Origin: Deltaproteobacteria bacterium
GTDB taxonomy: Bacteria; Desulfobacterota; Desulfobaccia; Desulfobaccales; 0-14-0-80-60-11
Length of the DNA: 64,000 nucleotides
NCBI GenBank assembly: GCA_003599195.1
Contig: QZIZ01000075.1
Coordinates: 7,705-71,704 of the forward strand
Direction of reading: 5' to 3'
A program made the position numbers and the translations under genes. The stretch's first letter is position 1. Each line of letters opens with the position of its first letter. This document shows positions 1 through 64,000 of this stretch, piece after piece. The notes below the pieces were generated by a model, which did not search any database, was not told where the DNA came from, and saw only the letters and a program-made list of their open reading frames with translations.

Positions 1-64
1 TGTTCCATCGTCGCCAGAACCTTCCGCCCTTTTTGACCCGGTTTTGACTTCGTGACCTCTGAAC

Positions 65-149
65 TCTCTAAAAATTAGAGATTGCGCCCACTTGCCTTTT
101 CTGATAGGTTTGCTTCCCTGGGGAAGCATTCCTAATATCCCTTATTAGG
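65..149. promoter_or_regulatory. Three short perfect palindromes upstream of the XRE-family gene (candidate operators)
   Basis: TCTCTAA-aaa-TTAGAGA (65-81), TGCTTCCC-tg-GGGAAGCA (111-128), CCTAATA-tccct-TATTAGG (131-149). The TTAGGGAA motif recurs at 145-152 and 188-195. Confidence 0.3.
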
Positions 150-163
150 GAATTTTTATCACA

Positions 164-625
164 ATGTCAAGAAAAAAATCTCCCCAATTAGGGAAATATT
201 TAGGTACAGGAGATCGTATTAGAAAAATCAGAGGTGATTTGACTCAGGAAGAATTTGGAAAATTGTTTGGCGTTAAAGGTAATACTATCTCTCGCTGGGA
301 AGATGGAAGGCTTTCTGACGAAGAAACTTTAAAAAAAATTGCAGATTACGGCCGGGTTACTGTAGAATGGATTTTGACCGGTAAAGAAGAGCACCGGCTC
401 CGGGAACCGGCCCCGGAACCTTATAGGATCAAGCCCACCACTCTGAATTTAGATGCCTTGTCCCATGTCATTCTGCTGGTGCGGGACTGGCTTCGCCGTC
501 AACGTGAAAAGCTTTCCGCGCCTGCCGAGGCGCATCTGATCGCCAGTTGTTACGAATATTGGGCCACTAAAAATTTCTACCCTGACGATCAGGATATTGC
601 TGATCTGCGCCGCTCTCTGCCCTAA
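164..625 (+). CDS. XRE/Cro-CI family helix-turn-helix transcriptional regulator
   Basis: N-terminal IRKIRGDLTQEEFGKLFGVKGNTISRWEDG is a typical HTH_3 pattern. The C-terminal half is unrecognised. Confidence 0.75.
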   Translation: MSRKKSPQLGKYLGTGDRIRKIRGDLTQEEFGKLFGVKGNTISRWEDGRLSDEETLKKIADYGRVTVEWILTGKEEHRLREPAPEPYRIKPTTLNLDALSHVILLVRDWLRRQREKLSAPAEAHLIASCYEYWATKNFYPDDQDIADLRRSLP

Positions 626-690
626 CCGGGCATATCTCTGCCCTCAATATCTCTTTAATTTTTTCTCTTGGTGGATTCACGGAGGCCCAG

Positions 691-1086
691 ATGGTCCGTA
701 TCTTCCTGATGCTTTTCTTTTTTCTGGCTTTTCTGCTTTCCTCTTCTTATTCTTATTCCCAGTCTTTTCCCAAAGGAGGGCTGGATTTATCAAACCTTCC
801 CCCAGGCCGGGCCGCGGCGGTGCTCCTATATGCCTTTCAACAGGAAGGCTGCTTGGAACTACGCCTTGTCTACCCCAACCCCCTTTTATACGTTGAACCT
901 AAATTTTGGCAGACCCTCACCCACGTGGAAAAGGTCAACTTCGGTAAACTCGCCCTTGAATTGGTCAATACCTTAAATAATGAGACCGGCTATCAATGTT
1001 ACTGGGTTTTTATCAAGAACATGACCACCAAGGAGAAGCTGGGCACGGTTCATTTGCTTGAAAATCGGGTGGAAATATTCAAATAA
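691..1086 (+). CDS. Hypothetical secreted protein
   Basis: ORF with a hydrophobic N-terminal signal-like segment (MVRIFLMLFFFLAFLLSSSYSYSQ). No recognisable domain. Confidence 0.4.
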   Translation: MVRIFLMLFFFLAFLLSSSYSYSQSFPKGGLDLSNLPPGRAAAVLLYAFQQEGCLELRLVYPNPLLYVEPKFWQTLTHVEKVNFGKLALELVNTLNNETGYQCYWVFIKNMTTKEKLGTVHLLENRVEIFK

Positions 1087-1111
1087 TAGGATTTAAGGAG
1101 CGGAGAACGGT

Positions 1112-1291
1112 ATGAAAGCCCCTAAACATTCAACCGGACAGGAACTTACAAGCGATGATTATAAGATTTGGCTTGAATGTGATACCTGCGGGATCTCTTG
1201 GTCCCTTGATCTGAGCCCCGGGGTCAAACTTCCGGAAGATTATTGGCTGTGCCCTAATGGTTGCAATGTTCCGAAGGAGACAATTCATTGA
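1112..1291 (+). CDS. Small (59 aa) zinc-ribbon-like protein, below the ORF-track cutoff
   Basis: ATG at 1112 preceded by AGGAG (1096-1100). Translation MKAPKHSTGQELTSDDYKIWLECDTCGISWSLDLSPGVKLPEDYWLCPNGCNVPKETIH has CxxC...CxxxC. Confidence 0.4.
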   Translation: MKAPKHSTGQELTSDDYKIWLECDTCGISWSLDLSPGVKLPEDYWLCPNGCNVPKETIH

Positions 1292-1394
1292 ACCTTTACA
1301 AAATATTCGGTAGATGTCCCACCTTGGAATTTTCAGGTTTTTTCTAATTAAGTTTATTTTATAATTATTTCCGTCTGTTATCCTTCTTTCTCCC

Positions 1395-1428
1395 GGTGGG
1401 ACATCACCGTCCCACCTTTTGGCTTTTT
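1395..1428 (+). terminator. Rho-independent terminator candidate
   Basis: GGTGGGAC-atcacc-GTCCCACC stem-loop followed by TTTTGGCTTTTT. Confidence 0.5.
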
Positions 1429-1620
1429 ACACATTATATTGTTTACATATTATTTGTTTTTTCTAATGCTTTTTTTCTAAATTTATCCCTTAGTTAATTA
1501 TTATACATCTTTATATGGTTGCTCAGCTTCTTTTCTCATTTCGTATGCAATAACCTCTTTTTTTGCTGAAAATTCTATCACTTTTCTCATTTTGCCTCTT
1601 GTCCCCCACCCTTTCTAACT

Positions 1621-1646
1621 CCCTAAAAGTTCCCTAAAAGTTCCCT
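1621..1646. repeat. Tandem 11-mer CCCTAAAAGTT (2 full units plus a partial) in a non-coding pyrimidine-rich tract
   Basis: Direct reading: ccctaaaagtt ccctaaaagtt ccctttt. Confidence 0.8.
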
Positions 1647-1790
1647 TTTGGTGTCCTCACATCCCCCATTTACCTTTTCTTATTTTCCCTGCTCCCCCCC
1701 ACAAAATAAAAAACCGGCTCAACACCTACCCACCAACCTCTAAGCATCTATCAGCGTATAAATTCTTGAACCGAAAGTCCTTGATTTAAC

Positions 1791-1877
1791 TGGTGCCTGG
1801 GGCCGGACTCGAACCGGCACGGGGCGAACCCCGAGGGATTTTAAGTCCCTTGCGTCTACCCGTTCCGCCACCCAGGC
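1791..1877 (-). tRNA. tRNA-Leu, anticodon UAA
   Basis: The reverse complement folds as a cloverleaf. Acceptor GCCTGGG/CCCAGGC plus ACCA; anticodon stem AGGGA/TCCCT with loop CTTAAAA; long variable arm CGGGG-ttcg-CCCCG; T-arm GCCGG-TTCGAGT-CCGGC. Confidence 0.9.
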
Positions 1878-1955
1878 TTTTTTGGAATTTCAAGGACTTG
1901 GCTTATTTTTGCAGGTGTTGTTAATTTTTTGGTGTCCATATAGATGTCCACGCGC

Positions 1956-2303
1956 TCAGATTTTCCCCTGCACCAAAGTTTTGAGTTCCTCTTCGCTCAC
2001 CTTGTTTCGGCGTTTGCACATCTGCATGGTTCTGTGTCCCGTAGCCGCCATTATACGAAAGTAATCCTGCCCCTGCAATCGCCAGTTTTGAAACTCCTTG
2101 AATCTGTCTCAATGGAAGTCAACAGTATCCTTTTCCTTGGCAAAAGTGGCGGATTGCCGCAAACCACAGCATTGGAAGCCCGCCTGAAGCATTTCAAAAA
2201 AAAGCTCAGTCTTAAAGATTTCAGGGTGAACTTCCACCCACGTCCCGCATTTCCCGCATTTCGCCAGATACTTATCATCTTCGGTGATCCTGGTGAGAGT
2301 CAT
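1956..2303 (-). pseudogene. Decayed tyrosine-recombinase (integrase) remnant
   Basis: One minus frame reads ...LFFEMLQAGFQCCGLRQSATFAKEKDTVDFH*DRFKEFQNWRLQGQDYFRIMAATGHRTMQMCKRRNKVSEEELKTLVQGKI. The GLR (box I-like), H-x-x-R and GH-T--M--R[Y]N-VSEEEL patterns are integrase-like. There is an in-frame TGA at 2109-2111, the box I to box II distance is far too short, and the expected catalytic Tyr is Arg. Confidence 0.5.
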
Positions 2304-2390
2304 GGTCCGTCCATGGGCTTCTGAGTTGCCGCCAAGAGGGTTGCCGGCGGCGGGCCGGCTGCTGGAGCATTCGCGTCAGGAAGTTCCGCT

Positions 2391-2978
2391 TTAATAAACG
2401 CGCCGAGGCACACCGGCAGATATGGGCTGCCTGGCCGGATAGCCCGCTACTCCCTGGCCCGTATCCAGCCGGAATTTCACCCAAGCTACCAGAACGGCAA
2501 ACAGCCCGGCCCACACCCGGGTATGGCCGTGGCCGGTATGAATATGGGCCAATTCATGGCAGAGGGTGGTCAGGCGGCATCCGGGGGGGTAAAAGCGGAC
2601 GGACTTTTGTCCATGGTCCGCTTCCGCCATTAACACTGAAGACTTTAGCCGGAAAACCGCTGGATCGTCAGAGATCTCCAGCGGGACCGGAGAAAAGCCG
2701 AAGGCCGCGCAAATCAGCCGGCTCCAGGACTCGATCTCCTTAAACTCCCGGGGCCGGATCAATTCCCGGTCATAAGCATGACACTTGTCGCACCATACCG
2801 GGCCGTCAAATACCAGGTTACCGTGATCCCCGGGGTCCAGGACGGCGCGGCATCGGGGACACTCCAGGAACAGGCCTGCCGATTCACTGGCGGCTTGGAC
2901 CACTTCGCTTCTTTTCTCCCCAACATCCGGCTCATCCATGAGGCGGCCCCCAAAGGAGGTACTCCACCGGATAGTCAA
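2391..2978 (-). CDS. SprT-like zinc metalloprotease with N-terminal zinc ribbon
   Basis: HEXXH motif in LCHELAHIHTGHGHTRVW. Upstream CPRC...CDKC zinc-ribbon pattern. Confidence 0.55.
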   Translation of the reverse strand: MTIRWSTSFGGRLMDEPDVGEKRSEVVQAASESAGLFLECPRCRAVLDPGDHGNLVFDGPVWCDKCHAYDRELIRPREFKEIESWSRLICAAFGFSPVPLEISDDPAVFRLKSSVLMAEADHGQKSVRFYPPGCRLTTLCHELAHIHTGHGHTRVWAGLFAVLVAWVKFRLDTGQGVAGYPARQPISAGVPRRVY

Positions 2979-2996
2979 GATTTACGAAAACGGTCC

Positions 2997-3356
2997 TCAA
3001 AAATTTCCCAGGGAACATGACCCTTCGTCGCCTTCGTAGACGGGCTTGCCCTCAAAATTAATTTTTTCCCCGGATCCGTCCAGGGTCAGGATTTCAAAGG
3101 CCTCATCCCAGTTACCCCACCTCGTATTCTCTCCGAAGGAAATGGCCCCCCGCCCCAGATTGTGACATACAACAATGGCACCCGCATCTCCCGAAGGCGT
3201 CCGGAAAAGGTAACTGGAAACGACGGCTTCTCCTTCTTGGGCGATGGTTCTTTCAATGACTTCAATGGCCGTCTTTGCCGTTATGCCCATGGCCGCGGCT
3301 TCCGGACGCCAACTATCCGGAGTCAGAAGCCGCTTTTCCCAATAATGCAACAGCAT
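2997..3356 (-). CDS. Hypothetical protein, co-oriented with and 18 nt upstream of the SprT-like gene
   Basis: Open frame with plausible composition. No recognised motif. Confidence 0.35.
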   Translation of the reverse strand: MLLHYWEKRLLTPDSWRPEAAAMGITAKTAIEVIERTIAQEGEAVVSSYLFRTPSGDAGAIVVCHNLGRGAISFGENTRWGNWDEAFEILTLDGSGEKINFEGKPVYEGDEGSCSLGNF

Positions 3357-3528
3357 GCCCTTGAGTCCTTTGTTAAAAGTTGGTCACAAATTTTATCTGA
3401 ATTAAATTTAACTAGCAATAATCGTTCCGGAATTGATCAGAACCGCGGCCGGCGGCGATCCCGGGATTTCTGGGGATGGTCTGGCTGCCGGAGCGAGGTT
3501 TATTTATTTTTTTAAGCAAATTTTATAT

Positions 3529-3557
3529 TTGACAAGCCGCTAATTTCCGACTAATAT
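3529..3557 (+). promoter_or_regulatory. Sigma-70-type promoter candidate for the sigma-54 activator gene
   Basis: TTGACA (3529-3534), a 17-nt spacer, then TAATAT (3552-3557). A small inverted repeat TCCGA-ctaata-TCGGA overlaps the -10. Confidence 0.45.
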
Positions 3558-3602
3558 CGGACTCCCTTGGTGTCTAAAATTAGACTGGATGTCGGAGGAC
3601 AT

Positions 3603-5897
3603 ATGGATAGGTCTAATTTTCCCAGGATTCCCTTCACCGATCTGGATCTCCTTGAATCTGAAGAATTTCAACTGCGAATTTTTGAAAGCTTTGCCGATCC
3701 CCTGGCGGTTTACGATCGAAGTTACCAAATCCTGAAAGTTAATCAGCCGCTGTTGAAATTCTATCAACGGTCCGCCGGGCAGCTCCTGGGCCGGCATTGC
3801 TACCAGGTCTTTCATGGCCGCAGCGCGGTTTGCGAGAACTGCCACGTGGAGAAGGTCTTCGAGACCGGAAAACCCCAAAGGCGGGAAATGCTCATTACGT
3901 TGCCGGATGGCAGCCGGCGTTTCTTCGTGGTCCATGCCTATCCGGTGAAGGATGACGGGGGCGCCGTCATCCAGGCCCTGGAGCATGGCCGGGATGTCAC
4001 TTATCAGAAGACCGTGGAAAAGGAATTGCGCTCCGCCAAGCAATTTCGAGAAAACATCATCAATGCCATCACCGACACCCTGTTGGTCATCGATCCCCAT
4101 AATTTCCGGATTATGCAGGCCAACAACTCCTTTCTGAGCCGAGTCGGTCTTGATGCCGCTAGAGTCCTGGGCAGAACCTGCTACGAGATTTTACTGCGCC
4201 GGGAACATCCTTGCGCTGTGGACGGCCTGGATTGTCCGGTGGAAAAGTCCGCCAAAATTAAGCGAACGGCAATGGTCGATAAGGTTTATCCCGATGCCCG
4301 GGGAGTAGAGCGGGTCTTGCATATTGCCAGCTATCCCCTCTTGGATAGCCAGGGAGAGGTGGAGCTGGTGGTCCGCCTGGAGCGGGACGTCACTGAAAAG
4401 CGGACCATGGAGGAAGCCCTGGCCTTCAGGTCCCGGGAATTGCAGAAAACTCAGCACCAGTTGGAAACGCTGTTCGAAATTTCCCGGCAAATGAACGCCA
4501 AGGATTCATTAGTCGAAATTATTGAGTCTTTAAAAACCATAACTGAAGAAATCTTCCCCCATACCAGTTCACTATTTTTGATCATGGATGCCGGCCGCAC
4601 CCATTTTCTCCGATTTGGCGAAGGACTGGGCTATTTCATCGAAAAACCGGGCTTGGTGGCGGATTTTATCCGGTTTTTGGGAATACTTCAGGAATCCTGC
4701 ATTATTACCGGCAGGGATAGCCCGGCCCGGCTCGCTTTTCTAAAAACTATTTCCGGGATATTTCCCCAATGGCTTGGCATACCGATCATGGTGGAAAGAC
4801 AATGTATCGGGTTTTTTCTATTGAGTTCCCAAAACCTCATAGACTATTCCAACCGGGACTTGCAATTCATCCAGGCATTGCTGGATCAGACTTCAGGGCA
4901 TATCCGGTCTCTGGTTTTACATGAGTCCAAAATTAGACAGGTCCATAGCCGGACCGCCAAAGTCTGTCATGGAGAAATCATCGGGCAGAGCAAGAGGATG
5001 CAGGAGGTCTATGAACTCATCGACCTGGTGGCCGGTTCCGACGCCACGGTGCTCATTACCGGGGAGAACGGCACCGGCAAGGAGTTGGTGGCCCAGGCCA
5101 TCCACCGCCAGAGCCATCGCCGCAAGGGGCCGTTTGTGGTGGCTAACTGCTCGGCCTATTCCCCCACCTTGCTGGAAAGCGAACTCTTCGGCCATGAGAA
5201 AGGCGCTTTTACCGGCGCCATCCGCCAGAAAAAGGGACGCATCGAAAGAGCCCACGGGGGCACGCTTTTCCTGGACGAAATCGACGATATCTCCCCGGCG
5301 ACCCAGGTGCTGCTGCTGCGTTTCCTCCAGGACCATTACTTTGAACGGGTGGGGGGAGAAAGAGCCATTGAGGCCAACGTCAGGGTGTTGGCCGCAACCA
5401 ATCAAGATCTCCAGAAGGGAGTGGATACCGGGAAATTCCGGAACGATCTCTATTACCGGCTGAACGTAATCGCCATTCATCTCCCCGCCCTGCGGGAGCG
5501 AAAGGATGACATTCCCCTTCTTTGCCGCCATTTCCTGAGCAAATGCAGCGCCAAAGAGAAGAAGAACATCCAGAAATTCTCGGCCAACGCCATGCAAACC
5601 TTGATGGATTATGATTGGCCGGGCAATGTGCGCCAGTTGGAAAATGCGGTCAATCATGCGGTGATTGTCGCCCAGGACGACATCCTCGGCAAGCGGCATT
5701 TGCCCCGATTCCTCAAGGAAATCGAAGATGAACCTGCTTCCACTTCCTTGACGGAAAATGAGCGCCGTTTAATCTTGAGGGTGCTTCAGGAAACCAACTG
5801 GAACAAACATGACGCAGCCAGGCGCCTGGAAGTCACCCGCAGCACCCTTTATAGTAAAATCCGGCGTTACGGTCTGGAGAGGGCGGGTAGCGCCTGA
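3603..5897 (+). CDS. Sigma-54-dependent transcriptional activator (PAS-PAS-GAF-like sensor, AAA+ domain, Fis-type HTH)
   Basis: Walker A GENGTGKE, GAFTGA loop (EKGAFTGA), C-terminal HTH AARRLEVTRSTLYSKIRRYGL. PAS-like segments carry Cys-rich stretches (CENCH, CAVDGLDCP). The ATG at 3603 follows GGAGGA; the track start at 3567 is GTG. Confidence 0.9.
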   Translation: MDRSNFPRIPFTDLDLLESEEFQLRIFESFADPLAVYDRSYQILKVNQPLLKFYQRSAGQLLGRHCYQVFHGRSAVCENCHVEKVFETGKPQRREMLITLPDGSRRFFVVHAYPVKDDGGAVIQALEHGRDVTYQKTVEKELRSAKQFRENIINAITDTLLVIDPHNFRIMQANNSFLSRVGLDAARVLGRTCYEILLRREHPCAVDGLDCPVEKSAKIKRTAMVDKVYPDARGVERVLHIASYPLLDSQGEVELVVRLERDVTEKRTMEEALAFRSRELQKTQHQLETLFEISRQMNAKDSLVEIIESLKTITEEIFPHTSSLFLIMDAGRTHFLRFGEGLGYFIEKPGLVADFIRFLGILQESCIITGRDSPARLAFLKTISGIFPQWLGIPIMVERQCIGFFLLSSQNLIDYSNRDLQFIQALLDQTSGHIRSLVLHESKIRQVHSRTAKVCHGEIIGQSKRMQEVYELIDLVAGSDATVLITGENGTGKELVAQAIHRQSHRRKGPFVVANCSAYSPTLLESELFGHEKGAFTGAIRQKKGRIERAHGGTLFLDEIDDISPATQVLLLRFLQDHYFERVGGERAIEANVRVLAATNQDLQKGVDTGKFRNDLYYRLNVIAIHLPALRERKDDIPLLCRHFLSKCSAKEKKNIQKFSANAMQTLMDYDWPGNVRQLENAVNHAVIVAQDDILGKRHLPRFLKEIEDEPASTSLTENERRLILRVLQETNWNKHDAARRLEVTRSTLYSKIRRYGLERAGSA

Positions 5898-6040
5898 ATG
5901 TAAAAGGAAAGGTCCAAATTTAAACATTACTATTTTGATTAGATTATTGGGGTTTTCCCAGGGCTCCCTTATAAGAAAGAGTCCGATTTTATACATTTAT
6001 TAATAATTTAATTAGCCAAAATCTTGCCATAAGTGCCAAG

Positions 6041-6068
6041 GGGCCGAATTTTCGGCCCTTTTTTATTT
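6041..6068 (+). terminator. Rho-independent terminator candidate downstream of the activator gene
   Basis: GGGCCG-aatttt-CGGCCC followed by TTTTTTATTTT. Confidence 0.55.
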
Positions 6069-6398
6069 TGGCAAAAAACTTGAATAAGATCATTCGTCAG
6101 CGCACCAGAGGTGGGGCCGCGGTGCGCGGTTAGCTTAAAATCTAAATTAGCTCAATGTATTAACCACTTCTGCAGGAAAGGGGGTGAAACTTCCTAAGAA
6201 GGAGGCACAAGGAATCCAAAGGCCGAGTCCTGTGCTTCCTTGCGTTTAAGGGCCTTTGTTTGTCGTGGTCATTTCTCCTAAGAGCAGCATTTCCCATCAG
6301 GAGGAACCTTGGTATTCAAATCCCTCAACTCTTAGTTCGTTTCCTTCAGGTCTGCAACAAAGGCTACTCCTATGACGCCAGATATGGGAGGTCAAAAG

Positions 6399-7892
6399 AT
6401 GGCGAAAGAAAAACGCGATATTGAAATCAACAGCCGGGCCGATACCCTGCCTTTGATGGGGCCGGAGGTCAGGCCCTGGCCGGTCACTCCACCCCCTACA
6501 CCCGAATGGGTCATGGACAATGTCTATGCCAAGCGCAAAGCGCAGGAATTCGGTAAATTCCTGGAAGACAACCTGAGACTGGATTTTGTTTTCGATAAAC
6601 CGGAAGCCCTCCAGGGCCTCCGGGTAATGTGCAACGGCATCTGGCAGATCAGCAGAATGTTTGCCGCCAGCCTGCTGGGGGAACAGGGCGCGGAAGTGGT
6701 TCATATTGAGCCGCCCGGGGGCGACCCCCTGCGCCAACTCACCCCCTTCGGCCGGGAAGAGTACATGCTCATGGATAACGTCGCCGGCGAACCCTGCGGC
6801 CTGGATTTTCTCCACGAGTTCCGCAACGCCAAATCCATCACCTTGAACCTGGAGACCGAAGACGGGCGGGCCATTTACAAAAAGATGGCTACGGTCTTTG
6901 ACGTCATCATCGAGGCCTGGCCCCCGGGATATATGGATTCCGTAGGGTTAGGCTACCGGCACCTGTCCAAGCTCAACCCCCGGCTGATCTACTGTTGGGT
7001 GGGGGAGCGGGGCCAATGGGGTCCCATGAAGGACGAGGTCTCCAAGCATGGCCAATGGATTCTGGACCCCTTCTCCGCGGCGGCTGACTCCTGGATCCAC
7101 AACACCGGTTTCCCCCAGGATCAGTGCCCCCGCGGCAAGGGCGGCGACCCCATGCGCTCCGGCGCCTGGCTGCCCTCCTACGTCTGCGGCGAGCAGGCCG
7201 CGGTCAATATCCAGGCCGCGCTCTACTGGCGGGACGGGGTGAGCGGCGAAGGCCAGTTCATCGAGGTCACCGCCGCCGAAGCTCTGATGGACATCCTGGA
7301 CTTCGACATCGGCTGGTACGGCTTCAACCGGTCCATTAAGGCCCGCACCGGCGCCTGGGACCCCAACCTCAACCAGTACGAGTGGAACCCCTGCAAAGAC
7401 GGCTATATGATGATCGGCGGCCAGACCGACCGTCTCTGGTACCGTATCGGCATGTGCATCGAGCGGGAGCTCCCCGAGTTCGGCCGGCTGATCCATGAAG
7501 ACCCGCTGCTCAAAGAGATGGGGGCCCGCAACTCGCTCCAGGGCCTGATCAAGACCTATTCCATCACCACCAAGTGGCTCCGGGACATCAACCGTATCGA
7601 GGCCGAGCAGAAGCTGATGGAGTATGAAATCGCTGCGGGTCCGGTTCTATACATCGATGAAGTGGCGGAATTCCCCCACTTCAAGTACCGCCCCTGGGTC
7701 AACACCATCGAGACCCAGTTCTACGGCACGGTGATGTATTCTGAATCCTGCGCCGCGTTCCAGCACCGCACTCCGGCCCGAGTCAAGGATATTGGCCGGC
7801 CCCTGGGGCATGACAACGGCGAAGTCTACCAGAAATTCCTGGGCATCGGCCCCTTGAAACTCCGGGAACTTAAGGCGAAGGGGGTTATCTAA
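6399..7892 (+). CDS. Family III CoA-transferase (CaiB/BaiF-like), unusually long paralog 1
   Basis: [45 protein letters not shown] matches the family III N-terminal signature (G-RV-D...GA-V-VE-P-GD--R). The ATG at 6399 follows GGGAGG. Confidence 0.85.
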
Positions 7893-9319
7893 ATGGACGA
7901 AAAAGAACTGCAAAAACTAAAGGTTTGCGACATCGAAGACCTCCCCGGCCCCAAGAGCAAGGAAGAGCTGGAAGAGATGAAGATGCCCTTCGAGGAGTAT
8001 TGCCGCAAGGCCTTCGATCCCGGCAACGAGTTCCTCAAACCCGAAGCCCTGAAGGGTATCCGGTGGATGAGCACCACCATGTACATCTTCACGCCCCACT
8101 CGGTGGCCAACCTGGCCGAGCTGGGCGCGGAATGCATCAAGGTGGAGATGCCCCGGATGGGCGACCCCATGCGCCAAACCTCGCCCTTCAACGAGGCGTA
8201 CCTCTATCCCCTGCACGACACCCGGCCCATGACCGGCACCGGTTACGGCTTCCTGAACGCCAACGTCAATGAATACTACATCACCCTGGACTACCACGTG
8301 CCCGAGTCCAAGCGGGTCTTCTACGACCTGGTGAAGCAGTCCGACGGCCTCACCGAGTGCTACCGCCACGGCACCTTCGACCGCTGGAAACAGGGTTACC
8401 GCTACCTGATGGAGATGAACCCTCGGTTCATCTATGTCTGGGGCGGCGGCTTCGGCTACGGCCCGAAAATGTTTGGCGGCTCTTACGACATCCTGGGGCA
8501 GGCCCACGCCGGGCTGGCCAGCATCACCGGCACCCACAAGGACATGGGCGGCCACGCTACCAAGTGCACCAACTGGTGCATCGACTGGTACTCCGGCACC
8601 CAGATCACCTGCGCCATCATGGCGGCCCTGAACTATCGGCTCAAGACCGGCCTGGGCACCATGATCGAGTTCTCCCAGGTGCAGGCCGCAACCCGCATGT
8701 GCGGCTACACCGCGCCCCTGTACGGCCGCTTCGGCATCGTCCGCCAACGCTGGGGCAACTGGGACACCCAGCTCTGCGTCCACGGCATCATCATGACCGG
8801 CAAGTCCGACTTTCCTGATCGGCCCAACCCCCAGGAAAAGTTCGAGGCCCGCTATGTCATGCTGAGCGCCTTCCAGGATGCGGACTTCAAAGACCTGTGC
8901 GACATCATCAGAAGCCGGACCTCTTCAGCAGCTATAAGACCCACAAGGAGAGGGTCGGCGGGCCGGCCCAGGTGGAAATCTATAAAGCCATCGAGGCCTG
9001 GGCCGCGGACAAGACCCGCTCCGAAGTGGTGAAGATCTTCAAGGAAGCCGGACTCCTGGCCGCACCGGTGATGAATGACAGAGAGGTCTATGAGTCCGAG
9101 CACTTTCGGACCCGGGGCACCGTCCGCTGGCTGGATGACCCGCTCTTTGGTGATATTCTCGCTCATTGCTCTTACAGCGCCGGTTTGCTATCCAAGACCC
9201 CCCGGAGGCTCAGGTGGCAGTGGCGGCCGGTGGGCGCGGACAACGTCAAGATCTACCACGAGCTCCTCGGCTATCCCATGAGCAAGATCGAAGAGCTCTA
9301 CAACCGGAATATCATTTAA
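7893..9319 (+). pseudogene. Family III CoA-transferase paralog 2, interrupted by a single frame change near 8904-8914
   Basis: The 7893 frame gives [45 protein letters not shown] and stays family-like up to ...FKDLCDII, then turns into Arg/Ser/Pro junk. The family-like C-terminus ([15 protein letters not shown]...[18 protein letters not shown]) continues in the 8897 frame. Confidence 0.8.
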
Positions 9320-9336
9320 GCGGAGGGGACAGGCAT

Positions 9337-9822
9337 ATGTGCGATATCATCTGGTGCAAGAAAGAGGTAGGCGGCAAAGTCTGCGACACCGTCAATTACC
9401 TGGACCCCTATTGCTTCTGGAACTGGGAAGGCAAGATCGGCTGCGCCGAATGCGGCACGGTGTACTATATCCACATGATCCAGGGGCACATGTACCGGGG
9501 TCCCGATGAAAAACCGGGCGAAAAGGCCGACATCCTGCCCCTCTTTGCGGATAAGCCCAACGACGGCTATAGCTGCTATCTGCCGGGGATCGAAGGGCGC
9601 ACCCGGCCCTTCACCTGCCTGCCCCGGGAAATCTATTTGGGGCACGCGGACACGGTGAAGTTCAGCATCCGGGGCAAACCCGTCCGGGGCTGGCGCCCCC
9701 AGCCGCCGTCGGCGGGAGTGGCCGGATCATTCGGGTTCTTCTGGGATATCGAGAAGCTCTCTCCTGAGGTCTGGGCCGAATATCAGGAGAAAATCAAAAA
9801 AGGCGAAGTTAAGGACTGGTAA
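9337..9822 (+). CDS. Cys-rich protein of unknown function (161 aa)
   Basis: ATG at 9337 after GGAGGGGA. MCDIIWCKKEVGGKVCDTVNYLDPYCFWNWEGKIGCAECG... carries multiple Cys pairs. The track ORF from 9166 overlaps the upstream gene's tail and is taken as a spurious extension. Confidence 0.6.
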   Translation: MCDIIWCKKEVGGKVCDTVNYLDPYCFWNWEGKIGCAECGTVYYIHMIQGHMYRGPDEKPGEKADILPLFADKPNDGYSCYLPGIEGRTRPFTCLPREIYLGHADTVKFSIRGKPVRGWRPQPPSAGVAGSFGFFWDIEKLSPEVWAEYQEKIKKGEVKDW

Positions 9823-9836
9823 GGGAGGAGCTGCTC

Positions 9837-10094
9837 ATGGCCATGAAAAAAGAAGAAATGATCGAAGCCAAAAAGTTAAACCCGGTCCAGTTTCTGGCCA
9901 AGGTGCTGGAGGCGGAAAAACACACCGACCATATCTGCTGGGGATGCAAGTACCTGAAATGGGTGCCCAAAGGCTCCGGGTTCCCGCCCGCGGATATCAT
10001 CGGCTGGTGCAAAAAGATCCACTGGCCCCATTACTGGTCCATCTCCGAGATGGACGTCATCAAAAAGTGCTATGCCTTCGAAGCTAAATCTTGA
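9837..10094 (+). CDS. Small Cys/Trp-rich protein of unknown function (85 aa)
   Basis: RBS GGGAGGAG upstream. HICWGCKYLKW...GWCKKIHWPHYW. Confidence 0.55.
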   Translation: MAMKKEEMIEAKKLNPVQFLAKVLEAEKHTDHICWGCKYLKWVPKGSGFPPADIIGWCKKIHWPHYWSISEMDVIKKCYAFEAKS

Positions 10095-10383
10095 GGAAAC
10101 CCGCCGGCACGGGGTGGAGGAACTCGATACCCTGCGGGGCATGGTCCTGGCCTGGAGGAAAGATTACTTCCAGTCAGCGCCGCCCCAGGGAGGGGAAGAT
10201 TATCTCTTTCTCTGCGAGGATTTTTCCCAGGAGATCGAGGAACATATCTACCCCTATATCCGCCGGATGGTGTTGACCGATTACCTCGACCAGGCCCAGG
10301 CCGGGGAGTTTCTGGATTTTTGCTTCCGGCAGGTCCTGGAATTGAAAGGTTATCTGGACCTGGACAACGGATCCCCGGATTAA
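10072..10383 (+). CDS. Acidic hypothetical protein (about 80-103 aa, start uncertain)
   Basis: Tightly packed in the operon and overlaps the previous gene by 23 nt if the ATG at 10072 is used. No known motif. Confidence 0.45.
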   Translation: MPSKLNLEETRRHGVEELDTLRGMVLAWRKDYFQSAPPQGGEDYLFLCEDFSQEIEEHIYPYIRRMVLTDYLDQAQAGEFLDFCFRQVLELKGYLDLDNGSPD

Positions 10384-10438
10384 GGGGATCCGGTCATCAG
10401 TTGCTGCGATTCTTCTAGAGAACGATAGGAGGGTAAAC

Positions 10439-10906
10439 ATGCCCGAAAAATGCCGCTTGGGTGTTTGTGGCTTTGACCCCATGCTGGTCCGGGGTTATGT
10501 GAAGACCGGATTCAGGGCCTTGTGGTGGTATCTCCCCGACGAGATTTTCGCGGATTTTGACGTGCAGATCGGGGACAAGGTCAAGGGGACTCTGAATAAG
10601 GTGATCAACGGTAAAGAAGAAGTTACCGCCACTCCCAATGAACCTTTTGAATGGGTGACCAGCAAGGAGACGGGCTATGCCGTCCTGCTCCCTGCTGGTG
10701 TCATCACCAAGTATGAGCTCACGGAATTTCACTTTTTCGAACTGCAAATCGACCAGATCCTCCGGAAAGTGGGAGGCGGCCCCAGCGGCCGGGACCAGGA
10801 TGAATTCGAGGCAGTGGATGTCTATCCCGGGGAAACCAAGCAGCGCAAGTGGTGGCCTGACGGGAAGATGAAACTGAAATTCACCCTGCCCTACGCTGCG
10901 CCGTAA
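10439..10906 (+). CDS. Hypothetical protein (155 aa)
   Basis: ATG preceded by AGGAGGG. Clean ORF, last gene before a terminator. No recognised domain. Confidence 0.55.
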   Translation: MPEKCRLGVCGFDPMLVRGYVKTGFRALWWYLPDEIFADFDVQIGDKVKGTLNKVINGKEEVTATPNEPFEWVTSKETGYAVLLPAGVITKYELTEFHFFELQIDQILRKVGGGPSGRDQDEFEAVDVYPGETKQRKWWPDGKMKLKFTLPYAAP

Positions 10907-10928
10907 TTAACGCGCCCTTGCCGCATAC

Positions 10929-10974
10929 CCCTGGCCTCCTTCTCCTTCGAGGGAGGCCAGGAACTCTTTATTTT
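10929..10974 (+). terminator. Rho-independent terminator candidate ending the CoA-transferase operon
   Basis: CCTGGCCTCC-ttctccttcgag-GGAGGCCAGG followed by a T-rich tail (aactctttatttt). Confidence 0.5.
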
Positions 10975-11042
10975 CACAATTGCACTATTGACAATCCCGA
11001 TTTAGAACCGAACTTTACCTTATCGGGAGTGAGATTATTCCT

Positions 11043-12206
11043 ATGGATGAAATCAGCAATTACGAACTCCATACCCAGGAGAACTGGCAACCTCTGGCAG
11101 ACCTCCTGAAGATTAGCGACCCCTTGTTCGAGAAGACCTTTTTCCTCTTTGGGTATGACTTTTCCTGCAATATTTATCTTATCCAGGGAGATTATCTGTC
11201 TATTATCGACCCGGGAAACGATTACACCGCGTTTATGCAGCTCCTGGACCAGGGGTTCAAGCTCACGGATATCAAGAAGATCGCCCTGACCCACGGCCAT
11301 CCGGACCATGTGATGGGCGCCCTGGAATTATTCAGAGGATATCCCGGTTATCGGATTTCTGAAGTGGAGATTATTATGCACGCCGCCGGCCCCCAGCAAT
11401 ATAAGGAACTGGTAGAGTCCCTGGGCTGCCGGCTGACTGAGGTTAAAGGCGGGGAAAAGATCGATTTAAGCGGTTTTGAACTGGAAGTGATCCACACTCC
11501 CGGACACACCCTGGACGGGATTTCCTTTTTCCATGAACCGTCCCGGACCCTGTTCTCCGGAGACACCGTCTTGCCCCATGCCATGGCGGAAGTCGATTCC
11601 TCGGGCGGGGGCAGAATGGATCACTATCTTTACTCCCTGCGGACCCTGCGCAAGAGAGAGGTTCACCATGTCCTGCCCGGCCACGGCGGCCTGGTGGCCC
11701 ACCTGGGCCGGCAGGTGGTGGACGGGACCTTTGAGGGCCTCATCAAGAAGTTGGTGGGAGTGGAAACCCCCTTCACGGAAGGGGCCGTGACTCTGGCCCA
11801 GAAAGGTTTACTGGATGAGGCCCTGTTCTATACCCAAAAGGAACTTGCGGTCAGTCCCCATAATCCCCGGGCTTTGGAAATGGAAGCCTTCCTGCTGCTC
11901 GACCTGGGACGCAATGATGAGGCTAACGGCATTTTCGACCGGATTTTGCAGCAAGATCATCGCCATTTTCACGCCCTGCTGGGCAAAGGCAGAGCCCTGC
12001 TGGGCATGGGAGGATTTCCGGCCAGCCTCAAATTTTTTGACCAGGCCCTGGAAATTAATCCCCAGGACCAGGAAGCCCTGATAAATAAAGGCCTGGCCCT
12101 TTATCTCAGCGGCCGGCAGGATGAAGCCTTGGATATAGAGATATTCCAAAAGGAGTTTGCCCGGAGGGTAAAACAGGAATTTGCCAAAAGGCCAATGGCT
12201 CGATGA
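11043..12206 (+). CDS. Metallo-beta-lactamase-fold hydrolase fused to C-terminal TPR repeats
   Basis: HxHxDH motif in LTHGHPDHVMGA, downstream HTPGHT and LPGHG. The C-terminal 150 aa has TPR-like A/L/G periodicity (ALLGKGRALLGMGGFPASLKFFDQALEINPQDQEALINKGLALY). Confidence 0.85.
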   Translation: MDEISNYELHTQENWQPLADLLKISDPLFEKTFFLFGYDFSCNIYLIQGDYLSIIDPGNDYTAFMQLLDQGFKLTDIKKIALTHGHPDHVMGALELFRGYPGYRISEVEIIMHAAGPQQYKELVESLGCRLTEVKGGEKIDLSGFELEVIHTPGHTLDGISFFHEPSRTLFSGDTVLPHAMAEVDSSGGGRMDHYLYSLRTLRKREVHHVLPGHGGLVAHLGRQVVDGTFEGLIKKLVGVETPFTEGAVTLAQKGLLDEALFYTQKELAVSPHNPRALEMEAFLLLDLGRNDEANGIFDRILQQDHRHFHALLGKGRALLGMGGFPASLKFFDQALEINPQDQEALINKGLALYLSGRQDEALDIEIFQKEFARRVKQEFAKRPMAR

Positions 12207-12291
12207 TAAACCGGCGTACCCATTCTGTTCTGGATATTCAGCAGCAATATCCAACTGAGGACTTCAACCCGGAAAGGGACGGAACGCAATC

Positions 12292-12540
12292 ATGGGAAAA
12301 ATACTTCGGCTGGACCGGGAAAAAGAAGCCATTGAAAAAGCTCTTCAGGTTCTGAGCTCCTCGCCGGTGGAACAGATCGTGGTCGCCGTCAAGTTTTCCG
12401 ACCGTTCGGAAGAAGTCTTTTTTTACGGAAATCCCAAGGAAATTATCCAATTATTAGCTTTGGCCCAGTTTCAGATAGGGTTTCGCTTCCCCTTGGGCGT
12501 GTGGGACAGGGTCGAAGAGAAAGACAGGGATCAAGATTGA
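12292..12540 (+). CDS. Hypothetical small protein (82 aa)
   Basis: ORF only. Its stop overlaps a possible TTG/GTG start of the next ORF. Confidence 0.35.
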   Translation: MGKILRLDREKEAIEKALQVLSSSPVEQIVVAVKFSDRSEEVFFYGNPKEIIQLLALAQFQIGFRFPLGVWDRVEEKDRDQD

Positions 12541-12788
12541 CCTGGTTTGCGGCCTTCCGATGCCTGGATTGTGAGCACTTCTGGCGGGAACCGTCCCCGG
12601 AGGATGCCTGGGAGATGGCCAGAGAGGTGGCCGCCGCGGCCGTTTGCCCGCTGTGCGGCGCTAAGATGAGAGACGGCCGGGTGGAACTGCTGAGTCACGC
12701 GGAATCGAATCTCGCAGTCATCAGCGCCACCACCCATAACTTTTCTCCAGCCGATAATTCTCTCCCAAGAAAACCAAAAGGGCGATAA
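12501..12788 (+). CDS. Small zinc-ribbon protein (start uncertain: GTG 12501 or TTG 12537)
   Basis: CLDCEHFW...CPLCGAKM (CxxC-N-CxxC). Confidence 0.4.
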   Translation: MGQGRRERQGSRLTWFAAFRCLDCEHFWREPSPEDAWEMAREVAAAAVCPLCGAKMRDGRVELLSHAESNLAVISATTHNFSPADNSLPRKPKGR

Positions 12789-13165
12789 CCCTACGGCTTA
12801 AGGGTTGGTTAAAGGGTCGATTACCGAACATAATAATGATAAAAAGAGTCGGAAATCAAACAAGAACATCCCTGCATACCATTTTTTATCTTTTAATTAT
12901 AGTTAGTTATACTATTTTATAATTGGCTTGTTCTTTGCATCAAACCTAAAGCGTAAGAGAAAAAGTCATCGGACGCTTTTTCCTCCTTACGTGCAGCTTT
13001 CACGTTTAAGGCCCCACGGACGATTCCCCGTGGGGTCTTTGCTTTGTATCGGCACGAATTTGAAGCCGCTTGCCCTTCAACACCCCCGATTTTTGAGCTT
13101 ATGCGTGATAACTCAAAAACAGCCTGAATGTTTTTCTCATAAGAAAGGCGCATACGGGAATAAAT

Positions 13166-13570
13166 TTGATCCATCAAGATAAATCTTCGCCCATCTTATT
13201 GTTAATTTCAGACCATAACACGCGCAATTGTTTATGGAATCTACTCTCGGAAAACGAACTTTCACCTCGGTTGATGGGCGATCAGAAAGAGTTGTTGCGG
13301 GAACTCAAAAAGAGCCGGTGCGCCACGGTTCTGATCGATTGTAGCGCGGTCAGCGATTATGGAGCGGGAATAATATCGAAGATTAAAGTAGTCTGCCGGC
13401 ATAGCCGCATTATCGTTTTCTGTGATAAAGCGCACCTTGTTGATAGTCACCATAGAGGGATCATCAAGGAAATTTTAGCAATCGGCGTTTATGCCTGTGT
13501 TATGGCCCCTTACAAAGGATGGGAAGTCATCAGTCTGGCCGGCTATTATTCCCATCCGGAGAGAAAGTAA
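13166..13570 (+). CDS. Receiver (REC)-like single-domain protein, divergent
   Basis: ILLLISD...TVLIDCS...IIVFCDK layout resembles the CheY-like beta-alpha pattern. Convergent with the hybrid kinase gene. Confidence 0.45.
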   Translation: MIHQDKSSPILLLISDHNTRNCLWNLLSENELSPRLMGDQKELLRELKKSRCATVLIDCSAVSDYGAGIISKIKVVCRHSRIIVFCDKAHLVDSHHRGIIKEILAIGVYACVMAPYKGWEVISLAGYYSHPERK

Positions 13571-13581
13571 AACCTGAGTAG

Positions 13582-16215
13582 TTATTTCGATCCAAAAACC
13601 CGATTTAGAGTCGCCTGCAAATTTGCCATCGTATAGGGCTTCTGGACGAATCCCGCCAGCCGTTGAGCGGCGAACCGCGGGGCTACATCTTCTTCGTTAT
13701 AGCCGCTGGACAAAATCACGCAGACATCGTTTTTAAGGCGCCACAATTCCTGGAACACTTCATCGCCGGCCATCTCGGGCATGGTGAGGTCAAGGAGGAC
13801 GCAATCGATTTCGTCTTTCCGCTTCCGGAAAATCTCCACTCCCTCCAGACCGTGAGCAGCAGTCAGGACTTTTAAGCCCAACCGCTCAAGCATTTTCGCT
13901 CCCACCTGCCGTACTGAGGGGTCGTCATCAACCAAGAGGATGGTACCGTTGCAGGGGATGGAAGAGCTCGGTACTGAATCCGGAGTCCGTTCCGCCGGCA
14001 TCCGGGCCGCGGCGGGCAAAAGGATCCTGAAAATGGAACCTTGGCCCGGCGTGCTGGAGACCTTGATAGCTCCCTGATGGCCCCGGACGATACCGAGCAC
14101 CGCTGCCAGGCCGAGCCCCCGTCCCGTAAATTTGGTGGTGAAGAAGGGGTCAAAGATCCGGCGCCTGGTTTCCTCATCCATCCCGGCTCCTGTATCAGCT
14201 ACCTCCAAGTAAACGTATTTTCCTTCAGGAAGCTTGTCATCCACGTAACTTTCGGCAAGATAGTTCCGGTCGCACTCCATAACCCCGGTGGCTACTGAGA
14301 TATCCCCCCTGCGGTCCCCCATGGCCTCGGAGGCGTTGGTGATCAGGTTCATAATGATCTGACGCATCTGCGTTGCGTCCACTTCCACCGGCGGGAGTTC
14401 TGGCGCGAAGGAATAGCGCAGCGCAGCTTTTTTGGAAACTGAAACAGCCAACATCTGGGCCATCTCCCTGACAAGTTGCGAGAGGTCATACCGGCCTACC
14501 GTGAACCGCCCCTTTCCGGAATAAGCCAACATCTGGCGGCATAGGTCTGCGGCCCGTAGCGAGGCCCGGGTGATCTCCTCCACATTTGGGCGGGCCGGTG
14601 ACTCGGGTGACAAGGTGAGCAGCGCCAGGTCTGCATTTCCCAATATGGCCATAAGCAGGTTGTTGAAATCATGGGCAATACCGCCGGCGAGCACCCCTAG
14701 GCTTTCAAGCTTCTGGACTTCCTGCATCTGGGCCTCCAGCCTGAGCCGTTCTTCCTCCGCCCGGCGGCGCTCGGAAATATCTCTGGCGACAAACACCGAT
14801 CCCAGGAACTCTCCCTCCTGGCTTTTCAGGGGCGACGCAGCCACCAGAAAATCCTGGCCCAGTTCTTTCTGGAGAAACTCCTGGATCAGCACCAGGTTAT
14901 TCTCAAGTCCCGGTTGCTGATAGGAAGATAGGGGCGGCGGCGCCAAGTCCGGAAACAGGTGATGGTAGTTTAATCCCGGAGTTTCCTGGACTTTTAGCCC
15001 AAGTCTTTCTGCCATAGCCTGGTTGATTTTTACAATTTTATTCTGATCGTCAATGATGGCGATAAGGTCGGGGACGGTATTGAAGGTGCGCTCCCAGTCG
15101 TTGCTGGCTCTTCTCAAAGATATTAAAGTGTTCTGCAGCTTTTGAGAAATATCATGGAAGGCCTTGGCCAATTCGCCGATTTCGTCACTGCTGCGAAAAT
15201 CTCCCAGCTCATGCTGAATTTTGCCGCTGGTTTCATGTGGGGCGGTTTCCAATGAAAAGACCCTCTGCCGCAACCAAACCAGGGGGCGGGTTATGCGGCG
15301 GACGGCAATGATCCCCACGCCTACTGAAGCAATGACTGCGGCAAGAATGCCGGCAAACAGGTTTCTTCGAGCTTCAGAGATAGGAGCGTAAGCCTCGCTC
15401 TGAAGCTGCTGGGAGCCGATAATCCAGTCGGTCCCCGGAATACGCTTAAAGGCCGAGAGCATGGGTACTCCCCGGGAGTTAACCGTTTCTCCGACGCCTT
15501 CAAAACCCTCCAAGGCCGCATCAAAAAGCCGGTTAGCCCCCAGGGGAACATCCCTTTTCAACACTCTCGCGTCCTCCGGATGAAGGATCATCAGCCTGGA
15601 GTGGTCGTAGACAAAGACGTAACCGGACTTTCCGATCCTTATCTTTCTGATGCCTTCCAAGGCGTTGGGAGACAATATCTGTACCGAGCAGCCCAAAACT
15701 CCCAACACCTGATTTGCGGAGCCCCGCAGCAAGGCCGTGAAAGTGAGCACCGGTTGGCCGGTTCTTTTCGAGATGTAGGGAACGCCTATTATGCCTTTCT
15801 TTTCTTTTATCGTCCTTTGGAAGTACTCCCGGAAGGAAACGTCCGCCCCCCTTACTTCAGGAAATGAGGGGTAATCCACCCAAACGCGGCCTTTTTTATC
15901 CAACAAAAACATGCCGTTTTCAAACTTCGGGAAAGTTTCCACCAAGGTGCGCAAACGGTTTTCTAACGTCGGGATGTCATTTTTTTCCAAAGCCGGCACC
16001 GGCAAGGCCAGAGCCGCAACTTGGGCGTCATTCAAAGAATCTTCTATGAACCTGGCGATGGAATCGGAGGTGCTTTGGGCCACCGCGTCAACGCCGGATA
16101 ATATTGAGTTCTTCAGAGATTGCTGGAGAAATTGAAGATAAAAAAACCCGGTGACTCCAAGGGTTAGAGAGATGATGGCCGCAAGCAGGAGTGATGTCTT
16201 GGTTCTTAGGGTCAT
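13582..16215 (-). CDS. Hybrid sensor histidine kinase (periplasmic Cache-like, HAMP, PAS, HisKA, HATPase, C-terminal receiver)
   Basis: N-terminal TM, a large extracytoplasmic segment, then a second TM. H-box GGIAHDFNNLL, G-boxes DTGAGM and GRGLGLA, C-terminal ILLVDDD...LLDLTMPEM receiver. Confidence 0.9.
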   Translation of the reverse strand: MTLRTKTSLLLAAIISLTLGVTGFFYLQFLQQSLKNSILSGVDAVAQSTSDSIARFIEDSLNDAQVAALALPVPALEKNDIPTLENRLRTLVETFPKFENGMFLLDKKGRVWVDYPSFPEVRGADVSFREYFQRTIKEKKGIIGVPYISKRTGQPVLTFTALLRGSANQVLGVLGCSVQILSPNALEGIRKIRIGKSGYVFVYDHSRLMILHPEDARVLKRDVPLGANRLFDAALEGFEGVGETVNSRGVPMLSAFKRIPGTDWIIGSQQLQSEAYAPISEARRNLFAGILAAVIASVGVGIIAVRRITRPLVWLRQRVFSLETAPHETSGKIQHELGDFRSSDEIGELAKAFHDISQKLQNTLISLRRASNDWERTFNTVPDLIAIIDDQNKIVKINQAMAERLGLKVQETPGLNYHHLFPDLAPPPLSSYQQPGLENNLVLIQEFLQKELGQDFLVAASPLKSQEGEFLGSVFVARDISERRRAEEERLRLEAQMQEVQKLESLGVLAGGIAHDFNNLLMAILGNADLALLTLSPESPARPNVEEITRASLRAADLCRQMLAYSGKGRFTVGRYDLSQLVREMAQMLAVSVSKKAALRYSFAPELPPVEVDATQMRQIIMNLITNASEAMGDRRGDISVATGVMECDRNYLAESYVDDKLPEGKYVYLEVADTGAGMDEETRRRIFDPFFTTKFTGRGLGLAAVLGIVRGHQGAIKVSSTPGQGSIFRILLPAAARMPAERTPDSVPSSSIPCNGTILLVDDDPSVRQVGAKMLERLGLKVLTAAHGLEGVEIFRKRKDEIDCVLLDLTMPEMAGDEVFQELWRLKNDVCVILSSGYNEEDVAPRFAAQRLAGFVQKPYTMANLQATLNRVFGSK

Positions 16216-16775
16216 TGCCGGTGTCTAGAATCTAATTCTTTGCTGAAGCTTTGCCTTCAGGTCTTCAAGGTCTCTTTCTAAAATGATTTTGGACCTCTTA
16301 TCTATTTAAATCGACAGAATCTTTTCTTTTCAAAAGGTATCTGAACCATTTTATTATATCTAATATTTTTAAATTTTAGACCATCAAATCGCCCACTTTC
16401 AGGATAAATCGTTACAGACTACTGGCCATTGCCGCGCTGATCTGTGGCGCGGGTATCTACCTGGTTTATCAGGCGCCGTTCATCTTTCGGAAGCGGCCTT
16501 CCAGGCGGTCCTCGCCGGCGGCCTGGCCCGGGGCGCCCGGCGCATCGAGCAGGGCGGCTGGAGGGGCAGCGTCTTCAAGGCGACCTGGATTCCCTTTGCC
16601 CTCACCTTCTTGCTGTCGCTCCTGGCCGACTGGCTCATCCACCATTTCTTCCCCGGTGTGACCCGCATTTCGGAACTATTCGCCCAATTGAGGAAATGAA
16701 GTTAACAAAAATGCCTTTTCTCATATCTCCTATGTTAAGATCATAGCAGTCATTCAATACCCTGCAGAAGCCCGG

Positions 16776-16856
16776 CCCCCCTCACCCCAGCCCTCTCCCC
16801 CCGCCAATCCACGGCAGGGGGAAAAGATAGCCATGGGGCGGGGGAGAGGGAGTAAG
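16776..16856. repeat. CCCTCTCCC/GGGAGAGGG hairpin-element copy
   Basis: CCCCCCTCACCCCAGCCCTCTCCCCCC...GGGGCGGGGGAGAGGGAG. Same motif set as 28594-28738, 31627-31821, 54876-54918 and 59489-59530. Confidence 0.8.
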
Positions 16857-16877
16857 TCGCCGGCATGTCATGGATTT

Positions 16878-16905
16878 TACTGACCACTGGCCACTGACAA
16901 CTTTT
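16878..16905. repeat. Heptamer tandem array (YACTGRC type)
   Basis: TACTGAC CACTGGC CACTGAC AACTTTT. Confidence 0.85.
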
Positions 16906-16957
16906 CATGAAGCAGCAGCATAAAAATATGAATAAATCAGGAAATATCTCCATACAC

Positions 16958-17467
16958 ATGAAACCTTTTAATCTTCCCTGTCTCCTGCTCCTCCCGGCCC
17001 TGCTCCTCTGCGGCTGCGCCGCCGGGACGGAATCGCAATCCGACGCCGAGCGCCAGGCCTTTTTTGCCGCGGCCCAGCAGGCCAACCTCCAGGGGCTGAC
17101 CTGCATGAACCCCAGGCAATACGTCGACCTTTCCGGCTATGCCCCTTACCTGGGGGTCAAATATCCGCCCACCCAATCCGTGGAAGTCCTCACCAAACCG
17201 CCGTCTAAGCCCCACCAAGCCTTTGCCTTTCTGCAATGCGCCGGCCCCGCCGCGGTCCAGCCTTCCGGGACCCTGGAGCCCGCGGTCCTGAGCGAATTAA
17301 CCAAACAGGCCAAGGCCATCGGCGCCGACGCCATCATTGTCAGGAGCGGCCGGGACCATACTAACCAAACAAACGGCGGGGCCGATAAGGTGGAAGCCGT
17401 GGCCATCAAGTACCGCCTGGAAAACCTGGAGAAAAAAAGGGAGAGCCTTGGACCAAACCTTAAATGA
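16958..17467 (+). CDS. Lipoprotein, unknown function
   Basis: MKPFNLPCLLLLPALLLCGCAAG contains a lipobox (LLCGC). The track start at 16907 is probably too early. Confidence 0.6.
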   Translation: MKPFNLPCLLLLPALLLCGCAAGTESQSDAERQAFFAAAQQANLQGLTCMNPRQYVDLSGYAPYLGVKYPPTQSVEVLTKPPSKPHQAFAFLQCAGPAAVQPSGTLEPAVLSELTKQAKAIGADAIIVRSGRDHTNQTNGGADKVEAVAIKYRLENLEKKRESLGPNLK

Positions 17468-17476
17468 ATATTAAAT

Positions 17477-17562
17477 CTCACGCAAAGACGCCAAGTCGCA
17501 AAGAAAGGCGCAAGAAATGTTAATAAATCCTTACGCCTCTGCGTCCTCTGCGTCTCTGCGAG
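17477..17562. repeat. RCARAG-arm palindromic element (imperfect)
   Basis: Left arm CTCACGCAAAGACGCCAAGTCGCAAAGAAAGGCGCAAG, right arm CTTACGCCTCTGCGTCCTCTGCGTCTCTGCGAG. The arms are complementary apart from A/G differences. Confidence 0.8.
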
Positions 17563-17580
17563 AAATTATTCTTTGGTTTT

Positions 17581-17615
17581 TACTGGCCACTGGCCACTGG
17601 CCACTGACCACTTTT
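17581..17615. repeat. Heptamer tandem array (CACTGGC type, 5 units) just 5' of the nth RBS
   Basis: TACTGGC CACTGGC CACTGGC CACTGAC CACTTTT. Confidence 0.9.
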
Positions 17616-17631
17616 CTTCTCAGGAGGCCCT

Positions 17632-18279
17632 ATGACCCCCGAGGAAAAAATCGGGCCGGTGCTGAAAATCCTGGATGAGCATTACCCGGACGCCCACGTC
17701 ACCCTGGATTTCACCAACCCCCTGGAGTTGCTGGTGGCCACCGTCTTGTCGGCCCAATGCACCGACGTCCGGGTCAACAAGGAAACCCCAGCCGTCTTCA
17801 AGAAATACCCCGATGCCGCGGCCTATGCCGCCGCGCCCCTGGCGGAGCTGGAGGCGGCCTTTCATCCCACCGGTTTTTTCCGGCAGAAGGCCAAGAGCGT
17901 TCAGGGGATTTGTAAAGCCCTGATGGAGCAGCATGGCGGCCAAGTGCCCGCGTCTTTGGAAGAGTTGGTCAAACTTCCCGGCATCGGCCGCAAGACCGCC
18001 AACGTCATTTTGGGGAACGCCTTCGGCATTCCCGGCATCGTGGTGGACACCCACATGGGCCGGGTCTCCCAGCGCATCGGCCTCACCACCAACCAAGACC
18101 CGGTGAAGATCGAATTCGACCTCATGCCCCTGGTGCCTCAAGAGCGTTGGATCAAATTCTCCCATCAAATGATCTGGCACGGCCGCGCCATCTGCACGGC
18201 CAAGAAACCGCAATGCCCCGTCTGCCCGATTCTGCCGTACTGCGACTACGGCCAACAGGCGGTCTCCGGGGGGCGTTGA
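17632..18279 (+). CDS. nth: Endonuclease III (DNA glycosylase/AP lyase)
   Basis: HhH-GPD motif LVKLPGIGRKTANVILGNAFG and C-terminal 4Fe-4S cluster CTAKKPQCPVCPILPYC. Confidence 0.92.
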   Translation: MTPEEKIGPVLKILDEHYPDAHVTLDFTNPLELLVATVLSAQCTDVRVNKETPAVFKKYPDAAAYAAAPLAELEAAFHPTGFFRQKAKSVQGICKALMEQHGGQVPASLEELVKLPGIGRKTANVILGNAFGIPGIVVDTHMGRVSQRIGLTTNQDPVKIEFDLMPLVPQERWIKFSHQMIWHGRAICTAKKPQCPVCPILPYCDYGQQAVSGGR

Positions 18280-18339
18280 CACTCACTTAAATTCATGGCA
18301 TAAGACAGGGCAATATCGCCCGGAAAAGGGGGAGCGTAA

Positions 18340-18759
18340 ATGATGCTAAAAGATTTGCGGGTAAAGCTGGCGGGACTGCTGGTGGGGCTGCTTTTCATCT
18401 CGGCTTGTGTGCCCATGCTGCTCCTGAGCGCCGGGGGCATGGCCGCCATCGGCACCTATAAATGGGTCGAAGGCACCATGGAGAAGGATTATCCCCGGCC
18501 CATGCAGGAGGTGTGGAACGCCTGCCTGCTGGCCTGCAACGACTTGAAGCTCAAGGTCGCGGGCCAGCAATACGGCCCCTTGGAGTCGAAAATCGAGGCG
18601 GTGCAGCCGCCGGACACCACCGTGAAGATTCAGCTTATCGGCCGGCCCAACCAGATCACCACCGTCAAGGTGCGCTTCGGCATGATGGGCAACCAGGACA
18701 ACTCCGCCTATTTCAACCGCCGGGTCATGCACCACCTGGGGATGCAGCCGGACGCTTAA
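18340..18759 (+). CDS. Putative lipoprotein (DUF3568-like by recollection)
   Basis: Signal/lipobox-like LLFISAC. The remainder is of unknown function. Confidence 0.5.
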   Translation: MMLKDLRVKLAGLLVGLLFISACVPMLLLSAGGMAAIGTYKWVEGTMEKDYPRPMQEVWNACLLACNDLKLKVAGQQYGPLESKIEAVQPPDTTVKIQLIGRPNQITTVKVRFGMMGNQDNSAYFNRRVMHHLGMQPDA

Positions 18760-18795
18760 GGGCTGCTGCGGATAACCATATTAAATCAGGAGATC

Positions 18796-18826
18796 AGGCC
18801 GGGAGCATGGCTTCCGGCCTTTTTTT
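18796..18826 (+). terminator. Rho-independent terminator candidate
   Basis: AGGCCGGGAGC-atg-GCTTCCGGCCT (one mismatch) followed by TTTTTT. Confidence 0.55.
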
Positions 18827-18862
18827 GCCAATTTTCTCTTTCTATGTTAATAAACTTTGTAA

Positions 18863-20398
18863 ATGAAAGACCGTTCTGTTTATTTTCGCCTGGCCGTTCC
18901 TATCCTGCTCTGGGCCATCCTCCTTTTGGTCCTGTATCTTTCAAGCCTTTACAGCTTTCTCCTCTTCCACAGCATCGCCGAAATTTTCAGCATCATCATT
19001 GCCGGCGGGGTCTTTGCCCTGGCCTGGAACTCCCGCCGGGTCATTCATAATAATTATCTGCTCTTCCTGGGCATCGGCCTGCTCTTCATCGCCTTTCTGG
19101 ACCTGATCCACGCTCTGGCCTATAAGGGTATGGGGGTTTTTCCCGGCTACGGCGCCAATCTGCCCACCCAACTCTGGATCGCGGCCCGCTATCTCCAGAG
19201 CCTCACCTTTCTGGCCGCGCCTTTGCTGCTCCATCGCCGCCTCCGGCCCGGACTGGTCTTTTTGGGTTATTTTCTGGCCACCGTCCTTTTACTGCTCGCT
19301 ATTTTCCAGTGGCGGATATTCCCCGACTGCTTTGTGGAAGGCCAGGGACTGACCGCTTTCAAAAAGAACAGCGAATACCTCATCTCCCTGATCCTCCTGG
19401 GCGCCATGGGGCTTTTGCTGCAAAAGAAGCGGGACTTCGACCCTTCGGTCCTGCGCCTCTTGGTAATCTCCATCCTGTTGACCATCGGGTCCGAACTGGC
19501 CTTCACTTTTTACATCAGCGTCTATGGGTTCTCCAACATGGTGGGGCACCTGTTTAAGATCATGGCCTTTTACTGCATCTATAAAGCCATCATCGAGACG
19601 GGCCTGGTGCAGCCCTTTGCCCTGTTGTTCCGGGATCTGAAGCTGCATAAGGAAGAGCTGGAAAAGGACCGGGACACCATCAAAGAGCTTAATGTGGAAC
19701 TCATTAAACGGGTGGAGCAGTTGGAGGCCACCAACCGGGAATTGGAGGCCTTCAGCTACTCAGCCTCCCACGACCTGCAGGCGCCTCTGCGGGCGATTAC
19801 CGGCTTTTCCCAGATATTGCAAGAGGAGTACGTGGATAAACTGGATGAAGAAGCCCGGAAGTTCCTGACCATCATCCAGGACAACAGCCAAAAGATGCGG
19901 CTCCTGATCCGCAGCCTCCTCGATCTTTCCCGCATGGAACGCCGGGAACTGAATATTTGCGAGGTTAATATGGAGGAGCTGGTCTTCTCCGTATTTGCGC
20001 AACAAAACGGCGCCGCGGCCAGAGTTCCCGAATTGACCATCAAACCCCTGCCCCCTGCCCGGGGCGACCTGGTGTTGCTGCGGCAGGTCTTGGACAACCT
20101 CCTGGCCAACGCCCGCAAATTCACCCAAACCCGGGAGGCTCCGGTTATTGAAGTGGGAGGCAGCAGCGATGAGGGTGAGAACGTCTATTACGTCCAAGAC
20201 AACGGCATCGGCTTTGATATGAAGTACGCCGAGAGAATCTTCGAAAGCTTTCAACGCCTTCACAGCGAAGAGCATTTCGCCGGCGCCGGCATCGGCCTGG
20301 CCCTGGTCAGCCGCATCATCCACCGCCATGGCGGCCGGGTCTGGGCGGAGGCAAAACCTGGAGAAGGAGCTGTCTTCTATTTCACCCTGCCCCGGTGA
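18863..20398 (+). CDS. Membrane sensor histidine kinase (multi-TM N-terminal sensor, coiled coil, HisKA, HATPase)
   Basis: About 7 hydrophobic segments, H-box FSYSASHDLQAPLR, N-box LLANARKF, G-boxes DNGIGF and GAGIGLA. Confidence 0.85.
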   Translation: MKDRSVYFRLAVPILLWAILLLVLYLSSLYSFLLFHSIAEIFSIIIAGGVFALAWNSRRVIHNNYLLFLGIGLLFIAFLDLIHALAYKGMGVFPGYGANLPTQLWIAARYLQSLTFLAAPLLLHRRLRPGLVFLGYFLATVLLLLAIFQWRIFPDCFVEGQGLTAFKKNSEYLISLILLGAMGLLLQKKRDFDPSVLRLLVISILLTIGSELAFTFYISVYGFSNMVGHLFKIMAFYCIYKAIIETGLVQPFALLFRDLKLHKEELEKDRDTIKELNVELIKRVEQLEATNRELEAFSYSASHDLQAPLRAITGFSQILQEEYVDKLDEEARKFLTIIQDNSQKMRLLIRSLLDLSRMERRELNICEVNMEELVFSVFAQQNGAAARVPELTIKPLPPARGDLVLLRQVLDNLLANARKFTQTREAPVIEVGGSSDEGENVYYVQDNGIGFDMKYAERIFESFQRLHSEEHFAGAGIGLALVSRIIHRHGGRVWAEAKPGEGAVFYFTLPR

Positions 20399-20399
20399 T

Positions 20400-20478
20400 G
20401 CGGTCTCTGCGTCCTCTGCGTCTCTGCGGTGAACAAAAGGGGGAATTCACCGCAGAGACGCAGAGAGCGCAGAGAATA
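20400..20478. repeat. RCARAG-arm palindromic element, near-identical to 63485-63566
   Basis: GGTCTCTGCGTCCTCTGCGTCTCTGCGGTGAA-caaaaggggg-AATTCACCGCAGAGACGCAGAGAGCGCAGAGAA. It starts 2 nt after the kinase stop codon. Confidence 0.9.
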
Positions 20479-20538
20479 AACTTTTGTTAGAGGTGCGATC
20501 TTCCGATAATGATCTTGAATATTTTAAAGGTGGATTTT

Positions 20539-21573
20539 ATGAAATTTAACCTGCGCCAGTCTAAATTGTGGACCATTTGGCCGGTTTTACTTATTGCCGC
20601 CCTGCTCTCCGTCGCCTCCCAGGCCTATGCCTTCCGGTTCGTGGTCATGGCCGACAGCCCGGACAACGAGACCAATAAAGGGGGGCTCAATCTAGCCTGC
20701 CTGGAATATCTTCGAGGGCAAATCCTGGAGCTGAATCCCCGGCCGGATATGGTGTTTTTTCTAGGCGACCTGGTGACCAAGGCCTACCAGGATTTGGCGG
20801 ACCCGCCCGATCCTGCCAAAAGGCATTATTATATTCCGGATTGGAAAGCAGCCATGGCGCCCCTGGCCCAGGCGGGCGTCAAGATTTACGTGAGCATCGG
20901 CAACCGGGACCTTTATCCGTCTAAGGGCTGGCCGCCTTCCAAAGAAATGGAACAGAAATTTCAGGAAGATTTCTCCGACCCGCCCTATTTCGATATGCCG
21001 GACAACGGCTCCCCCAACTATAAGAAGCTGGCCTATTCCGTGGCCCATGAAAACGCCTTTTTTGTGGTCCTGGACACCTTCGGCTTTAAACCTGACGGCG
21101 CCAACTATGACAACGGTCTGGATGCGGAGCAATTAGCCTGGTTTTCCGGCCAGGCTCGGGGGGCCACACAGAAATTCAAGTTCGCCTTCAGCCACGGCCC
21201 GGCCTTTTCCCCGGAAGGGTTTGCCGTGGGTGATTCAGTGAAAAAAACCATGTGGGGCATCATGGAAGGCGCCCAATTCGACGCCTATTTTTGCGGCCAT
21301 GAACATATCTATTCCCGCTGGGCGATCACCAGAGCGACTGCCCCCTGGATCACCCGCCGCATTACCCAGGTCTTGACCGGGGCCGGGGGCGCCCTGCCGG
21401 ACCAAATCTTTAAAGTAAAACAGGACCGCAGGAAGGTCCACGCCTTTTCTCTTTATAATTACGTGGTGGGGGATGTGAACGAAAACGACGCCCAATTCCA
21501 GGCCGTCGGCGTCGATTGGAATGCGGGGAATTATACCGCCAGGATCATAGATCGTTTTGCGTTGCAGAAATAG
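20539..21573 (+). CDS. Secreted calcineurin-like metallophosphoesterase
   Basis: Signal peptide (LLIAALLSVASQAYA); motifs VVMADSPDN, GDLV, GNRD, GHEH. Confidence 0.8.
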   Translation: MKFNLRQSKLWTIWPVLLIAALLSVASQAYAFRFVVMADSPDNETNKGGLNLACLEYLRGQILELNPRPDMVFFLGDLVTKAYQDLADPPDPAKRHYYIPDWKAAMAPLAQAGVKIYVSIGNRDLYPSKGWPPSKEMEQKFQEDFSDPPYFDMPDNGSPNYKKLAYSVAHENAFFVVLDTFGFKPDGANYDNGLDAEQLAWFSGQARGATQKFKFAFSHGPAFSPEGFAVGDSVKKTMWGIMEGAQFDAYFCGHEHIYSRWAITRATAPWITRRITQVLTGAGGALPDQIFKVKQDRRKVHAFSLYNYVVGDVNENDAQFQAVGVDWNAGNYTARIIDRFALQK

Positions 21574-21738
21574 GGGGAGGCGCTGGCGGTAGCCTGGGCT
21601 ACCTTTTGACCGAAAACGGAAATATAAAAGCACAATATATCATTAATATATCACTCCACTATTGGCCGCGTCTTAGATGAGAATATATAGCAGTAATCAT
21701 ACATATTGCTATGTCATAAAACATATTTCATTGGTTGC

Positions 21739-23406
21739 TCATTCAAAATCGCTAAGGTCAAAATCAAAATCAGAAAGATCATCTTGCATTCTCTTATCTA
21801 GTTCTTGTTCAATAATTCTTTTTTTAAGCTCTTCGCTCAATATTTTTGCCCGCTCATGAATAAATTTCTCATAATCATCATCCCAAATCCCAAATTTCTC
21901 AAAATCGCCGATAAGATGGGTCATCATAGTTTTTTCAATTTGTTCTTCATTAACCTTAATAAATCTTTTCATGTAGGTAGATGGAGATTTTGCACCAATT
22001 TCTCTTTTATTAAGAAAATCGTCGACGATAGTGATGTTTAAAATATGATTCGCATCCCAATCATCTATTCCATTTTTTATTAAATATGCTTTCGGAAAAA
22101 AATGGTGGTAATTTTTGCTGTTTGCCTGTTTTAACCAATAATTACTAATATTAACTATAGAGTTATCGTTAAACGACTTTGGTTGGTGGTGGGCATAAAC
22201 GCATAATATCGCTTTAATATAAGCTCTACCTGCATTGAACCCACCGTTACGAACGATGAAGTCGGGAGAAGTATTAATCCCCCAATCATATTTAGGTAGT
22301 TCTTCGTTTAGAATTAAATCAATTCTTTTTATATCTTGGGCAAGTTTACTCTCGAGACTAGAGGAGTATCTATCTGAAAGAGAACAACGCCAAAAATAGT
22401 CTTGTAAATATTTCCGTTTATTTCCAGTTGGCCTATCGTTATGGTGATAAAAAAAATAGGCGAAGGGGACAATTAGAGCATTATATGGCAATAGTTGAGA
22501 TACTGGAATCCTATAAAAATTTCTAAAATATTCTACGGCTCTCTCTATTGAGTCTACAACATCATTCCATACATTTATGAACTTATTTTTATTAAGTTTT
22601 AGAATTTGTTTCTTTGTGCACTCCTTCTCTAAAACAATAGAGACAGTTTGAAGGACTGTGGCATCGGAAATTGTTTCATAATTTATCGGGGTTAACTTTT
22701 CTATAAGTTTTCTATATTTTTCCGCTAAATCAAAGTCTTGCTCAGCATCAAATGTCTTGGCAACCATAATTTCAAATACAGTAAGTTGTTTGCCGCCTAC
22801 ATTTATACGTGTAAATATTTCTGTTGCCACATCGATTGGTGCTTCTTTTATAAGGATAATTGAATAATTATACGATTCAATTCTTGTTTTATAGTCCTCT
22901 AACTTTTGGAGAAACCTATGAGGATAACGGGATAACAAAATTATCCCACCATACAGGAGATCAGTAATTCTAATTAAAGACCGTTCATCAATTCCCTCTT
23001 TATCCAGTATTACAATTTCTTCATCTTCGTTTGCTTCGAGATTAATATACATTTCCGCATAGTCATCAATTTTCCCATAATCCCTTTCAATTTTTACCCC
23101 TTTCAGGCTGGCGAATAGACTTGTTAATCTTTGCTGTCCATCAAGAACATATTCAATATAATCGCCTTCATCCGGGATGGGTAATCTAAAATTCCCAATA
23201 TCTCTAATAGCTCTTAATCTTTCTTTGGTTTTCCAAAATATAAGGGTCCCGATTGGGTAACCTTTAATGATGCTATCCATCAAGTTAGCAGATTTCTTTA
23301 AGTCCCAAACAAATTCTCTTTGAAATTGTGGAATTTTAATTTGCCCCTTTTCGATATCATTTAGCAAGCCTTTGAAATTCCGCGGACTAGTTTCAGGGAG
23401 ATACAT
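21739..23406 (-). CDS. GmrSD-like DUF262/DUF1524 protein (candidate modification-dependent type IV restriction nuclease)
   Basis: N-terminal IPQFQREFVW...VLDGQQRLTSL (DUF262 DGQQR signature). C-terminal YHHFFPKAYL...NHILNITIVDDFLNKR (His-Me/DUF1524-like). Acidic tail DLSDFDFDLSDFE. The gene and its flanks are visibly much more AT-rich than the surrounding DNA. Confidence 0.85.
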   Translation of the reverse strand: MYLPETSPRNFKGLLNDIEKGQIKIPQFQREFVWDLKKSANLMDSIIKGYPIGTLIFWKTKERLRAIRDIGNFRLPIPDEGDYIEYVLDGQQRLTSLFASLKGVKIERDYGKIDDYAEMYINLEANEDEEIVILDKEGIDERSLIRITDLLYGGIILLSRYPHRFLQKLEDYKTRIESYNYSIILIKEAPIDVATEIFTRINVGGKQLTVFEIMVAKTFDAEQDFDLAEKYRKLIEKLTPINYETISDATVLQTVSIVLEKECTKKQILKLNKNKFINVWNDVVDSIERAVEYFRNFYRIPVSQLLPYNALIVPFAYFFYHHNDRPTGNKRKYLQDYFWRCSLSDRYSSSLESKLAQDIKRIDLILNEELPKYDWGINTSPDFIVRNGGFNAGRAYIKAILCVYAHHQPKSFNDNSIVNISNYWLKQANSKNYHHFFPKAYLIKNGIDDWDANHILNITIVDDFLNKREIGAKSPSTYMKRFIKVNEEQIEKTMMTHLIGDFEKFGIWDDDYEKFIHERAKILSEELKKRIIEQELDKRMQDDLSDFDFDLSDFE

Positions 23407-23738
23407 TGGGCACCCCTTACGGAAGATATACGCGTAACCTCATACACCGCATACCAAAAATGGTTTTTGGGGCATTTTTCTCGAGTTAAACTCCGAAAAA
23501 GTTCCTTTTTTCAATAACCGAATTGCCTTGGCATAATATCACAAATTTCCGGGGTATGGTGTTTTTTGAAAGTTGGCCATTCTTGATAACTTGCCACATT
23601 AGACAGTTATCAGTGGAGCGCGAAAAATTCCAGATATGATCCGATTATATGGAAAATTATTGACAGACGCCAGTTTGATGCGGATGCGTCCCTATTCTTG
23701 ATGGTGGGTAGTGCAAATATTACCAGGATGGAGTTTTT

Positions 23739-24812
<1,074 letters not shown>

Positions 24813-24818
24813 TTTCAT

Positions 24819-24975
24819 CTGGTTCCCAAGCTGCGCTTGGGAACCCACTTGGCTGCGAAGCTTTGCTTCGCCGGTTATGTATTGGGTAAATTGTCTATGG
24901 TGCTTGTAACTAGCCCGGCCAAGCAGAGCTTGGCCTCCAAGTGCGTTCCCAAGCGGAGCTTGGGAACGAGAAGAG
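24819..24975. mobile_element. MITE-like element, copy 1 (terminal inverted hairpins GGTTCCCAAGC...GCTTGGGAACC)
   Basis: Left end CTGGTTCCCAAGCTGCGCTTGGGAACCCACTTGGCTGCGAAGCTTTGCTTCGC. Right end CCAAGCAGAGCTTGGCCTCCAAGTGCGTTCCCAAGCGGAGCTTGGGAACGAG. Second copy at 36989-37132. Confidence 0.8.
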
Positions 24976-24993
24976 ACGGTGCCATGCTGACAG

Positions 24994-25347
24994 CTAAATC
25001 GCTTGCTTGGAAAGTTCCGCCACCTTAGCGAACCCCGATGGATCAAACAGCGCCAAATCCGCCAACGCCTTGCGGTCCAGGTTGATCTGGGCCTTTTTCA
25101 GGCCGCCGATGAATTTGCTGTAGGACATGCCCAGGGGACGCAGGGCTGCGTTGATGCGGACGATCCACAGGGCCCGGAACTCGCGTTTCCGCACCTTGCG
25201 GTCCCGGTAGGCGAACGTCAGGGCCTTTTCCACGGCTTCCCGGGCGGAGCGGTAGAGGCGGCGCCGGCCGCTGCGGTAACCGCTGGCCATGCTTAGAAAT
25301 TTTTTGCGTCGGGCCCGGGAGGCCACACTTTTTCTCACGCGTGACAT
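24994..25347 (-). CDS. rplT: 50S ribosomal protein L20
   Basis: [43 protein letters not shown] is canonical L20. Confidence 0.95.
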
Positions 25348-25361
25348 GGGGTACTCCTATT

Positions 25362-25559
25362 TTAAACGTAAGGTAAGAGGCGTTTCAGGTTCTTCTCATC
25401 GGTCCCGGTGAGATAATCCGGCAGCCTTAAATGCCGTTTCCGTTTTCGGGACTTGCTGGTCAAAATGTGGCGCTGATTGGGGTTTTTCCTTTTCAGCCGG
25501 CCGCTGGCAGTGGCGCGGAAGCGCTTGGCCGCACCCCGATGGGTCTTCATCTTCGGCAT
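25362..25559 (-). CDS. rpmI: 50S ribosomal protein L35
   Basis: [25 protein letters not shown] is canonical L35. Confidence 0.95.
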
Positions 25560-25580
25560 AACGTAAACCTCTTAAAAACA

Positions 25581-25709
25581 GTTTTTAGTTTTTGGTTTTT
25601 AGTAAAACAAATGCCTTCCTCGGCCAATTCAAGAAGCAACCGGCTTCCCTCGCCAGAGATGGTTTAACTTTTAATGATAACTTAAAACTAAAAACTAAAA
25701 ACCAAAAAC
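25581..25709. repeat. Inverted pair of heptamer arrays bracketing the infC-rpmI intergenic core
   Basis: GTTTTTA GTTTTTG GTTTTTA (25581-25601) versus TTAAAAC TAAAAAC TAAAAAC CAAAAAC (25682-25709), about 80 nt apart. Confidence 0.9.
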
Positions 25710-25711
25710 CA

Positions 25712-26221
25712 TCATTTGGGAGTGACGATCATACTCAGGTTCCGGCCTTCCAGTTTGGGGTGCTGCTCCACTGTGGCGATATCCCCCAAGGCCTCGGAAA
25801 TCTGGGCCAGAATACGGAAACCCCGGTCGGTATGGGCGATCTCCCGGCCCCGGAAGATCACGGAAATTTTGACCTTATCCCCTTCGGTCAAAAAGCGCCG
25901 GGCGTTTCGCATCTTAAAGGCCATATCGTGTTCCTCGATCTTGGGCCGCACCTTGATCTCTTTGACCTGGATGGTGGTTTGCCGCCGCCGGGCTTCCTGC
26001 TGTTTTTTGCTCTGTTGATACTTGTACTTGCCATAATCCATGATGCGGCACACCGGCGGATTGGCCTGGGGAGCCACTTCCACCAGATCCAGGTTGGCCT
26101 CCGCAGCCATGGCCAGGGCTTCCCTGACGGGCATAACTCCGACCTGCTGGCCGTCGGCCCCGATCAAGCGGATTTCGGGAACCTTGATCTGTTCGTTGAT
26201 TCTCACGCGCTGCTTCTGGAT
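25712..26221 (-). CDS. infC: Translation initiation factor IF-3, probable non-canonical AUC start
   Basis: RINEQIKVPEIRLIGADGQQVGVM... is canonical IF-3. AGGAGG lies 8 nt upstream of the in-frame ATC at 26221; the track GTG at 26206 is 23 nt from the SD. Confidence 0.88.
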   Translation of the reverse strand: MQKQRVRINEQIKVPEIRLIGADGQQVGVMPVREALAMAAEANLDLVEVAPQANPPVCRIMDYGKYKYQQSKKQQEARRRQTTIQVKEIKVRPKIEEHDMAFKMRNARRFLTEGDKVKISVIFRGREIAHTDRGFRILAQISEALGDIATVEQHPKLEGRNLSMIVTPK

Positions 26222-26239
26222 GGCCGTAACCTCCTGGAT

Positions 26240-28159
26240 TTATGGGCTTTTAACAGGAGATGGGATTTTCCCTTCCTCCTGCACTCGCTGTACAAAAGTA
26301 TCTACGGGAATATCCTTCCACTCCGTGCCGTCCCGCAACCGGGGCGAGAGCGTCCGGCTCTCGGCTTCCCGGTCGCCGATGATCACCATATAGGGAATTT
26401 TTTGGAGTTGCGCTTCCCGGATCTTATAGCGGAGCGTCTCCGGCCGGCCGTCCAGCTCCACCCTTAAGCCCGCGTCCTTCATGAGCCCCTCAACCTCCTG
26501 GGCGTAAGCGTGCACCCGGTCGGTGATGGGCAGCAAGATGGCCTGGACCGGGGCCAGCCACACCGGGAAGGCCCCCGCGTAGTGTTCCACCAGGACGCCC
26601 ATGAAGCGTTCGAGCGACCCCAAAACCACCCGGTGCAGCATCACCGGCCGGTGGCGCCCCCCGTCCGCGCCCACATAGGTGAGATCGAATCTCTCCGGCA
26701 GGGTGAAATCGCACTGGATGGTGGCGCACTGCCAGCGGCGCTGCAGCGCGTCCTTCAGCTTGACGTCGATCTTGGGCCCGTAAAACGCGCCCTCCCCTTC
26801 GCAGATGGAGTAAGGGATATTTTTGGCCTGCATGGCGTTATGGAGCGCGCCGGTGGCCAGTTCCCATTCCGCGTCGGTGCCGATGGACTTCTCCGGCCGG
26901 GTGGACAGCTCCACCTCGTATTCGAAGCCGAAGACGGTCATCACCTCGAAGACAAAGTCCAAAACCCCCAGGATTTCGCTCTCCACCTGCTCCGGCGTGC
27001 AGATAATGTGGGCGTCGTCCTGGGTGAACTGGCGCACCCGGGTTAAGCCGTGGAGCACCCCGGAACGCTCGTGGCGCATCACCGTGCCCAACTCGAAAAA
27101 CCGCAGGGGCAGCTCCCGGTAGGAGCGCACCCTGGATTTGTAAATCAGCATGTGGGCCAAGCAGTTCATGGGTTTGACCCCATACAGGGTCTCCTCCACC
27201 TGGCTGAAATACATGTGGTCCCGGTAGTTGTCCCAGTGGCCCGAGCGTTTCCATAAATCCGCCTTGAGCATCTGGGGGCCCATGACCATCTGGTAGCCCC
27301 GTTTTAAATGCTCCCGGCGTTCAAAATCCTCGATGAGGCTCCGGAGCATGGCGCCCTTGGGGAGGTAGATCACCAGGCCCGGCCCGGCTTCCTCCTCCAC
27401 CATAAACAGCCCCAACTCCCGGCCCAGCTTGCGGTGGTCCCGGCGTTTCGCTTCCTCCAGGAGTTCCAGGTGGCGGTTTAGTTCCTCATGGGTGGCGAAC
27501 GCGGTGCCGTATAGCCGCTGCAGCATGGGCCGCTTTTCATCCCCACGCCAGTACGCGCCGGAGACGCCGGTGAGCTTGAAAGCCTTCAGGTAGCCGGTGG
27601 AGGGGATATGCGGCCCCCGGCAGAGGTCCACAAAATCGCCCTGGCGATATAAGCTGACCGAATCGGCAGGGATCTCCTCCAGGAGTTCCACCTTATAGGC
27701 CTCCCCCATTTCTCGGAAAAGCCCCAGGGCTTCCTCTTTGGAGACTTCCCGGCGCTTAAAGGGAAGGTCCGCGCCCACCAGTTCGGCCATCCTGGCCTCG
27801 ATCCGGGCCAGGTCCTCCGGAGTAAAAGGCTCCGCCACATCGAAGTCGTAATAAAAACCCGCTTCAATGGCCGGGCCGATGGCCACTTTCACTCCCGGGA
27901 AGAGCGAACGGACCGCTTCCGCCATCACGTGGGCCGCGGAATGGCGCATGATCTCCAGACCCTGGGGGGACTCCAGCCATACGGGGGCCACGGTGCAGTC
28001 ATGGTCCAGGGTCCTCCCCAGGTCCAGCAACTCCCCATCCACGCTAGCGGCCACGGCCTTATGGTCTGTGGCCACTCCCAGGTCTTGCAGCGCCTGGGCC
28101 ACGGTGATCCCTTCGGGTTCCTCCAGGGTCCGGCCGTGGTCCAAGGTGATTTTGATCAT
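26240..28159 (-). CDS. thrS: Threonine--tRNA ligase
   Basis: Full-length ThrRS by eye (TGS N-terminus, [11 protein letters not shown] editing motif, class II core, anticodon-binding C-terminus). Confidence 0.95.
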
Positions 28160-28173
28160 GCTTCGCCTCTAAT

Positions 28174-28218
28174 AAAAAAAGGCACCTCGGGCGTCCTCAA
28201 GAACTCTCCCCAGATGCC
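28174..28218 (-). promoter_or_regulatory. Terminator-like hairpin plus U7 tract inside the thrS leader (candidate attenuator)
   Basis: Minus strand: GGCAUCUGGG...CCCGAGGUGCC stem (one G-U pair and one bulge) followed by UUUUUUU, ending 14 nt before the thrS AUG. Confidence 0.4.
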
Positions 28219-28390
28219 GTTTCATTCTTACATAAATAGATTCACGGATGCTGCCGTGCTGCTCCTCATTCCCCCAGGCAAGCTTCACCCACTGAGTAAT
28301 AATTCAGCTCATTATTTCGCATAAATACCCGGCCAAGTCAAGCATTTTTACTTTTTTAAAGTGCTGTAGAAGATGAAAAAGAGAAAAATA

Positions 28391-28513
28391 ATTAACCACA
28401 AAGACACAAAGACCACGGAGGTTGACAGAGGAAAAGATTTTTGGATTGGCGCTAGCGCCAATCCAAAATACTATCTCTGTGCATCTCTGTGCCCTCTGTG
28501 TCTCCGTGGTAAA
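28391..28513. repeat. RCARAG-arm palindromic element (ACAGAG/ACAAAG variant) with central GC hairpin
   Basis: Arms TTAACCACAAAGACACAAAGACCACGGAGG... and ...CTCTGTGCCCTCTGTGTCTCCGTGGTAAAT. Core TTTTGGATTGGCGC-ta-GCGCCAATCCAAAA (28437-28466). Confidence 0.85.
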
Positions 28514-28593
28514 TCTTTTTCCTTTATCGCTTATTGCCTTAGCTCCGGAAAACAGAAAAAGATTTTTTATTTCAGTGACTCCGGAGAAAAGAA

Positions 28594-28738
28594 CCCCCTC
28601 CCCCTTCGAGGGGGGAGGGTTGGGGTGGGGGTGGCGTCTTTTTTCTTAGGAAACAACCCATTGCTGCCCAAGAAGCCCCCCTCACCCTACACCCATTCCC
28701 CCGAGGGGAGAGGGGATTAATACTGGAATATCCATATG
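28594..28738. repeat. Two CCCTCTCCC-type hairpin-element copies
   Basis: CCCCCTCCCCC-ttcga-GGGGGGAGGGTTGGGGTGGGGGTGG (28594-28635) and CCCCCCTCACCCTACACCCATTCCCCCGAGGGGAGAGGGGATTAATACTGGAATATCCATATG (28676-28738). Confidence 0.85.
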
Positions 28739-28871
28739 ATAAAAACTTACTGGTAATAAACAGACCCCTTTGGGAGCAGTTCGTTGGGCCGAATCTTTTT
28801 CAATAGTCTCCAGAGGAATGAGTTAAACCGGAGTTAAGGCAGTAATCGGTTTCCTTTTAGTTCCCCTGGAC

Positions 28872-28900
28872 TTGACAGGATGAAACCGCTACAGTAAATG
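28872..28900 (+). promoter_or_regulatory. Sigma-70-type promoter candidate for the transglycosylase gene
   Basis: TTGACA, a 17-nt spacer, then TAAATG, 39 nt upstream of the ATG at 28939. Confidence 0.3.
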
Positions 28901-28938
28901 GAAACCAAATTTTCACCAAAATTTATCGAGATAAGCCG

Positions 28939-29874
28939 ATGTTGGTAATTTTTCTGATATTCTTTGCGGGGTGCTGGTTCTGGCCCGGACTTTTAGGCGC
29001 AGGGCCGGCCGCGCCTCTGGTTTCGCCTCCGCCGCCGGCGGAGATCATACTCCCCTATTTCCGGGCGCCGGATAAAGCTATCCTTTGCGGCGAACCCGTG
29101 CCCCTGGAGGACCCCGCGGTTAAAGAGGACCTGGACCGGGAATTCACCATCACTGTTTGGAACCGCATCCAGACCACCATGTGGATCAAACGGGCCCACC
29201 GCTACTTCCCCGAGATCGAGCGGAAAATCCGGGACCATCGGCTGCCGGCGGATTTGAAATACGTGGTTCTGGTGGAAAGCGACCTCCGGCCCAAGGCCCG
29301 CTCCTCCGCAGGCGCCCAAGGACCCTGGCAGTTCATGGCCCCCACGGCCCAGCGCTTCCAACTGCGGATCAACGACGCGGTGGACGACCGGATGGAATTT
29401 ACCGCCAGTACGGACGCGGCCCTGCGCTATCTCAAAAATCTGTACCGCCTCTTCCACAACTGGCCCCTGGCCCTGGCCGGGTATAACTGCGGGGAGGGCC
29501 GGGTCCAGAAGGAGATGGCCGCCCAGGGGGTGAAAAACTATTATTACCTGGCACTGCCGGAGGAGACCGAGCGATATGTCTACCGCATTATTGCCGCCAA
29601 GATCGTGTGTGAGTCCCCGGAGCGCTACGGTTTCTTAATCCCGCCGGACCAGCTCTATCCGCCTCAGGACTGCGACGAAGTGAATTTCACCATCACCCGG
29701 GAGGTCCCGGTCAAAACCTTGGCCGAAGCCTGCGGCAGCTATTATAAAGCCATCAAGCGCCTCAACCCCTGGATCAAAGGCGCCAACCTGACTCCCGGGA
29801 CTTATCATTTGAAGATCCCCAAGGGCGCGGCGCCCAGGTTTAAGGAGGCCTACAGCCGGGGACAAATCGGTTGA
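28939..29874 (+). CDS. Lytic transglycosylase (SLT-domain) protein
   Basis: VLVESDLRPKARSSAGAQGPWQFMAPTA matches the SLT ES...S-AGA-G-MQ motif. N-terminal signal-like segment. Confidence 0.8.
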   Translation: MLVIFLIFFAGCWFWPGLLGAGPAAPLVSPPPPAEIILPYFRAPDKAILCGEPVPLEDPAVKEDLDREFTITVWNRIQTTMWIKRAHRYFPEIERKIRDHRLPADLKYVVLVESDLRPKARSSAGAQGPWQFMAPTAQRFQLRINDAVDDRMEFTASTDAALRYLKNLYRLFHNWPLALAGYNCGEGRVQKEMAAQGVKNYYYLALPEETERYVYRIIAAKIVCESPERYGFLIPPDQLYPPQDCDEVNFTITREVPVKTLAEACGSYYKAIKRLNPWIKGANLTPGTYHLKIPKGAAPRFKEAYSRGQIG

Positions 29875-29879
29875 AGATA

Positions 29880-29921
29880 GCTGTCAGCTTGCAGCGGTCA
29901 GCTTTCAGCTTTGAACTTCGA
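29880..29921. repeat. Heptamer tandem array (GCNNTCA type, 6 units)
   Basis: GCTGTCA GCTTGCA GCGGTCA GCTTTCA GCTTTGA ACTTCGA, starting 6 nt after the stop codon. Confidence 0.9.
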
Positions 29922-29949
29922 ACTGGAGGCCTCTACAAACGCCACCCTT

Positions 29950-30100
29950 TTGTCATTCTGAACGGAGCGAAGCGGAGTGAAGAATCTGGTCTTTGAAGCG
30001 ATCAGAACTTCTAATCTGCCGTCATTATCTGGGCAGCCGGTAAAAGCCTTATCGCCAAAAACGAGATTCTTCGGTTCGCTTCGCTCCCTCAGAATGACAA
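29950..30100. mobile_element. MITE-like element with about 37-bp imperfect terminal inverted repeats
   Basis: TTGTCATTCTGAACGGAGCGAAGCGGAGTGAAGAATCT ... AGATTCTTCGGTTCGCTTCGCTCCCTCAGAATGACAA. Confidence 0.75.
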
Positions 30101-30138
30101 ATGAGAAGATTTTGACAAAGTCTCAATACGAACTTTGA

Positions 30139-30187
30139 TCAATGATCACTGACCACTGGCCACAGAACTGGGAACTGGGAACTTAAT
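30139..30187. repeat. Heptamer tandem array (7 units, drifting unit) ending at the mtaD RBS
   Basis: TCAATGA TCACTGA CCACTGG CCACAGA ACTGGGA ACTGGGA ACTTAAT. Confidence 0.9.
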
Positions 30188-30198
30188 TCGGAGGTTCA

Positions 30199-31524
30199 TT
30201 GAAAGCTAGCGGCAAAGAAACTGTCTCACTTTTAATCACCGGGGCCTGGGTCCTGACCCAGAACCCGGATCGCGAAATATTCTCTCCCGGCGCAGTGGCC
30301 GTAAAGGAAGCAGAGATCGCGGCCGTGGGCCCTCCCCAGGAATTGCTGCGCCGCTACGCCCCGGATCAAATCCTGGATTATCCCCAGGGCCTGATTATCC
30401 CCGGCCTGATCAACGCCCACACCCACGCGGCCATGTCTTTGTTTAGGGGCCTGGCCGACGACCTGCCCCTGGAGGAATGGCTTAACAATCATATCTTCCC
30501 CGCGGAACGCCACCTGAACGGGGATTTCGTCTATTGGGGGACGAAACTGGCGGTGGCGGAGATGCTGCTCTCGGGCACCACCACTTTCTGCGACATGTAT
30601 CTCTGGGCCGGGCAGGTGGCGCAGGCAGCCGCGGAAACCGGCATCCGCGCGGTGGTGGGGGAGGTCTTATACGATTTTCCTTCCCCTAATTACGGACCCC
30701 CGGGCGCGGGCTTAAAGTATAGTGAAGCACTCTGCCGCACCTGGCGCGGCCACCCCCTGGTGGGAGTGGCCATTCAGCCCCACGCGGTCTATACCTGCTC
30801 TCCGGAGCTGTTGCAGCAATGCGGGGAACTGGCGGCGCGCTGCGATACCCGGCTCATCATCCATCTTTCGGAAACCCCCCGGGAAGTGGCGGACTGCGAG
30901 GCCCGCTACGGGGCCACGCCGGTGGGGCATCTGCACCGGCTGGGGCTGTTGAATTCCCGCCTGGTAGCCGACCACGGGGTGGTGTTGACAAATGCCGATA
31001 TGGATCTGCTGGCCGCGTCTGGCGCGGGGGTGGCCCATTGTCCGGAGAGCAACATGAAACTGGCCTCCGGCATCGCGCCGGTGGTGGACCTGCTGGCCAA
31101 AGGCGTGCCCGTGGGTTTGGGCACCGACGGCTGCGCCTCCAACAACAACCTGGATATGCTTCAGGAAATGGATACCGCGGCCAAACTGCAAAAAGTCCAC
31201 CGCCTGGACCCCACCGCCCTGCCCGCGACCCAGGCCCTGGACCTGGCCACCCGCAACGGCGCGCGTATTCTGGGACTGGATAAAGAGGTGGGAGCGCTGG
31301 CGCCTGGGATGAAGGCGGACCTGGTGGTCATCGACCTGGACCAGCCCCATCTGACGCCGATTTACGATCCCTATTCCCACCTGGTGTACGCCGCCACCGG
31401 CGCGGACGTCCAGACCGTGCTGGTCCACGGCCGGGTGGTAGTCCGGGACCGCCGCCTGCTCACCTTCGACCTGGAGGAGACCCTGGCCCGGGCCCGGGAA
31501 TTGGCCCGCAGTTTGCAGAAATAA
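30199..31524 (+). CDS. mtaD: Amidohydrolase, 5-methylthioadenosine/S-adenosylhomocysteine deaminase-like
   Basis: PGLINAHTHAAMSLFRGLADDLPLEEWL and later HLSET, GTDG motifs typical of the MtaD/guanine-deaminase branch. TTG start. Confidence 0.8.
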   Translation: MKASGKETVSLLITGAWVLTQNPDREIFSPGAVAVKEAEIAAVGPPQELLRRYAPDQILDYPQGLIIPGLINAHTHAAMSLFRGLADDLPLEEWLNNHIFPAERHLNGDFVYWGTKLAVAEMLLSGTTTFCDMYLWAGQVAQAAAETGIRAVVGEVLYDFPSPNYGPPGAGLKYSEALCRTWRGHPLVGVAIQPHAVYTCSPELLQQCGELAARCDTRLIIHLSETPREVADCEARYGATPVGHLHRLGLLNSRLVADHGVVLTNADMDLLAASGAGVAHCPESNMKLASGIAPVVDLLAKGVPVGLGTDGCASNNNLDMLQEMDTAAKLQKVHRLDPTALPATQALDLATRNGARILGLDKEVGALAPGMKADLVVIDLDQPHLTPIYDPYSHLVYAATGADVQTVLVHGRVVVRDRRLLTFDLEETLARARELARSLQK

Positions 31525-31626
31525 GGGATAAGTCAGTATTATTTCCCCTTCCCATCGGGGGCTAATCATTACCCAGAAATGGGGGGAAATGGATAATTAG
31601 GGAATAGAGTCTTTGCGGACCTCGCG

Positions 31627-31821
31627 CCCCCCTCACCCTGCCCTCTCCCCCCTCCGGGGGGAGAGGGAATTGCCGGGCTTATCCATAAGATACAACCTTA
31701 TGGTTAACGGCTGGCCCCCAAGAGGAGAGGGCAATGCTCGGCATACCTATGAATAATAACTTATGGATATTCCAGTATTAATCCCCTCTCCCCTCGCGGG
31801 AGAGGGAAAGGGTGAGGGGGG
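31627..31821. repeat. Inverted pair (plus partial third copy) of CCCTCTCCC-type elements
   Basis: 31627-31689 CCCCCCTCACCCTGCCCTCTCCCCCCTCCGGGGGGAGAGGGAATTGCCGGGCTTATCCATAAG. 31760-31821 CTTATGGATATTCCAGTATTAATCCCCTCTCCCCTCGCGGGAGAGGGAAAGGGTGAGGGGGG, which is the reverse orientation of 28676-28738. Confidence 0.85.
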
Positions 31822-31868
31822 CGTCTAACGCCCTTCCGCCCCCTACACCAGTCCGGGGAGGCGAGCCA

Positions 31869-32117
31869 ATGGACGTCAAAATGATCACCCGGAAACGGGA
31901 ACCGCGGCAGGTCACCATGAAACTGATCGACGGTTCGCTGCTCCGGGGGCAGGTAAATCTTTTTTACGAAGAGATCGTGCTGAACCGGGTCAGCGACCTC
32001 TTCACCCGGAATAAGGATCCCTTCATCGTGGTCTTCGGAGTCAAGCTGGAAGAGACTCCCAGCCAGGTGGTCATCGTTAACAAAGAGAATATCATCTGGA
32101 TCGCGCCGGAGGACTAG
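31869..32117 (+). CDS. Hypothetical small protein (82 aa)
   Basis: ATG at 31869 after GGAGG. The track start at 31812 lies inside the repeat element. Confidence 0.45.
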   Translation: MDVKMITRKREPRQVTMKLIDGSLLRGQVNLFYEEIVLNRVSDLFTRNKDPFIVVFGVKLEETPSQVVIVNKENIIWIAPED

Positions 32118-32149
32118 CCCGCGCCGGTGTCAAAACCGGCCCCTGGCCC

Positions 32150-32524
32150 TCAGCTCCGGGCGATGAGGAAGACCCCCAGGCAGGTCACCATAATGCCGGC
32201 CATGCGGGTGAAGGAGACCGCCTCGCCAAACATGATCTTTGCCAGGATGGCGGTGAAGATGTAGCCCAGGCTGATCAGGGGATAGGCGTAACTCACTTCC
32301 GCCTTGGCGAGCACGATGAGCCACACCAGGAATCCCAGGCCGTAGCAAACCAGGCCCAGGAGCACGTTCGGGTTGGTGGCCGCTTTGATAAAGACCGGGG
32401 GCAGAGTGCTGGCGGAGATGGCAAAGTTGCCCATTTGCGACATGCCGTATTTCAAGGAGAGCTGGCCCGCCACATTGAGAACCACGTCCAGAAAAATCAG
32501 GGCCAGCACCACTGTTTTAACCAT
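32150..32524 (-). CDS. Small 4-TM EamA/SMR-like (ArnE/ArnF-like) membrane protein
   Basis: Four hydrophobic helices; VAGQLSLKYGM...AYPLISLGYIFTAILAKIMFGE pattern. Confidence 0.65.
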   Translation of the reverse strand: MVKTVVLALIFLDVVLNVAGQLSLKYGMSQMGNFAISASTLPPVFIKAATNPNVLLGLVCYGLGFLVWLIVLAKAEVSYAYPLISLGYIFTAILAKIMFGEAVSFTRMAGIMVTCLGVFLIARS

Positions 32525-32586
32525 TGCGTTGCTTCCTTCTTGCCTAAATTTAGTTAACAATTCAATATCGGCAATATTAAACCCGG

Positions 32587-33375
32587 ATGCAAGAAAATAA
32601 TCCCGCTGCCCTCTCTTCTGAGCCCACGGCCATTCACCGGCTGGACCCCCGGACCAAATTGGCCCTGCTCCTGGCCGTCTTCTTGGCCGCGCTTTTGCCC
32701 CAGCGCCCGGATATCGTGATTTTAGCCACCATCGCAGTCCTGATCCAGGTGGCCCTGGCCCGGGCCTGGGGCGAGGTTTACCGCCTCCGCTGGCTGCTCT
32801 TCATCCTGGCCCTGTTCAGCGTCACGGTCTGGTCCGTCCTGGCCCAGGGCCCGACCCCGCTTTTCTGGCGGGTGAGCCGGGAATCCCTGGCTTTTGGGGT
32901 GGCTACATTCCTGAAGTTGGGGACCATGATGGCGGCCGGCCTTCTACTTCTGGCCACCACCCCGGTGGAAGAGCTTTTCCGGGGTCTGGTGAAACTCAAG
33001 CTGCCCTTTGCCGCCGCGTTCGCCTTTGCCCTGGCCCTGCGTTGGGTGCCGGATATCTTTGCCACCGCCCAGCGGGTGAAGGAGGCCCAGGAGGCCCGGG
33101 GCCTGGCCTGGGAGGAAGGCGGTCCCGTAACCCGCCTGAAACGGCATCTGCCCTTGCTGGTTCCCATTTTTCTGCTCACTCTGCGGCGCAGCCAGACCAT
33201 GGCCTGGGCCCTGGAAGCCAGGGGCTTCCAGATACATCCCCAGCGCACCTATCTCCTGGAACTCCGCATGACTCCGAGGGATTGGCTGGCCCTGAGCCTG
33301 GCCGCAGCCTTCCTGGCCGGCTTCGTGGCCCTGCACCTGGCGGGGTGGGACCAGATTCCGGGGTTGAGGCTGTAA
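32587..33375 (+). CDS. ecfT: ECF-transporter T component (CbiQ/EcfT family)
   Basis: LDPRTKLALLLAVFLAAL N-terminus, multi-TM body, conserved ARG...R-loop region (AQRVKEAQEARG). No adjacent A or S components. Confidence 0.75.
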   Translation: MQENNPAALSSEPTAIHRLDPRTKLALLLAVFLAALLPQRPDIVILATIAVLIQVALARAWGEVYRLRWLLFILALFSVTVWSVLAQGPTPLFWRVSRESLAFGVATFLKLGTMMAAGLLLLATTPVEELFRGLVKLKLPFAAAFAFALALRWVPDIFATAQRVKEAQEARGLAWEEGGPVTRLKRHLPLLVPIFLLTLRRSQTMAWALEARGFQIHPQRTYLLELRMTPRDWLALSLAAAFLAGFVALHLAGWDQIPGLRL

Positions 33376-33384
33376 AAAGAAAAC

Positions 33385-33503
33385 CTCACGCAAAGACGCC
33401 AAGGCGCAAAGACGCAAGATAAAATTTTAAGGGGTAGGGCTGAAGCCGCACCCCTTAAAAATTTCTTGCGTCTTATCTTTGCGTCTTTGCGTCTTTGCGT
33501 GAG
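33385..33503. repeat. RCARAG-arm palindromic element (GCAAAG variant) with central hairpin TTTTAAGGGGT...ACCCCTTAAAA
   Basis: CTCACGCAAAGACGCCAAGGCGCAAAGACGCAAG ... CTTGCGTCTTATCTTTGCGTCTTTGCGTCTTTGCGTGAG. Core hairpin at 33425-33460. Confidence 0.9.
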
Positions 33504-33509
33504 ATATTT

Positions 33510-34820
33510 TTAAGCCCTGGTTTTCAGAACCCGGCCGGTCTTTTTTCGGTAAACCCACTCCATGGCCAGGCATGCCGGCAGCAGCCCCACCATGGTAATC
33601 AAAGCCGGTTTGGCGTTTAGATAGATGTAAATGGAGAGAATGACAAACATGGCGAAGCAGGTAATCATCGCGGCCCAGACCAGCCATTTCCGGGCGCCGG
33701 TCTGGTCAATGATCCGCAGGTGTGCGGCGTTGACGCAGGCGTAGATGAACAGGAAAGCCCCGCTGCCCATCATCGCCACTCCGGAAAGGTCGAAGAACAG
33801 GACAAACAGGATCACCAGTCCCGCGGTGATAAATAGCCCTTCTTCGCTCCGGGACCAGACTTTCCTTTCAAATAATTCCGGCAGTTCCCCGTCCCGGGCC
33901 AGCATATAGCTGATGTTGGCGCCGCCGTAGAGGGTGGCGTTGATGGCCGAGGCGGTGGAAAAAAGGGCGCCCACGGCCACGAGTTTGAAACCCCAGAGGC
34001 CCAGGAAAGGTTTGGCGGCTTCAGCCAGGGCGTAGTCCCGGGAGGAGGCGATGGCGGCAATGTCCAGGTTGCCGATGACCACCAGTGAGACGGCCAGATA
34101 GATCAGGATCACCAGGATGACGCTTAAATACAAGGCCCGGGGCAGGAGCTTCCGGGGATCGGCCATGTCCTCCGCGGCGTTGGTCACTAACCCGAAGCCC
34201 TCATAGCCGATGAAGATGATGCCGGCCCCGAATAACCACTCTTGCCCGGCCGGCCAGTGGCTCGGAGAAAAATTGGGAAGTTGCAGGAAAAAAACTCCCG
34301 CGCCGGCAAACAACAATAGGATGCCCAGTTTTACCCCGACGATGAGAGTTTCCCACTGCCCCATGGCCCGGGCCCCTAAGAAATTGACTCCGGTAAAGAG
34401 GAGAACGATGCCCACCCCCAGGGCCTTGGGCAGGTAGACGGGAGCCGGGGAAGGGAAGAAAGTCATGGCGTAACCCACGAACCCCTGGGCATACAGGGCC
34501 AGGGCGATGATGTAGCCGAACCACATATACAGGTTGAGTCCGCCGCTGATGACCCCGTCGCCAAAACCCTGGACCAGAAATTCCACCGCCCCGCCTGCGG
34601 ACGGAAAGCGCGTCCCTAAGTGGGCGTAGGAATAAGCAGTGAGGAGGGCCACCGCGCCGCCGATGAGGAAAGAGATCCACATGGCGTTGCCCGCGGTCAG
34701 GGCCACCACCCCCAAGATGGAAAAGATGCCCGCTCCCACCATGCCGCCGATGCCGATGGCGATGGCTGCCAACAGGCCGATCTGCCCCTTGGGAGGCTTG
34801 GAGGATGATTGAGGGTTCAT
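33510..34820 (-). CDS. APC-superfamily amino acid permease
   Basis: 12-TM-like profile. N-terminal GLLAAIAIGIGGMVGAGIFSILG is the APC signature. Confidence 0.85.
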   Translation of the reverse strand: MNPQSSSKPPKGQIGLLAAIAIGIGGMVGAGIFSILGVVALTAGNAMWISFLIGGAVALLTAYSYAHLGTRFPSAGGAVEFLVQGFGDGVISGGLNLYMWFGYIIALALYAQGFVGYAMTFFPSPAPVYLPKALGVGIVLLFTGVNFLGARAMGQWETLIVGVKLGILLLFAGAGVFFLQLPNFSPSHWPAGQEWLFGAGIIFIGYEGFGLVTNAAEDMADPRKLLPRALYLSVILVILIYLAVSLVVIGNLDIAAIASSRDYALAEAAKPFLGLWGFKLVAVGALFSTASAINATLYGGANISYMLARDGELPELFERKVWSRSEEGLFITAGLVILFVLFFDLSGVAMMGSGAFLFIYACVNAAHLRIIDQTGARKWLVWAAMITCFAMFVILSIYIYLNAKPALITMVGLLPACLAMEWVYRKKTGRVLKTRA

Positions 34821-34834
34821 AATTCTTGATCTTC

Positions 34835-35017
34835 TTTCTCTGCGCCCTCTGCGTCTCTGTGGTTATTATTTTTTACCGCAGAGACGCAGAGAACGCAGAG
34901 GAAATTTATGGGCAATAAAATATGACGCTCTAGATAAAAGTTAAGGGGTACGGCTGAAGCTGCACCCCTTAAAATTTCTCGCGCCTTTCTTTGCGTCTCT
35001 GCGCCTTTGCGAGAAAC
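34835..35017. repeat. Composite of one full RCARAG palindrome, a second copy of the TTAAGGGGT...ACCCCTTAA hairpin and a single arm
   Basis: 34835-34903 TCTCTGCGCCCTCTGCGTCTCTGTGG...CCGCAGAGACGCAGAGAACGCAGAGG. Hairpin at 34941-34974. Arm at 34976-35017. Confidence 0.85.
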
Positions 35018-35024
35018 ACCTTTT

Positions 35025-36872
35025 CTAAAAAATCGCCCGCGCCAATTCCCACACCTTGGGCGACCGCCATACCTGGGACTTGAACAGTTCCCGGAGGTAG
35101 ATAAACTCCTTCGGAAGCCGGTCGAAAAAATTATCGAACAACTCCTCGTGGGATCTGGCCTCCTTTACTGCTTCCTGCCGGTCCACGGACATGAGTTCAT
35201 AGAATTTATCCGGATCGTATACCAAACCTTCCCAGTGGATATCCTGATGCCGGGGCATGAACCCCATGGGGCTTTCCACGCCGTACCCCCGGCCCCGCAC
35301 CCGGTCCACCACCCATTTGAGCACCCGCATGTTTTCGCCGAACCCGGGCCACATGAACTTGCCGTTCTCATCCTTCCTGAACCAATTCACCCGGAAAATG
35401 CGCGGGGGATTGGCCAGATGCCGCCCCACGTTCAGCCAGTGGTTCCAGTAATCGGCCATATTGTAGCCGCAAAAAGGCAGCATGGCCATGGGGTCCCGCC
35501 GCACGGACAACCCTGCCTCCGCCGCGGCCGTGGCTTCGGAAGCCATGGTCGCGGCCAGGTACACGCCGTGGGACCAGTTGAAGCCCTGAAAGACCAGGGG
35601 CACGTGTTTGCTCATCCGGGCTCCGAAGATAAAGGCCCTGATGGGAACGCCCTCGGGATTGTCCCATTCCGGATCGAACGTCGGACATTGTTGGATGGGC
35701 GCGGTGAACCGCGAATTTGGGTGAGCCGCCAGGCGGCCGCAGTCCGGCGTCCAATCCTGGCCTTGCCAATCGAGCAGATGCGCCGGGGGGTCGTCGGTCA
35801 TCCCCTCCCACCAGACATCACCGTCATCCGTGAGCGCCACATTGGTAAAAATGCAGTTTTTGGTCAAGGTCATCATGGCATTGAGGTTGGATTTCGTGGA
35901 AGTGCCCGGCGCCACCCCGAAAAAACCGGCCTCGGGATTAATGGCCCTGAGGTTACCTTCCTCATCCGGTTTTATCCAGGCAATGTCGTCGCCCACCGTG
36001 AACACCTTCCAGCCTTCAAACCCCTTGGGAGGCACCAACATGGCAAAATTGGTCTTGCCGCAGGCGCTGGGGAAGGCCCCGGCCACATAGGTGCGCTCGC
36101 CCTCGGGATTTTCCACTCCCAAAATCAGCATGTGCTCGGCCAGCCAGCCCTCATCCTCGGCCATAACCGAGGCAATCCGCAGAGCGAAGCATTTTTTGCT
36201 CAACAGGGCATTGCCTCCGTAGCCGCTGCCGAAGGAATAAACGGCCCGTTCCTCCGGAAAGTGGGTGATATAGAGATTTTCTGGATTACAGGGCCAGGGG
36301 ACGTCTTTTTCCCCCGGGGCCAGGGGTGCGCCCACCGAATGCAGGCACTTGACGAAGTGGCCGTCGTCGCCCATAACATCCAGCACCGCCTGGCCCATAC
36401 GGGTCATGATCCGCATATTCACCGCCACATATGCGGAATCCGAGATCTCCACGCCGATATGGGCAATGTGGGAACCCAAAGGCCCCATGCTGAAAGGAAT
36501 GACGTACATGGTGCGCCCGCGCATGCAGCCGTCAAACAGGTGCGTCAATTTTGCTTCCATGTCTGCCGGGTTAATCCAGTTGTTCGTAGGGCCGGCATCG
36601 GCTTTATTGAGAGAGCAGATAAAGGTGCGGCTTTCCGTACGCGCCACGTCCCTGGGGTCGGAGCGGCTTAAGAAACTGTTGGGGCGTTTTTCTTGATTCA
36701 ACCGGATAAAAGTCCCGCTTGCCACCAAATCGTCGCAAAGGCTCCGGTATTCTCCATCGGAACCGTCGCAAATATAGATCCGTTCCGGTTTAGTGAGGCC
36801 GGCTACCATATTAATCCAACTGAGGAGGGAACTGTTGTTGGTCTTCGCGCCGGTTATTTCCAGACCTTGCAT
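35025..36872 (-). CDS. pckG: Phosphoenolpyruvate carboxykinase (GTP)
   Basis: [15 protein letters not shown] kinase-1a motif and full-length GTP-PEPCK similarity by eye. The ATG at 36872 follows AGGAGG; the track start at 36920 is likely too early. Confidence 0.95.
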
Positions 36873-36988
36873 GGACAACCTCCTAAAACCGCGGTCGATA
36901 TGGGGCAGGATTAGATACATTTTTAAAATAAATTTGCGTGTTCTTTTATAGCCTCTCTCAGATTCTTTCTATATCTCTGGTTATATCT

Positions 36989-37132
36989 CTGGTTCCCAAG
37001 CTCCGCTTGAGAACCCACTTGGATGCGAAGCTCTGCTTCGCTTCCCCGGCGGTAATTATTCGGCTACCGCCTAAAAACCAAGCAGAGCTTGGCTGACAAG
37101 TGCGTTCCCAAGCAGAGCTTGGGAACGAGGAG
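36989..37132. mobile_element. MITE-like element, copy 2 (same termini as 24819-24975, different core)
   Basis: CTGGTTCCCAAGCTCCGCTTGAGAACCCACTTGGATGCGAAGCTCTGCTTCGC ... CCAAGCAGAGCTTGGCTGACAAGTGCGTTCCCAAGCAGAGCTTGGGAACGAG. Confidence 0.8.
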
Positions 37133-37148
37133 AGATGGGCCGGGAGGT

Positions 37149-38384
37149 TTAACCTGCTTTTTGCTCTTCTGACACCTTGATGAACTTCTTCCTGAATTTA
37201 TGCTCCACTTCCATATCCGGCGCGCCCAACCCCGCGGCCAGCAAGTATTTATTGACAAAAATCCGGTTTTTTAAATACACGTAAGCCGGAATGGCCTCCC
37301 CCTGCCTCGGCGCCCCGTCCGGAATCTTGCATATTATACTTTTCCCCAGGATTTTGTCAGTTAAATAAGCTATGGCCTTATCTTTTTCTGTGATGCGGAC
37401 GCCGAGAAATTTTATGCTTTGGCCGGTGTCGATCTTCAGGGTGTCCGGGGCAACTATGGCCACTACCTTGTGGAGGACCGGGCCGGACTCCGCCTCCCCC
37501 AGGGGCCGGGCGTCGGGCAGGTGGGGTTGGTAGGATGGTAGGGGCAGGCGGGGCGTTTTTTTTCGGGAAGTAATGGTGATTTCAGGATAAATCGGCAGCC
37601 GGTCCTTCAGCCCCAGCTTTTCTTGGATAAGGCTGAGGAAATCTTCGTGAATCTCATAGCCCACCCCGTTCCGCCCCAACTCCAGGGCCGTCTTCACGGT
37701 GGTGCCGCTCCCCAGGAAGGGGTCCAACACCGTATCCCCCACAAAAGTGAACATGCGGATGAGGCGCCGGGGCAGCTCCTCCGGGAACATGGCTTCATGC
37801 CCCACCTGCTTGGCTCCCCCGAATCGCCAATGGCCGGAGTAATACTCCTTCCACTCCTCTTTGGTCAATTTTGAGGCTTCTTTGATTTCTTTAGCTACCG
37901 CCCTCCCCTTCCCCGGTTTCTTAAAAATCAAAATGAATTCGTAATCGATCTCCACCAGGCCGTTGGGGGGATAAGGATAGGAGCCCATGACCACCGCGCC
38001 GCCGCTGGGGTTCATGGTGGTCTTCTTCTGCCAGATGACGGCCCCCAGGAAGTCGAAGCCGATCTGCTCACATTGGGAGATGAACTCCGCGTGCAGGGGA
38101 ATTACTTTGTAGCGGCCGTAAATGCTGGAGCGGGCGAACTGGTCGCCGATGTTGATGCACAACCGGCTGCCTTCCCGCAATACCCGGAAGCATTCGGTCC
38201 AGGTGCGGTATAGGTCAATCAAATATTCATGCAGGCTCTGCCCGTAGCCGATCTGCCCGGTGACGCCATAATCTTTAATATGCCAGTAGGGAGGCGAAGT
38301 GACTACTAAATCGACGCTTTGGTCATCCAGCTCCACCATGGAGCGGCTGTCTGCAAAAATTATTTTGGCCCAGTTATCCATCAT
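37149..38384 (-). CDS. Beta-class N4/N6 DNA methyltransferase (SPPY type) with C-terminal degenerate SNase/OB-like domain
   Basis: Motif IV VVTSPPYW precedes motif I VLDPFLGSGTT (beta permutation). The C-terminal 120 aa (HKVVAIVAPDTLKIDTGQSIKFLGVRITEKDK...AYVYLKNRIFVNKYLLAAGLG) follows thermonuclease topology but lacks its catalytic Arg/Glu/Asp pattern. Confidence 0.8.
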   Translation of the reverse strand: MMDNWAKIIFADSRSMVELDDQSVDLVVTSPPYWHIKDYGVTGQIGYGQSLHEYLIDLYRTWTECFRVLREGSRLCINIGDQFARSSIYGRYKVIPLHAEFISQCEQIGFDFLGAVIWQKKTTMNPSGGAVVMGSYPYPPNGLVEIDYEFILIFKKPGKGRAVAKEIKEASKLTKEEWKEYYSGHWRFGGAKQVGHEAMFPEELPRRLIRMFTFVGDTVLDPFLGSGTTVKTALELGRNGVGYEIHEDFLSLIQEKLGLKDRLPIYPEITITSRKKTPRLPLPSYQPHLPDARPLGEAESGPVLHKVVAIVAPDTLKIDTGQSIKFLGVRITEKDKAIAYLTDKILGKSIICKIPDGAPRQGEAIPAYVYLKNRIFVNKYLLAAGLGAPDMEVEHKFRKKFIKVSEEQKAG

Positions 38385-38428
38385 AAGAACTTTTATAATA
38401 ACGAGTTGTAGTCATAAATGCATGTAAT

Positions 38429-38489
38429 GTAGGGGCGAACCTTGTGTTCGCCCTGTAACGTCCGGGGCGAACACAAGGTTCGCCCCTAC
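38429..38489. repeat. Perfect 25-bp inverted repeat with nested hairpins
   Basis: GTAGGGGCGAACCTTGTGTTCGCCC-tgtaacgtcc-GGGGCGAACACAAGGTTCGCCCCTAC. Each arm is itself a hairpin (GGGCGAAC...GTTCGCCC). Confidence 0.9.
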
Positions 38490-38518
38490 GAAAAATATCC
38501 TTTTGGCGGATAATTGGC

Positions 38519-38737
38519 TTAAGTTCTTAACCGCCGAAGATCTATCGCTTTATTCAGCAGCGCGGCTGCCAATAGTTCCAACTCATCCGGGTTTCCCGTT
38601 ATGTGCAGGGATTTTGTGGCTGGATGATCTTGTCTTACAAGAAGTTCGTGTGATTTTCGGAGTTCGTTGAGTTCATTAATGCTTAGATCAATTGGGTGGT
38701 TTCCATGGCTTGAGCCATATTTAATTTCAATTCGCAT
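38519..38737 (-). CDS. Hypothetical small protein (72 aa)
   Basis: ORF between ruvA and the methyltransferase. No motif, weak RBS. Confidence 0.3.
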   Translation of the reverse strand: MRIEIKYGSSHGNHPIDLSINELNELRKSHELLVRQDHPATKSLHITGNPDELELLAAALLNKAIDLRRLRT

Positions 38738-38778
38738 AAAAACCCCCACGTTTAAAGAATTAAAGATACCGATATGGG

Positions 38779-38841
38779 CCACTGATCACTGATCACTGAT
38801 TACTGATTACTGATCACTGGCCCCTGACCCCTGGCCACTCT
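38779..38841. repeat. Heptamer tandem array (9 units, YCACTGA type) abutting the ruvA stop codon
   Basis: CCACTGA TCACTGA TCACTGA TTACTGA TTACTGA TCACTGG CCCCTGA CCCCTGG CCACTCT. Confidence 0.9.
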
Positions 38842-39423
38842 TCACTTCGCCAGCCACTTCAAACCCTGGCGCAGAAAATCCTCCACCGTGGCCGCGCCCT
38901 GGGTCCGCGCCATATCCAGGGCCTTTTCCGCCACGTTTTTGGGGTAGCCGAGATTAAGGAGGGCGGACAGCGCGTCCTGGTAGGGCCGGTCGCCGGGAAC
39001 TCCGGGCCGGGGTCTCGCGGAGATGATCACCTTGCCTTTCAGCTCGAGCAGGATGCGGTCCGCAGACTTCTTGCCGATGCCGGGAATCCCCGCCAGCCGC
39101 CGGGAGTCGTTTAACGACAGGGCCTCTTCGAATTCCTGGGGGGAAATGCCGCTGAGGATTTTTAGGGCCATGCTTGGGCCGATGCGGGGGATGTCCAAGA
39201 GCTTCAGGAAGGTGTCTTTTTCTTCATGGGTGATGAAGCCATACAGGTTGAGCGCGTCGTCCTGAATCCGGGTATGAATCTGCAAACTCACCGGGGCCGG
39301 GGGCTCGGGCATGGCATAAAAAGTGGACAAGGGGATCAGCACCAGGTAGCCTACCCCCCCCACCTTGACAATGGCCTGGCCCGTGCTCTTGTCCAGGAGT
39401 TCGCCTTCTAGAAAGCCAATCAT
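38842..39423 (-). CDS. ruvA: Holliday junction DNA helicase subunit RuvA
   Basis: MIGFLEGEL...VGGVGYLV...LLDIPRIGPSMALKILS...IPGIGKKSADRILLELK (OB domain plus two HhH motifs). Confidence 0.92.
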   Translation of the reverse strand: MIGFLEGELLDKSTGQAIVKVGGVGYLVLIPLSTFYAMPEPPAPVSLQIHTRIQDDALNLYGFITHEEKDTFLKLLDIPRIGPSMALKILSGISPQEFEEALSLNDSRRLAGIPGIGKKSADRILLELKGKVIISARPRPGVPGDRPYQDALSALLNLGYPKNVAEKALDMARTQGAATVEDFLRQGLKWLAK

Positions 39424-39586
39424 TTTGAAAATACCGTTTCCGTTTTTCGTTTATAAGATGTAAAGCTGAAAAGTTAAACTGATTCCGTATGCGACAATTG
39501 CTGTAGCTAAATAAAGGCGGGAGCGGCGGGGGTTTTTCCACATCTCCATGGGAACCATTTTCTGACGGCTCTCCGTATCAGCCCAC

Positions 39587-40390
39587 TCACGACCCGACTT
39601 CTCTATACAGGCCCGCCGCCATCTTTAGGTGTTGCCACAGTTGTGGCAACTCACGGGGACGTAGACATAAAGCTCCAAGACGACCATCCGGACCAGGTGC
39701 CAGTGAACAAATATTGTCCGACTTAAGATGACTTGATACGCAGAACAGCACCGCGATTCTACCGAGCTGAAACTGATAGGTGCAATGTCCTTCGTATTTG
39801 AACTTGAAGGGGGCTGCGACGCCACCGTGCCCGGATTGCATGACAGGACATAGCCAGAGCGGGTATTCGTACCTGGCACCTGGATTGCCACTAAGCAGCA
39901 TTGCGCGAAGACGTTCCTCGTGTTGTCCAAGCCTAACCTGCCAAAACTCGGGAAGCGTCGAAACGCTGCTTCGCCAAAGGATGGAAATCAGGAACAGTTT
40001 GAACTTATCGTAGTCGAAGCCCCTAAAACGAAGGAGCTTCATTTTTAATCCCAACGGCCCTCCCTCGACCATACTCATTGACATGCTTGGGGGTGGACAA
40101 CTTCTAAAGGACGTGATAGTTCGCCAGTATGATAGTGAAGGTTGCTCGTATCTGGTGTTTAGCAGTTCTTCGCATTCTGCGCACAGTAACTTCTCCCGTA
40201 GTCCCTTCTGGAGGTACCTCCTCTTGATCTCGCCATTTTTAAATAGAAACCCGACCATCCGTCGTCTTGCAGAGTAGAGCGGCTTGTAGATGAACTCCGG
40301 TATGACGTGCGAATCGCAGAGACGATCCTCGCGACCACACAGGGCGCATTGGGTTCGCTGGTCGGGCGACATGTCACTACTCCTTAACAT
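39587..40390 (-). CDS. Uncharacterised Cys-motif protein inserted between ruvC and ruvA (HNH-like CxxCG-x7-SHVIP start)
   Basis: QCALCGREDRLCDSHVIPEFIYKPLY ... LLCAECEELLN ... FLISILWRSS. The resemblance to HNH zinc-finger nucleases is partial and the spacing is atypical. Confidence 0.5.
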   Translation of the reverse strand: MLRSSDMSPDQRTQCALCGREDRLCDSHVIPEFIYKPLYSARRRMVGFLFKNGEIKRRYLQKGLREKLLCAECEELLNTRYEQPSLSYWRTITSFRSCPPPSMSMSMVEGGPLGLKMKLLRFRGFDYDKFKLFLISILWRSSVSTLPEFWQVRLGQHEERLRAMLLSGNPGARYEYPLWLCPVMQSGHGGVAAPFKFKYEGHCTYQFQLGRIAVLFCVSSHLKSDNICSLAPGPDGRLGALCLRPRELPQLWQHLKMAAGLYREVGS

Positions 40391-40498
40391 GGGCTTCTAG
40401 TCGCGCGTGTGTTTGATCTCCCGAATTGTCTCCCCACGGTTAAATTACTGTGTACGAGCACATTTCAACTTATGTCTGATCATGGCGGGCTTCCGGTT

Positions 40499-40792
40499 TC
40501 AGGGAATTACATTTCCCCATTTAGACCCGCACTTCCGGCACTCCCAGCGCTTGCTGTCCCGGGCAACTTCGCAGCCGCCGAGTTCCACTCTGCCGCTGTC
40601 GATGGCGCGATGCAGTTCTTCATCCAATATCGGCTCGCCGTAGAGGATATAGACCACCCGGTCCGAGTTGCACCTGGGGCAGGTAACCGGCGCGTCCCAG
40701 GGACGAGGGTCTCTTGTTTGGGCTGACGCCAGCAGAGGGAGCAGGAAAAGACCTACCCAAATAACCGCAATAAGGAATTTAAGACGAACCAT
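40499..40792 (-). CDS. Small secreted zinc-ribbon protein
   Basis: MVRLKFLIAVIWVGLFLLPLLASAQ signal peptide; CPRC...CRKC. The track start at 40858 would overlap ruvC and the heptamer array. Confidence 0.45.
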   Translation of the reverse strand: MVRLKFLIAVIWVGLFLLPLLASAQTRDPRPWDAPVTCPRCNSDRVVYILYGEPILDEELHRAIDSGRVELGGCEVARDSKRWECRKCGSKWGNVIP

Positions 40793-40810
40793 TGCCTGTC
40801 CTGTAGTCTT

Positions 40811-40845
40811 ACCGAAGACCGTAGACCGCAGACCGAAGACCGTCA
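40811..40845. repeat. Heptamer tandem array (ACCGNAG, 5 units) abutting the ruvC stop codon
   Basis: ACCGAAG ACCGTAG ACCGCAG ACCGAAG ACCGTCA. Confidence 0.9.
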
Positions 40846-41325
40846 TTACCGCGGCCATTTGCTGTGAAACAGGTGGCAGATCCCCACCGCCAGGGCGTCA
40901 GCCGCGTGTTCGTTGGTGATTTTCAGGCCCAGCAGGTGTTCGATCATCAACTGCACCTGGGCCTTGGTGGCCTGGCCGTAGCCAACCACCGCCTTTTTCA
41001 CGGTGGTGGCGGAATACTGGAAGACGGGGAGGGAGGATTGGGCCGCGGCCAGGAGCACCACCCCCTGGACCTGCCCGAGGACGAAGGCGCTGCGCACGTT
41101 GCTGGCCAAAAAGATTTCCTCCAGGGCCAGGGCCTGGGGCTGGTGCTGTTGGATCAAGTCCGTCAAGCTGTCATAGATTTGACGCAGGCGATTTTCCAGG
41201 GCCGGGCGAGACCCGGCATGGATGCGCCCGGAATCCAGGTGCAGGAGCTTCTCCCTTTCTTCCTGGATGACGCCGAACCCGGTGTCCCGGGAACCCGGGT
41301 CCACCCCCAGGATCACCTGGCTCAC
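40846..41325 (-). CDS. ruvC: Crossover junction endodeoxyribonuclease RuvC
   Basis: [17 protein letters not shown]-terminus and overall RuvC layout. The start overlaps the yebC stop (ATGA). Confidence 0.92.
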
Positions 41326-42071
41326 ATCAGGGCCTCCAGGAGGTTATCCGGGATATCGAAATTGGCGAAGACGTTGTTCACGTCGTCGTGATCTTCCAGC
41401 AATTCCACCAACTTCAACACCTGCTGCGCAGGCTTTTCCTCATCGATGCGCACCGTGGTTTTGGGGTGGAGCTGCAGTTCCGCCAGCGCGGGTTGAAAGC
41501 CTCTGGCCTCCAGGGCCTCTTTGACTTCCACAAAACTTACCGGGTCGGTGAGGACTTCAAACTGGGTCTCATCACTCTGCAGGTCTTCGGCGCCGCACTC
41601 CAAGGCGGCCTCCAGGAGTTCATCCTCCTTGACGCTCTCCCGGTCGAAGACGATGACCCCTTTTTTGTCGAACATCCAGGCCACGCAGCCGGGTTCCCCC
41701 AGGTTACCCCCGTACTTGGTGATCAGATGGCGCACGTCGGAGACGGTGCGGTTTTTGTTATCCGTGAGGCTCTCCACCATCAAGGCCACGCCTGCGGGGC
41801 CGTAGCCTTCCAGGATCAGCTCTTCCAGGGCCGCGCCGCCACCTTCGCCGGTGCCTTTACGGATGGCCTTCATCATATTGTCTTTGGGGAGGTTCTCGGC
41901 CTTGGCCGCGGCAATGGCAGCCCGGAGGCGGGGATTGCCCGAGGGGTCGCCGCCGCCTATGCGCGCGGCCACGGTTAGCTCCTTGGTGAGCTTGCCGAAG
42001 ACCTTCCCCCGCTTGGCGTCCAACGCCCCTTTTTTGCGCTTGATGGTGCTCCACTTGGAATGGCCGGACAT
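41322..42071 (-). CDS. yebC: YebC/PmpR family DNA-binding transcriptional regulator
   Basis: [28 protein letters not shown] is the canonical family N-terminus. Confidence 0.92.
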
Positions 42072-42095
42072 CGGGCTTGCTCCTTAAATGATTTT

Positions 42096-42218
42096 ACCAC
42101 AGAGGCACAGAGAGCACAGAGTTTCACAGAGAATTTGATAATTTCCTTTGACGCCAAGGCGTCAAAGGAAATTACAATTTACCTCTGTGAATCTCTGTGT
42201 CCTCTGTGTCTTTGTGGT
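42096..42218. repeat. RCARAG-arm palindromic element (ACAGAG variant) with central hairpin
   Basis: ACCACAGAGGCACAGAGAGCACAGAGTTTCACAGAG ... CTCTGTGAATCTCTGTGTCCTCTGTGTCTTTGTGGT. Core ATTTCCTTTGACGCC-aa-GGCGTCAAAGGAAAT (42141-42171). Confidence 0.9.
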
Positions 42219-42855
42219 GAATCTTTTTTTTATTCAACGCCAGCAGGTAAATCTCCTTGCTGGCCGCGCGGGAGCCCGGGGGCTTCACCCGGCGGCAGAC
42301 CTTAAAACCGGCCTCCAATTCCCGGACCAGGGCCCCCACTCCAGGCCCTTCGAAGACCTTCACCAGAAAAAATCCCCCGGGCCTGAGCACCCTTTTGGCC
42401 CACTCCCAGGCGGCCAGTGCCAGGTCCAGCGAGCGCTGCTGGTCTACCTCCCTGATGCCCGTGGTCCTGGGGGCCATGTCGCTGACCACTGCGTCAAAAA
42501 AATCACTGACCGCCCTGACGGCCTCCAGATCCAGGCCGCTCACGTCCCCGGGCACGAAGTATACGGGCGGCGCCACCTTAATGGCGGGCGGATTCACGTC
42601 CACCCCCACCACCAAACCGCCCGCGCCCACCCGGGAGGCCAGGTATTGCAGCCAGGAACCGGGAGAGCATCCCAGGTCCAACACCTTTTGTCCCGGCTGG
42701 AACAGGCGGTGTTTTTCGTCCAGCGCCTTTAATTTATATATGGCCCGGGCCACGTATCCTTCGGTCCGGGCTTGGTCGCGGTAGGGGTCGGGCACCCCGG
42801 GGCGGGGCATGATAAAGCGCCTATCTGGGTAAATTAACTGGATTTCTTTTACCAT
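42172..42855 (-). CDS. rlmE: 23S rRNA (uridine-2'-O)-methyltransferase RlmE/FtsJ; last about 16 codons and the stop lie inside the repeat element
   Basis: GYVARAIYKLKALDEKHRLFQPGQKVLDLGCSPGSWLQY (SAM motif I) and DVVVSDMAP. Start at 42855 (MVKEIQ) or 42807 (MPRPG). Confidence 0.85.
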   Translation of the reverse strand: MVKEIQLIYPDRRFIMPRPGVPDPYRDQARTEGYVARAIYKLKALDEKHRLFQPGQKVLDLGCSPGSWLQYLASRVGAGGLVVGVDVNPPAIKVAPPVYFVPGDVSGLDLEAVRAVSDFFDAVVSDMAPRTTGIREVDQQRSLDLALAAWEWAKRVLRPGGFFLVKVFEGPGVGALVRELEAGFKVCRRVKPPGSRAASKEIYLLALNKKKIHHKDTEDTEIHRGKL

Positions 42856-42881
42856 AGGAACCCGGTTTTGGCAATTAAAAA

Positions 42882-42944
42882 GCAGTAGCCAGTGGCCAGT
42901 AGCCAGTAGCCAGTAAACAGCAATCAATGATCAGTGATTAATCG
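42882..42944. repeat. Heptamer tandem array (CCAGTRG type, 9 units) upstream of rlmE
   Basis: GCAGTAG CCAGTGG CCAGTAG CCAGTAG CCAGTAA ACAGCAA TCAATGA TCAGTGA TTAATCG. This is the reverse complement of the CACTGGC family. Confidence 0.9.
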
Positions 42945-42990
42945 GCAAGACGATCCCCTAACCTCCTAACCCCTGGCCCCCGATTTCGAT

Positions 42991-43040
42991 TGTCAATTTA
43001 TTGACAGAGAATTGCATCCTTGACTAGGTTTTCCGTCAAG
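42991..43040. promoter_or_regulatory. Palindromes about 70-120 nt upstream of the fliL sigma-54 promoter (candidate enhancer/UAS)
   Basis: TGTCAAT-tt-ATTGACA (42991-43006) and CTTGAC-taggttttcc-GTCAAG (43019-43040). Confidence 0.35.
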
Positions 43041-43110
43041 AGCTACCGCCAGATCGGATAATTTCCCAGTTCCATCGGGATTTGCGCCCCTCGCCCTCAT
43101 CTTTCGCGGC

Positions 43111-43125
43111 TGGCACAATCATTGC
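43111..43125 (+). promoter_or_regulatory. Sigma-54 (-24/-12) promoter of the flagellar export operon
   Basis: TGGCAC-aatca-TTGC, an exact match to TGGCAC-N5-TTGC, 38 nt upstream of the fliL ATG. Confidence 0.7.
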
Positions 43126-43162
43126 TCCTTTAGAAAAAAAATTTGCGCAAAGGAGCCTGGTG

Positions 43163-43648
43163 ATGGCCCGCGAAAAAGAGCTCCCTCAGGAGGAAATGGA
43201 GGCGGCTCCTCCCAAGCGTAAGGGGAAACTTAAGAAAATCATCATTATGGGTGTCCTGGCCGTGGTGCTGCTGGTGGGCGGCGCCTTTGCCTACCTCGTC
43301 CTGACCGACGACCCCTCCTCTGACAAGGAAAAGGCCAAGCATGCGGATAAAGCCATGATGAACCTGGAGCCGTTCCTGGTCAACCTGGCGGACAAGGACT
43401 CCCGGCGTTATCTCAAGGTGAAGATCGACCTGGAAGTGGATGGCGAGAAGGCGGTAAAAGAACTGGAGAAGTCCATGCCCCGCATCCGGGACCAGCTCAT
43501 CTTTCTTCTCAGCAGTAAAAGTTACCAGGATATCAGCACCCCTGAAGGCAAACATCAGCTCAAGAAAGAGATCATGGAGCGCATGGCGGCCTTGCCCACG
43601 GGCAAGAAGATCAGCGGCGCTTTTTTTACTGAATTTGTGGCCCAATAG
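43163..43648 (+). CDS. fliL: Flagellar basal-body-associated protein FliL
   Basis: Single TM (IIIMGVLAVVLLVGGAFAYLVL), then LEPFLVNLADKDSRRYLKVKIDLEV, typical of FliL. The ATG at 43163 follows AGGAG; the longer track ORF would include the promoter. Confidence 0.8.
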   Translation: MAREKELPQEEMEAAPPKRKGKLKKIIIMGVLAVVLLVGGAFAYLVLTDDPSSDKEKAKHADKAMMNLEPFLVNLADKDSRRYLKVKIDLEVDGEKAVKELEKSMPRIRDQLIFLLSSKSYQDISTPEGKHQLKKEIMERMAALPTGKKISGAFFTEFVAQ

Positions 43649-43657
43649 GAGATCAAG

Positions 43658-44641
43658 GTGACTAAGGTTCTATCCCAGGAAGAGGTTGATGCCCTCCTTA
43701 AGGGAATGATCGAGGGGGAAATCGACGTTGAGACCGACCAGCGAGCCCCGGAAGAGGGGGTCATCAACTATGATTTTACTTCCCAGGAACGGATCATCCG
43801 CGGGCGCATGCCCACCCTGGAGGTAATCAACGAGCATTTCGCCCGGGCCTTCCGGGTCTCCCTGTCCATGACCCTGCGGCGCACCGTGGACATTCAGACC
43901 AACTTCGTGCAGATGGTGAAATTCGGCGAGTTTCTCCGCTCCCTGCCCCTACCCAGCAGTTTTCACATCCACAAGATGGACCCCCTGAGGGGCCAATGCC
44001 TGATGGTGGTGGACAGCAAACTGGTCTTCGCCCTGGTGGAGTGCTTCCTGGGCGGGAGCGCCAAGACCCGGTTCAAGATCGAAGGCCGGGATTTCACCAC
44101 CATCGAGCGCCGCCTCATCAACAAGGTGGTGCTCATGGCCTTCCAGGACCTGGAGAAGGCCTGGGCCCCGGTGCATCCGGTGAAGATGAACCTGGTGCGG
44201 GTGGAGATCAATCCCATGTTCGTGGGTATCGCCACCCCCAACGACATCGTGGTGATCAGCAAGTTCCAGGTGGAAATGGAGCAGACCGACGGGTTTATCA
44301 CCGTGTGCATTCCTTACTCCAATATCGAACCCATCAAGGGTAAGCTCTACTCCGGGTTCCAGAGCGAGCAGCTGGAGCTGGACAGCCGTTGGACCGCCCG
44401 CATCCAGGAGCAGCTCCACGACATGTCGGTGAACCTGGTAGTGGAACTGGCCACCACGGTGATGAACGCCAAAGACGTGTTGAACCTGCAAGTGGGAGAC
44501 GTTATCACCTTTGACAAAAAGGTGACCGAACCGTTATTGGCCAAGGTGGAAGGCATCCCCAAATTCCTGGGCAAGGCCGGCCAGGTCCGCAACGCCAAGG
44601 CTTTTCAATTAAGCAGCAAGCTTTACACACCGGCCCATTGA
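43658..44641 (+). CDS. fliM: Flagellar motor switch protein FliM
   Basis: LSQEEVDALL N-terminus and full-length FliM layout. GTG start. Confidence 0.92.
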   Translation: MTKVLSQEEVDALLKGMIEGEIDVETDQRAPEEGVINYDFTSQERIIRGRMPTLEVINEHFARAFRVSLSMTLRRTVDIQTNFVQMVKFGEFLRSLPLPSSFHIHKMDPLRGQCLMVVDSKLVFALVECFLGGSAKTRFKIEGRDFTTIERRLINKVVLMAFQDLEKAWAPVHPVKMNLVRVEINPMFVGIATPNDIVVISKFQVEMEQTDGFITVCIPYSNIEPIKGKLYSGFQSEQLELDSRWTARIQEQLHDMSVNLVVELATTVMNAKDVLNLQVGDVITFDKKVTEPLLAKVEGIPKFLGKAGQVRNAKAFQLSSKLYTPAH

Positions 44642-44670
44642 GTTAAGCCTGACCGGAGGGTAATGGAACT

Positions 44671-45066
44671 ATGGCAAATGAACGAGTGCAGGATTATGAC
44701 TGGGAAAAGGCGCTGGCCGATAAAAACGTGGACCTGGAGCCGGATTTTGGAGACGCTGCGGACCTGGGCTCGGGGGCTGAAGCGGCAGCCGCCAAAAAAA
44801 TCGGCCATCAAAACCTGGACCTGCTCCTGGACATCCCCCTGGAAATCACCGCGGAATTGGGCCGGGCCAAGATGATCATCAACGATCTCCTGCAGCTGGG
44901 CCAGGGTTCGGTGATCGAGCTGAACAAGCTGGCCGGGGAACCCCTGGAGATCATGATCAACCAGAAGCTCATCGCCCGGGGCGAAGTGGTGGTGGTTAAC
45001 GAGAAATTCGGCATCCGCCTCACTGACATCATCAGTCCCCTGGAACGCATCAAGCAACTTTCCTGA
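44671..45066 (+). CDS. fliN: Flagellar motor switch protein FliN
   Basis: C-terminal SpoA domain [69 protein letters not shown]. Confidence 0.9.
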
Positions 45067-45075
45067 GACTGACAG

Positions 45076-45510
45076 ATGACGGCTTTCGGGGGATGGGTCC
45101 CGGAGGGTTGGAGCTTGCTCAACCTCTTCGCCCAAGGCGCAACCGAAGGGATGGCCGCCGGCGGCGGAGTCATGGCCCAAGAGTTTCCTTTTTGGCAGCA
45201 CTTCATCCGGGTGGCCTTAGTCTTGAGCGCCATGCTGGGAGTGCTGGTCCTGGTCCTTTACCTCTGGAAGAGATCGGGCGTCCTGCGGCCCCAGGGCGTC
45301 TCTCCCTTGATCCAGGTGCTGGCCACCCATTATCTGGCTCCCAAGAAGGCCCTGATCCTGGTGGAAGTGGGCCGGGAAAGACTGCTGCTGGCCAGCGCCG
45401 GGGACCAATTGAGCCTGGTCGCTCCCTTGGCGCCCGCGGCCGCGGCGGCCCAGGCCGAAGATCCGGCTTTAGCGCCGCCGCGAAAGATTGAAAAAGAAGG
45501 TGGGGGATGA
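45076..45510 (+). CDS. fliO: Flagellar biosynthesis protein FliO (by position and single-TM architecture)
   Basis: One TM (IRVALVLSAMLGVLVLVLYLW) followed by LIQVLATHYLAPKKALILVEVGRERLLL, and its position between fliN and fliP. Confidence 0.6.
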   Translation: MTAFGGWVPEGWSLLNLFAQGATEGMAAGGGVMAQEFPFWQHFIRVALVLSAMLGVLVLVLYLWKRSGVLRPQGVSPLIQVLATHYLAPKKALILVEVGRERLLLASAGDQLSLVAPLAPAAAAAQAEDPALAPPRKIEKEGGG

Positions 45511-46250
45511 AGTCCCGCGTCGCTAAATACACCCTGTTGCTCCTTCTCTGCCTGCTGGCAAGGCCCGGTTGGGCCGCGCCGGACGCAGGTCTGGGCGGTC
45601 TGGACCAACTCCTGGCCCCGGAGCGTTTGAGTCTCTCTTTGCAACTGCTGCTGCTCCTCACCGTCCTCTCCCTGGCCCCTGCCCTGGTGGTCATGGTCAC
45701 TTCCTTCACCCGGCTGGCCGTGGTCTTTTCTTTCCTGCGCCACGCCCTGGGCACCCAGCAGATGCCCCCCAACCAGATTCTCATCGCCCTGTCCCTGTTT
45801 CTCACGGTCTTTATCATGGCCCCGGTCTGGCAGGAGATTCAAGAGAAGGCGGTCAATCCTTATATCAATCAGAAATTGCCGGGAGACGAAGCGGTGAAAA
45901 AGGGCCTGGAACCCTTAAGGGCCTTCATGCTGAAGCAAACCCGGGAAAAAGACCTGGGGCTGTTCGTCTCCATTTCCCAGACCCCGAAGCCCAAAAACGC
46001 CGACGATGTCCCCATCTCCGCCATGATTCCGGCCTTCATGATCAGCGAACTCCGGACCGCGTTCGAGATCGGCTTTCTCCTTTACCTGCCCTTTCTGATC
46101 ATCGACATGGTGGTGGCTTCGGTGCTTCTGTCCATGGGCATGATGATGCTGCCCCCGGTGATGATTTCCATGGTTTTTAAAATCTTGCTCTTCGTGCTGG
46201 TGGACGGCTGGAACCTGGTGGTGGGCTCCCTGGTGCGAAGTTTTCAATGA
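45507..46250 (+). CDS. fliP: Flagellar export apparatus protein FliP
   Basis: FTRLAVVFSFLRHALGTQQMPPNQILIALSLFLTVFIMAP is canonical FliP. Confidence 0.95.
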   Translation: MKSRVAKYTLLLLLCLLARPGWAAPDAGLGGLDQLLAPERLSLSLQLLLLLTVLSLAPALVVMVTSFTRLAVVFSFLRHALGTQQMPPNQILIALSLFLTVFIMAPVWQEIQEKAVNPYINQKLPGDEAVKKGLEPLRAFMLKQTREKDLGLFVSISQTPKPKNADDVPISAMIPAFMISELRTAFEIGFLLYLPFLIIDMVVASVLLSMGMMMLPPVMISMVFKILLFVLVDGWNLVVGSLVRSFQ

Positions 46251-46269
46251 CCAGAATTAGGGAGGCGCA

Positions 46270-46539
46270 ATGAACTCGGAAGTGGTGATCGGCATCGCCC
46301 GGCAGGCCCTCCAGGTGACGCTGTTGGTATCCCTGCCCATCCTGGGCATCGGTTTGGTGGTGGGCGTAATCATCAGCCTGGTGCAGGCCGCTACCCAGAT
46401 CCAGGAAATGACCCTGACCTTCGTGCCCAAGATCGTCTCCATTTTCGTGGGCCTGCTGCTGCTCCTGCCCTGGATCATGAACCAACTGGTGACCTACACC
46501 ACCGAGCTGTTCGGCAATATCCCCAACTACGTGCGCTGA
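46270..46539 (+). CDS. fliQ: Flagellar export apparatus protein FliQ
   Basis: 89 aa, two TM; SLVQAATQIQEMTLTFVPKI motif. Confidence 0.92.
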   Translation: MNSEVVIGIARQALQVTLLVSLPILGIGLVVGVIISLVQAATQIQEMTLTFVPKIVSIFVGLLLLLPWIMNQLVTYTTELFGNIPNYVR

Positions 46540-46550
46540 AGGAACTTGAG

Positions 46551-47327
46551 ATGCCCGGCCTGATCCTGCAAATGGAACAATTCTTCATGGTGGTGATCCG
46601 GGTGGGCTGTATTCTCTTTTTCCTCCCGGTTTGGGACAGCCGCCTCGTTCCCGCGCAGATCAAGGTCTATTCCATCCTGGTGATCTCCCTGGCCTTGACC
46701 CCGGTGGTGGCGGGAACCCTGCCCCCTTTCCCCCAGAACTGGCTGGCCGCGGTTTCCCTGGTGCTTCGGGAGCTGCTCCTGGCCCTTTCTCTGGGCCTGG
46801 TGGTGCGCTTCGTCTTTTCCGGCATCCAGATGGCCGGGGAATTGGCGGGCATCCAGATGGGCTTCGGCATGGTGACCCTCATGGACCCCCAGAGCGGCAT
46901 TCCCACGGTATTGATTGCAGACCTGCTGATGCTTACGGCCACCGTACTCTTCCTGGCGGTGGACGGCCACCATCTGCTCCTTTATGTCCTGGCCCAGAGC
47001 TTCGGGGAGGTGCCGGTGGGCGGCCCGCCGCTGATGCCCGGCAGCCTCCTTTCTTTTATTGTCCCTTTGGGAAGCCTGATGTTCCAACTGGCGGTCAAAC
47101 TGGTGGCCCCCATTATCCTGGTCCTGTTTTTGACCCAGATCGCCATGGGCCTGGTGGCCCGCACCGTTCCCCAGGTGCAGGTGATGATCCTGGCCTTCCC
47201 GGTGACCATCCTCCTGGGTCTTACTTTTCTCTCCCTGACCATGATTCTCATCGGCCCCTTCCTGGCCGACAAGTTCTCCTGGTTCAAGGGGCCCTTGTTT
47301 CAGGTTTTGAAAGCCTGGCACGGCTAA
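46551..47327 (+). CDS. fliR: Flagellar export apparatus protein FliR
   Basis: Multi-TM, FFMVVIRVGCILFFLPVW and GIQMAGELAGIQMGFG motifs, position after fliQ. Confidence 0.9.
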   Translation: MPGLILQMEQFFMVVIRVGCILFFLPVWDSRLVPAQIKVYSILVISLALTPVVAGTLPPFPQNWLAAVSLVLRELLLALSLGLVVRFVFSGIQMAGELAGIQMGFGMVTLMDPQSGIPTVLIADLLMLTATVLFLAVDGHHLLLYVLAQSFGEVPVGGPPLMPGSLLSFIVPLGSLMFQLAVKLVAPIILVLFLTQIAMGLVARTVPQVQVMILAFPVTILLGLTFLSLTMILIGPFLADKFSWFKGPLFQVLKAWHG

Positions 47328-47332
47328 AAGAT

Positions 47333-47403
47333 GGTTTTCGGTTTCCGGTTTTCGGTTTTCGGCAAAATGAAAACCGGAAACCGAAAACTAAAAACTAAAA
47401 ACG
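47333..47403. repeat. Inverted heptamer arrays forming a long hairpin between fliR and flhB
   Basis: GGTTTTC GGTTTCC GGTTTTC GGTTTTC gg-caaaat-GAAAACC GGAAACC GAAAACT AAAAACT AAAAACG. Confidence 0.9.
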
Positions 47404-47412
47404 GTCTCTAAA

Positions 47413-48489
47413 ATGGCGGAAGACTACCAGGACAAAACCGAACAACCTACCCCAAAACGACGGGATGAGGCCCGGAAAAAGGGGAAGGTGGCCAAGAGCC
47501 GGGACCTGTCCGGGGCCGTGGTGCTCCTCACCGCCCTGCTGTGCCTGATCCTCTGGGGGCCGGTCCTGGGGCGGAAGACCCTGGAAATGCTGCAGTTATA
47601 TCTGGGGCAAATCCGCCCGGGGATGGTGGGTCCCAACCAGGTGGCCCCTTTATTCGTGGGTTTCGGCCTCACCCTGGCCGGACTGCTGACCCCCATTTTC
47701 CTGAGCCTTTCCGCGGCCGCCATCTTGGGGACTTACGCCCAGGTGGGCAAGATCTACTCCACCGAACGCATCACCCCTGACCTGAGCCGGCTCCAATTCT
47801 TCCAGGGATTCAAGCGCTTCTTTTCCCTGAACACCCTGGTGGAGCTGCTGAAATCCCTGGCCAAGATCGCCGTCATCGGCCTGGTGGCCTTTTATTCAGT
47901 AAAGTCGGAGCTCCCCACGCTGCTGCCCCTGGTAGACCAGGAGGTGGGCCAGGTGCTGCTCCATCTCACAGGCACCGCCTTCCGGGTCTCCGCCCGCATT
48001 ATCATCGCCTTGCTGGTCCTCGGAGCCTTTGATTATCTCTATCAGCGTTACGAGTTCGAAAAGAACCTGAAGATGACCAAGCAGGAAGTCAAGGACGAGA
48101 TGCGCCAGGTGGAAGGCGATCCCAAGGTCAAGGCCCGCATCAAGAGCATCATGCGGCAGATGGCCAACAAACGCATGATGGCCGCGGTGCCTGAAGCCGA
48201 CGTGGTGATCACCAACCCCACCCACTTTGCGGTGGCTCTGAAATACGACAGCGCCACCATGATGGCCCCCGAGGTGGTGGCCAAGGGCCGGGGCTTCATC
48301 GCCTTGAAGATCATCGCCATTGCCCAGGAAGCGGGCGTCCCCAGGGTGGAGAACCGGGAGCTGGCCCGCGCCCTCTACCGCAAGGTGGAAGTGGGCAAGT
48401 CCATTCCCACCTCCCTGTACCGGGCCGTGGCCGAAGTCCTGGCTTATATCTACCGGTTGCGGGGCGCGGCTGCGGGAGGCGCTAGATGA
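47413..48489 (+). CDS. flhB: Flagellar export switch protein FlhB
   Basis: KTEQPTPKRRDEARKKGKVAKSRDL N-terminus and NPTH autocleavage site (VITNPTHFAVAL). Confidence 0.93.
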   Translation: MAEDYQDKTEQPTPKRRDEARKKGKVAKSRDLSGAVVLLTALLCLILWGPVLGRKTLEMLQLYLGQIRPGMVGPNQVAPLFVGFGLTLAGLLTPIFLSLSAAAILGTYAQVGKIYSTERITPDLSRLQFFQGFKRFFSLNTLVELLKSLAKIAVIGLVAFYSVKSELPTLLPLVDQEVGQVLLHLTGTAFRVSARIIIALLVLGAFDYLYQRYEFEKNLKMTKQEVKDEMRQVEGDPKVKARIKSIMRQMANKRMMAAVPEADVVITNPTHFAVALKYDSATMMAPEVVAKGRGFIALKIIAIAQEAGVPRVENRELARALYRKVEVGKSIPTSLYRAVAEVLAYIYRLRGAAAGGAR

Positions 48490-50591
48490 CCACCCTGCCC
48501 CTGGCCTCCAAACCTTCGGTGATGAAAGGTTTCGGCATCCATAAGGGCGAACTCTTCGTGGCCCTGGGGGTGATCACCATCCTCCTGGTCATGGTCTTCC
48601 CCCTGCCGCCCATCGTTTTAGACCTGCTGCTGAGCTTCAACATCACCTTTTCTTTGATGATCCTGCTGCTGTCTCTGTACACCATCCGGCCCATCGAGTT
48701 TTTTATCTTTCCGTCTTTGCTTTTGATCACCACCCTGTTCAGGCTCTCCTTGAACGTGGCTTCCACCCGCCTGATCCTCCTGCACGGTTATGAAGGCATG
48801 GAGGCCGCGGGCCGGGTTATCCGCTCCTTCGGCAGTTTCGTGGTGGGCGGCAACTACGTGGTGGGCGGCATCATCTTTCTGATTTTAGTGGTCATCAACT
48901 TCATCGTTATCATCAAGGGTTCCACCCGGATCGCCGAAGTCGCAGCCCGCTTCACCTTGGACGCCATGCCCGGCAAACAGATGGCCGTTGACGCGGACCT
49001 CAACGCCGGCTACATCGACGAGATGGAGGCCCGGAAGCGCCGGGCCGCCCTGGCCCGGGAAGGGGAATTCTACGGGGCCATGGACGGCGCGTCCAAGTTC
49101 GTCCGGGGGGAAGCCATGGCCGGAATTCTGATCATGGCCATCAACCTCCTGGGCGGCCTGATCATCGGTGTGGCCCAGCACGACATGACCATCGGTGATG
49201 CGGCCCAGACCTTCTCCCTGCTGACCATCGGTGAAGGCCTGGTGGGCCAGATCCCCGCGCTCCTGGTGTCCACGGCCGCCGGCCTGATCGTCAGTAAGGC
49301 CGCGTCCGAAGCCTCCATAGGCGAGGAATATGCGACCCAGTTCACCCTGAAACCCCAGGCCATGAGCGTGGCCGCTGGCATTATTCTCCTCATCGGCCTG
49401 GTGCCGGGCCTGCCCCATGTCCCCTTCATCGCCTTGGCCATGCTCACCGGCGGCTTGGCTTACGTGGCTCGAAACGCCAAACAAAAGGCGGAAGCCGCGG
49501 AAATCGAAGCCAAGAAAGCGCCCCCCAAGCCCAAAGGACCGGAGCCCATGGAGAACCTCCTGGCCCTGGACCTTCTGGAGCTGGAAGCGGGCTACGGCCT
49601 CATCCCCCTGGTGGACGAAGAACAGGACGGGGAACTGCTGGAGCGCATCCGGGCCTTGAGAAGGCAATTCGCCGTGGAGATGGGGGTGATCGTGCCTCCC
49701 ATTCACATTCGGGATAACCTGCAACTCAAGCCCGGCGGCTACGTGATTCTCATCAAGGGGGTGGAAGTGGCCCGCGCGGAGCTGATGGTGGGTTATCATC
49801 TGGCCCTGCATCCCGGAGACGCCCTGCGCCAGATCGAGGGCATTCCCACCCGGGAGCCTACTTTCAATCTCCCCGCGCTCTGGATTCCGGCCAACAAAAA
49901 GGAAGAGGCCCAACACCTGGGATATACCGTGGTCAATCTGGCGTCGGTCATCGCCACCCACCTCTCCGAGGTGATCCGCACCCACTGCCACGAACTCCTG
50001 GGCCGCCAGGACGTACAAAAACTCCTGGACCGCCTGGGATCATCCAACCCCAAGGTGATAGAAGAACTGGTGCCCGGCCTCCTTTCCCTGGGGGGCATCC
50101 AAAAAGTCCTCCAGAACCTGGTTCAGGAAAGGGTCTCGGTGCGCGACCTCCTCACCATCCTGGAGACCCTGGCGGACTATGCGCCTTTCACCAAGGACCC
50201 GGACATCCTCACGGAATACGTGCGCCAGCGCCTGGGCCGGGCCCTGACCAAACCCCTGGAGTCCCCGGATAATAAAATCATGGTCTATTCCCTGGACCCC
50301 TTTATCGAGGACCTGGTGAAAGACAGCCTGCAAAAAACGGATTACGGCGTCTTTCTGGCCATGGCCCCGGAAACCGCCCAGGAAATTATTAATGCCCTCC
50401 AGGGGGCTGTGGATAAGGCTACGGCACAGAACGTGCAGCCGATAATAGTATGTTCTCCCGGAGTGCGGCGGCATCTCCGCCGCCTGGTGGAAAGGCATCT
50501 GCCCACCTTACGGGTGCTGTCCCATCACGAACTGGTAACGGAAGCCAAGATTCAATCCTTAGGGGTTGTGGGTTTAGGCCATGAAGCTTAA
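48486..50591 (+). CDS. flhA: Flagellar export gate protein FlhA
   Basis: FHIPEP-family motifs (EVAARFTLDAMPGKQMAVDADLNAG, GAMDGASKFVRGEA). Overlaps the flhB stop by 4 nt. Confidence 0.95.
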   Translation: MTTLPLASKPSVMKGFGIHKGELFVALGVITILLVMVFPLPPIVLDLLLSFNITFSLMILLLSLYTIRPIEFFIFPSLLLITTLFRLSLNVASTRLILLHGYEGMEAAGRVIRSFGSFVVGGNYVVGGIIFLILVVINFIVIIKGSTRIAEVAARFTLDAMPGKQMAVDADLNAGYIDEMEARKRRAALAREGEFYGAMDGASKFVRGEAMAGILIMAINLLGGLIIGVAQHDMTIGDAAQTFSLLTIGEGLVGQIPALLVSTAAGLIVSKAASEASIGEEYATQFTLKPQAMSVAAGIILLIGLVPGLPHVPFIALAMLTGGLAYVARNAKQKAEAAEIEAKKAPPKPKGPEPMENLLALDLLELEAGYGLIPLVDEEQDGELLERIRALRRQFAVEMGVIVPPIHIRDNLQLKPGGYVILIKGVEVARAELMVGYHLALHPGDALRQIEGIPTREPTFNLPALWIPANKKEEAQHLGYTVVNLASVIATHLSEVIRTHCHELLGRQDVQKLLDRLGSSNPKVIEELVPGLLSLGGIQKVLQNLVQERVSVRDLLTILETLADYAPFTKDPDILTEYVRQRLGRALTKPLESPDNKIMVYSLDPFIEDLVKDSLQKTDYGVFLAMAPETAQEIINALQGAVDKATAQNVQPIIVCSPGVRRHLRRLVERHLPTLRVLSHHELVTEAKIQSLGVVGLGHEA

Positions 50592-51720
50592 AAAATTTTT
50601 AGCCCGAGACCTGAAGGAAGCCCTGTCTCAAGTAAAGAAGGAGATGGGGCCGGAAGCCGTGATTCTCTCCACCCAGTCCCGGTGGGTCAAAAACGATCAC
50701 CGCGGGAAGGGACGCCACCCCGGCGTGGAGGTGACTGCCGCCGTGGATGTCAGCGCCTTCCCCGGCCATAACGGCAACGGTAATGGCAATGGCAATGGAG
50801 AAGAGGAACTCCGGGGGGATTGGTTTCCGCCCTTCCGGACACCCGTCAGCCAGATTCAGGAGGATTTGGAAGAGGTCAAAGATCTGCTGCGCCATTGGAT
50901 GCGGGAAAACGGCACCCCCGCCTGGCTGGGGCAGCACAAGGAACTGGCCACCTTCTACCGTTTTCTCGGCCGCACCGGCCTTGATGAGCGGATTCTCCAG
51001 CGGTGGCTGGATAACGTGCAAAACCTGTTGGAGCAATCCGGCGACCAGCCTCTCACCTTGAAAGAGGTGGCCGGCCGCTATCTGATGCACGCCTTTGAAG
51101 TGGTGGACCCTTGGAAGGCCAAAGCCGGCCGGCCCCGCTACTGGACCTTCATCGGCCCCACCGGGGTGGGCAAAACCACCACCATCGCCAAACTGGCGGC
51201 CAAGTTCGGTCTTTACGAAAAGCAAAAGGTCGGCCTGATCTCTCTCGACAGCCAGAGATTGGGGGCCCACAACCAACTGGCCGCCTACGGCCGCCTGGCC
51301 GGGCAGCCCCTGATGACGGCGCACCGGCGCCATGACTTGCTGGAAGCCCTGGAGAAGATGGGGGACATGGACCTGGTGTTGATCGACACCGCGGGCCGCA
51401 GCCCCTATGCCCCCGGCCTCCAAAAGGAATTGACCCTTCTTTTGGGCGATATTCCGGACCTGGAACACCACCTGGTGTTGAGCGCCACCACCAAGGAGTC
51501 CAATCTTACCAACGCCATCAGCGGCTTTGGGGTGTTGCCCATCTCCTCATACATCATTACCAAAGTGGATGAGACCAACGACTTTTCCGGAATCTTCAAC
51601 CAGCTCTGCCGCCACCGGGTGCCGGTGTCCTATTTAACCGGGGGCCAACGGGTGCCCGAGGACATCGAACTTTCTTCCCGCAGACGAGTTACGGAACTGT
51701 TGCTGCGGCGGCGCCATTAA
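50581..51720 (+). CDS. flhF: Flagellar SRP-type GTPase FlhF
   Basis: GPTGVGKTTTIAKLA, DTAGRS and TKVDE G-motifs. The N-terminal region contains an (Asn-Gly)5 run. Confidence 0.9.
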   Translation: MKLKKFLARDLKEALSQVKKEMGPEAVILSTQSRWVKNDHRGKGRHPGVEVTAAVDVSAFPGHNGNGNGNGNGEEELRGDWFPPFRTPVSQIQEDLEEVKDLLRHWMRENGTPAWLGQHKELATFYRFLGRTGLDERILQRWLDNVQNLLEQSGDQPLTLKEVAGRYLMHAFEVVDPWKAKAGRPRYWTFIGPTGVGKTTTIAKLAAKFGLYEKQKVGLISLDSQRLGAHNQLAAYGRLAGQPLMTAHRRHDLLEALEKMGDMDLVLIDTAGRSPYAPGLQKELTLLLGDIPDLEHHLVLSATTKESNLTNAISGFGVLPISSYIITKVDETNDFSGIFNQLCRHRVPVSYLTGGQRVPEDIELSSRRRVTELLLRRRH

Positions 51721-51749
51721 CCGAGATGTTTAACTAGTTGGGAGTACGC

Positions 51750-52628
51750 ATGAAACCGACCACAATGCTGCAAGAAATGGAAGGGCCGGCCCGGAAACTG
51801 GCCACACCGTCTGCGCCGCACTTAAGGGTGATTTCCGTAACCTCCGGTAAAGGCGGGGTGGGGAAGTCCAACGTGGTGGCCAACCTGGGACTGGCCCTGG
51901 CGCACCAGGGCCTCAAGGTCCTCCTCATCGACGCCGACCTGGGTCTGGCCAACCTGGATATCATTCTGGGCCTGAACCCCAAGTTCACCATTCACGACGT
52001 GCTGCAGCTCCGCAAGACCCTGCCGGAAGTCCTGGTGGAAGGCCCGGGGGGCATGAAGATCCTGCCCGCGTCTTCCGGCATCCCGGAGCTTTCCGAACTC
52101 GACGAATACCAGAAGATGTTCCTGTTAAACGAGCTGGACAACTACTCCGAGAGCGTCGACATGGTGTTGATCGACACCGGCGCAGGCATCTCCCGGAACG
52201 TGCTCTTCTTCAACATCGCCGCCCAGGAGCGGCTGGTAGTGGCCAATAACGAGCCCACATCCATCACCGACGCCTACGCCCTGATCAAGGTCCTGGCCAC
52301 CCAACACAATGAGCGGCGGTTTAAACTGCTGGTGAACGGCCTCTCCCAACCCCGGGAGGCGGAAGCGGTGTACCGCACCCTGCTGAAGGTGTCGGAACGG
52401 TTCCTGGGCCGGGATATTTCCCTGGAATATCTGGGGTTTATTCCTCACGACGAGTCCATACCCAAGTCAGTCCTGAAACAACAACCGGTGTTAACCCTGT
52501 ATCCCAAATCCCGGGCATCCAGGTCTTTTGTGCAGATCGCTCAGCAACTTTGGGACACTCCCGCCCCTGAAGAGGTGGACGGCAACATCAAATTCTTTTG
52601 GCGGCGCCTGCTCCAATACCAGATCTAG
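51750..52628 (+). CDS. flhG: MinD/ParA-type flagellar number regulator FlhG (FleN/YlxH)
   Basis: Deviant Walker A SGKGGVGKSNV, position after flhF. Confidence 0.88.
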   Translation: MKPTTMLQEMEGPARKLATPSAPHLRVISVTSGKGGVGKSNVVANLGLALAHQGLKVLLIDADLGLANLDIILGLNPKFTIHDVLQLRKTLPEVLVEGPGGMKILPASSGIPELSELDEYQKMFLLNELDNYSESVDMVLIDTGAGISRNVLFFNIAAQERLVVANNEPTSITDAYALIKVLATQHNERRFKLLVNGLSQPREAEAVYRTLLKVSERFLGRDISLEYLGFIPHDESIPKSVLKQQPVLTLYPKSRASRSFVQIAQQLWDTPAPEEVDGNIKFFWRRLLQYQI

Positions 52629-52660
52629 ACCGCGCCGTGAAAGAAATAGAGAACGACGAC

Positions 52661-53458
52661 ATGAAGAAGCAAGCTTTAGCCCACGACACCTTCGCCACGC
52701 CCGGGGAATATTGGCCTGCGCAAGTGGACGATTCCTGGCAGGAGCAAATGGTGCTGCAATATGCGCCATTGATTAAGTATATCGCCTCCCGCCTGGCCCT
52801 GCGCCTGCCCTCCCATATTTCTCTGGACGACCTGATCAGTTCCGGGATCATCGGTTTGATAGATGCAATACATAAATTCGATCCCAGCAAAAATATCAGC
52901 TTCAAGACCTACGCGGAATTCCGCATCAAAGGGGCCATCCTGGACGAACTCCGCAGCCTGGACTGGATACCTAGATCAGTGCGGAAGAAAACCCATCTTA
53001 TCGAGAATGCTTACGCGGAATTGCAAAAAACCCTGGGCCGCCCTGCGGAGCCGGAAGAGGTGGCCGAAGCCCTCGGGTTGCAGATGGATGAATTCTACCA
53101 GCTCCTGGATGAGACTAAATCCGTGTCCCTGGTGGAGCTGGAAGGGGTGTGGAAGACCATCAGCGCCAATGCTGACGTGGCCGACAGCGACGTGCCGGAG
53201 ATTCTCCAGGACGAGAACGTGCGGGACCCGTACATGGCCCTGCATTTTTCCCAACTCCAGGAAGTCATGGTGCGGGGCATCGAGGCCCTGCCCGATAAGG
53301 AAAAACTGCTGATTTCCTTGTATTATTACGAAGAACTGACCATGAAGGAAATCGGCCAGATCATGGGTTATACCGAGTCCCGCATCTCCCAGCTGCATAC
53401 CCAGGCCATGTTGCGCCTGCGGGGCAAGCTGCGGGAACATTTTAACCCGGGAGGTTGA
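52661..53458 (+). CDS. fliA: Flagellar sigma factor FliA (sigma-28)
   Basis: Region 2 (LISSGIIGLIDAIHKFDPSKNISFKTYAEFRIKGAILDELR) and region 4 HTH (LTMKEIGQIMGYTESRISQLHTQAMLRLR). Confidence 0.9.
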   Translation: MKKQALAHDTFATPGEYWPAQVDDSWQEQMVLQYAPLIKYIASRLALRLPSHISLDDLISSGIIGLIDAIHKFDPSKNISFKTYAEFRIKGAILDELRSLDWIPRSVRKKTHLIENAYAELQKTLGRPAEPEEVAEALGLQMDEFYQLLDETKSVSLVELEGVWKTISANADVADSDVPEILQDENVRDPYMALHFSQLQEVMVRGIEALPDKEKLLISLYYYEELTMKEIGQIMGYTESRISQLHTQAMLRLRGKLREHFNPGG

Positions 53459-53463
53459 AGAAC

Positions 53464-53946
53464 ATGACCGGCCGCGGGTCCTCACTGCTGCCTTTCCGGT
53501 TTTTCATTCTCTTCCTGGCCCTGGCGCTGGCGACAGGCGCCGGAGCCGCGCCGGCTTATGCCAACAGCTTTGAAAAAACCTTTTCCGAGCCTGGTCCGGC
53601 CCTGGAGGGAAAAATCCGGGAAAAGGTTGAGAAACCCGCAGAACCCGCTACGGCCATTACCTTGGACCCCTTCTTTTTGATCGTGGAGGATGCATCCAGG
53701 GTGCAGGTGCAGCGGGTGCTGGTGGCCCTGGAATTTCTGCAGCCGGACCTGCTGAAAAAATTTGACCCCCAGGCCCCGGGCCTGCGGGAACTGGTCTATG
53801 ATTTTCTGGTGGCCAAGGAGCCGGGGCGTCCGGCCAGAGAAAGGAAAGAGCAGGAACAGCTGCTGGCCGGACTGCTAAACCGCTACCTGGGGCAGGAAGC
53901 GGTCAACGCCGTTAAGGTGGACCAAAGCTTCCTCTTGCTCCGTTAA
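53464..53946 (+). CDS. FliL-like secreted/anchored protein (second, divergent FliL-family paralog)
   Basis: Signal/anchor segment, then ITLDPFFLIVEDASRVQVQRVLVALEF...GLRELVYDFL...LLAGLLNRYLGQEAVNAVKVDQSFLL, which parallels the FliL core pattern seen in 43163-43648. Confidence 0.45.
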   Translation: MTGRGSSLLPFRFFILFLALALATGAGAAPAYANSFEKTFSEPGPALEGKIREKVEKPAEPATAITLDPFFLIVEDASRVQVQRVLVALEFLQPDLLKKFDPQAPGLRELVYDFLVAKEPGRPARERKEQEQLLAGLLNRYLGQEAVNAVKVDQSFLLLR

Positions 53947-53959
53947 GGGAGGGAAGACC

Positions 53960-54172
53960 GTGGATGGCATCGATTCCCACGCAAAGATTCCCATCATTCC
54001 CCGGGATCAGACCCTGATCAGCGAAAAACTCCGGGATAAAGGCGGCCAGGGGGCCAGGCCCCAGTATTACGCGCAGAAACCGGCCGTCCCTGAGCCTCCC
54101 GTGGAAGAGGAAGAAACCCCGGCTCCGGAAGAACCCGGCAAGCCGAAACGTCTCATCGACATCAAAGTCTGA
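53960..54172 (+). CDS. Hypothetical Pro/Glu-rich small protein
   Basis: GTG-start ORF in operon context only. Confidence 0.3.
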   Translation: MDGIDSHAKIPIIPRDQTLISEKLRDKGGQGARPQYYAQKPAVPEPPVEEEETPAPEEPGKPKRLIDIKV

Positions 54173-54187
54173 GAACCGGAGAAGCAC

Positions 54188-54643
54188 GTGTCCCTGCAAA
54201 CCCTGGAATATTGGGTCCTGGCGCAGATGGTCCTGGAATTGGGACTCATCGCCCTGGTGGCGTTTTTTCTGCTGAAAATCAGGTCCTGGTACCGCCGGAT
54301 CCTGGCCCTGGAGACAGAACGGCCTTCCCGGGAGGAGATGGCCAAGATGGCGGAATTGGCAGGGACCCTGGATGAGAAACGCCGGCATCTGGAAGAACTG
54401 CTCACCCTGATGGACCAGAAAGCCACGGCCCTTAAGTCGCAATTAGCCCGGTCCGGCGCCGGCTCCAAGGCCTATGCGCCCGCGGATTCCCCCTCCCCCT
54501 GGGAGTCCGGCGAATCCCTGCGCTCCCAGGTGGAGAACCTCTACCGCCAGGGCTGCTCCACCGAAGAAATTGCCCGCCGCCTGCAACTCAACCTGGCGGA
54601 GGTGAAGATGGCCCTGGATCTGTCACGAGCCAGGCCGCGGTGA
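54188..54643 (+). CDS. Membrane-anchored protein with C-terminal HTH-like tail (DUF2802-like, flagellar-cluster associated)
   Basis: N-terminal TM (VLAQMVLELGLIALVAFFLL), coiled middle, C-terminal LYRQGCSTEEIARRLQLNLAEVKMALDL. Confidence 0.45.
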   Translation: MSLQTLEYWVLAQMVLELGLIALVAFFLLKIRSWYRRILALETERPSREEMAKMAELAGTLDEKRRHLEELLTLMDQKATALKSQLARSGAGSKAYAPADSPSPWESGESLRSQVENLYRQGCSTEEIARRLQLNLAEVKMALDLSRARPR

Positions 54644-54647
54644 GGCA

Positions 54648-54696
54648 GTTTTTAGTTTTTAGTTTTTAGTTCGAAGAAGTCTAGGGTCTTCAGTCT
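54648..54696. repeat. Heptamer tandem array (GTTTTTA x3 drifting to NNAGTCT) 5 nt after the operon's last stop codon
   Basis: GTTTTTA GTTTTTA GTTTTTA GTTCGAA GAAGTCT AGGGTCT TCAGTCT. Confidence 0.9.
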
Positions 54697-54875
54697 TCTA
54701 TCATAAATACGCCCTCCTTCGGCCTGCATTCCTCTCTTTTTCCCGGAAAGTTATCCTTGCACCCAGCCCGCCATTAATAATATGGTGATGTGATAGGCGA
54801 AGCCGGAAAGTCATGGGTGTGGGGATTCCTCTACCTGGACGTTATACACGATTGTCGAAAGTTTCTTCCTCTTAT

Positions 54876-54918
54876 TCCCTCTCCCCCCAGGGGGGGAGAG
54901 GGTTAGGGTGGGGGGGGG
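54876..54918. repeat. CCCTCTCCC-type hairpin element copy
   Basis: TTCCCTCTCCCCCCAGGGGGGGAGAGGGTTAGGGTGGGGGGGG. Confidence 0.85.
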
Positions 54919-54979
54919 TCGGAAAAAACTTTTGGCAACAAATACCAATCATGATCCAATCTTATCGATATTTTCATAA

Positions 54980-55014
54980 CTTGGAACCTGGAACCTGGAA
55001 CTTGGAACTTTCTA
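54980..55014. repeat. Heptamer tandem array (CYTGGAA, 4-5 units) upstream of ade
   Basis: CTTGGAA CCTGGAA CCTGGAA CTTGGAA CTTTCTA. Confidence 0.9.
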
Positions 55015-55035
55015 AATCTGAGGTCAGCGTCAACC

Positions 55036-56754
55036 ATGGATATCAACAAATGGCAACAGCGCCTTAAAGCCGCGCGGGGCGAAATCCCCGCGGACCTGGT
55101 GCTCACCGGCGGGCAGGTGGCCTGCGTCTATTCCGGGCAGTGGCTTAAAAAAGACGTGGCCGTATTTGACGGCGTCATCATCGGCCTGGGGGATTACTCC
55201 GGCCCCCGCGTCGACATTTCCGGCCGCTATCTCCTGCCGGGCCTGATCGACGGCCATCTGCATCTCGAAAGCAGCATGCTCACCCCCCGGGAACTGGCCC
55301 GGGCCCTGCTGCCCCTGGGCGCCACCACGGTGGTGGCCGACCCCCATGAAATCGCCAATGTCTTGGGGGCCAAAGGGTTGGATTATATCCTGGCCGCAAG
55401 CGACGGCCTGCCTCTGGACCTCTTCTTCATGCTCCCTTCCTGCGTCCCCGCTTCGCCCCTGGAGACCGCAGGCGCGGCGCTGGAAGCTGCGGATCTTAAA
55501 CCTTACATAAACCATCCCCGGGTCCTAGGCCTGGCGGAAGTGATGAATTTCCCGGGAGTGGTGTCCGGGGACCCGGGCCTGTTGGAGATGATCGCCCTCT
55601 TTCCCCAGCGGGCGGTGGACGGCCATGCTCCCCTGCTGTCCGGCAAGGACCTGAACGCCTACCGCCTGGCGGGCGTCAATTCCGATCATGAATGCACCAA
55701 TGCCCCGGAAGCATTGGAAAAATTGGAGATGGGCTTTTACGTCCAGGTCCGGGAAGGCAGCCTGGCCAAAAATTTGGCGGACCTGTTGCCGGTAGTGACA
55801 CCCGCCTCGATCCGGCGCACCATGCTGGTTACCGACGATTGCCACCCCGCGGACCTGTTGGAAAACGGCCACCTCAACCATCTCCTGCGCCTGGCGGTGT
55901 CCCGGGGTCTGGACCCCCTGGCCGCCGTCACCATGGCCACCCTCAACCCCGCGGAATACTTCGGACTGAAGGACCGGGGCGCGATCGCGCCGGGTTTGGC
56001 CGCGGACCTGGTGATAGTAAAAGACCTCAAAGAATTCCGCGTCGACAAGGTTCTGAAAAACGGCAAAATTGTGGTGGATGGCGGCCGCCTGACCGCTGAA
56101 CCGGTGATCCCCCCCTACCCTGCCCCTCCTCCGGCCATGAACGTCAAGATGCCGGGAGCGGACGCCCTTTTTCCCATCGCCACCGACGATATGGTCAAAG
56201 TCATCGGTCTCATCCCCGGCCAATTGCTCACGGAAAAACGGATTTTGCCCGCGCCGCTCCATAACGGCCGCCTGGCCGCGGACCCGGCCCGGGATCTTTT
56301 GAAACTGGCGGTCCTGGAGCGCCACCGCGCCACCGGCAACCTGGGACTCGCCCTGGTCCAGGGCTTCGGCCTAAAACAGGGCGCCCTGGCCTCCACCGTG
56401 GCCCATGATTCCCACAACATCGTGGCGGTGGGGGCCGATGAAACGGACATGCTCCTGGCCATGGAGCATCTGGTGAAACTTAAGGGCGGCCTGGCCGTGG
56501 CCGCCGGCGGCCGGGTGCTGGCGGACCTGGCGCTCCCCATCGCCGGTCTCATCAGCCCCGAGCCCCTGGAGGCCGTGGCCGCGGCCTACGGCCGCCTCCT
56601 GGAAGCCTACCGCCAACTGGGAGGAGGGCTCCCCGACCCCTTCATGGCCCTCTCCTTTTTGGCCCTGCCGGTAATCCCGGCTTTAAAACTGACGGACCTG
56701 GGGCTGGTGGACGTGAATAAGTTTGAGGTGGTGCCGCTTTTCGGGGAAGATTAG
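55036..56754 (+). CDS. ade: Adenine deaminase
   Basis: PGLIDGHLHLESSML metal-binding motif and full-length Ade layout (VVADPHEIANV, DGHAP, SDHE, THDSHNIV). Confidence 0.9.
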   Translation: MDINKWQQRLKAARGEIPADLVLTGGQVACVYSGQWLKKDVAVFDGVIIGLGDYSGPRVDISGRYLLPGLIDGHLHLESSMLTPRELARALLPLGATTVVADPHEIANVLGAKGLDYILAASDGLPLDLFFMLPSCVPASPLETAGAALEAADLKPYINHPRVLGLAEVMNFPGVVSGDPGLLEMIALFPQRAVDGHAPLLSGKDLNAYRLAGVNSDHECTNAPEALEKLEMGFYVQVREGSLAKNLADLLPVVTPASIRRTMLVTDDCHPADLLENGHLNHLLRLAVSRGLDPLAAVTMATLNPAEYFGLKDRGAIAPGLAADLVIVKDLKEFRVDKVLKNGKIVVDGGRLTAEPVIPPYPAPPPAMNVKMPGADALFPIATDDMVKVIGLIPGQLLTEKRILPAPLHNGRLAADPARDLLKLAVLERHRATGNLGLALVQGFGLKQGALASTVAHDSHNIVAVGADETDMLLAMEHLVKLKGGLAVAAGGRVLADLALPIAGLISPEPLEAVAAAYGRLLEAYRQLGGGLPDPFMALSFLALPVIPALKLTDLGLVDVNKFEVVPLFGED

Positions 56755-56976
56755 TTCAAAGTTCAAGGTTCAAGGTTCAAGGTTCAAGGTTCAAGGTTCA
56801 AGGTTCAAGGTCATGAAGCTTTAACCTTGAACTTTGATGGCACTGTAAAAAGTCAGAAAATTGCCGATTTTTTGAAATTGCTATTAATAAAATCAGCCAC
56901 TTAAAATATGATCCTGGAAATTTCCGACTTTTTACCAGGGCATCAACTTTGAACCTTGAACCTTGAACTCTTAACT
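56753..56976. repeat. Nested inverted-repeat region: (RGTTCAA)x8 array, inner inverted repeat, then (TTGAACY)x3-4 array
   Basis: 56753-56808 AGTTCAA x2 plus GGTTCAA x6. 56821-56837 TTAACCTTGAACTTTGA. Inner inverted repeat TGTAAAAAGTCAGAAAATT (about 56845) versus GGAAATTTCCGACTTTTTACC (about 56916). 56943-56976 TTGAACC TTGAACC TTGAACT CTTAACT. Confidence 0.9.
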
Positions 56977-56991
56977 CATAACGGAGGCGCT

Positions 56992-57975
56992 ATGAGCCTA
57001 GTCCTCACCGGTTCCCAAGTCATGCAGGTCCTGAACATGGACCTGGCCCTGGCCGCGGCCCAGGAGGCCTTTCAGGCCTACGGCGAAGGCCGGGTGAACA
57101 TGCCGCCCAAGTCCTATCTGCAACTGGCCCAAGGCGACTTCCGGGCCATGTACGGCGAGATCTTTCTGACCCAGGCCCACATCTGCGGCTTGAAATGGGT
57201 AAACGTGCATCCGGGAAACCCGGCCAAGGGTCTGCTCACGGTGATGGCCAAGATCATTATCAATGATCCGGAAACGGGTCTCGAGTTCGCGGACCTGGAC
57301 GGCACCCATGTCACCGATTTCCGCACCGGGGCCGCCGGCGGCCTGGCCGCCAAATACCTGGCCCGGCCCGATGCCTCCAGGCTGGGTCTCATCGGCCTCG
57401 GGGCCCAGGCCCGGACCCAGTTGGCCGCGGTTCTGAAAGTCCGGCCCATCCAGGAGGTGGTGGTTTTCGACCGCCATCTGGCTCATGCCCAAGGCTTTGC
57501 GGATTACGTCACCGCCACCTATGGAGTGGCGGCCCGGGCCGCGGCCGACGCCAGGGACGCGGTGCGGGACCTGGACATCGTCACCACCACCACCCCCAGC
57601 GGCCGGCCCATAGTCATGGCGGACTGGGTCTCGCCCGGAACCCACATCAACGCCATCGGCGCGGACGCCGCGGGCAAGCAGGAGTTGGACCCGGCCATCC
57701 TCCAGGCCGCCAAAATCGTGGTGGACGACTGGGCCCAGGCCTCCCACTCCGGGGAGATCAACGTGCCCCTGGCCCAGGGAAAAATTAAACCGGAACAGAT
57801 CTATGGTTCCCTGGGGGAAATCGCCGCCGGCAAGAAACCGGGCCGGACCGATGCTGCCGAAATCACCGTCTTCGATTCCACCGGCCTCATCATTCAGGAC
57901 CTGGCCCTGGCCTATGCGGTCTGCCAAAAGGCCCGGGCATCCGGCCTGGGCGAGGAGAAGGATTTCTTAAAATGA
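56992..57975 (+). CDS. Ornithine cyclodeaminase/mu-crystallin family NAD-dependent enzyme
   Basis: LGLIGLGAQARTQL Rossmann motif, ...GTHINAIGAD..., family-typical length. The ATG at 56992 follows GGAGG. Confidence 0.85.
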   Translation: MSLVLTGSQVMQVLNMDLALAAAQEAFQAYGEGRVNMPPKSYLQLAQGDFRAMYGEIFLTQAHICGLKWVNVHPGNPAKGLLTVMAKIIINDPETGLEFADLDGTHVTDFRTGAAGGLAAKYLARPDASRLGLIGLGAQARTQLAAVLKVRPIQEVVVFDRHLAHAQGFADYVTATYGVAARAAADARDAVRDLDIVTTTTPSGRPIVMADWVSPGTHINAIGADAAGKQELDPAILQAAKIVVDDWAQASHSGEINVPLAQGKIKPEQIYGSLGEIAAGKKPGRTDAAEITVFDSTGLIIQDLALAYAVCQKARASGLGEEKDFLK

Positions 57976-58121
57976 GGGCGTGGCAGTAACTTACCGGGAA
58001 TCTCCCATGGGAAATTCTCTTGAGCCTTTACAAACCTCTCAGATTAAATATATAGATGGATGGGCGAAATATGGCCCCGGCCATTATCGCCAACCTTCTT
58101 GCCCCAAGGAGATAACGCAGC

Positions 58122-59393
58122 TTGACTATGCGCGGGATGGAAAACGGGTTTTCGCCCATGAGGACTGGGGCGCAACCCCAAGATTATCCGCCGGGGGCAG
58201 CGGAGAAGACAACCCATTTCCAAAGAATTGCCTGGCTGCTCTTTTGCGGCGTTTCCCTGCAGTTGACGTTCCTTAACCCGTCGATAATCCTGCTTCCCGG
58301 AGAACGCACCAACCTGTTTTCGGGGTTATTGTGCGCCATCTCCCTGGCCGCGACGATCTGCATCGCCAGGAAAGGGGACCTGGTCCGGAGCCGCGGCGAG
58401 GCCGCGATCTATCTGTCCCTGGTGGGATTGGTGCTCCTGAGCGGGTTGGTCAGCTCCGCTCCTCTGACCAATTCTTTGCGGGGACTGGTGCTTCTGGCCT
58501 CCGGTCTCGGAGGATTCTGGGGAGCCAGGGTCCTGCTGGCCGCGGAAGCCAGGCAACGGTACTTCCTCCGGCTCGCTCTCTTGATGTTAGCGGGCTTTCT
58601 CCTGGTGGGCCTGGTCTCTTATCTGCTTTCAGGGAAGATTACCACGGCCATGGATCCCAAATACCATTCCCTGGCCACCAAAACCATGCTTCTCTGGTTT
58701 GCGCCCCTGACCCTCCTGTGGGGGAGCACTGCCAAGAAAATTATGGGCGCCGTCCTCATCGGCCTGAGCTACCTGCTCTTTTCCCTGACGGAGTTGCGCT
58801 CCGCGATGCTGCTGCCTTTAATCCTCGGCCTGCTGGCGGTATTTATCGGCAGGCTGCGGGTGCGGTATTTTCTGTTGATTCTTCTGGCATCCTCAGCCGT
58901 GCTCTTCTATTTCATCCGCCATCTGCCCTACTATAAAATGGGCATGGAATATGAGCCGGCCTACTACCGGGTGGAGAACATCGCTTTTTCCTGGCACGTT
59001 GCCCTGAAACACCCGCTCCTGGGCATCGGCCTCCTGACGCCCAGGGAGGAATTCCTGAAAGATTATGAAATTAAATATCCTTACGTCACCCGGGAGGAAT
59101 TCAGTAAGTCCTTAGGAGCCATCAAAGTCGCCGACAATATGCTGCTCACCTTTATGGTGGGCGTAGGCATCCCCTTTGTTTTAATCTACTGCCTTTCATT
59201 AATAAAACTTATGAAAGTACTGGTGGGCGCCATCTATACGCAAACGGAAACCACTACCATTCCGCCGTTGGCGCTATTTCTGCCGTTGGTCAGCGCCCTG
59301 TTGTCATTTTTCATCTACGACATCCTGCTGCACCCCCAGGTGTGCTGGTTCTTCCATCTGCTGTTGGGCCTGATTCCCTGGCGGCGGCAGTGA
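58122..59393 (+). CDS. O-antigen ligase/polymerase-like (Wzy_C-type) polytopic membrane protein; start uncertain (58122-58158)
   Basis: About 10 TM segments with a central loop region (TELRSAMLLPLILGLLAVF...) typical of the O-antigen ligase family. Confidence 0.65.
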   Translation: MTMRGMENGFSPMRTGAQPQDYPPGAAEKTTHFQRIAWLLFCGVSLQLTFLNPSIILLPGERTNLFSGLLCAISLAATICIARKGDLVRSRGEAAIYLSLVGLVLLSGLVSSAPLTNSLRGLVLLASGLGGFWGARVLLAAEARQRYFLRLALLMLAGFLLVGLVSYLLSGKITTAMDPKYHSLATKTMLLWFAPLTLLWGSTAKKIMGAVLIGLSYLLFSLTELRSAMLLPLILGLLAVFIGRLRVRYFLLILLASSAVLFYFIRHLPYYKMGMEYEPAYYRVENIAFSWHVALKHPLLGIGLLTPREEFLKDYEIKYPYVTREEFSKSLGAIKVADNMLLTFMVGVGIPFVLIYCLSLIKLMKVLVGAIYTQTETTTIPPLALFLPLVSALLSFFIYDILLHPQVCWFFHLLLGLIPWRRQ

Positions 59394-59403
59394 AGACAAA
59401 GAC

Positions 59404-59431
59404 CGTTTTCAGTTTTCTGTTTTCTGTTTTC
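59404..59431. repeat. Heptamer tandem array (NGTTTTC, 4 units)
   Basis: CGTTTTC AGTTTTC TGTTTTC TGTTTTC. Confidence 0.9.
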
Positions 59432-59488
59432 TGATGGAACCTGCATTATATATAGATTATGGCAAGTTCTAAAAATTCCTTCCTTTTA

Positions 59489-59530
59489 TTCCCCCTTCCC
59501 CCATGGGGGGGCCGTGGTGAGGGGGGGGTG
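59489..59530. repeat. CCCTCTCCC-type hairpin element copy (degenerate)
   Basis: TTCCCCCTTCCCCCATGGGGGGGCCGTGGTGAGGGGGGGG. Confidence 0.8.
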
Positions 59531-59560
59531 ATAGATGCCCCCCCAATAAAGCTCAAAATC

Positions 59561-60649
59561 ATGACCACGAATTGCAAAAAAATCCTCCTGGTCGCAGGGG
59601 CCCGGCCGAATTTCATGAAAATTGCGCCCCTGTTGCGCGTCATCGACCAGTCGTACTTTGATCGCCTGCGCCCCATAATCGTGCATACGGGCCAGCACTA
59701 TGATTATGAGATGTCCCAGGCCTTTTTTGAGGATTTACAGATCAAGCGCCCTGATTACTTCCTGGGGGTAGGCCCCGGCTCCCACGCGGTCCAGACCGCC
59801 ATGATCATGACGGCTTTCGAAGAAGTCTGCCTCCGGGAGATCCCTGATCTGGTGGTGGTGGTGGGAGACGTCAACTCCACCCTGGCCTGCGCCCTGGTGG
59901 CTAAAAAAATGGGCATCCGGGTGGCCCACGTGGAAGCCGGCCTGCGAAGCCGGGACCTGACCATGCCCGAGGAAATCAACCGCATGGTGACCGACGTGCT
60001 GGCCGATTACCTTTTTGTGTCCGAAAGGAGCGGCTTGGCCAACTTGTGGCAGGAAGGCAGACCCCCGGAGGCCATCCACTTTGTGGGCAATGTCATGGTG
60101 GACACCCTTTATTTGCAGTTGGCCTCTCTGGAAGAGACTCACGCCAACCGGCCTGAGCCTTATGCCGTGCTCACCCTGCACCGCCCCGCCAACGTGGATG
60201 TGGCTAGCAAACTCCTGGAGATCATGGACGCCGTCGCGGTGATCGCCCGGGACCTGCCGGTGGAGTTCCCCGCGCACCCCCGCACCCGGCAGCGCCTGGA
60301 GGCCCTGGATTTAACGGCCGGCCTCACCGGCCGGGGCATCAATTTATTGCCGCCTTTGCCTTATAAGACTTTTTTGCGGCTTTGGAAGGACGCGGCCCTG
60401 GTGCTGACGGACAGCGGCGGCCTGCAAGAGGAGACCACGGCCCTGGGCGTGCCCTGCATCACCATCCGGGACAATACGGAGAGGCCGGTGACCGTCGCCG
60501 AAGGGACCAACATCCTGGCGGGCACGGATTATCAGGGAATCATCACCGCATACGAAACTTTCAAGTCCACCGGCGGCAAAAAAGGGCGGGTCCCCGAACT
60601 CTGGGACGGCCAGGCCGCAGCCAGGATTGTGGCCATCCTTGCCAAATAA
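59561..60649 (+). CDS. wecB: UDP-N-acetylglucosamine 2-epimerase (non-hydrolysing)
   Basis: KILLVAGARPNFMKIAPL...HTGQHYDYEMSQAFFEDL...DSGGLQEE is canonical. The track N-terminal extension (59459) is spelled by the repeat element. Confidence 0.92.
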   Translation: MTTNCKKILLVAGARPNFMKIAPLLRVIDQSYFDRLRPIIVHTGQHYDYEMSQAFFEDLQIKRPDYFLGVGPGSHAVQTAMIMTAFEEVCLREIPDLVVVVGDVNSTLACALVAKKMGIRVAHVEAGLRSRDLTMPEEINRMVTDVLADYLFVSERSGLANLWQEGRPPEAIHFVGNVMVDTLYLQLASLEETHANRPEPYAVLTLHRPANVDVASKLLEIMDAVAVIARDLPVEFPAHPRTRQRLEALDLTAGLTGRGINLLPPLPYKTFLRLWKDAALVLTDSGGLQEETTALGVPCITIRDNTERPVTVAEGTNILAGTDYQGIITAYETFKSTGGKKGRVPELWDGQAAARIVAILAK

Positions 60650-60689
60650 CCCGTATGCTCCTAAATTTGAAAGGTTCATCTCCGTATAT

Positions 60690-60728
60690 TTGCGCCTTTC
60701 TTTGCGTTTTGGCGTCTTTGCGTGAGAA
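60690..60728. repeat. Single arm of the RCARAG (GCAAAG) element directly upstream of the glycosyltransferase start
   Basis: TTGCGCCTTTCTTTGCGTTTTGGCGTCTTTGCGTGAGAAT. Confidence 0.8.
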
Positions 60729-60737
60729 TATCTTTTC

Positions 60738-61898
60738 ATGACCCGCAACAAGATCAAAATCGTTCACCTCATCACCTCCTTCTGGGCCAACCACGGTCCC
60801 AGCAGCGCCTTGTTGACCCAGATCCGGAGCCATGACCCCGGAGAATTCGCCTTTTCCATCTGGTCTCTCTATGCGCCGCCGCCGGCGCAAGATCCACGGG
60901 ACCTCCTTTTGAGAAACGGCATAGAACACCGGGTCCTGCCCATGTCCGCGTCCTTTTTGGATGTGCGGGTGCTTACGCCCCTGGTGCGGCTGCTGCGCCG
61001 GGAGCGCCCGGACATCCTCCACTGCCACCTGCTGCGGGCCAATCTCTACGGACGGTTTGCCGGCCGCTTGGCCGGAGTCGCCAAGATCGTCAATACCATC
61101 CACGGTGTCGATGAATACATGGTCCGCGGGGATTTTACCTCCCGTTCCCTGCGGCTGGCGGAGCGCCTCAGCGCGCCTCTGGTCTCCCGCTACGTGGCGG
61201 TTTCGGAAAACGCCCGGCAGGCGGTCGTCGAACGCCTGAAAATCCCCCCCGGCCGGGTTTCCACCATTCTCAACGCCCTGGATTTGGATCCCTTTCGGCA
61301 ACCGGAAGCCGGCCGCAGAGCCCTCAGGGCGGAGTTGGGCCTGTCCCCGGACGCAGTGGTCATCGGCTCCGTGGGCCGCCTGGCGCCTTTGAAAAATCTT
61401 GCCTTTCTTATAGAGCAGATGAAAGAACTTGCCGTCTCCTTCCCTCAGGCCGAGCTGGTGATCATCGGCGAGGGGCCGGAGCGCCCGGCCCTGGAGAACC
61501 TCATCGCCGCGCTCAACCTGGGGGATAAGGTGCGCCTCCCCGGTTTCCGGGCCGATATTCCCCGGATGCTCCCGGCCCTGGACCTCTTTGCCTTCCCTTC
61601 CCTTTCGGAGGGACTATCCATTGCCCTTTTGGAGGCCATGGCCGCGGGTCTTCCCTGTGTGGTCATGGACGTGGGCGGCAACGGAGAAGCCGTGGCGCAT
61701 GGACATACGGGTTACGTGGTCCCCTATGGGGACTCTTCCGCCTTCGCGTCCGCCCTCTCACACCTCTTAAAAGACGCAAGTCTAAGAAAAAAGCTGGGGA
61801 CGGCTGGAAAAAATCGCGCATTTACGCTATTTAATCCACAGCGTCTGGCTACACAATATGAAGAACTTTACTTCTCGCTCCTGAACCGGCGTCCTTAA
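60738..61898 (+). CDS. Glycosyltransferase family 4 (GT-B, GT1 clan)
   Basis: C-terminal EGLSIALLEAMAAGLPCVV (E-x7-E region) and overall GT4 layout. Confidence 0.88.
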   Translation: MTRNKIKIVHLITSFWANHGPSSALLTQIRSHDPGEFAFSIWSLYAPPPAQDPRDLLLRNGIEHRVLPMSASFLDVRVLTPLVRLLRRERPDILHCHLLRANLYGRFAGRLAGVAKIVNTIHGVDEYMVRGDFTSRSLRLAERLSAPLVSRYVAVSENARQAVVERLKIPPGRVSTILNALDLDPFRQPEAGRRALRAELGLSPDAVVIGSVGRLAPLKNLAFLIEQMKELAVSFPQAELVIIGEGPERPALENLIAALNLGDKVRLPGFRADIPRMLPALDLFAFPSLSEGLSIALLEAMAAGLPCVVMDVGGNGEAVAHGHTGYVVPYGDSSAFASALSHLLKDASLRKKLGTAGKNRAFTLFNPQRLATQYEELYFSLLNRRP

Positions 61899-61912
61899 GT
61901 GTTAAGGCGGAG

Positions 61913-63424
61913 ATGACTATGCCCTGGTGGGCCGTGGGCTTCCTGATAATTTTCGGTTTCACCGTGACCTACGCGGCCATTCCCGCGGCCAAGAGATTGG
62001 CCCTGCGCTGGGACCTGGTCGCACCTCCCGGAGGCAGGCGCAACCATGCCCAGGATACCCCGTTAACCGGGGGTTGGACTCTTTTTCTCCCCTTGGCCGG
62101 GGCCTTCCTGATCTTTTTTGCGTTGGCCCTGACCGGCAGGCTCACGGTGTTGCACCCCGAATGGGGGCGGATGTTATCCCTGTTTTTAGGGACCACCTGG
62201 ATTCTAATCCTGGGCACCATCGACGACCGCCTGGTCATCCCCTGGAAACAGAAGCTGGCCGGCCAGGTCTTGGGAGCCCTCATTCTGGTCATCGGCGGCC
62301 ATACCGTGTCCGTAGCCAACCTCCCCTGGCTGGGCACGGTGTGGTTCGGCTGGTTCGGCATCCCCTGCTTTATCATTGCCGTCATCACCATCACCAACGC
62401 CATCAATCTCATTGACGGCCTCGACGGCCTGGCCGGGGGCATCTGTTTTTTTGCGGCCCTGACCAGCGCCGTCATCGCCCTGGTGAAAGGGGATTACTTC
62501 ATCGCCACCCTCGGCTTCACCCTTTCCGGCAGCCTCCTGGGATTCTTGAGGTTTAATTTCCCCCCGGCTTCCATCTTCCTGGGCGACGGCGGCTCCATGA
62601 TGCTCGGCTTCCTGCTGGGCACTTTGGCCATCAGTTCCACCGCCTTCTTCCCGGGCCAGCGCCTGGGCACCAGCATCATGATCGTGGCGCCCTTCCTGCC
62701 CTTGGGCATCCCCCTCTTTGAAGTGGCCCTGTCCATTATCAGAAGATGGATCACCGGCCAGGCCATCTTCCTGGCGGACGGCAACCATCTGCATCATCGC
62801 CTGATGAGCAAAATCAAGGCCCCGCGGGCCACGGTGGCCATCTTTTATTTTTTCAGCGCCTCTCTCTGCGCCCTGACCCTGCTTATGGTGCTGGAAGTCC
62901 GATCTCCCGTGCTCCGCTTCTTGACGGCCTTTCTCACCCTGGGCCTGATGGTGGCGGTCACCTGGTCCATCCGGCTCTATGGCGACCGGGGCCTCGTGCT
63001 CACCCTGCGGAACCGGCCCCATTTCAAGTTTCTGGGAGAATTTCTCCGCTTTATGACCCTCAAGGCCGGCAGGGCCAAATCCGTCACCGATCTTTTGGCT
63101 CTACTGGAATCAGGTGTCAGGGACCTGGATTTTGACAATGTCGAGATTGTCTATAAAGAACAACCCCTCAGGAAATGGATCAACCCTCAACCTGCGCATC
63201 CGCAAAGCCCTCGCCTGGTCTCCGAAGAATCCTTCAACGGCTGGCACCTGCGGATCAAATGGGCCCAACCCCTGCATAAAGACGAAAATTATAACGAATA
63301 TCTCCTGTTGACCTGGCGCCGTTTTTTAAACACCATCAAGGCCGCGCTGCCCTCCCGGCCCCAAGAGCTGCCGCCTTGGAACGACGCGGCCCCGGCGTCC
63401 GCAAATCCAAAAATCCCTGAATAA
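61913..63424 (+). CDS. Polyprenyl-phosphate N-acetylhexosamine-1-phosphate transferase (WecA/MraY family) with long C-terminal extension
   Basis: NAINLIDGLDGLAGG and FLGDGGSM motifs. About 150 extra C-terminal residues of unknown function. Confidence 0.85.
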   Translation: MTMPWWAVGFLIIFGFTVTYAAIPAAKRLALRWDLVAPPGGRRNHAQDTPLTGGWTLFLPLAGAFLIFFALALTGRLTVLHPEWGRMLSLFLGTTWILILGTIDDRLVIPWKQKLAGQVLGALILVIGGHTVSVANLPWLGTVWFGWFGIPCFIIAVITITNAINLIDGLDGLAGGICFFAALTSAVIALVKGDYFIATLGFTLSGSLLGFLRFNFPPASIFLGDGGSMMLGFLLGTLAISSTAFFPGQRLGTSIMIVAPFLPLGIPLFEVALSIIRRWITGQAIFLADGNHLHHRLMSKIKAPRATVAIFYFFSASLCALTLLMVLEVRSPVLRFLTAFLTLGLMVAVTWSIRLYGDRGLVLTLRNRPHFKFLGEFLRFMTLKAGRAKSVTDLLALLESGVRDLDFDNVEIVYKEQPLRKWINPQPAHPQSPRLVSEESFNGWHLRIKWAQPLHKDENYNEYLLLTWRRFLNTIKAALPSRPQELPPWNDAAPASANPKIPE

Positions 63425-63484
63425 AGGGGGCCTCCACCATCCAGATAATGAGGCTTTTGCAAAATTAATATTTATCCTGATTTT

Positions 63485-63566
63485 CTCCGCGTTTCCTCTG
63501 CGTCCTCTGCGTCTCTGCGGTTAAAAAGGGAGAATTCACCGCAGAGACGCAGAGAGCGCAGAGGAA
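63485..63566. repeat. RCARAG-arm palindromic element, near-identical to 20400-20478
   Basis: CCGCGTTTCCTCTGCGTCCTCTGCGTCTCTGCGGTTAAAAAGGGAGAATTCACCGCAGAGACGCAGAGAGCGCAGAGGAAAG. Confidence 0.9.
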
Positions 63567-63589
63567 AGATTTTGCAAAAGGCATAGATA

Positions 63590-64000
63590 ATGTTGTCTCT
63601 AATTTTCCTCTGGCTTTATATCTCCCTGATCTGCCTGGTTTTCGGCCATGCCGCGGTCAAGTTATTCCGCTTTCTTTTAAAGGAAGAAGATTCACCGAAG
63701 CTGCCCCTTTCCCTCCAGGTCATTTTAGGGTTGGGTTTAATTTCCGCGGGCGCCGGCTATCTCTCGCTATTTATAAATCTCGGCCTGTTGGCCAACTGCA
63801 TCGTTTTCTCAGCCGCCCTGGTCCTGATATCTTTTTATCACCGGGAAATAACCTCCTTCTTGAGGTCCGGAATTCAAAGCCTCTTCGCCCTGAATAGATT
63901 TATCCTGGCTTTACTGGTATTAAGCTTTCTCTTTATTCTCCTCAAGTCCGCCGCTCCCCCCTCGTCCTTTGACACCGGCCTCTATCATGCCCAGGCCATC
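63590..64000 (+). CDS. Polytopic membrane protein, 5' partial at the window edge (possible glycan polymerase-type protein)
   Basis: ATG at 63590; the open frame runs to the window end (MLSLIFLWLYISLICLVFGHAAVKLF...DTGLYHAQAI). Several TM helices. Context is the glycan cluster. Confidence 0.5.
   Translation, partial: MLSLIFLWLYISLICLVFGHAAVKLFRFLLKEEDSPKLPLSLQVILGLGLISAGAGYLSLFINLGLLANCIVFSAALVLISFYHREITSFLRSGIQSLFALNRFILALLVLSFLFILLKSAAPPSSFDTGLYHAQAI

Follow-up and report, generated by a model that had tools for sequence, protein, structure and literature searches.

What do four small genes of no known family contribute to the pair of CoA-transferases that they follow? The question is raised by a locus in a 64,000-nucleotide stretch of DNA from a deltaproteobacterial genome (the whole stretch that was analysed, hereafter the window), where the following genes lie one after another:

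6372-7892, + strand: CoATA, a divergent family III CoA-transferase paralogue of 506 aa (PF02515)
7893-9319, + strand: CoATB, the second family III CoA-transferase paralogue, in two pieces that both carry PF02515
9337-9822, + strand: ORF1, 161 aa
9837-10094, + strand: ORF2, 85 aa
10072-10383, + strand: ORF3, 103 aa
10439-10906, + strand: ORF4, 155 aa
11043-12206, + strand: an MBL-fold metallohydrolase fused to TPR repeats, 387 aa (Pfam Lactamase_B, ODP and TPR)

An earlier note on this DNA had described four consecutive, packed ORFs behind the CoA-transferases, and their coordinates, strand and lengths were borne out. ORF1 begins after a gap of 17 nt from CoATB and ORF2 after one of 14 nt from ORF1; the reading frames of ORF2 and ORF3 overlap by 23 nt, and 55 nt separate ORF3 from ORF4. 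The good Shine-Dalgarno sequences ascribed to the set were found, all of them strong, at ORF1 (GGAGGGG), ORF2 (GGGAGGA) and ORF4 (AGGAGGG), but ORF3 has none and is reached via its overlap with ORF2. The length of ORF3, first put at about 80-103 aa, could be narrowed, since the conserved residues E17, L18 and L21 precede the internal Met24 and support the 103-aa start. Across the four ORFs dN/dS ranged from 0.04 to 0.44, indicating purifying selection. Against six related loci it was about 0.07 for ORF1, 0.09-0.19 for ORF4 and a relaxed 0.16-0.44 for ORF3; ORF2 gave about 0.05 against the four closest loci and 0.11-0.15 against two more distant ones. Because these values show constraint and each ORF has many homologues, the four ORFs are genuine genes, not chance frames. 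When the four proteins, and the individual members of their alignments, were scanned against Pfam and NCBIfam, no family came out above threshold; together with comparisons of ORF1 and ORF4 with the PDB, these scans left standing the view that the ORFs belong to no clear known accessory family.

We found that the gene order CoATA-CoATB-ORF1-ORF2-ORF3-ORF4-MBL/TPR is syntenic in nearly all of the 87 loci with enough flank. Their hosts include bacteria (Thermodesulfobacteriota, Acidobacteriota, Methylomirabilis and Anaerolineales) and archaea (Archaeoglobus, Thermoplasmata, Hydrothermarchaeota and Methanocellales), the archaeal loci keeping the module genes with their strands rearranged. All hosts of the module are anaerobes. 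A relative of ORF1 is encoded in 284 stretches of species-representative genomes, and none of the plasmids in PLSDB carries ORF1. The label 'orphan' was thus mistaken if it meant genes confined to one genome, the homologues being spread over many bacteria and archaea; the constant co-occurrence with the two transferase paralogues was seen across the syntenic loci. The pairwise distance matrices are correlated among the seven genes (r = 0.52-0.88), as expected for any genes co-inherited in one operon. Mean pairwise divergence showed ORF1 to be as conserved as the transferase (0.20 for both ORF1 and CoATB), with 0.26 for ORF2, 0.29 for CoATA and 0.38-0.51 for ORF4, MBL and ORF3. Between Archaeoglobus and the window's bacterium, CoATB is about 75% and ORF1 65% identical, and in the Thermoplasmata loci transposases flank the module; together, these are signs of strong constraint and of a useful trait spreading horizontally.

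A literature search found no description of the seven-gene cluster. The closest described cluster, of different make-up, is the ORM2 'Magic' cluster. In the benzene-degrading strain ORM2a it comprises two neighbouring type III CoA-transferases followed by a hypothetical protein, an AMP-binding protein from a distinct subfamily, FAD- and Fe-S-binding oxidoreductases and MaoC dehydratases, and its poorly annotated pair is called MaoC/PaaZ-like (PMC13101534). Compared by description only, it resembles the present module in its AMP-binding protein, its transferase pair and the hypothetical protein behind it in an anaerobic member of the Desulfobacterota, but is without the MBL/TPR gene and the set of four small proteins.

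Both transferase genes lie above the curated threshold of PF02515 (cutoff 23.3 bits), CoATA with 203.5 bits (7e-60) and the two pieces of CoATB with 167.6 and 45.1 bits. A DNA alignment showed a 1-nt deletion near 8909, which splits the CoATB of the window between two frames; elsewhere the gene is a single ORF of 460-475 aa. The catalytic aspartate of family III enzymes forms an acyl-aspartyl anhydride. CoATB appears to be catalytically active, as this Asp is present in 75/75 sequences, and it falls in the same alignment column as the Asp of SUGCT and of the benzylsuccinate CoA-transferase subunit. The same position in CoATA is Ser269 in the window and its clade (codon 7176-7178), and across 69 sequences the column has D 60 times, S 7 times and E twice. 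Against the NCBIfam equivalogs for mesaconate, glutarate, formyl-CoA, oxalate and carnitine transferases, the best score was 116 bits for a cutoff of 700.

Solved enzymes resemble CoATA only distantly (about 1e-20), and the best solved relative of CoATB is a subunit of PDB 9fn0 (E = 2e-25), the succinyl-CoA:(R)-benzylsuccinate CoA-transferase BbsEF. BbsEF likewise consists of two family III paralogues encoded side by side, with PF02515 on both subunits and the catalytic Asp conserved. However, its sequence similarity to CoATA and CoATB is only distant, the latter are 60-100 residues longer, and they are always joined by two to four small proteins. To our knowledge, family III CoA-transferases have been described as plain homo- or heterodimers, and we know of no such small accessory proteins for BbsEF or other family III enzymes; a literature search for accessory small proteins of these transferases found none. 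Nor was any transferase found naturally fused to one of the small proteins.

The N-terminus of ORF1 had been noted as Cys-rich, with at least six Cys including CAEC. The count is right (positions 2, 7, 16, 26, 36 and 39, with 80 and 94 bringing the protein to 8 Cys, or 5.0%, beside 7 Trp, or 4.3%), but C2 and C26 vary, and conservation is confined to C7, C16, C36, C39 and C94. An exhaustive search gave 58 clusters in all, and homologues from bacteria and archaea are 47-97% identical. Throughout the 58 sequences C7, C16, C36 and C39 are invariant, and short forms read CxxC-x19-CxxC. The N-terminus thus shows the two conserved Cys pairs on beta-hairpin knuckles that define a generic Cys4 zinc ribbon, and weak Pfam zinc-ribbon matches were obtained for some members (Zn_ribbon_5 in 23/58, Zn_ribbon_4 in 16/58). 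We regard this ribbon as a candidate metal site. In the AF2 model (pLDDT 87.5, pTM 0.60), which is elongated, the predicted architecture is an N-terminal Cys4 zinc ribbon with beta strands surrounding its Cys, then a beta-rich domain and then a C-terminal helix. A profile search against PDB sequences found nothing, and Foldseek returned no significant fold match in the PDB; as modelled, the beta-rich domain is new. An acetone-/acetophenone-carboxylase gamma-like subunit was considered for ORF1 and rejected, there being no Pfam or PDB match.

DUF35 proteins, which combine a zf-ChsH2 ribbon with an OB fold, scaffold the archaeal thiolase/HMG-CoA synthase complex, the BbsAB thiolase and ChsH1-ChsH2-Ltp2. 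ORF1 is likewise a small protein with an N-terminal Cys4 ribbon encoded beside CoA-ester enzymes, and a scaffold role by analogy is plausible. It differs in having no OB domain, in ribbon matches that stay below the Pfam threshold and in its partner, a CoA-transferase and not a thiolase or aldolase. The ribbon model PF12172 did not match the window's ORF1 at E up to 1 and reached sub-threshold matches in 10/58 members (best E = 0.006), the OB-domain model PF01796 matched 0/58 members at E up to 10, and no DUF35 or OB structure was among the Foldseek PDB matches. The earlier denial of any DUF35 likeness therefore holds for the overall architecture, but not entirely for the ribbon, given those faint PF12172 matches.

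ORF2 contains CWGC (34-37) and the stretch WCKKIHWPHYW, as had been stated, with 4 Cys (4.7%) and 5 Trp (5.9%) in total. In an alignment of 31 sequences H32, C34, C37, C58, H62 and C78 are invariant, and these four Cys and two His make ORF2 a candidate metal site. Its layout of one CxxC and two isolated Cys fits no defined zinc or iron motif. Matches to PknG_rubred were weak and sub-threshold (8/31 members), and assignment as a rubredoxin was rejected: the two CxxCG knuckles are absent and the window protein has no Pfam match. What looked like an additional gene between ORF1 and ORF2 of Methylomirabilis proved to be an N-terminal extension of ORF2.

A divergent form of the module, variant 2, separates the small proteins into two groups. 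It keeps the order CoATA'-CoATB'-ORF1'-ORF2', and the place of ORF3, ORF4 and MBL is taken by an AMP-forming acyl-CoA ligase and a pair of unrelated small proteins. Among eligible loci an ORF2-like gene was present in 59/59, CoATB' in 44/44, CoATA' in 30/30 and the ligase, inside the operon, in 37/37; MBL was detected in 1/37, and no homologue of ORF3 or ORF4 occurred among the loci listed. The ORF1' paralogue has a matching invariant Cys set (C18, C21, C41 and C44), and the Cys of ORF2 are in register with those of its counterpart (hhalign P = 7.8e-4). Homology of ORF3 and ORF4 to the third and fourth small proteins of variant 2 was sought with hhalign and none was found; a thioredoxin-like redox role for the fourth was rejected, its Cys not being conserved. 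Because they diverge slowly, are tightly spaced behind CoATB (ORF1 starts 1-17 nt after it among the loci) and are retained in variant 2, ORF1 and ORF2 behave like transferase subunits.

The variant-2 ligase is 41-42% identical to ligases beside variant 1 in two archaeal lineages, and these ligases reached no specific NCBIfam model. In caffeate respiration, CarB/CarA form a CoA loop: an AMP-forming ligase does the priming, and CoA is recycled by a family III transferase. The likeness lies in the ligase in the transferase-pair operon of variant 2 and in the related ligase near variant 1 in those two lineages; the difference is that our variants have no conserved reductase or other downstream enzyme, and that the Car system has no counterpart of the small proteins. 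A FlK-type thioesterase lies beside variant 2 in 13/33 loci. U32-family genes recur as well, loosely linked and kilobases away (about 10/87 variant-1 and 6-7/33 variant-2 loci), a hint that the chemistry may exceed CoA transfer.

ORF3 and ORF4 follow the downstream MBL/TPR hydrolase rather than the transferases. ORF4 is always adjacent to the MBL/TPR gene or shares an operon with it, and in Archaeoglobus (where ORF3 is part of the MBL operon), Methanocellales, Hydrothermarchaeota and Thermoplasmata both ORF3 and ORF4 share the operon of MBL or adjoin it. ORF3 is helical and the least conserved of the seven module genes, with W28, E54, P61, F80 and C84 invariant, and its family scans gave no matches. 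ORF4, with homologues in at least 550 clusters, begins MPEKCRLGVCGF, and this N-terminal segment is strongly conserved (MPExxRxxVCGFDPxLVxGYVxTGxRALW). Its Cys are not universally conserved, a Thermoplasmata protein reading LVGFDP, and for this reason ORF4 is not a metal-binding candidate. The proposal of metal-binding accessory subunits accordingly survives for ORF1 and ORF2, with their conserved Cys/His sets, and falls for ORF3 and ORF4. A sequence-family scan gave no match for ORF4. Its AF2 model (pLDDT 83.9, pTM 0.79) suggests a RIFT-like six-stranded beta barrel, for which Foldseek found only weak barrel matches in the PDB, the best being 2glw, PhS018 (prob 0.98, E 0.085, TM 0.60 on the target, 14% identity), followed by 2d9r (prob 0.77). 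PhS018 is a RIFT barrel (PMC11258233). From these nearest structural matches, the RIFT/cradle-loop barrels PhS018 (2glw) and DUF1905 (2d9r), the ORF4 model differs in two additions, a highly conserved segment at the N-terminus and a tail at the C-terminus.

The MBL domain scored 85.2 bits against PF00753 (Lactamase_B; 8e-24, cutoff 22.7) and 35.6 bits against the ODP di-iron family model, above the cutoff of 27.2. The motifs HxHxDH, HTPGH(T), GD and PGH are conserved in 66 sequences; with HxHxDH and the further His/Asp metal ligands intact, the protein is an MBL-fold hydrolase and looks active. These ligands, together with the glyoxalase-II-type HTPGHT motif, make MBL/TPR a candidate thioester hydrolase, although it might act on a substrate of another kind. 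It keeps HxHxDH, HTPGHT, GD and PGH in common with glyoxalase II, but bears a C-terminal TPR array and is always accompanied by ORF4 and usually by ORF3. Its best NCBIfam model was hydroxyacylglutathione hydrolase (GSH_gloB, TIGR03413); membership was rejected at 59.5 bits for a cutoff of 200.8, and the protein resembles the clade only.

On balance, we lean towards reading ORF1 and ORF2 as subunits, stabilised by metal, of a heteromeric CoA-transferase, ORF3 and ORF4 as partners of the thioesterase-like MBL, and the module as one that handles CoA thioesters of a carboxylic acid. The module would then have two parts, a core and an exchangeable part. The core would be a heteromeric family III CoA-transferase, with CoATB supplying the catalytic Asp and CoATA as its partner. 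We infer that ORF1 and ORF2 associate physically with this pair as stoichiometric structural or scaffolding subunits, the stabilising metal being most likely zinc; their closest analogy would be the zinc-ribbon DUF35 proteins that scaffold thiolase complexes. The exchangeable part in the window would consist of ORF3, ORF4 with its conserved N-terminal segment for docking, and the MBL/TPR hydrolase, a presumptive thioesterase for which ORF3 and ORF4 may be the adaptors. In such a scheme a ligase, in the operon or nearby, would prime the acid by forming its CoA ester, CoA would be moved between acids by the transferase complex and the thioesterase would release or proof-read the product, the flux presumably running in this direction.

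A smaller share of our credence goes to the possibility that the transferase pair with ORF1 and ORF2 is a new multi-subunit metal enzyme that isomerises, cleaves or otherwise transforms a CoA ester, possibly with the U32 proteins, and that ligase and thioesterase only load and unload it. The module would in that case be the signature of an anaerobic pathway not yet described, which acts on an organic acid common in soils, peat and sediments and is shared by horizontal transfer among sulfate reducers, Acidobacteriota and several archaeal orders.

We consider it unlikely that the small proteins are redox subunits, with ORF2 and perhaps ORF1 binding iron or iron-sulfur and passing electrons while the complex transforms a CoA ester, for example with the U32 homologues of oxygen-independent hydroxylases. 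The invariant Cys and His of ORF2, its faint rubredoxin-domain matches, the score of MBL above the ODP di-iron cutoff, the U32 genes near both variants and the uniformly anaerobic hosts would all suit this idea. However, neither variant has a conserved electron donor or acceptor, be it a flavoprotein, a ferredoxin, an oxidoreductase or another, so the redox role offered in the earlier note is unsupported; moreover, ORF2 is without the rubredoxin knuckles, the Cys pattern of ORF1 is that of a classical zinc ribbon, and the U32 genes are distant and present in a minority of loci.

Equally doubtful is a role of the small proteins as transient assembly, maturation or regulatory factors, such as chaperones of the interlocked transferase dimer, inserters of the MBL metal or regulators of activity. 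The helical, poorly conserved ORF3 with its relaxed dN/dS would be in keeping with it, as would the TPR domains, which often mediate assembly contacts, and the swapping of the accessory set between variants. Against this, the evolutionary rate of ORF1 and ORF2 is as low as that of the catalytic subunit, which is unusual for single-client chaperones, and their tight translational coupling behind CoATB favours equal stoichiometry. Less probable still is a separate machine, in which ORF1-ORF4 and MBL/TPR form a complex of their own that acts before or after the transferases in a pathway and is linked to them by co-regulation only. Thermoplasmata do have ORF1-ORF2-ORF3-ORF4-MBL as one operon divergent from the transferase pair, but variant 2 has ORF1' and ORF2' directly behind the transferases without ORF3, ORF4 and MBL, and Archaeoglobus, Hydrothermarchaeota and Methanocellales keep ORF1 and ORF2 with the transferases and ORF4 and MBL apart or on the opposite strand. 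That the ORFs are chance frames, or functionless genes confined to one genome, would accord with their lack of Pfam and NCBIfam matches but is refuted by hundreds of homologues, strict synteny spanning two domains of life and strong purifying selection.

With the core and exchangeable parts of the favoured reading, the module points to a widespread form of family III transferase, always with two small candidate-metal proteins and with an exchangeable loading or unloading part. It defines unannotated protein families, four in variant 1 and at least two more in variant 2, that occur in hundreds of uncultured anaerobes relevant to carbon turnover in wetlands, aquifers and hot springs. Desulfoferrobacter suflitae DRH4 is a cultured host available for experiments, and metabolic models of the hosts would become more complete once the substrate is named. 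Inference of the substrate from neighbouring genes was rejected, as the neighbours that recur with variant 1 are regulators only and the ligases match no specific NCBIfam model.

The regulation of the operon was considered from the following features of the window:

3567-5897, + strand: a sigma-54-dependent activator with PAS sensor domains (Pfam PAS, Sigma54_activat and HTH_8; JGI gene call)
6069-6084, + strand: a candidate sigma-54 (-24/-12) promoter, TGGCAAAAAACTTGAA, with one mismatch to TGGC-N7-TTGCW
10930-10961, + strand: an intrinsic-terminator-like hairpin of 13 pairs, 9 of them G-C, then a T-rich tail
13166-13570, + strand: a receiver-like protein of 134 aa, possibly regulatory (weak Response_reg match, E 0.035)

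The hairpin lies directly 3' of ORF4 and likely marks the end of the CoATA-to-ORF4 transcript; with a terminator at this place, the MBL gene is a transcription unit of its own in the window. An Rfam search of 5800-13700, including the leader of about 290 nt, found no riboswitch. The window also encodes a dCache sensor kinase at 13582-16215. The activator likely regulates the operon, and a homologue lies upstream of the module in 36/87 loci. There is a weak case from sequence that 6069-6084 acts as its sigma-54 promoter. The same TGGCA-N6-TTGA element was found at -300 to -445 upstream of CoATA in five further loci (L008, L009, L012, L028 and L082; background rate 0.009 per 480 nt), all of which carry the sigma-54 activator, and no such promoter element was found in more distant loci. 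Downstream of the module, the gene for the 134-aa receiver-like protein recurs in 32/87 loci.

The two family III CoA-transferase paralogues, CoATA and CoATB, are followed by four small genes (ORF1 to ORF4) and by a metallohydrolase gene, MBL/TPR, in the following arrangement.

3567-5897, + strand: sigma-54 activator with PAS, upstream of both CoA-transferase genes
6372-7892, + strand: CoATA, family III CoA-transferase, PF02515 match
7893-9319, + strand: CoATB, family III CoA-transferase, PF02515 match, split here by a frameshift
9337-9822, + strand: ORF1, 161 aa
9837-10094, + strand: ORF2, 85 aa
10072-10383, + strand: ORF3, 103 aa
10439-10906, + strand: ORF4, 155 aa
10930-10961, + strand: terminator-like hairpin, 13 bp, directly 3' of ORF4
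11043-12206, + strand: MBL-fold hydrolase fused to TPR repeats, after the hairpin

The window corresponds to contig Ga0104756_1000323 of JGI metagenome 3300007352. The earlier note had placed the four small ORFs exactly, and every Cys/Trp motif that it quoted was found in the proteins. CoATB and ORF1 are separated by 17 nt, ORF1 and ORF2 by 14 nt and ORF3 and ORF4 by 55 nt, while ORF2 and ORF3 overlap by 23 nt; strong Shine-Dalgarno sequences precede ORF1, ORF2 and ORF4. A single-base deletion lies in CoATB at 8905-8912 (CATCATC-AGAAG versus CATCATCAAGAAG in the related loci L008, L009 and L012), and the part of the gene 3' of it is 91% identical to the intact L008 gene. The CoATB frameshift arose either through misassembly or through very recent inactivation of the gene.

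The four ORFs are real, widely conserved genes, none of which matched Pfam or NCBIfam. Against six related loci, dN/dS was about 0.07 for ORF1, 0.16-0.44 for ORF3 and 0.09-0.19 for ORF4; for ORF2 it was about 0.05 with the nearest four loci and 0.11-0.15 with the other two, which are more distant. The flanking enzymes gave similar values. For ORF1 there are 118 homologue clusters (47-97% identity), among them proteins assigned to Archaeoglobus, Thermoplasmata, Hydrothermarchaeota and Methanocellales; for ORF4 there are at least 550. When one genome per species was scanned, ORF1 relatives were encoded in 284 stretches, the nearest to the window coming from metagenome-assembled Desulfobaccales and other Thermodesulfobacteriota. 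The best 80 of the 284 span Desulfobaccales, Syntrophobacterales, Terriglobia and other Acidobacteriota, Methylomirabilis, Anaerolineales, Binatia, Margulisiibacteriota and others, with Desulfoferrobacter suflitae DRH4 as a cultured host among them. When these 80 and seven archaeal loci were compared by tblastn, the order CoATA-CoATB-ORF1-ORF2-ORF3-ORF4-MBL/TPR was found in nearly all loci with a long enough contig. The four ORFs thus accompany both transferase paralogues across loci, a co-occurrence that the earlier note had proposed to check. Furthermore, the pairwise-distance matrices of the seven genes correlate (r = 0.52-0.88), indicating that the gene set evolved as a unit. Since homologues in bacteria and archaea share both synteny and correlated divergence, the description of the ORFs as orphans is wrong as a claim about one genome, and holds in that they lack a family assignment.

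Both transferases match PF02515, yet they are remote from all characterised members. The top NCBIfam equivalog score was 116 bits, where the cutoff is 700, and the top PDB relatives, at about 1e-20 to 1e-25, were SUGCT, formyl-CoA transferases and a benzylsuccinate CoA-transferase subunit. The catalytic Asp is present in all 75 CoATB sequences, whereas the same column of 69 CoATA sequences holds Asp in 60, Ser in 7 and Glu in 2. The Glu occurs in Hydrothermarchaeota, and the Ser in the window (Ser269, 7176-7178) and in six close relatives. This difference indicates that CoATB is the constant catalytic subunit; in the Ser269 lineage, just one active-site type of the two may be functional.

We found that the invariant residues of ORF1 include C7, C16, C36, C39 and C94, with C2 and C26 variable among homologues, and that short homologues carry CxxC-x19-CxxC. 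This N-terminal motif is a predicted zinc ribbon. When 58 ORF1 members were searched singly, weak matches were obtained to Zn_ribbon_5 (23 of 58), Zn_ribbon_4 (16) and the DUF35 ribbon zf-ChsH2 (10, best E = 0.006). The DUF35 OB domain matched none of the 58, which agrees with the earlier note's view that DUF35 proteins are not resembled. The AlphaFold2 model of ORF1 is confident (pLDDT 87.5) yet elongated (pTM 0.60), mainly beta through residue 120 and then a C-terminal helix; Foldseek found nothing in the PDB at E < 1, and the ORF1 profile matched no PDB sequence. When 1.84 billion representative proteins were searched exhaustively with HMMER, only 58 clusters were returned at E <= 0.001. 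One protein from this search, P0263 (235 aa), appears to join an ORF1'-type zinc ribbon (that of the variant 2 described below) to a C-terminal region that looks PhnB/VOC-like by eye, and may reflect a true gene fusion or an error of gene calling. The 31 ORF2 sequences share H32, C34, C37, C58, H62 and C78 without exception, and eight of them matched the PknG rubredoxin domain weakly.

ORF3 and ORF4 belong with the MBL/TPR hydrolase. ORF3 is helical and weakly conserved, with W28, E54, P61, F80 and C84 invariant. The ORF4 model (pLDDT 83.9, pTM 0.79) had as top structural matches PhS018 (2glw, prob 0.98, E 0.085), a RIFT barrel (PMC11258233), and the DUF1905 protein 2d9r. Its cysteines are not universal, and its conservation peaks at the N-terminal MPExxRxxVCGFDPxLVxGYVxTGxRALW, a stretch of partly low confidence in the model, which would suit a docking segment. 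Across 66 sequences of the MBL protein, the HxHxDH, HTPGH, GD and PGH motifs are conserved; its top NCBIfam model is glyoxalase II, scoring far under the cutoff, and it is plausibly a thioester hydrolase.

Rearranged loci divide the gene set differently. In Archaeoglobus, ORF1 and ORF2 lie behind the transferases and ORF3-ORF4-MBL/TPR form an opposite-strand operon; in Methanocellales, ORF4 and MBL on one side and CoATA-CoATB-ORF1-ORF2 on the other are oriented divergently; and in Thermoplasmata, ORF1-ORF4 and MBL form a single operon divergent from the transferases. IS605 OrfB/TnpB and IS66 transposase genes lie on either side of the Thermoplasmata module (L090 5390-6721 and 12855-15632; L091), consistent with horizontal transfer, and the module's proteins are 75% identical to bacterial counterparts.

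Distant ORF1 relatives from the exhaustive search (L092-L094, L097-L180) defined a divergent sister system, variant 2, whose gene order is strictly kept in metagenomes from soil and sediment. It starts with CoATA'-CoATB'-ORF1', where ORF1' (about 140 aa) shares the ribbon and RGKP/GS motifs with ORF1, and continues with a 64-73 aa protein (CC...C...C), two further small proteins of 110 aa and of 123-141 aa (about 125), and an AMP-forming acyl-CoA ligase. Neither of these two small proteins has a Pfam family. Among 80 metagenome loci, counting those with enough flank, we found CoATA' in 30/30, CoATB' in 44/44, the ORF2-like gene in 59/59, the fourth small protein in 50/50, the ligase in 37/37 and MBL in 1/37. 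By hhalign, ORF2 and its variant-2 counterpart have their cysteines in register (P = 7.8e-4), and no counterparts of ORF3 or ORF4 were found. Because both variants keep the transferase pair, ORF1 and ORF2 and differ in the rest, these four constitute the constant core and the remainder is exchangeable.

The surroundings of variant 2 include an MFS transporter (18/33 loci), an alpha/beta hydrolase (17/33), a FlK-type hotdog thioesterase (13/33), an ADP-forming acyl-CoA synthetase (11/33) and paired U32-family genes (6-7 of 33). Beside variant 1, the module as in the window, no metabolic gene recurred consistently, only regulators; U32 genes occur near about ten loci, including both archaeal lineages. 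In Archaeoglobus and Thermoplasmata, ligases lie a few kilobases away from variant 1, and the variant-2 ligase shares 41-42% full-length identity with them. A glyoxalase-family gene (VOC, PF00903) is directly upstream of variant 2 in locus L099. In several phyla, both variants have Peptidase_U32-family genes no more than 10 kb away (L002 15885-16904; L090 1933-4619; L149 10911-12827). These genes match the models of the oxygen-independent hydroxylases UbiU and TrhP at about 80 bits, which is below cutoff, and in archaea they are accompanied by DUF169. Their recurrence is a possible hint about the module's chemistry.

On this evidence, ORF1 and ORF2 are best read as metal-stabilised subunits or scaffolds within a heteromeric family III CoA-transferase, because they evolve slowly like CoATB (mean divergence 0.20 for ORF1, 0.26 for ORF2 and 0.20 for CoATB), are translationally coupled to it and are the sole accessory genes kept in both variants. 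Their physical association with the transferase, the metal and the thioesterase activity of MBL are inferred. The earlier note had suggested metal-binding or redox accessory subunits, and this is supported in part: the conserved Cys and His of ORF1 and ORF2 favour metal binding, and a redox role for ORF2, possible in itself, is without support from gene content. In function, ORF1 is most nearly paralleled by the DUF35 scaffolds of thiolase complexes, but it falls outside that family. Each variant combines the transferase core with one thioester-making or -breaking enzyme, the operon ligase in variant 2 or the predicted thioesterase MBL in variant 1, and a second often lies nearby (a ligase by variant 1 in some lineages, the hotdog thioesterase by variant 2). 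This content points to a self-contained unit that would load an acid onto CoA, exchange the CoA and release the product.

No family III CoA-transferase is known to have accessory subunits of the kind proposed here, and a literature search found no description of this cluster. The ORM2 'Magic' benzene cluster also has a ligase and two transferases, but its accessory genes differ. Variant 1 defines four unannotated protein families, to which variant 2 adds at least two, and cross-domain conservation with a clean two-variant architecture makes the module a well-defined experimental target.

Downstream of the MBL gene, two overlapping small ORFs (82 and 95 aa, 12292-12788), the second with CxxC...CxxC, are kept in the closest relatives only, at 62-94% and 59-66% identity, and belong to no Pfam family. 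A 134-aa receiver-like protein (13166-13570) recurs downstream of the module in 32/87 loci and adjoins an 877-aa dCache/PAS hybrid histidine kinase (13582-16215, - strand); the two may be sensors for the module's substrate. Further on, a low-GC island (22001-24000, GC 0.38) flanked by housekeeping genes such as PheS and ThrRS holds a GmrSD-type restriction endonuclease gene (PF03235; 21739-23406, - strand), probably an acquired defence gene.

What the first reader, a model, noticed from the sequence alone, without database searches (positions are those of the whole stretch)
16878..59431. Intergenic heptanucleotide tandem arrays with many different unit sequences, often abutting stop codons
At least sixteen non-coding sites carry 3-9 tandem units with a strict 7-nt period but varying sequence: CACTGGC/CACTGAC/CACTGAT, GCTTTTC/GCNNTCA, GTTTTTA, GGTTTTC, ACCGNAG, CYTGGAA, GGTTCAA and NGTTTTC. 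They lie at 16878, 17581, 24764, 25581, 25682, 29880, 30139, 38779, 40811, 42882, 47333, 54648, 54980, 56753, 56943 and 59404. Several begin within 0-6 nt of a stop codon (ruvA, ruvC, ade, the transglycosylase, the last flagellar gene). Others end at a ribosome-binding site (nth, mtaD, the OCD-family gene) or fill the pheS leader. Units drift along an array, and arrays occur as inverted pairs. The only analogue I know is the STRR heptamer repeats of filamentous cyanobacteria, whose function is unresolved. Such density around operon junctions suggests a role in termination, RNA processing or recombination, or a dedicated generating mechanism.
Basis: seen in the sequence. Interest (0 to 1): 0.7.

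Follow-up and report, generated by a model that had tools for sequence, protein, structure and literature searches.

The report
Heptamer repeat arrays flanking intergenic spacers
An uncultured sulfate-reducer-type bacterium carries short 7-base tandem repeats at both ends of its gene-to-gene spacers, a new and unusually orderly example of the unexplained heptamer repeats already known from cyanobacteria, Beggiatoa, Xanthomonas and Geobacter.

Summary
I find 17 period-7 arrays in 12 spacers. Twelve of them pass a strict three-copy test, against 0.05 expected by chance. All lie in the 13% of the window that is non-coding, and each sits within 27 nt of a gene boundary.

The window comes from an uncultured Thermodesulfobacteriota MAG. 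Its clade has 2.7-4.2 arrays per 10 kb. About 1.7 Mb of other Thermodesulfobacteriota loci have 0.2-0.4.

Relatives at 86-95% gene identity carry arrays at the same spacer ends. Copy number differs by whole 7-nt units. Unit families are sometimes replaced, one array was homogenised, and the two arms of inverted pairs change together. This points to slippage with concerted evolution, not an assembly artefact and not hypervariable phase switches.

New regularities:
- A fixed polarity: GT-rich or CAGT-type units follow stops, and AC-rich or ACTG-type units precede starts.
- Few unit families.
- Arms that fold into long stems looping out the spacer (z -6.6 to -9.8; one weaker at -2.7).

There is no terminator signature and no Rfam match.

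This is a new member of the known but functionally unresolved class of bacterial intergenic heptanucleotide repeats. Its function is inferred only, most likely REP-like stem-loop or UTR modules in the mRNA.

The parts
16879..16902 (+). (YACTGRC)x3.4 array at the right edge of the divergent spacer, upstream of the 186-aa ORF. It shares its flanks (GGTTTTTA...CTTTTC) with the nth-leader array.
17582..17612 (+). (CACTGGC)x4.4 array ending 19 nt before the nth ATG, with GGAGG in between. It is identical in lineage A and one unit shorter in lineage B.
24764..24811 (-). pheS leader array. In the pheS sense it reads (AAAAGCG)x4 GAAGGCT GACCGCT GAAAGCT and ends 5 nt before the ATG. Lineage A has an orthologous array. 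L004, L102 and L100 have arrays at the same place.
25580..25603 (-). 3' arm (sense: YAAAAAC x3) of the infC-rpmI spacer stem. It ends 20 nt before the rpmI ATG.
25679..25711 (-). 5' arm (sense: TRGTTTT x4) of the infC-rpmI spacer stem. It starts at the base after the infC stop.
29879..29924 (+). Degenerate (GCTKTCA) array 4 nt after the SLT transglycosylase stop. The order of unit variants is conserved in lineage B. Lineage A has a GTTCCNG family here instead.
30136..30183 (+). (TGATCAC/TGACCAC/TGGCCAC) then (AACTGGG) array ending 15 nt before the mtaD-like amidohydrolase start, with GGAGG in between.
38780..38839 (-). Array 2 nt after the ruvA stop. In the ruvA sense it reads GGCCAGG GGTCAGG GGCCAGT (RATCAGT)x5. 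It folds on itself through TGATCA/TGGCCA cores (z -5.8). Copy number and composition differ in lineages A and B.
40811..40842 (-). (CGGTCTN)x4 array directly after the ruvC stop, in a spacer of about 55 nt before a signal-peptide ORF. All three lineages have four units. In lineage A they are homogenised to CGGTTTT.
42883..42915 (-). (GCCAGTR)x4.7 array 27 nt upstream of the FtsJ-like methyltransferase start, in the divergent spacer with fliL. Lineages A and B carry (GCAGTRA)x6 here plus (AACCCAR) and (CCCCTGA) arrays.
47333..47362 (+). 5' arm (GGTTTYC)x4 of the fliR-flhB hairpin, 5 nt after the fliR stop.
47369..47402 (+). 3' arm (GRAAACC, GAAAACT, AAAAACT) of the fliR-flhB hairpin, ending 10 nt before the flhB ATG. 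The variant unit GGTTTCC in the 5' arm is mirrored by GGAAACC here.
54647..54671 (+). (GTTTTTA)x3.6 array 3 nt after the stop of the last flagellar-cluster ORF. Lineage A has (GTTCTTG) and lineage B has (GTTTTYC) at the same place. It is unstructured on its own (z +0.5).
54978..55010 (+). (CYTGGAA)x4.7 array ending 25 nt before the adenine deaminase start. Lineage A has (CYCGGAA/CCCAGAA) and lineage B has (YTTGAAC).
56753..56811 (+). (RGTTCAA)x8.4 array overlapping the ade stop codon. It is the 5' arm of the ade-OCD stem and has 4 units in lineage A and 3 in lineage B. The nearest partner arm is at 56822-56837.
56945..56968 (+). (YTTGAAC)x3.4 array, the distal 3' arm before the OCD-family gene RBS. 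In the window it is separated from the proximal arm by an insertion of about 105 nt that lineages A and B lack.
59405..59433 (+). (NGTTTTC)x4 array in the 65-nt spacer between the 423-aa and 396-aa ORFs, 11 nt after the stop.

Best explanation
The arrays are genuine heptanucleotide microsatellites, of the class called long simple-sequence repeats. They are a heritable trait of one uncultured clade of Thermodesulfobacteriota.

Shown:
- They are resized in whole 7-nt units and occasionally homogenised or replaced. This fits slipped-strand mispairing with concerted evolution.
- They sit at the two ends of intergenic spacers with a fixed polarity. In the mRNA sense, GU-rich or CAGT-type units directly follow stop codons. 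AC-rich or ACTG-type units directly precede the ribosome-binding site or start codon.
- Where both ends carry the same family, the arms are complementary and change together between lineages.

Inferred:
- On polycistronic transcripts the paired arrays fold into long stems of 20-55 bp. These loop out the whole spacer and bring the stop codon and the next start region close together.
- They would then act like REP-type intercistronic stem-loops or UTR modules, affecting transcript-segment stability, processing or translational coupling.
- Spacer expansions may be tolerated only when they fold away in this manner.
- Unpaired AC-rich arrays before starts would act as unstructured leaders, as proposed for TAACTGA repeats.

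They are not terminators and not phase-variation switches.
For: Reality and excess: 12 arrays observed against 0.05 expected for period 7 only. All 17 arrays lie in the 13.3% non-coding fraction and within 27 nt of a gene boundary, even in spacers of 230-470 nt.

Lineage trait: the window, its close lineages and relatives at 74-89% PheS identity have 2.7-4.2 arrays per 10 kb. Another 1.19 Mb and 0.56 Mb of Thermodesulfobacteriota loci have 0.19-0.44 per 10 kb. Two relatives at 79% PheS identity (L005, L104) have none.

Slippage and concerted evolution:
- The infC-rpmI arms differ by -1 and +2 units between the window and lineage A, with conserved flanks.
- The ade-OCD 5' arm has 8, 4 and 3 units in the three lineages.
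- The ruvC array is CGGTCTN x4 in the window and lineage B but CGGTTTT x4 in lineage A.

Co-variation of arms:
- The infC-rpmI spacer has GTTTTTA:TAAAAAC in the window and lineage A but GTTTTGC:GCAAAAC in lineage B.
- The fliR-flhB spacer has GGTTTYC:GRAAACC in the window, with a mirrored variant unit, against RGTTTTT:YAAAAAC in lineages A and B.

Folding: z = -6.6 (fliR-flhB), -9.8 (ade-OCD in lineage A), -8.1 (infC-rpmI in lineage B), -2.7 (infC-rpmI in the window) and -5.8 (ruvA array alone).

Polarity: 17 of 22 left-edge arrays are GT-rich and 20 of 23 right-edge arrays are AC-rich. Among clearly skewed arrays I saw only two exceptions, both in lineage A (L087): a GT 0.61 array at the right edge of site F and an AC-rich array at the spacer midpoint of site H. 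The pairs in L100, L101 and L105 read the same way by eye.

Persistence: arrays occupy the same spacers (infC-rpmI, rplT-pheS) in relatives at only 77-80% gene identity, but with different units.

Parallels in the literature: TAACTGA repeats point toward start codons in 147 of 170 sets and often replace the SD sequence (PMC4679880). Here flhB and ruvA, which are preceded by A-rich arrays, lack a GGAGG.
Against: - No function is demonstrated. Substitution identity inside arrays (87%) is not clearly higher than in the rest of the spacers (83%).
- Sense and antisense strands fold equally well, so nothing points specifically to RNA rather than DNA.
- Several arrays have no complementary partner and are unstructured (54647 at z +0.5, 17582 at z -1.2). 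One stem-loop role cannot cover all of them.
- The polarity is strand-symmetric, so it cannot by itself prove an mRNA-level cause.
- It might instead reflect pre-existing T-richness after stops and A-richness before starts being amplified. I did not test this.
- Many of the comparisons involve homologous arrays, so the number of independent events is about 10-20, not 54.
Confidence: 0.5

Rival explanations
1. Neutral by-product. The clade has an elevated rate of 7-nt slippage, for instance through a polymerase or repair peculiarity. Arrays simply accumulate wherever selection allows, which is outside genes, and have no role. Edge position arises because short ancestral spacers were nearly all array and later insertions landed in the middle. 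Polarity arises because T-rich seeds lie after stops and A-rich seeds before starts.
For: - Arrays evolve at about the same substitution rate as the rest of the spacer.
- Unit families are freely replaced at a fixed site. Site J has three families in three lineages.
- Insertions of other palindromic elements lie between or inside arrays: the 105-nt insert in the ade-OCD 3' arm, and central elements swapped in the SLT-mtaD spacer.
- Mrazek's slippage explanation for the heptamer excess is cited in PMC4679880 and PMC4692102.
Against: - Independent slippage at two places does not produce complementary arms, nor concerted change of both arms.
- The CAGT-after-stop and ACTG-before-start orientation has no compositional explanation.
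- Only a few unit families make up 54 arrays.
- Arrays persist in the same spacers across roughly 20% gene divergence.
Confidence: 0.27
2. Periodic protein-binding platform on single-stranded RNA or DNA. Each 7-nt unit is the footprint of one OB-fold domain, such as a cold-shock protein or an S1-like domain. The T-rich GT-starting units after stops are concatenated cold-shock-protein sites. Protein loading melts or prevents the stem with the AC-rich arm and so tunes downstream translation.
For: - B. subtilis CspB binds one heptanucleotide per protein, with consensus GTCTTTG/T (PMC1904285; reviewed in PMC4679880).
- The commonest unit families here are GTTTTNN, GTTCTTG and GTCTTCG.
- The period is strictly 7, while the sequence is only loosely constrained.
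- Polarity holds in the mRNA sense.
Against: - The CAGT/ACTG families (GTGATCA, GTGGCCA) and GGTTCAA do not resemble the CspB consensus.
- No binding data exist, and no candidate protein gene lies in the window.
- 'GT' is enriched only modestly over composition-matched shuffles: 44 of 54 arrays against 66% expected.
Confidence: 0.1
3. DNA-level elements. The paired arrays would be binding sites for nucleoid proteins (IHF/HU, gyrase) or cruciform-forming sites that organise the chromosome or act as recombination and insertion hotspots. This was proposed for the paired tandem 7-9-mers of Geobacter metallireducens.
For: - The architecture is the same as the G. metallireducens class 1-3 sites: 3-5 tandem 7-9-nt units, paired on opposite strands at variable distance, with IS elements inserting nearby (PMC2700814).
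- Folding is strand-symmetric.
- Other elements have inserted within or between arrays.
- Synteny breaks next to the 16879 and 17582 arrays.
Against: - A chromosome-organising role does not predict the precise abutment to stop codons and ribosome-binding sites.
- Unit sequences are too varied for one sequence-specific DNA-binding protein.
- There is no evidence of binding.
Confidence: 0.07
4. Scars or parts of mobile or repair processes. The arrays would be terminal inverted repeats of MITE-like elements, 7-bp target-site duplications accumulated by repeated insertion and excision, or break-repair products. In the repair version, GT-rich repeats are added to 3' ends and then copied by fold-back synthesis, giving the GT-then-AC 'head-to-head' polarity.
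For: - The polarity is that of two GT-rich 3'-ending strands joined head to head.
- Arms are complementary, as fold-back copying would give.
- Array modules with shared flanks occur twice, at 16879 and 17582.
Against: - No whole [arm-centre-arm] module recurs at different loci. Centres are unrelated even where arm families match.
- No transposase or reverse transcriptase lies nearby.
- Unit-number changes between lineages occur in place, with conserved flanks.
Confidence: 0.04
5. Intrinsic transcription terminators or attenuators placed at operon junctions.
For: - Several arrays start right after stop codons.
- Some are T-rich.
- Paired arrays form stable hairpins.
Against: - Terminator-like sites are not enriched (27 found against 24 expected), and no clearly paired array is called. 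The only array-overlapping hit is a minimal 5-pair stem at 42898-42886.
- Stems are AT-rich, and the T-rich arm is the 5' arm, not a 3' tail.
- Hairpins sit inside obligatory operons (fliR-flhB, infC-rpmI), where termination would be harmful.
Confidence: 0.02

Closest known systems
Long simple-sequence repeats with 5-11-nt units in prokaryotes (Mrazek, Guo and Shah 2007), where heptanucleotides are the commonest class
   Same: - Tandem 7-nt units longer than chance.
- Mostly intergenic.
- Sporadic, lineage-specific distribution.
- Slippage is the proposed origin.
   Different: That survey, as summarised in PMC4679880 and PMC4692102, did not list this phylum among the repeat-rich genomes. It also did not describe the edge position, the polarity or the co-varying inverted arms seen here. 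I could not read the original paper.
STRR heptamers of heterocystous cyanobacteria (Calothrix, Nostoc)
   Same: - Several heptamer families in one genome.
- Intergenic tandem arrays.
- Function unresolved.
- Some units here are one substitution from STRR1 or STRR2 rotations.
   Different: The host phylum differs. None of the STRR consensus units occurs in tandem here. The similarity of cores is within what chance could give.
TAACTGA direct repeats of marine Beggiatoaceae, cyanobacteria and Bacteroidetes (MacGregor 2015, PMC4679880)
   Same: - Two to six heptamer units.
- Oriented toward, and within a few nt of, start codons.
- Often no canonical SD sequence.
- TCACTGA and TTACTGA units here differ from TAACTGA by one base.
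   Different: BOGUAY uses essentially one unit, and only one inverted pair was found. Here there are many units, half of the arrays follow stop codons, and inverted pairs are common.
GGGAATC / GGGGAYT heptamer repeats of Xanthomonas and Nostoc (Rehm 2015, PMC4692102)
   Same: - Intergenic heptamer arrays.
- Conserved position but variable length and sequence between close species.
- Some inverted pairs.
   Different: Those units are G-rich and form quadruplexes. The units here have no G-runs.
Paired tandem 7-9-mer 'global regulator sites' of Geobacter metallireducens (Aklujkar 2009, PMC2700814)
   Same: - Related phylogenetic neighbourhood (former Deltaproteobacteria).
- Three to five tandem units, paired on opposite strands at variable distance.
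- The window's 8-9-mer family (TCTCTGCG[Y]) closely resembles the class 2 consensus TCTCCGTS[Y].
   Different: In Geobacter each class is a conserved multicopy sequence family. The heptamer arrays here are locus-specific in unit sequence.
REP/BIME intercistronic palindromes of enterobacteria
   Same: Intergenic, hairpin-forming and located in operon spacers and 3' ends. This is the functional analogy I propose: protection or processing of transcript segments.
   Different: REPs are a conserved 20-40-nt palindrome family spread by RAYT transposases. The stems here are built from local tandem heptamers and share no common sequence.

Membership tests
Prokaryotic long simple-sequence repeats (heptanucleotide class) | Head-to-tail repeats of a 5-11-nt unit, longer than expected by chance in that sequence | tested here: met
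   12 arrays of at least 3 copies at period 7, against 0.05 in shuffles. TRF output.
Prokaryotic long simple-sequence repeats (heptanucleotide class) | Units whose length is not a multiple of 3 are confined to non-coding DNA | tested here: met
   17 of 17 arrays lie in the 13.3% non-coding fraction.
Prokaryotic long simple-sequence repeats (heptanucleotide class) | Length change by whole units between related genomes (slippage) | tested here: met
   Changes of -1, +2 and 8/4/3 units with conserved flanks.
Prokaryotic long simple-sequence repeats (heptanucleotide class) | Sporadic, lineage-specific abundance | tested here: met
   2.7-4.2 arrays per 10 kb in the clade, against 0.19-0.44 in 1.75 Mb of other Thermodesulfobacteriota loci.
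Cyanobacterial STRR | Tandem copies of the STRR consensus heptamers (CCCCAGT, TTGGTCA, CAACAGT; units recalled from memory) | tested here: not met
   No tandem copy of any of them on either strand. The nearest units are one substitution away.
Cyanobacterial STRR | Host is a filamentous, heterocystous cyanobacterium | tested here: not met
   The nearest genomes are Thermodesulfobacteriota or 'delta proteobacterium' MAGs. NCBI names the MAG Deltaproteobacteria bacterium.
TAACTGA repeat network | Direct repeats of TAACTGA itself | tested here: not met
   TAACTGA occurs twice as a singleton and never in tandem.
TAACTGA repeat network | Forward orientation immediately upstream of start codons | tested here: met
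   ACTG-type arrays precede the 186-aa ORF, nth, mtaD and the FtsJ-like gene in the sense orientation. The mirror CAGT-type arrays follow stops.
REP/BIME/REPIN | One conserved imperfect palindrome family repeated across the genome | tested here: not met
   Arm units differ from spacer to spacer, and no shared arm-centre-arm module recurs.
REP/BIME/REPIN | Associated RAYT transposase in the genome | not testable with these tools
   Only 64 kb of the MAG is available. No transposase is present in the window.
Contingency loci (phase-variable SSRs) | Repeat lies inside an ORF or in promoter spacing, so that unit changes switch expression | tested here: not met
   All arrays lie between a stop codon and the next ribosome-binding site or start.
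Contingency loci (phase-variable SSRs) | High variability between very close strains | tested here: not met
   L088 and L092 differ by 52 SNPs and no indels over 11.3 kb spanning about 8 arrays. L087 and L092 differ by 84 SNPs and no indels in their main 8.5-kb aligned block. Read-level data were not available.
Intrinsic terminators | GC-rich stem followed by a T-run | tested here: not met
   No enrichment: 27 sites found against 24.0 expected. No clearly paired array is called, and the only array-overlapping hit is a minimal 5-pair stem at 42898-42886. The stems are AT-rich.
Known structured RNAs (Rfam), e.g. the L20 leader in the infC-rpmI region | Match to a curated covariance model | tested here: not met
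   Only a tRNA reaches gathering score in the window. In 24700-30300, only far-sub-threshold eukaryotic miRNA-precursor-like hairpin hits appear.
G. metallireducens paired tandem-repeat sites | Three to five tandem 7-9-nt units, paired on opposite strands at variable distance, intergenic | tested here: met
   Inverted pairs at 25580/25679, 47333/47369 and 56753/56945, plus all the 8-9-mer pairs.
G. metallireducens paired tandem-repeat sites | Membership of the conserved consensus classes (GTTGCTYN, TCTCCGTS[Y], MTYCTGA) | tested here: inconclusive
   No tandem MTYCTGA is present. The 8-9-mer TCTCTGCG[Y] resembles class 2, but no alignment to the Geobacter copies was possible.

The most novel reading that the evidence does not exclude
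In this clade, operon junctions would be punctuated by evolvable stems built from heptamers. The GU-rich 5' arm would be a concatemer of one-protein-per-heptamer sites for a cold-shock-domain or other OB-fold RNA chaperone, since the units resemble the CspB consensus GTCTTTG/T. Chaperone abundance would then decide whether the spacer folds away or opens, giving genome-wide, temperature- or stress-titrated control of intercistronic coupling. The 7-nt period would be the protein footprint, not a polymerase property. That would also give a testable function for STRR and TAACTGA-type repeats in other phyla.
Probability: 0.08. Interest if true: 0.8.

Novelty: new member of a known kind. Interest (0 to 1): 0.45.

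Why it matters
Intergenic heptamer repeats have been known in bacteria since 1990 (STRR) and were shown in 2007 to be the commonest long microsatellite class, yet their function is still unknown. This clade offers a clean comparative data set. Three lineages at 86-95% identity, plus more distant relatives, carry arrays at the same gene junctions. This reveals regularities that any explanation must meet:
- edge position,
- a fixed polarity relative to stops and starts,
- co-varying complementary arms,
- few unit families,
- whole-unit resizing without hypervariability.

Those rules can be checked directly in cyanobacteria, Beggiatoaceae and Xanthomonas, where experiments are possible. For annotation, the arrays explain mis-called ORF starts, such as the 119-aa ORF after ruvC. 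They also mark true cistron boundaries.

Tried and rejected
- **Assembly artefact: rejected.** Orthologous arrays occur in independent assemblies from other samples.
- **Terminators: rejected.**
- **Known RNA families: none found.**
- **Sense-versus-antisense folding energy, as a test for RNA-level selection through G-U pairs: no bias, uninformative.**
- **Extra sequence conservation of arrays relative to the rest of the spacer: 87% against 83%, not convincing.** Repeat alignment also biases the comparison.
- **A universal 'GT' anchor in every unit: dropped.** It is only modestly above composition-matched shuffles (44 of 54 against 66%), and several arrays have other constant cores.
- **General self-complementarity of units: only the GTGATCA and GTGGCCA families reach 6 of 7.** The overall distribution matches random 7-mers.
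- **Identity with published units (STRR1-3, TAACTGA, GGGAATC, GGGGATT, GGACCGG, TTCAAAA, MTYCTGA): none occurs in tandem.** One-substitution resemblances are within chance for this many comparisons.
- **Population-level length variation: mostly untestable.** Most same-lineage contigs from different samples are 100% identical, so they carry no information. One pair at 99.5% identity shows no array indels.
- **Stop codons in all three frames as the purpose of 7-nt arrays: not general.** Many units contain no stop codon. This is from inspection of the and sequences.
- **Two exact-protein look-ups beyond window position 57,735 found nothing.**
- **The Mrazek 2007 paper itself is not in the library.**

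Full report

The sequences read as described. I ran a census over periods 4-15, requiring at least 3 copies and excluding units of lower periodicity. Period 7 gives 12 arrays against 0.05 in shuffles. Every other period from 5 to 15 gives 0-2. With a slightly laxer score there are 17 arrays in 12 spacers.

Gene positions came from the gene calls of an identical metagenome contig. Against those, all 17 arrays lie in the 13.3% of the annotated span that is non-coding. Each is within 27 nt of a gene boundary, even though many spacers are 230-470 nt long. Arrays after stops begin 0-5 nt downstream for infC, ruvA, ruvC, SLT, fliR and the last flagellar-cluster ORF. The ade array overlaps the stop, and the array after the 423-aa ORF starts 11 nt downstream. 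Arrays before starts end 4-27 nt upstream, usually leaving room for GGAGG.

Small corrections are listed under the observation check.

**2. Whose genome is it, and is this a property of the lineage?**

The window is identical to JGI metagenome contig Ga0104756_1000323 over its first ~57.7 kb by coordinate mapping, checked base by base for 3582-26215. Its proteins are those of an NCBI MAG named 'Deltaproteobacteria bacterium', with accessions RJR419xx on a contig of 81.6 kb. The nearest species representatives by PheS identity are uncultured Thermodesulfobacteriota MAGs at 79-81%.

These searches gave natural controls. Array density is as follows:

| Group | Arrays per 10 kb |
|---|---|
| Window | 2.7 |
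| Two close lineages (A and B) | 4.2 |
| Relatives at 74-89% PheS identity | 3.6 |
| 1.19 Mb of other GTDB Thermodesulfobacteriota loci | 0.19 |
| 0.56 Mb of other metagenome loci | 0.44 |

Two relatives at 79% PheS identity (L005, L104) have none. The trait is therefore heritable, specific to one clade and patchy. That matches how long simple-sequence repeats are described in prokaryotes (PMC4679880).

**3. How do the arrays evolve?**

Exact-protein look-ups retrieved syntenic contigs of two related lineages:
- A: L084, L087, L089-L091.
- B: L088, L094-L099.

Their genes are 86-95% identical to the window in nucleotide sequence. L004 and L008 are 77-80% identical. I extracted every array-bearing spacer between conserved gene anchors.

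(a) Arrays occupy the same spacer ends in all three lineages. For infC-rpmI and rplT-pheS this also holds in L004, L008, L100, L101 and L102.

(b) Copy number differs by whole units with conserved flanks:
- The infC-rpmI arms differ by -1 and +2 units.
- The ade-OCD 5' arm has 8, 4 and 3 units.
- The nth leader has 4, 4 and 3 units.

(c) Some degenerate arrays keep their order of unit variants. Examples are the SLT-stop array and the ruvC-stop array, each compared between the window and lineage B. These arrays are not being rapidly turned over.

(d) Elsewhere a whole array has been homogenised. CGGTCTN x4 became CGGTTTT x4 in lineage A.

(e) Elsewhere again the unit family has been replaced:
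- After the last flagellar ORF: GTTTTTA, GTTCTTG or GTTTTYC in the three lineages.
- Before ade: CYTGGAA, CYCGGAA or YTTGAAC.

(f) Same-lineage contigs from different samples are mostly 100% identical and so carry no information. One pair at 99.5% identity has 52 SNPs and no indel across about 8 arrays.

Together this is the behaviour of slippage plus concerted evolution at a moderate rate. It is not the behaviour of contingency loci.

**4. Anatomy that goes beyond 'microsatellite'**

First, many arrays are the two arms of an inverted pair that brackets the whole spacer:
- infC-rpmI: TRGTTTT x4 ... YAAAAAC x3.
- fliR-flhB: GGTTTYC x4, an 8-nt loop, then GRAAACC...
- ade-OCD: RGTTCAA x8 ... YTTGAAC.

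In relatives the same holds for the SLT-mtaD and rplT-pheS spacers. The predicted stems are far more stable than shuffles, with z of -6.6, -9.8 and -8.1, and -2.7 for the longest-looped one.

Second, the arms change together:
- The infC-rpmI arms are GTTTTTA:TAAAAAC in the window and lineage A, but GTTTTGC:GCAAAAC in lineage B.
- In the window's fliR-flhB stem, the single variant unit GGTTTCC is mirrored by GGAAACC at the pairing position.

Third, there is a fixed polarity. Reading either strand, left-edge arrays are GT-rich (17 of 22) and right-edge arrays are AC-rich (20 of 23). Among clearly skewed arrays I saw only two exceptions, both in lineage A. The orientation 'CAGT on the left, ACTG on the right' holds in every case I examined, including independent spacers of L004 and L105. 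In mRNA terms, GU-rich or CAGT-type units follow stops and AC-rich or ACTG-type units precede starts. The 8-9-mer pairs in the same window occur in both polarities, so the rule is not trivial.

Fourth, the 54 distinct arrays collected use few families:
- GTTTTNN, about 20 arrays.
- GTTCNNN, about 10 arrays.
- A CAGT family built on TGATCA/TGGCCA palindromic cores, about 12 arrays. These can fold on themselves (z -5.8).
- GTCTTCG.

Fifth, long spacers have the arrays at their edges and other palindromic elements in the middle. Short spacers consist of little but the arrays, for example fliR-flhB at 85 nt, ruvC to the next gene at about 55 nt, and ade-OCD in lineages A and B. The window's ade-OCD spacer has a 105-nt insertion inside the 3' arm. 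This suggests the array stem is the basic module and that later insertions land inside it.

**5. What the arrays are not**

- They are not terminators. Terminator-like sites are not enriched (27 found against 24 expected). The only hit overlapping an array is a minimal 5-pair stem at 42898-42886. The stems are AT-rich with the T-rich arm on the 5' side, and they sit inside obligatory operons.
- They match no known RNA family.
- They are not copies of any published heptamer unit. STRR1-3, TAACTGA, GGGAATC, GGGGATT, GGACCGG, TTCAAAA and MTYCTGA never occur in tandem here. One-substitution resemblances, such as TCACTGA/TTACTGA against TAACTGA or AACTGGG against the STRR1 complement, are within chance.
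- They are not REP-like multicopy families, because the centres and units are locus-specific.

**6. Most likely explanation, and its limits**

Shown:
- The arrays are slippage-resized heptanucleotide microsatellites.
- They are a clade trait.
- They are confined to spacer edges, polar, and often form complementary arms that co-vary.

Inferred: on polycistronic mRNAs the paired arrays fold into long stems that loop out the spacer. With the stem formed, the stop codon and the next ribosome-binding site are only about 15-25 nt apart. They would then behave like REP-type intercistronic stem-loops, affecting segment stability, RNase III-type processing or translational coupling. Alternatively, spacer expansion may be tolerated only when it folds away. 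AC-rich arrays before starts would be unstructured leaders. The genes that follow A-rich arrays (flhB, ruvA) lack GGAGG, as reported for TAACTGA-preceded genes (PMC4679880).

Complementarity could be maintained by selection. It could also be maintained mechanically by intrastrand template switching that copies one arm onto the other. I cannot separate these two.

Against a functional reading:
- Substitution identity in arrays (87%) is not clearly above the rest of the spacer (83%).
- Sense and antisense strands fold equally well.
- Several arrays have no partner and no structure.
- The polarity is strand-symmetric, so it might come from amplifying T-rich sequence after stops and A-rich sequence before starts. 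I did not test this.

I therefore give the combined statement 0.5 and a purely neutral by-product 0.27. The remaining weight is spread over a protein-platform model, a DNA-level or nucleoid model, a mobile-element or repair-scar model, and terminators. The protein-platform model rests on one OB-fold domain binding one heptamer, with CspB consensus GTCTTTG/T (PMC1904285).

**7. Comparison with what is known, and novelty**

The class is known:
- Heptanucleotides are the most abundant long simple-sequence repeats in repeat-rich prokaryotes (Mrazek 2007, via PMC4679880 and PMC4692102).
- STRR heptamers occur in cyanobacteria.
- TAACTGA repeats point toward start codons in Beggiatoaceae, cyanobacteria and Bacteroidetes, in 147 of 170 sets.
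- GGGAATC and GGGGAYT arrays occur in Xanthomonas and Nostoc. Their position is conserved, their length varies, and some form inverted pairs.
- Other heptamers lie near Nostoc start codons, with some reporter effects.
- Paired tandem 7-9-mers occur in Geobacter metallireducens.

None of these has an established function. The present case is a new member of that class in a new lineage. The multi-lineage comparison adds edge position, polarity, co-varying arms and moderate stability. These are useful constraints, not a new kind of system. The host is uncultured, which limits experiments. Interest is moderate (0.45).

Noticed in passing
window 17536-17560, 20403-20475, 28397-28500, 33377-33511, 34835-34903 and 34989-35011, 42093-42221, 60699-60723, 63492-63567: A second repeat class: three tandem 8-9-nt units (TCTCTGCG[Y], TCTTTGCG, CTCTGTG[Y]), almost always as inverted pairs forming hairpins. 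They often sit right after genes, for example after the MASE3 kinase stop. The copies at 20404 and 63492 are nearly identical. They occur in both polarities, unlike the heptamers, and closely resemble the 'class 2' paired sites TCTCCGTS[Y] of Geobacter metallireducens (PMC2700814).
   Followed up: partly
window 24815-24974 and 36989-37129: Two copies of a composite palindromic element of about 160 nt, built from GTTCCCAAGC-N3-GCTTGGGAAC hairpins (60-nt arms, 82-85% complementary). One lies in the rplT-pheS spacer and one downstream of PEPCK. The rplT-pheS copy is absent from the same spacer in lineages A and B, so the element is probably mobile (MITE-like).
   Followed up: partly
window 38429-38489; L094-L099 rplT-pheS spacer: A perfect 25-bp hairpin, GTAGGGGCGAACCTTGTGTTCGCCC...GGGCGAACACAAGGTTCGCCCCTAC. 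In the window and in lineages A and B it lies downstream of the methyltransferase. In lineage B a second copy replaces the heptamer arrays in the rplT-pheS spacer. It looks like a REP-like mobile hairpin.
   Followed up: partly
window 29952-30098; also L094 around the 58-aa/169-aa spacer: An inverted-repeat element, GTCATTCTGA...GAGCGAAGCG...AGAATCT // AGATTCT...CGCTTCGCTC...TCAGAATGAC. It fills the middle of the SLT-mtaD spacer in the window and lineage A. Lineage B has an unrelated G/C-palindrome element there, while a related copy (shared 3' half) sits in a different spacer of lineage B.
   Followed up: partly
window 16779-16850, 28594-28714, 31641-31806, 54877-54902: Clusters of inverted CCCTCTCCCC / GGGGAGAGGG motifs in several long spacers. 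This is yet another intergenic palindrome family.
   Followed up: no
window 21739-23406 (region 22001-24000 has GC 0.38 against about 0.56): A low-GC island encoding a GmrSD_N-family protein between pheS and the metallophosphoesterase. Lineages A and B have small HTH-domain ORFs there instead. No pheT follows pheS.
   Followed up: partly
window 18863-20398: A MASE3 histidine kinase gene lies between DUF3568 and the metallophosphoesterase in the window but is absent at that position in lineages A and B. It is followed immediately by an 8-9-mer hairpin at 20404-20475.
   Followed up: no
window 40499-40858 (- strand): The called 119-aa ORF overlaps the ruvC stop and would translate the heptamer array. 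A downstream ATG near 40790 gives an N-terminus that looks like a signal peptide (MVRLKFLIAVIWVGLFLLPLLA), so the real start is probably there and the array is intergenic. Relatives show similar over-extended calls.
   Followed up: partly
window 37149-39423: ruvA is not followed by ruvB. Downstream lie a small conserved ORF (about 72 aa in lineage A) and an N6_N4 DNA methyltransferase. Between ruvC and ruvA the window has the signal-peptide ORF and a 261-aa ORF, the latter without counterpart in lineages A and B, which have only the small ORF.
   Followed up: no
window about 28160-28235 (- strand), and the same position in L004, L005, L008: A conserved hairpin followed by a T-run (GGCATCTGGG...CC(C/G)GAGGTGCC TTTTTTT) lies immediately upstream of the thrS start in all four genomes, after a conserved promoter-like TTGAC...TAT(A/G)AGA region. 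It is probably a thrS attenuator. No Rfam family matched.
   Followed up: partly
L128 3-96 and 3155-3294; L112 1163-1260; L120 3-127; L122 472-585: More distant Desulfobacterales-like metagenome contigs also carry long heptamer arrays around pheS. Examples are (GATGTTK)x20 starting 5 nt after the PheS match, (CTTTCAC)x14, and inverted (GACGAAT)x5/(TCATTCG)x4 pairs. The phenomenon therefore recurs sporadically elsewhere in the phylum with unrelated units.
   Followed up: partly
window 47397-47415; L087 and L088 upstream of ruvA; window 39424-39460: Genes preceded by A-rich arrays (flhB, ruvA) share a leader ending AAAACGGTNTNT(N)AAA-ATG and have no GGAGG. This suggests Shine-Dalgarno-independent initiation at these genes.
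   Followed up: partly

What the first reader, a model, noticed from the sequence alone, without database searches (positions are those of the whole stretch)
17477..63566. Family of palindromic elements with RCARAG-repeat arms and interchangeable central hairpins
Copies lie at 17477-17562, 20400-20478, 28391-28513, 33385-33503, 34835-35017, 42096-42218 and 63485-63566, with single arms at 34976-35017 and 60690-60728. Each arm is made of 8-9-nt units (CGCAGAGA, CACAGAGR or CGCAAAGA) beginning with TTCACC/TTTACC. The arms face each other across a variable GC-rich hairpin: GGATTGGCGC/GCGCCAATCC, TTTGACGCC/GGCGTCAAA, AAGGGGT/ACCCCTT or GGTGAA/TTCACC. Variants differ mainly by G/A transitions that keep the purine pattern. 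The 20400 and 63485 copies are nearly identical although 43 kb apart, which implies recent spread. Most copies sit right after stop codons. I cannot tell whether these are REP/BIME-like elements, non-autonomous mobile elements or structured RNA genes.
Basis: seen in the sequence. Interest (0 to 1): 0.6.

Follow-up and report, generated by a model that had tools for sequence, protein, structure and literature searches.

The report
Cross-phylum octamer-arm intergenic hairpin repeats
The palindromes are real copies of an apparently undescribed dispersed repeat, built from a ~30-base module that also occurs in genomes of many bacterial phyla and in phage-like contigs, and here it most likely forms transcript-end hairpins between genes.

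Summary
All nine sites exist, all are intergenic, and they are far beyond chance (26 two-unit matches against 0.01 expected; fold z-scores -4 to -16).

The basic unit is a ~30-40-nt module, not a palindrome: a head (TTCACC, TTTACC or CTCAC) plus 3-4 CRCRRAGR units at ordered spacings of 8, then 8-9, then 10-11 nt. Modules occur singly, heads-out around a variable centre (c1, c3, c4, c6), or heads-in around a short loop (c2, c5a, c7).

The same module occurs in at least ten bacterial phyla and in phage-like contigs (GC 37-71%). It is absent from 441 kb of unrelated metagenome loci.

In related Thermodesulfobacteriota, elements are gained, lost or keep their arms while the centre is swapped. There are no target-site duplications, and no transposase or RAYT was found.

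Heads-out pairs start 10-13 nt after stop codons and are followed by T-rich tracts on both strands. The arms covary.

Best reading: a REPIN/BIME-like repeat family that acts as long bidirectional transcript-end hairpins. Function and mobilising factor are inferred, not shown. I found no literature or Rfam match.

The parts
17476..17563 (.). c1: heads-out (tail-to-tail) pair. Left arm is CTCAC + CGCAAAGA/CGCCAAGT/CGCAAAGAAAGG/CGCAAGAAAT. Right arm is of the CGCAGAG type. AT-rich centre with no GC hairpin.
   Evidence: the - strand folds at -48 kcal/mol (z -7.7) and the + strand at -29 (z -4.2). The left head lies 13 nt after the stop of ORF 16907-17467.
20403..20475 (.). c2: heads-in (head-to-head) hairpin. 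Pyrimidine arm, GGTGAA, 12-nt loop, TTCACC, purine arm (units spaced 8 then 9).
   Evidence: I8: 30-nt arms, 93% complementary; -56 kcal/mol, z -10.3. Starts about 5 nt after the stop of the MASE3 histidine-kinase gene and ends 33 nt before the next start.
28391..28513 (.). c3: heads-out pair of the CACAAAG/CACGGAG/CACAGAG type, around the central hairpin GGATTGGCGC/GCGCCAATCC (28439-28468). T-rich tracts follow on both strands.
   Evidence: I20; centre flagged terminator-like on the - strand; z -10.7 and -11.3. Orthologous copies in L021 and L147 carry different centres, and L024 has no copy. It lies in the divergent SLT-thrS spacer, just upstream of the conserved thrS promoter and leader.
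33385..33503 (.). c4: heads-out pair (CTCAC + CGCAAAGA units) around a REP-like hairpin, TTAAGGGGTAGGGC...GCCGCACCCCTTAA (33424-33460). It sits between the convergent genes cbiQ and an amino-acid permease.
   Evidence: I5; -78.5 kcal/mol, z -14.5. The heads lie 13 and 10 nt after the two stop codons. It aligns at 78% mean column identity with the PEPCK-downstream elements of L021-L024.
34835..34903 (.). c5a: heads-in hairpin. On the - strand its purine arm ends 16 nt before the permease start codon.
   Evidence: I16; -48 kcal/mol, z -11.1; its arms align with c2, c7 and L021:6965-7029.
34940..35017 (-). c5b: a single purine arm (34976-35017, read on the - strand, 13 nt after the PEPCK stop) followed by a REP-like hairpin (34940-34972). 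There is no partner arm.
   Evidence: It is a roughly 88%-identical direct repeat of the - strand arm plus hairpin of c4, and together they flank c5a plus the permease gene. The orthologous element is present after PEPCK in L021-L024.
42093..42221 (.). c6: heads-out pair with four CACAGAG units per arm (spacing 8, 9, 10) around the hairpin TTTCCTTTGACGCC/GGCGTCAAAGGAAA (about 42141-42171). GGTGAATC is followed by T8 on the + strand.
   Evidence: I4; + strand -88.5 kcal/mol, z -16; - strand -75.4, z -12.4. The rlmE ORF (42172-42855, - strand) reads through the right arm and stops in the centre.
60690..60728 (-). c8: a single arm (CTCAC + CGCAAAGA/CGCCAAAA/CGCAAAGAAAGG/CGCAAAT, read on the - strand) between two co-directional + strand glycosyltransferase genes.
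   Evidence: no partner arm within 250 nt, and it folds weakly alone (-4.8 and -8.5 kcal/mol).
63492..63567 (.). c7: heads-in hairpin. Its arms match c2 at 28/30 and 29/30 positions and its loop is similar.
   Evidence: I7: 33-nt arms, 91% complementary; -55.8 kcal/mol, z -9.5.

Best explanation
WHAT IT IS (shown). The nine sites are copies of a dispersed intergenic repeat. Its unit is a ~30-40-nt strand-asymmetric module: a head (TTCACC, TTTACC or CTCAC) followed by three or four CRCRRAGR units at ordered spacings of 8, then 8-9, then 10-11 nt. The module is T-free on one strand and A-free on the other, so it carries no stop codon in any frame. Modules occur in three arrangements:
- alone;
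- as inverted pairs with heads outside and a variable centre;
- as inverted pairs with heads inside and a short loop.
The same module occurs at high local density in some genomes of many bacterial phyla and in phage-like contigs. It is absent from other environmental genomes.

HOW IT MOST LIKELY WORKS HERE (inferred). A heads-out pair is transcribed as the 3' end of the upstream gene. The purine arm begins 10-13 nt after the stop codon. After the centre, the pyrimidine arm zips back on it. This gives a 25-40-bp stem interrupted at the unit junctions, often capped by a second GC-rich hairpin, one kind of which is REP-like. A U-rich tract follows. Because the element is a palindrome with A-rich and T-rich flanks, the same happens on the other strand. 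The element would therefore work as a long-stem bidirectional terminator and a barrier to 3'-exonucleases, insulating neighbouring genes. Heads-in hairpins lack the T tract. They are more likely plain stabilising or processing hairpins in spacers between co-directional genes.

HOW IT PERSISTS AND SPREADS (inferred). The family behaves like REPIN/BIME-type non-autonomous repeats. It turns over quickly between related genomes without target-site duplication. Its centres act as landing pads for other small elements. Copies serve as recombination substrates next to gene-sized indels. The mobilising factor is unknown, and phage-like elements that carry the module are a plausible route between phyla.
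For: Reality and structure.

Module architecture:
- Profile of 140 arms.
- Ordered spacing shared by the window, other phyla and viral contigs.
- 66 heads-out and 8 heads-in pairs in the genome loci.

Pairing is maintained:
- Arm-to-arm covariation at the variable R positions: for example AT 46, GC 24, GT 4, AC 1 of 75 elements at unit position 2.
- Compensatory pairs in orthologous centres.
- The PEPCK-downstream element is kept in five genomes while the flanking spacer DNA is unalignable.

Terminator-like context:
- Heads lie 10-13 nt after stop codons in the window.
- In the window and syntenic relatives, 5 heads-out elements lie in convergent spacers, 3 in tandem spacers and 2 in the same divergent spacer.
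- T, but not A, is enriched in the 14 nt after each head on each strand: 0.36 against 0.21 expected, in all GC classes.
- c6, c3 and c4 are followed by T8, T5 and T5 runs.
- In the RuvA-methylase and amidohydrolase-DUF6812 spacers, the octamer element in one genome corresponds to another hairpin (a GTAG REPIN, a G/C-rich palindrome or a plain GC hairpin) in its relatives.

Repeat-family behaviour:
- Presence/absence at orthologous sites.
- No target-site duplication.
- An 88% direct repeat of arm plus hairpin flanks the permease insertion.
- Patchy distribution: 120 or more stretches in many phyla, none in 441 kb of unrelated loci.
- Arm composition hardly tracks genome GC (rho 0.25).
- Arms occur in a phage-like contig with DnaB and a replication initiator.

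From the literature, REPs are reported to stabilise mRNA, terminate transcription and affect translation (PMC6006769).
Against: - No expression or 3'-end data exist. Termination is inferred from sequence only.
- Only 23-28% of heads-out flanks have a run of four or more T.
- The simple terminator scan flagged only the centre of c3.
- c3 lies between divergently transcribed genes, where a terminator has no obvious client.
- In the two tandem-gene cases (c1, c6), the strand whose RNA folds better through G-U pairs is antisense to the flanking genes.
- Single arms cannot form a hairpin. They are nevertheless conserved and lie in the sense orientation in phage-like contigs, often just upstream of start codons. 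The module therefore probably has a sequence-specific role that a pure hairpin model does not explain.
- C1, C3, A6 and G7 of each unit never vary, and only transitions occur. This is more constraint than pairing alone needs.
- No mobilising enzyme was found.
Confidence: 0.5

Rival explanations
1. A purely selfish non-autonomous mobile element. An unidentified enzyme of a type that leaves no target-site duplication (HUH/Y1-like or a recombinase) recognises the module and copies it into intergenic DNA near gene ends. Phages or plasmids carry it between phyla. Any terminator-like effect is incidental.
For: - Patchy distribution across phyla with high density in carriers.
- The arm sequence is nearly independent of genome GC.
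- The ordered 8/9/10-11 spacing is shared across phyla, which suggests common descent.
- Presence/absence among close relatives.
- The arms are stop-free in all six frames and can be read through, as in rlmE.
- Arms occur in phage-like contigs.
- There is no target-site duplication, as for REPINs and IS200/IS605.
Against: - No transposase or RAYT in the annotated 54 kb of the window, nor next to arm clusters in other loci.
- No arm pair was found flanking a transposase gene.
- The REP-like sequences of class-3 TnpA-Y1 proteins, which are found in the same phyla, are unrelated.
- Orthologous copies persist across 85-96% ThrRS identity with compensatory changes, and the flanks carry a strand-specific T tract. 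Both point to selection on the host side.
- This rival overlaps with the best explanation rather than excluding it.
Confidence: 0.25
2. The module is an array of three or four binding sites for a conserved sequence-specific nucleic-acid-binding protein. Candidates are a single-strand RNA/DNA binder of the cold-shock/S1 OB-fold type on the pyrimidine strand, or a factor reading the purine strand. Such a protein would tune translation, termination or mRNA decay. Hairpin pairing would then serve to mask or unmask the sites.
For: - Single arms are conserved without a partner, lie in the sense orientation, and in phage-like contigs fill short gaps between a stop codon and the next start.
- Unit number and ordered spacing are fixed, and four unit positions are invariant.
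- The sequence is the same across phyla regardless of GC.
- A precedent exists in intergenic TAACTGA heptamer arrays. These occur in three distantly related groups and lie just upstream of start codons. S1, Csp and CsrA were proposed as their binders (PMC4679880).
- From memory, untested here: the pyrimidine unit GTCTTTG equals the reported high-affinity heptamer of Bacillus subtilis CspB.
Against: - No binding protein was identified or tested.
- A universal binder would predict a universal motif, but 441 kb of unrelated bacterial loci have none.
- In sense-oriented single arms the mRNA carries the purine strand, not the Csp-like pyrimidine strand.
- The units are only partly Shine-Dalgarno-like, and the CGCAAAGA type is not at all.
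Confidence: 0.12
3. The elements are independent small structured RNA genes.
For: Very stable folds.
Against: - No Rfam family at the gathering threshold. At the E-value threshold the only hits are generic long-hairpin (miRNA precursor) matches far below their cut-offs.
- No promoter-like sites next to the elements.
- Both strands fold.
- The centres are unrelated between copies, so no conserved RNA core exists.
Confidence: 0.03
4. Chance low-complexity sequence or an assembly artefact.
For: None beyond the simple composition of the arms.
Against: - Expected 0.01 against 15 and 11 observed matches.
- The same elements sit at orthologous sites in independent assemblies.
- The module is present in cultured isolates, Geothrix limicola and Lyngbya sp..
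Confidence: 0.01

Closest known systems
REP / BIME / REPIN elements (RAYT-associated repetitive extragenic palindromes)
   Same: - Short, abundant intergenic repeats close to gene ends.
- They occur as singletons and as head-to-head or tail-to-tail inverted dimers 1-100 bp apart that form hairpins, and in clusters (PMC3733652).
- No target-site duplication.
- They sometimes extend or enter ORFs.
- Reported roles in termination, mRNA stability and translation (PMC6006769).
- Super-families span several phyla.
   Different: - Each REP is itself a stem-loop with a GTAG, GTGG or CGTC tag. Here the monomer is a purine-only arm that cannot fold alone, and its head is TTCACC or CTCAC.
- The arm has an internal 8-9-nt periodicity.
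- The 30-nt sequence itself, not just a 4-nt tag, is shared across phyla.
- No RAYT was found.
- A genuine GTAG REPIN lies elsewhere in the window (38429-38489) and is clearly a different family.
TIR-type MITEs (for example Correia/NEMIS, ERIC, RUP, Nezha)
   Same: Elements of 70-190 bp with roughly 30-nt terminal inverted repeats (heads-out form), variable internal sequence, intergenic location, hairpin-forming transcripts and insertion polymorphism.
   Different: - No target-site duplication at any tested boundary.
- No autonomous IS with the same ends was found.
- The 'TIR' also occurs alone and in the inverted, heads-in arrangement.
- The family is not restricted to one genus.
Short tandemly repeated heptamers (cyanobacterial STRR; TAACTGA repeats of Beggiatoaceae, Cyanobacteria and Bacteroidetes, PMC4679880)
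   Same: - Intergenic arrays of 2-6 short units.
- The same unit occurs in distantly related phyla with no known transfer mechanism.
- Often close to start codons, with a regulatory binding protein suspected.
- Heptamer arrays of this kind co-occur with the octamer elements in the window and even replace part of an arm in L147.
   Different: - Units here are 8 nt with ordered, widening spacing and a fixed number (3-4), preceded by a conserved head.
- Most copies are in inverted pairs that form long hairpins.
- STRR and TAACTGA arrays are plain direct repeats of variable copy number.
Bidirectional intrinsic (factor-independent) terminators
   Same: A palindromic stem-loop just downstream of stop codons, often between convergent genes, with an A-rich tract 5' and a T-rich tract 3' so that both strands read as hairpin plus U tract.
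   Different: - The stems are several times longer (25-40 bp plus an inner hairpin) and are built from a conserved repeated module.
- A clean U run is present in only a minority of copies.
- Heads-in and single-arm forms have no terminator features.

Membership tests
REP/REPIN (RAYT-associated) | Each repeat unit is itself an imperfect palindrome (a 20-40-nt stem-loop). | tested here: not met
   The arms are T-free purine/C runs. The single arm c8 folds at only -4.8 and -8.5 kcal/mol. See also the arm profile.
REP/REPIN (RAYT-associated) | A conserved GTAG, GTGG (or CGTC) tetranucleotide at the foot of the hairpin. | tested here: not met
   The head is TTCACC, TTTACC or CTCAC in the window and in 140 arms from other genomes. 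Only the inner hairpin of c4 and c5b resembles a GTAG REP.
REP/REPIN (RAYT-associated) | Inverted doublets that form a hairpin, plus singletons and clusters, in intergenic DNA. | tested here: met
   (66 heads-out and 8 heads-in pairs, and multi-arm clusters such as L027, L086 and L101).
REP/REPIN (RAYT-associated) | A cognate RAYT (TnpA-REP, Y1 HUH) gene flanked by the repeats. | tested here: inconclusive
   None among the Pfam-annotated genes of window 3.6-57.7 kb, nor next to arm clusters in L033, L037, L067, L086 and L095. The rest of the genome was not available.
TIR-type MITE | Terminal inverted repeats bounding a short non-coding element. | tested here: met
   Heads-out pairs of 47-192 bp.
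TIR-type MITE | Target-site duplication flanking the element. | tested here: not met
   For 73 pairs, direct-repeat counts for k = 2-9 at ten boundary offsets are at chance level.
TIR-type MITE | A parent insertion sequence with the same ends and a transposase. | tested here: inconclusive
   Arm pairs 260-740 bp apart enclose ordinary genes (GNAT-like, GxxExxY-like, a secreted protein), not transposases. There was no genome-wide search.
Intrinsic terminator (bidirectional) | A stable GC-containing stem-loop downstream of a stop codon. | tested here: met
   Convergent spacers hold 5 of 10 heads-out elements in the window and its relatives.
Intrinsic terminator (bidirectional) | A U-rich tract directly 3' of the stem. 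| tested here: inconclusive
   T fraction is 0.36 against 0.21 expected, with A not enriched, on both strands. Runs of four or more T occur in only 23-28% of flanks. They are clear for c3, c4 and c6 and absent for the heads-in copies.
Intrinsic terminator (bidirectional) | Transcripts end at the element. | not testable with these tools
   No transcriptome data are available.
STRR / TAACTGA-type tandem heptamer repeats | Head-to-tail direct repeats of one 7-nt unit, with variable copy number. | tested here: not met
   Units are 8 nt, number 3-4, and have ordered spacing of 8, then 8-9, then 10-11. True heptamer arrays are separate features of the window.
Any Rfam RNA family | A covariance-model match at the family's gathering score. 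| tested here: not met
   Only a tRNA in the whole window. Sub-threshold hits are generic miRNA-precursor hairpins.

The most novel reading that the evidence does not exclude
The ~30-nt module (TTCACC plus three CRCRGAGR units at 8, 9 and 10-11-nt spacing) is the recognition element of an unidentified conserved factor. That factor could be an enzyme that mobilises the module without target-site duplication, or a nucleic-acid-binding regulator. If so, the module defines a new super-family of prokaryotic dispersed repeats. Its phylogenetic breadth would be comparable to REP/RAYT, spanning many bacterial phyla and their phages, and it has so far gone unnamed.
Probability: 0.3. Interest if true: 0.8.

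Novelty: new variant of a known kind. Interest (0 to 1): 0.6.

Why it matters
Dispersed hairpin repeats shape transcription units, mRNA stability, genome rearrangement and gene annotation, because they create spurious ORFs and extend real ones.

A module whose 30-nt sequence and internal spacing are the same in Thermodesulfobacteriota, Acidobacteriota, Planctomycetota, Chloroflexota, Verrucomicrobiota, several classes of Pseudomonadota and phage-like contigs is unusual. REPs and MITEs are normally specific to a species or genus.

This breadth implies either horizontal spread by an unknown mechanism or a conserved trans-acting partner. Either possibility can be tested directly, because the motif is easy to scan for and occurs in at least one cultured organism.

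For this window specifically, the elements mark gene boundaries, the ends of a gene-sized indel, and spacers where different repeat families replace each other.

Tried and rejected
- Rfam, at gathering and at E-value thresholds: no family.
- Literature search with arm sequences of 12-15 nt: nothing relevant, only PCR primers. A first keyword search was uninformative.
- Class-3 TnpA-Y1 proteins are reported mainly in Planctomycetes and Acidobacteria, with about 600 associated repeats in Solibacter. Their repeat sequences (CAGAGCCGCGACCGTTAGGGAGCG) are unrelated to the arms, so I rejected this link.
- TIRYT elements have a GGGGWSAS motif that is also unrelated.
- Target-site duplications: none.
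- blastn of c2 against phage and plasmid collections: no match, probably because of the low-complexity filter, so uninformative.
- The single metagenome scan, with the histidine kinase next to c2, returned almost only distant paralogues and no strain-level comparison. I reused those loci as a background sample.
- A crude ORF-based orientation analysis in high-GC loci was too noisy to separate 'stop before the head' from shadow ORFs.
- The simple promoter/terminator scan found no more sites than in shuffled sequence.
- Ideas considered but not pursued because nothing supported them: Shine-Dalgarno arrays (the CGCAAAGA type is not SD-like), parS or DnaA-box resemblance, integron attC sites, invertons, and resemblance to the tRNA T-loop or the 16S 3' end.

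Full report

Yes. The sequences at all listed coordinates are as described. The inverted-repeat scan recovers c2, c3, c4, c5a, c6 and c7 on its own, and Tandem Repeats Finder recovers the 8-9-nt units. Two adjacent units (CRCRRAGRCRCRRAG, or the same with one extra base) occur 15 and 11 times in the window. Dinucleotide shuffles give 0.01 for each, and every match lies in a listed element. Predicted hairpins reach -29 to -88 kcal/mol, with z-scores of -4.2 to -16 against shuffles. All copies are intergenic. The window matches JGI metagenome contig Ga0104756_1000323 over positions 1-57735. ThrRS homologues place the organism in Thermodesulfobacteriota, near Desulfobaccales.

**2. Anatomy: the unit is an arm, not a palindrome**

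Each arm has a head (TTCACC, TTTACC, TTAACC, or CTCAC in the CGCAAAGA copies) followed by three or four CRCRRAGR units. The arms are used in three ways.
- Heads outside, around a variable centre: c1, c3, c4, c6.
- Heads inside, around a 10-12-nt loop: c2, c5a, c7.
- Alone: c5b, c8.

The arm is not a free tandem repeat. In the window and its relatives the spacing between units 1 and 2 is 8 nt in 21 of 21 arms. Between units 2 and 3 it is 9 (13 arms) or 8 (7 arms). Between units 3 and 4 it is 10-11 (8 of 8). The purine strand is essentially T-free and its complement A-free, so neither strand can contain a stop codon. Consistent with this, the rlmE ORF runs about 16 codons into c6: the RlmE profile ends near residue 210 of 227.

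**3. The module is not specific to this genome**

A 23-base arm pattern hit 19 IMG/VR contigs with GC of 41-71%. The taxa include:
- Acidobacteriota, Planctomycetota, Chloroflexota, Verrucomicrobiota (including Kiritimatiellia and Victivallales), Armatimonadota and Thermodesulfobacteriota;
- Alpha-, Beta- and Zeta-proteobacterial groups, SAR324, Desantisbacteria and a Lyngbya isolate;
- the isolate Geothrix limicola;
- one Methanotrichaceae MAG, for which binning contamination cannot be excluded.

In these loci I found 66 heads-out and 8 heads-in pairs. Their centres are unrelated and span 10-170 nt. A profile of 140 arms shows conservation ending about 30 nt from the head. The same ordered spacing recurs (8, then 8-9, then 11 when a fourth unit exists), in the viral contigs as well.

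The distribution is patchy. Eighty unrelated metagenome loci (441 kb) contain no arm of three or more units, whereas this 64-kb window contains 15. The G/A choice at the variable positions hardly follows genome GC (rho 0.25).

I found no paper containing these sequences, and no Rfam family. The paper search covers only open-access full text, so this is not proof that the module is undescribed.

**4. Behaviour among close relatives**

I compared syntenic loci from five related genomes with ThrRS identity of 85-96% (L021-L024 and L147).
- **SLT-thrS spacer.** The window (c3), L021 and L147 all keep the outer arms but carry three different centres. The window has a GGATTGGCGC hairpin. L021 has a GCTTTGGCGC hairpin that differs by two compensatory pairs. 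L147 has a non-palindromic segment plus (CACTGAC)3 heptamers that replace part of one arm. L024 has no element. This is direct evidence for 'interchangeable centres'.
- **Downstream of PEPCK.** An arm, REP-like hairpin and arm element is present in all genomes at 78% mean column identity, while the surrounding spacer DNA is unalignable. Two pairs in the inner hairpin show compensatory change.
- **Between PEPCK and cbiQ.** The gene content varies: nothing, a lipase-like gene, small ORFs, or in the window a permease. In the window, c5a plus the permease gene are flanked by about 80-nt direct repeats (arm plus hairpin, about 88% identical).
- **Amidohydrolase-DUF6812 spacer.** Three relatives have a plain GC hairpin, L021 has a heads-in octamer hairpin, and the window has a G/C-rich palindromic element.
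- **RuvA-methylase spacer.** L021 has an octamer pair, while the window has a GTAG REPIN plus heptamers.

Different hairpin repeats therefore replace one another at the same gene boundaries.

**5. Constraints on mechanism**

- Arm-to-arm covariation is strong at the CRCR positions. At unit position 2 the counts are AT 46, GC 24, GT 4, AC 1. It is weak at the last base of each unit, which tends to form a 1x1 mismatch.
- No target-site duplication was found for 73 pairs at any boundary offset.
- On both strands the 14 nt beyond the head are T-enriched (0.36 against 0.21 expected) but not A-enriched, in every GC class. Runs of four or more T occur in about a quarter of flanks. In the window, c6, c3 and c4 are followed by T8, T5 and T5.
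- In the window, heads lie 10-13 nt after stop codons for c1, c4 (both sides) and c5b.
- In phage-like contigs, single arms lie in the sense orientation in short gaps between a stop and the next start. A stop lies within 30 nt upstream in 12 of 21 cases, and a start within 40 nt downstream in 12 of 24. Read on the opposite strand, the figures are 3 of 22 and 5 of 20. One such contig encodes a DnaB-like helicase and a replication initiator.
- No transposase or RAYT occurs among the annotated genes of the window or next to arm clusters elsewhere.
- Arm pairs several hundred bp apart enclose ordinary genes.

**6. Interpretation**

Shown: this is a strand-asymmetric, ordered ~30-40-nt module. It forms long hairpins when paired, it is spread patchily across phyla, and it turns over between relatives without target-site duplication.

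Inferred: in this genome the heads-out pairs act as long-stem bidirectional transcript-end hairpins, that is, terminators and 3'-exonuclease barriers. Four observations support this: their position after stop codons, their enrichment in convergent spacers, the T tracts on both strands, and maintained pairing. The family as a whole behaves like REPIN/BIME-type repeats, for which such roles are reported (PMC6006769; PMC3733652).

Weak points:
- There are no transcript data.
- Clean U runs are in the minority.
- c3 lies in a divergent spacer, although it sits directly upstream of the conserved thrS promoter and leader.
- For c1 and c6, the better-folding strand is antisense to the neighbouring genes.
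- Above all, single arms and the invariant unit positions show a sequence-specific constraint that pairing alone does not explain.

This last point keeps two rivals alive: a selfish element with an unknown mobilising enzyme, and an array of sites for a conserved binding protein. A precedent for the second is the TAACTGA heptamer arrays, shared by three distantly related groups and placed just upstream of start codons (PMC4679880). The resemblance of GTCTTTG to the reported CspB heptamer is recalled from memory and was not tested.

**7. Comparison with known families**

The elements work like REP/BIME/REPIN repeats but fail two defining tests: the monomer is not a stem-loop, and it has no GTAG or CGTC tag. 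A true GTAG REPIN at 38429-38489 shows what that family looks like in this same genome. The inner hairpin of c4 and c5b resembles a listed GTAG REP, GTAGGGGCACGGC...GCCGTGCCC. The elements also fail the target-site-duplication test for TIR-MITEs and the unit and copy-number definition of STRR heptamers.

**8. Verdict**

It is best filed as a new variant of the dispersed hairpin-repeat kind. It is notable for its modular octamer arm and for sequence conservation across phyla. Its function and its means of spread remain inferred.

Noticed in passing
window 38429-38489; also L147 about 4920-4990: A perfect 25-nt inverted doublet, GTAGGGGCGAACCTTGTGTTCGCCC / GGGCGAACACAAGGTTCGCCCCTAC. This is a classical GTAG-tagged REPIN, which suggests that a RAYT-type system exists in this lineage. 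The same sequence type sits between rplT and pheS in the 96%-related MAG.
   Followed up: partly
window 17582-17612, 24784-24811, 25580-25709, 38777-38839, 40811-40842, 42883-42915, 47329-47407, 54647-54671, 54978-55010, 56750-56979, 59405-59433: Many intergenic arrays of tandem heptamers (ACTGGCC, CGCTTTT, AGTTTTT/AACTAAA, CACTGAT, ACCGAAG, CAGTAGC, GGTTTTC/GAAAACC, AACTTGG, GTTCAAG x8, GTTTTCT). They resemble cyanobacterial STRRs. Several form inverted pairs around a variable centre, the same architecture as the octamer elements. One such array replaces part of an octamer arm in L147.
   Followed up: partly
window 24815-24974 and 36989-37129: Two copies of another composite palindrome family. 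The 55-60-nt arms are themselves made of small hairpins (GTTCCCAAGC-NNNN-GCTTGGGAAC and GCGAAGC-NNNN-GCTTCGC), are 82-85% complementary, and lie downstream of pheS and upstream of PEPCK.
   Followed up: no
window about 28560-28890 and 31560-31810: G/C-rich palindromic elements of the type CCCTCTCCCC...GGGGAGAGGG / GGGTGAGGGG. The first is a roughly 330-bp insertion relative to L021 and L147 in the SLT-thrS spacer. The second fills the amidohydrolase-DUF6812 spacer, where relatives have a plain hairpin.
   Followed up: partly
window 42172-42855 (- strand): The rlmE (FtsJ) ORF has lost its own stop codon. It reads about 16 codons through the right arm of c6 (...KKKIHHKDTEDTEIHRGKL*) and ends in the element's centre. 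The RlmE profile ends near residue 210 of 227.
   Followed up: yes
window 28160-28350 (- strand): A thrS upstream region conserved in three to four genomes. It has a TTGACT promoter-like box and a hairpin, GGCATCTGGGG...CCCGAGGTGCC, followed by T7 just before the start codon. It looks like a transcription-attenuation leader. Rfam gave no match at the gathering threshold.
   Followed up: no
window 33510-35022: The amino-acid permease gene together with c5a is present only in this genome, between PEPCK and cbiQ. It is bracketed by about 80-nt direct repeats (arm plus REP-like hairpin, about 88% identical). Relatives have a lipase-like gene, small ORFs or nothing at this position.
   Followed up: yes
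window 57736-64000: The matching JGI contig (Ga0104756_1000323) ends at window position 57735. The window therefore comes from a longer assembly of the same organism. c7 and c8 lie in the part not covered by that contig.
   Followed up: no
L143 2620-3130; L039 1480-2310: In other phyla, arm pairs with heads outside bracket whole small genes: a GxxExxY/PD-(D/E)XK-like protein and a GNAT-like acetyltransferase. The 'centre' can therefore be gene-sized.
   Followed up: partly
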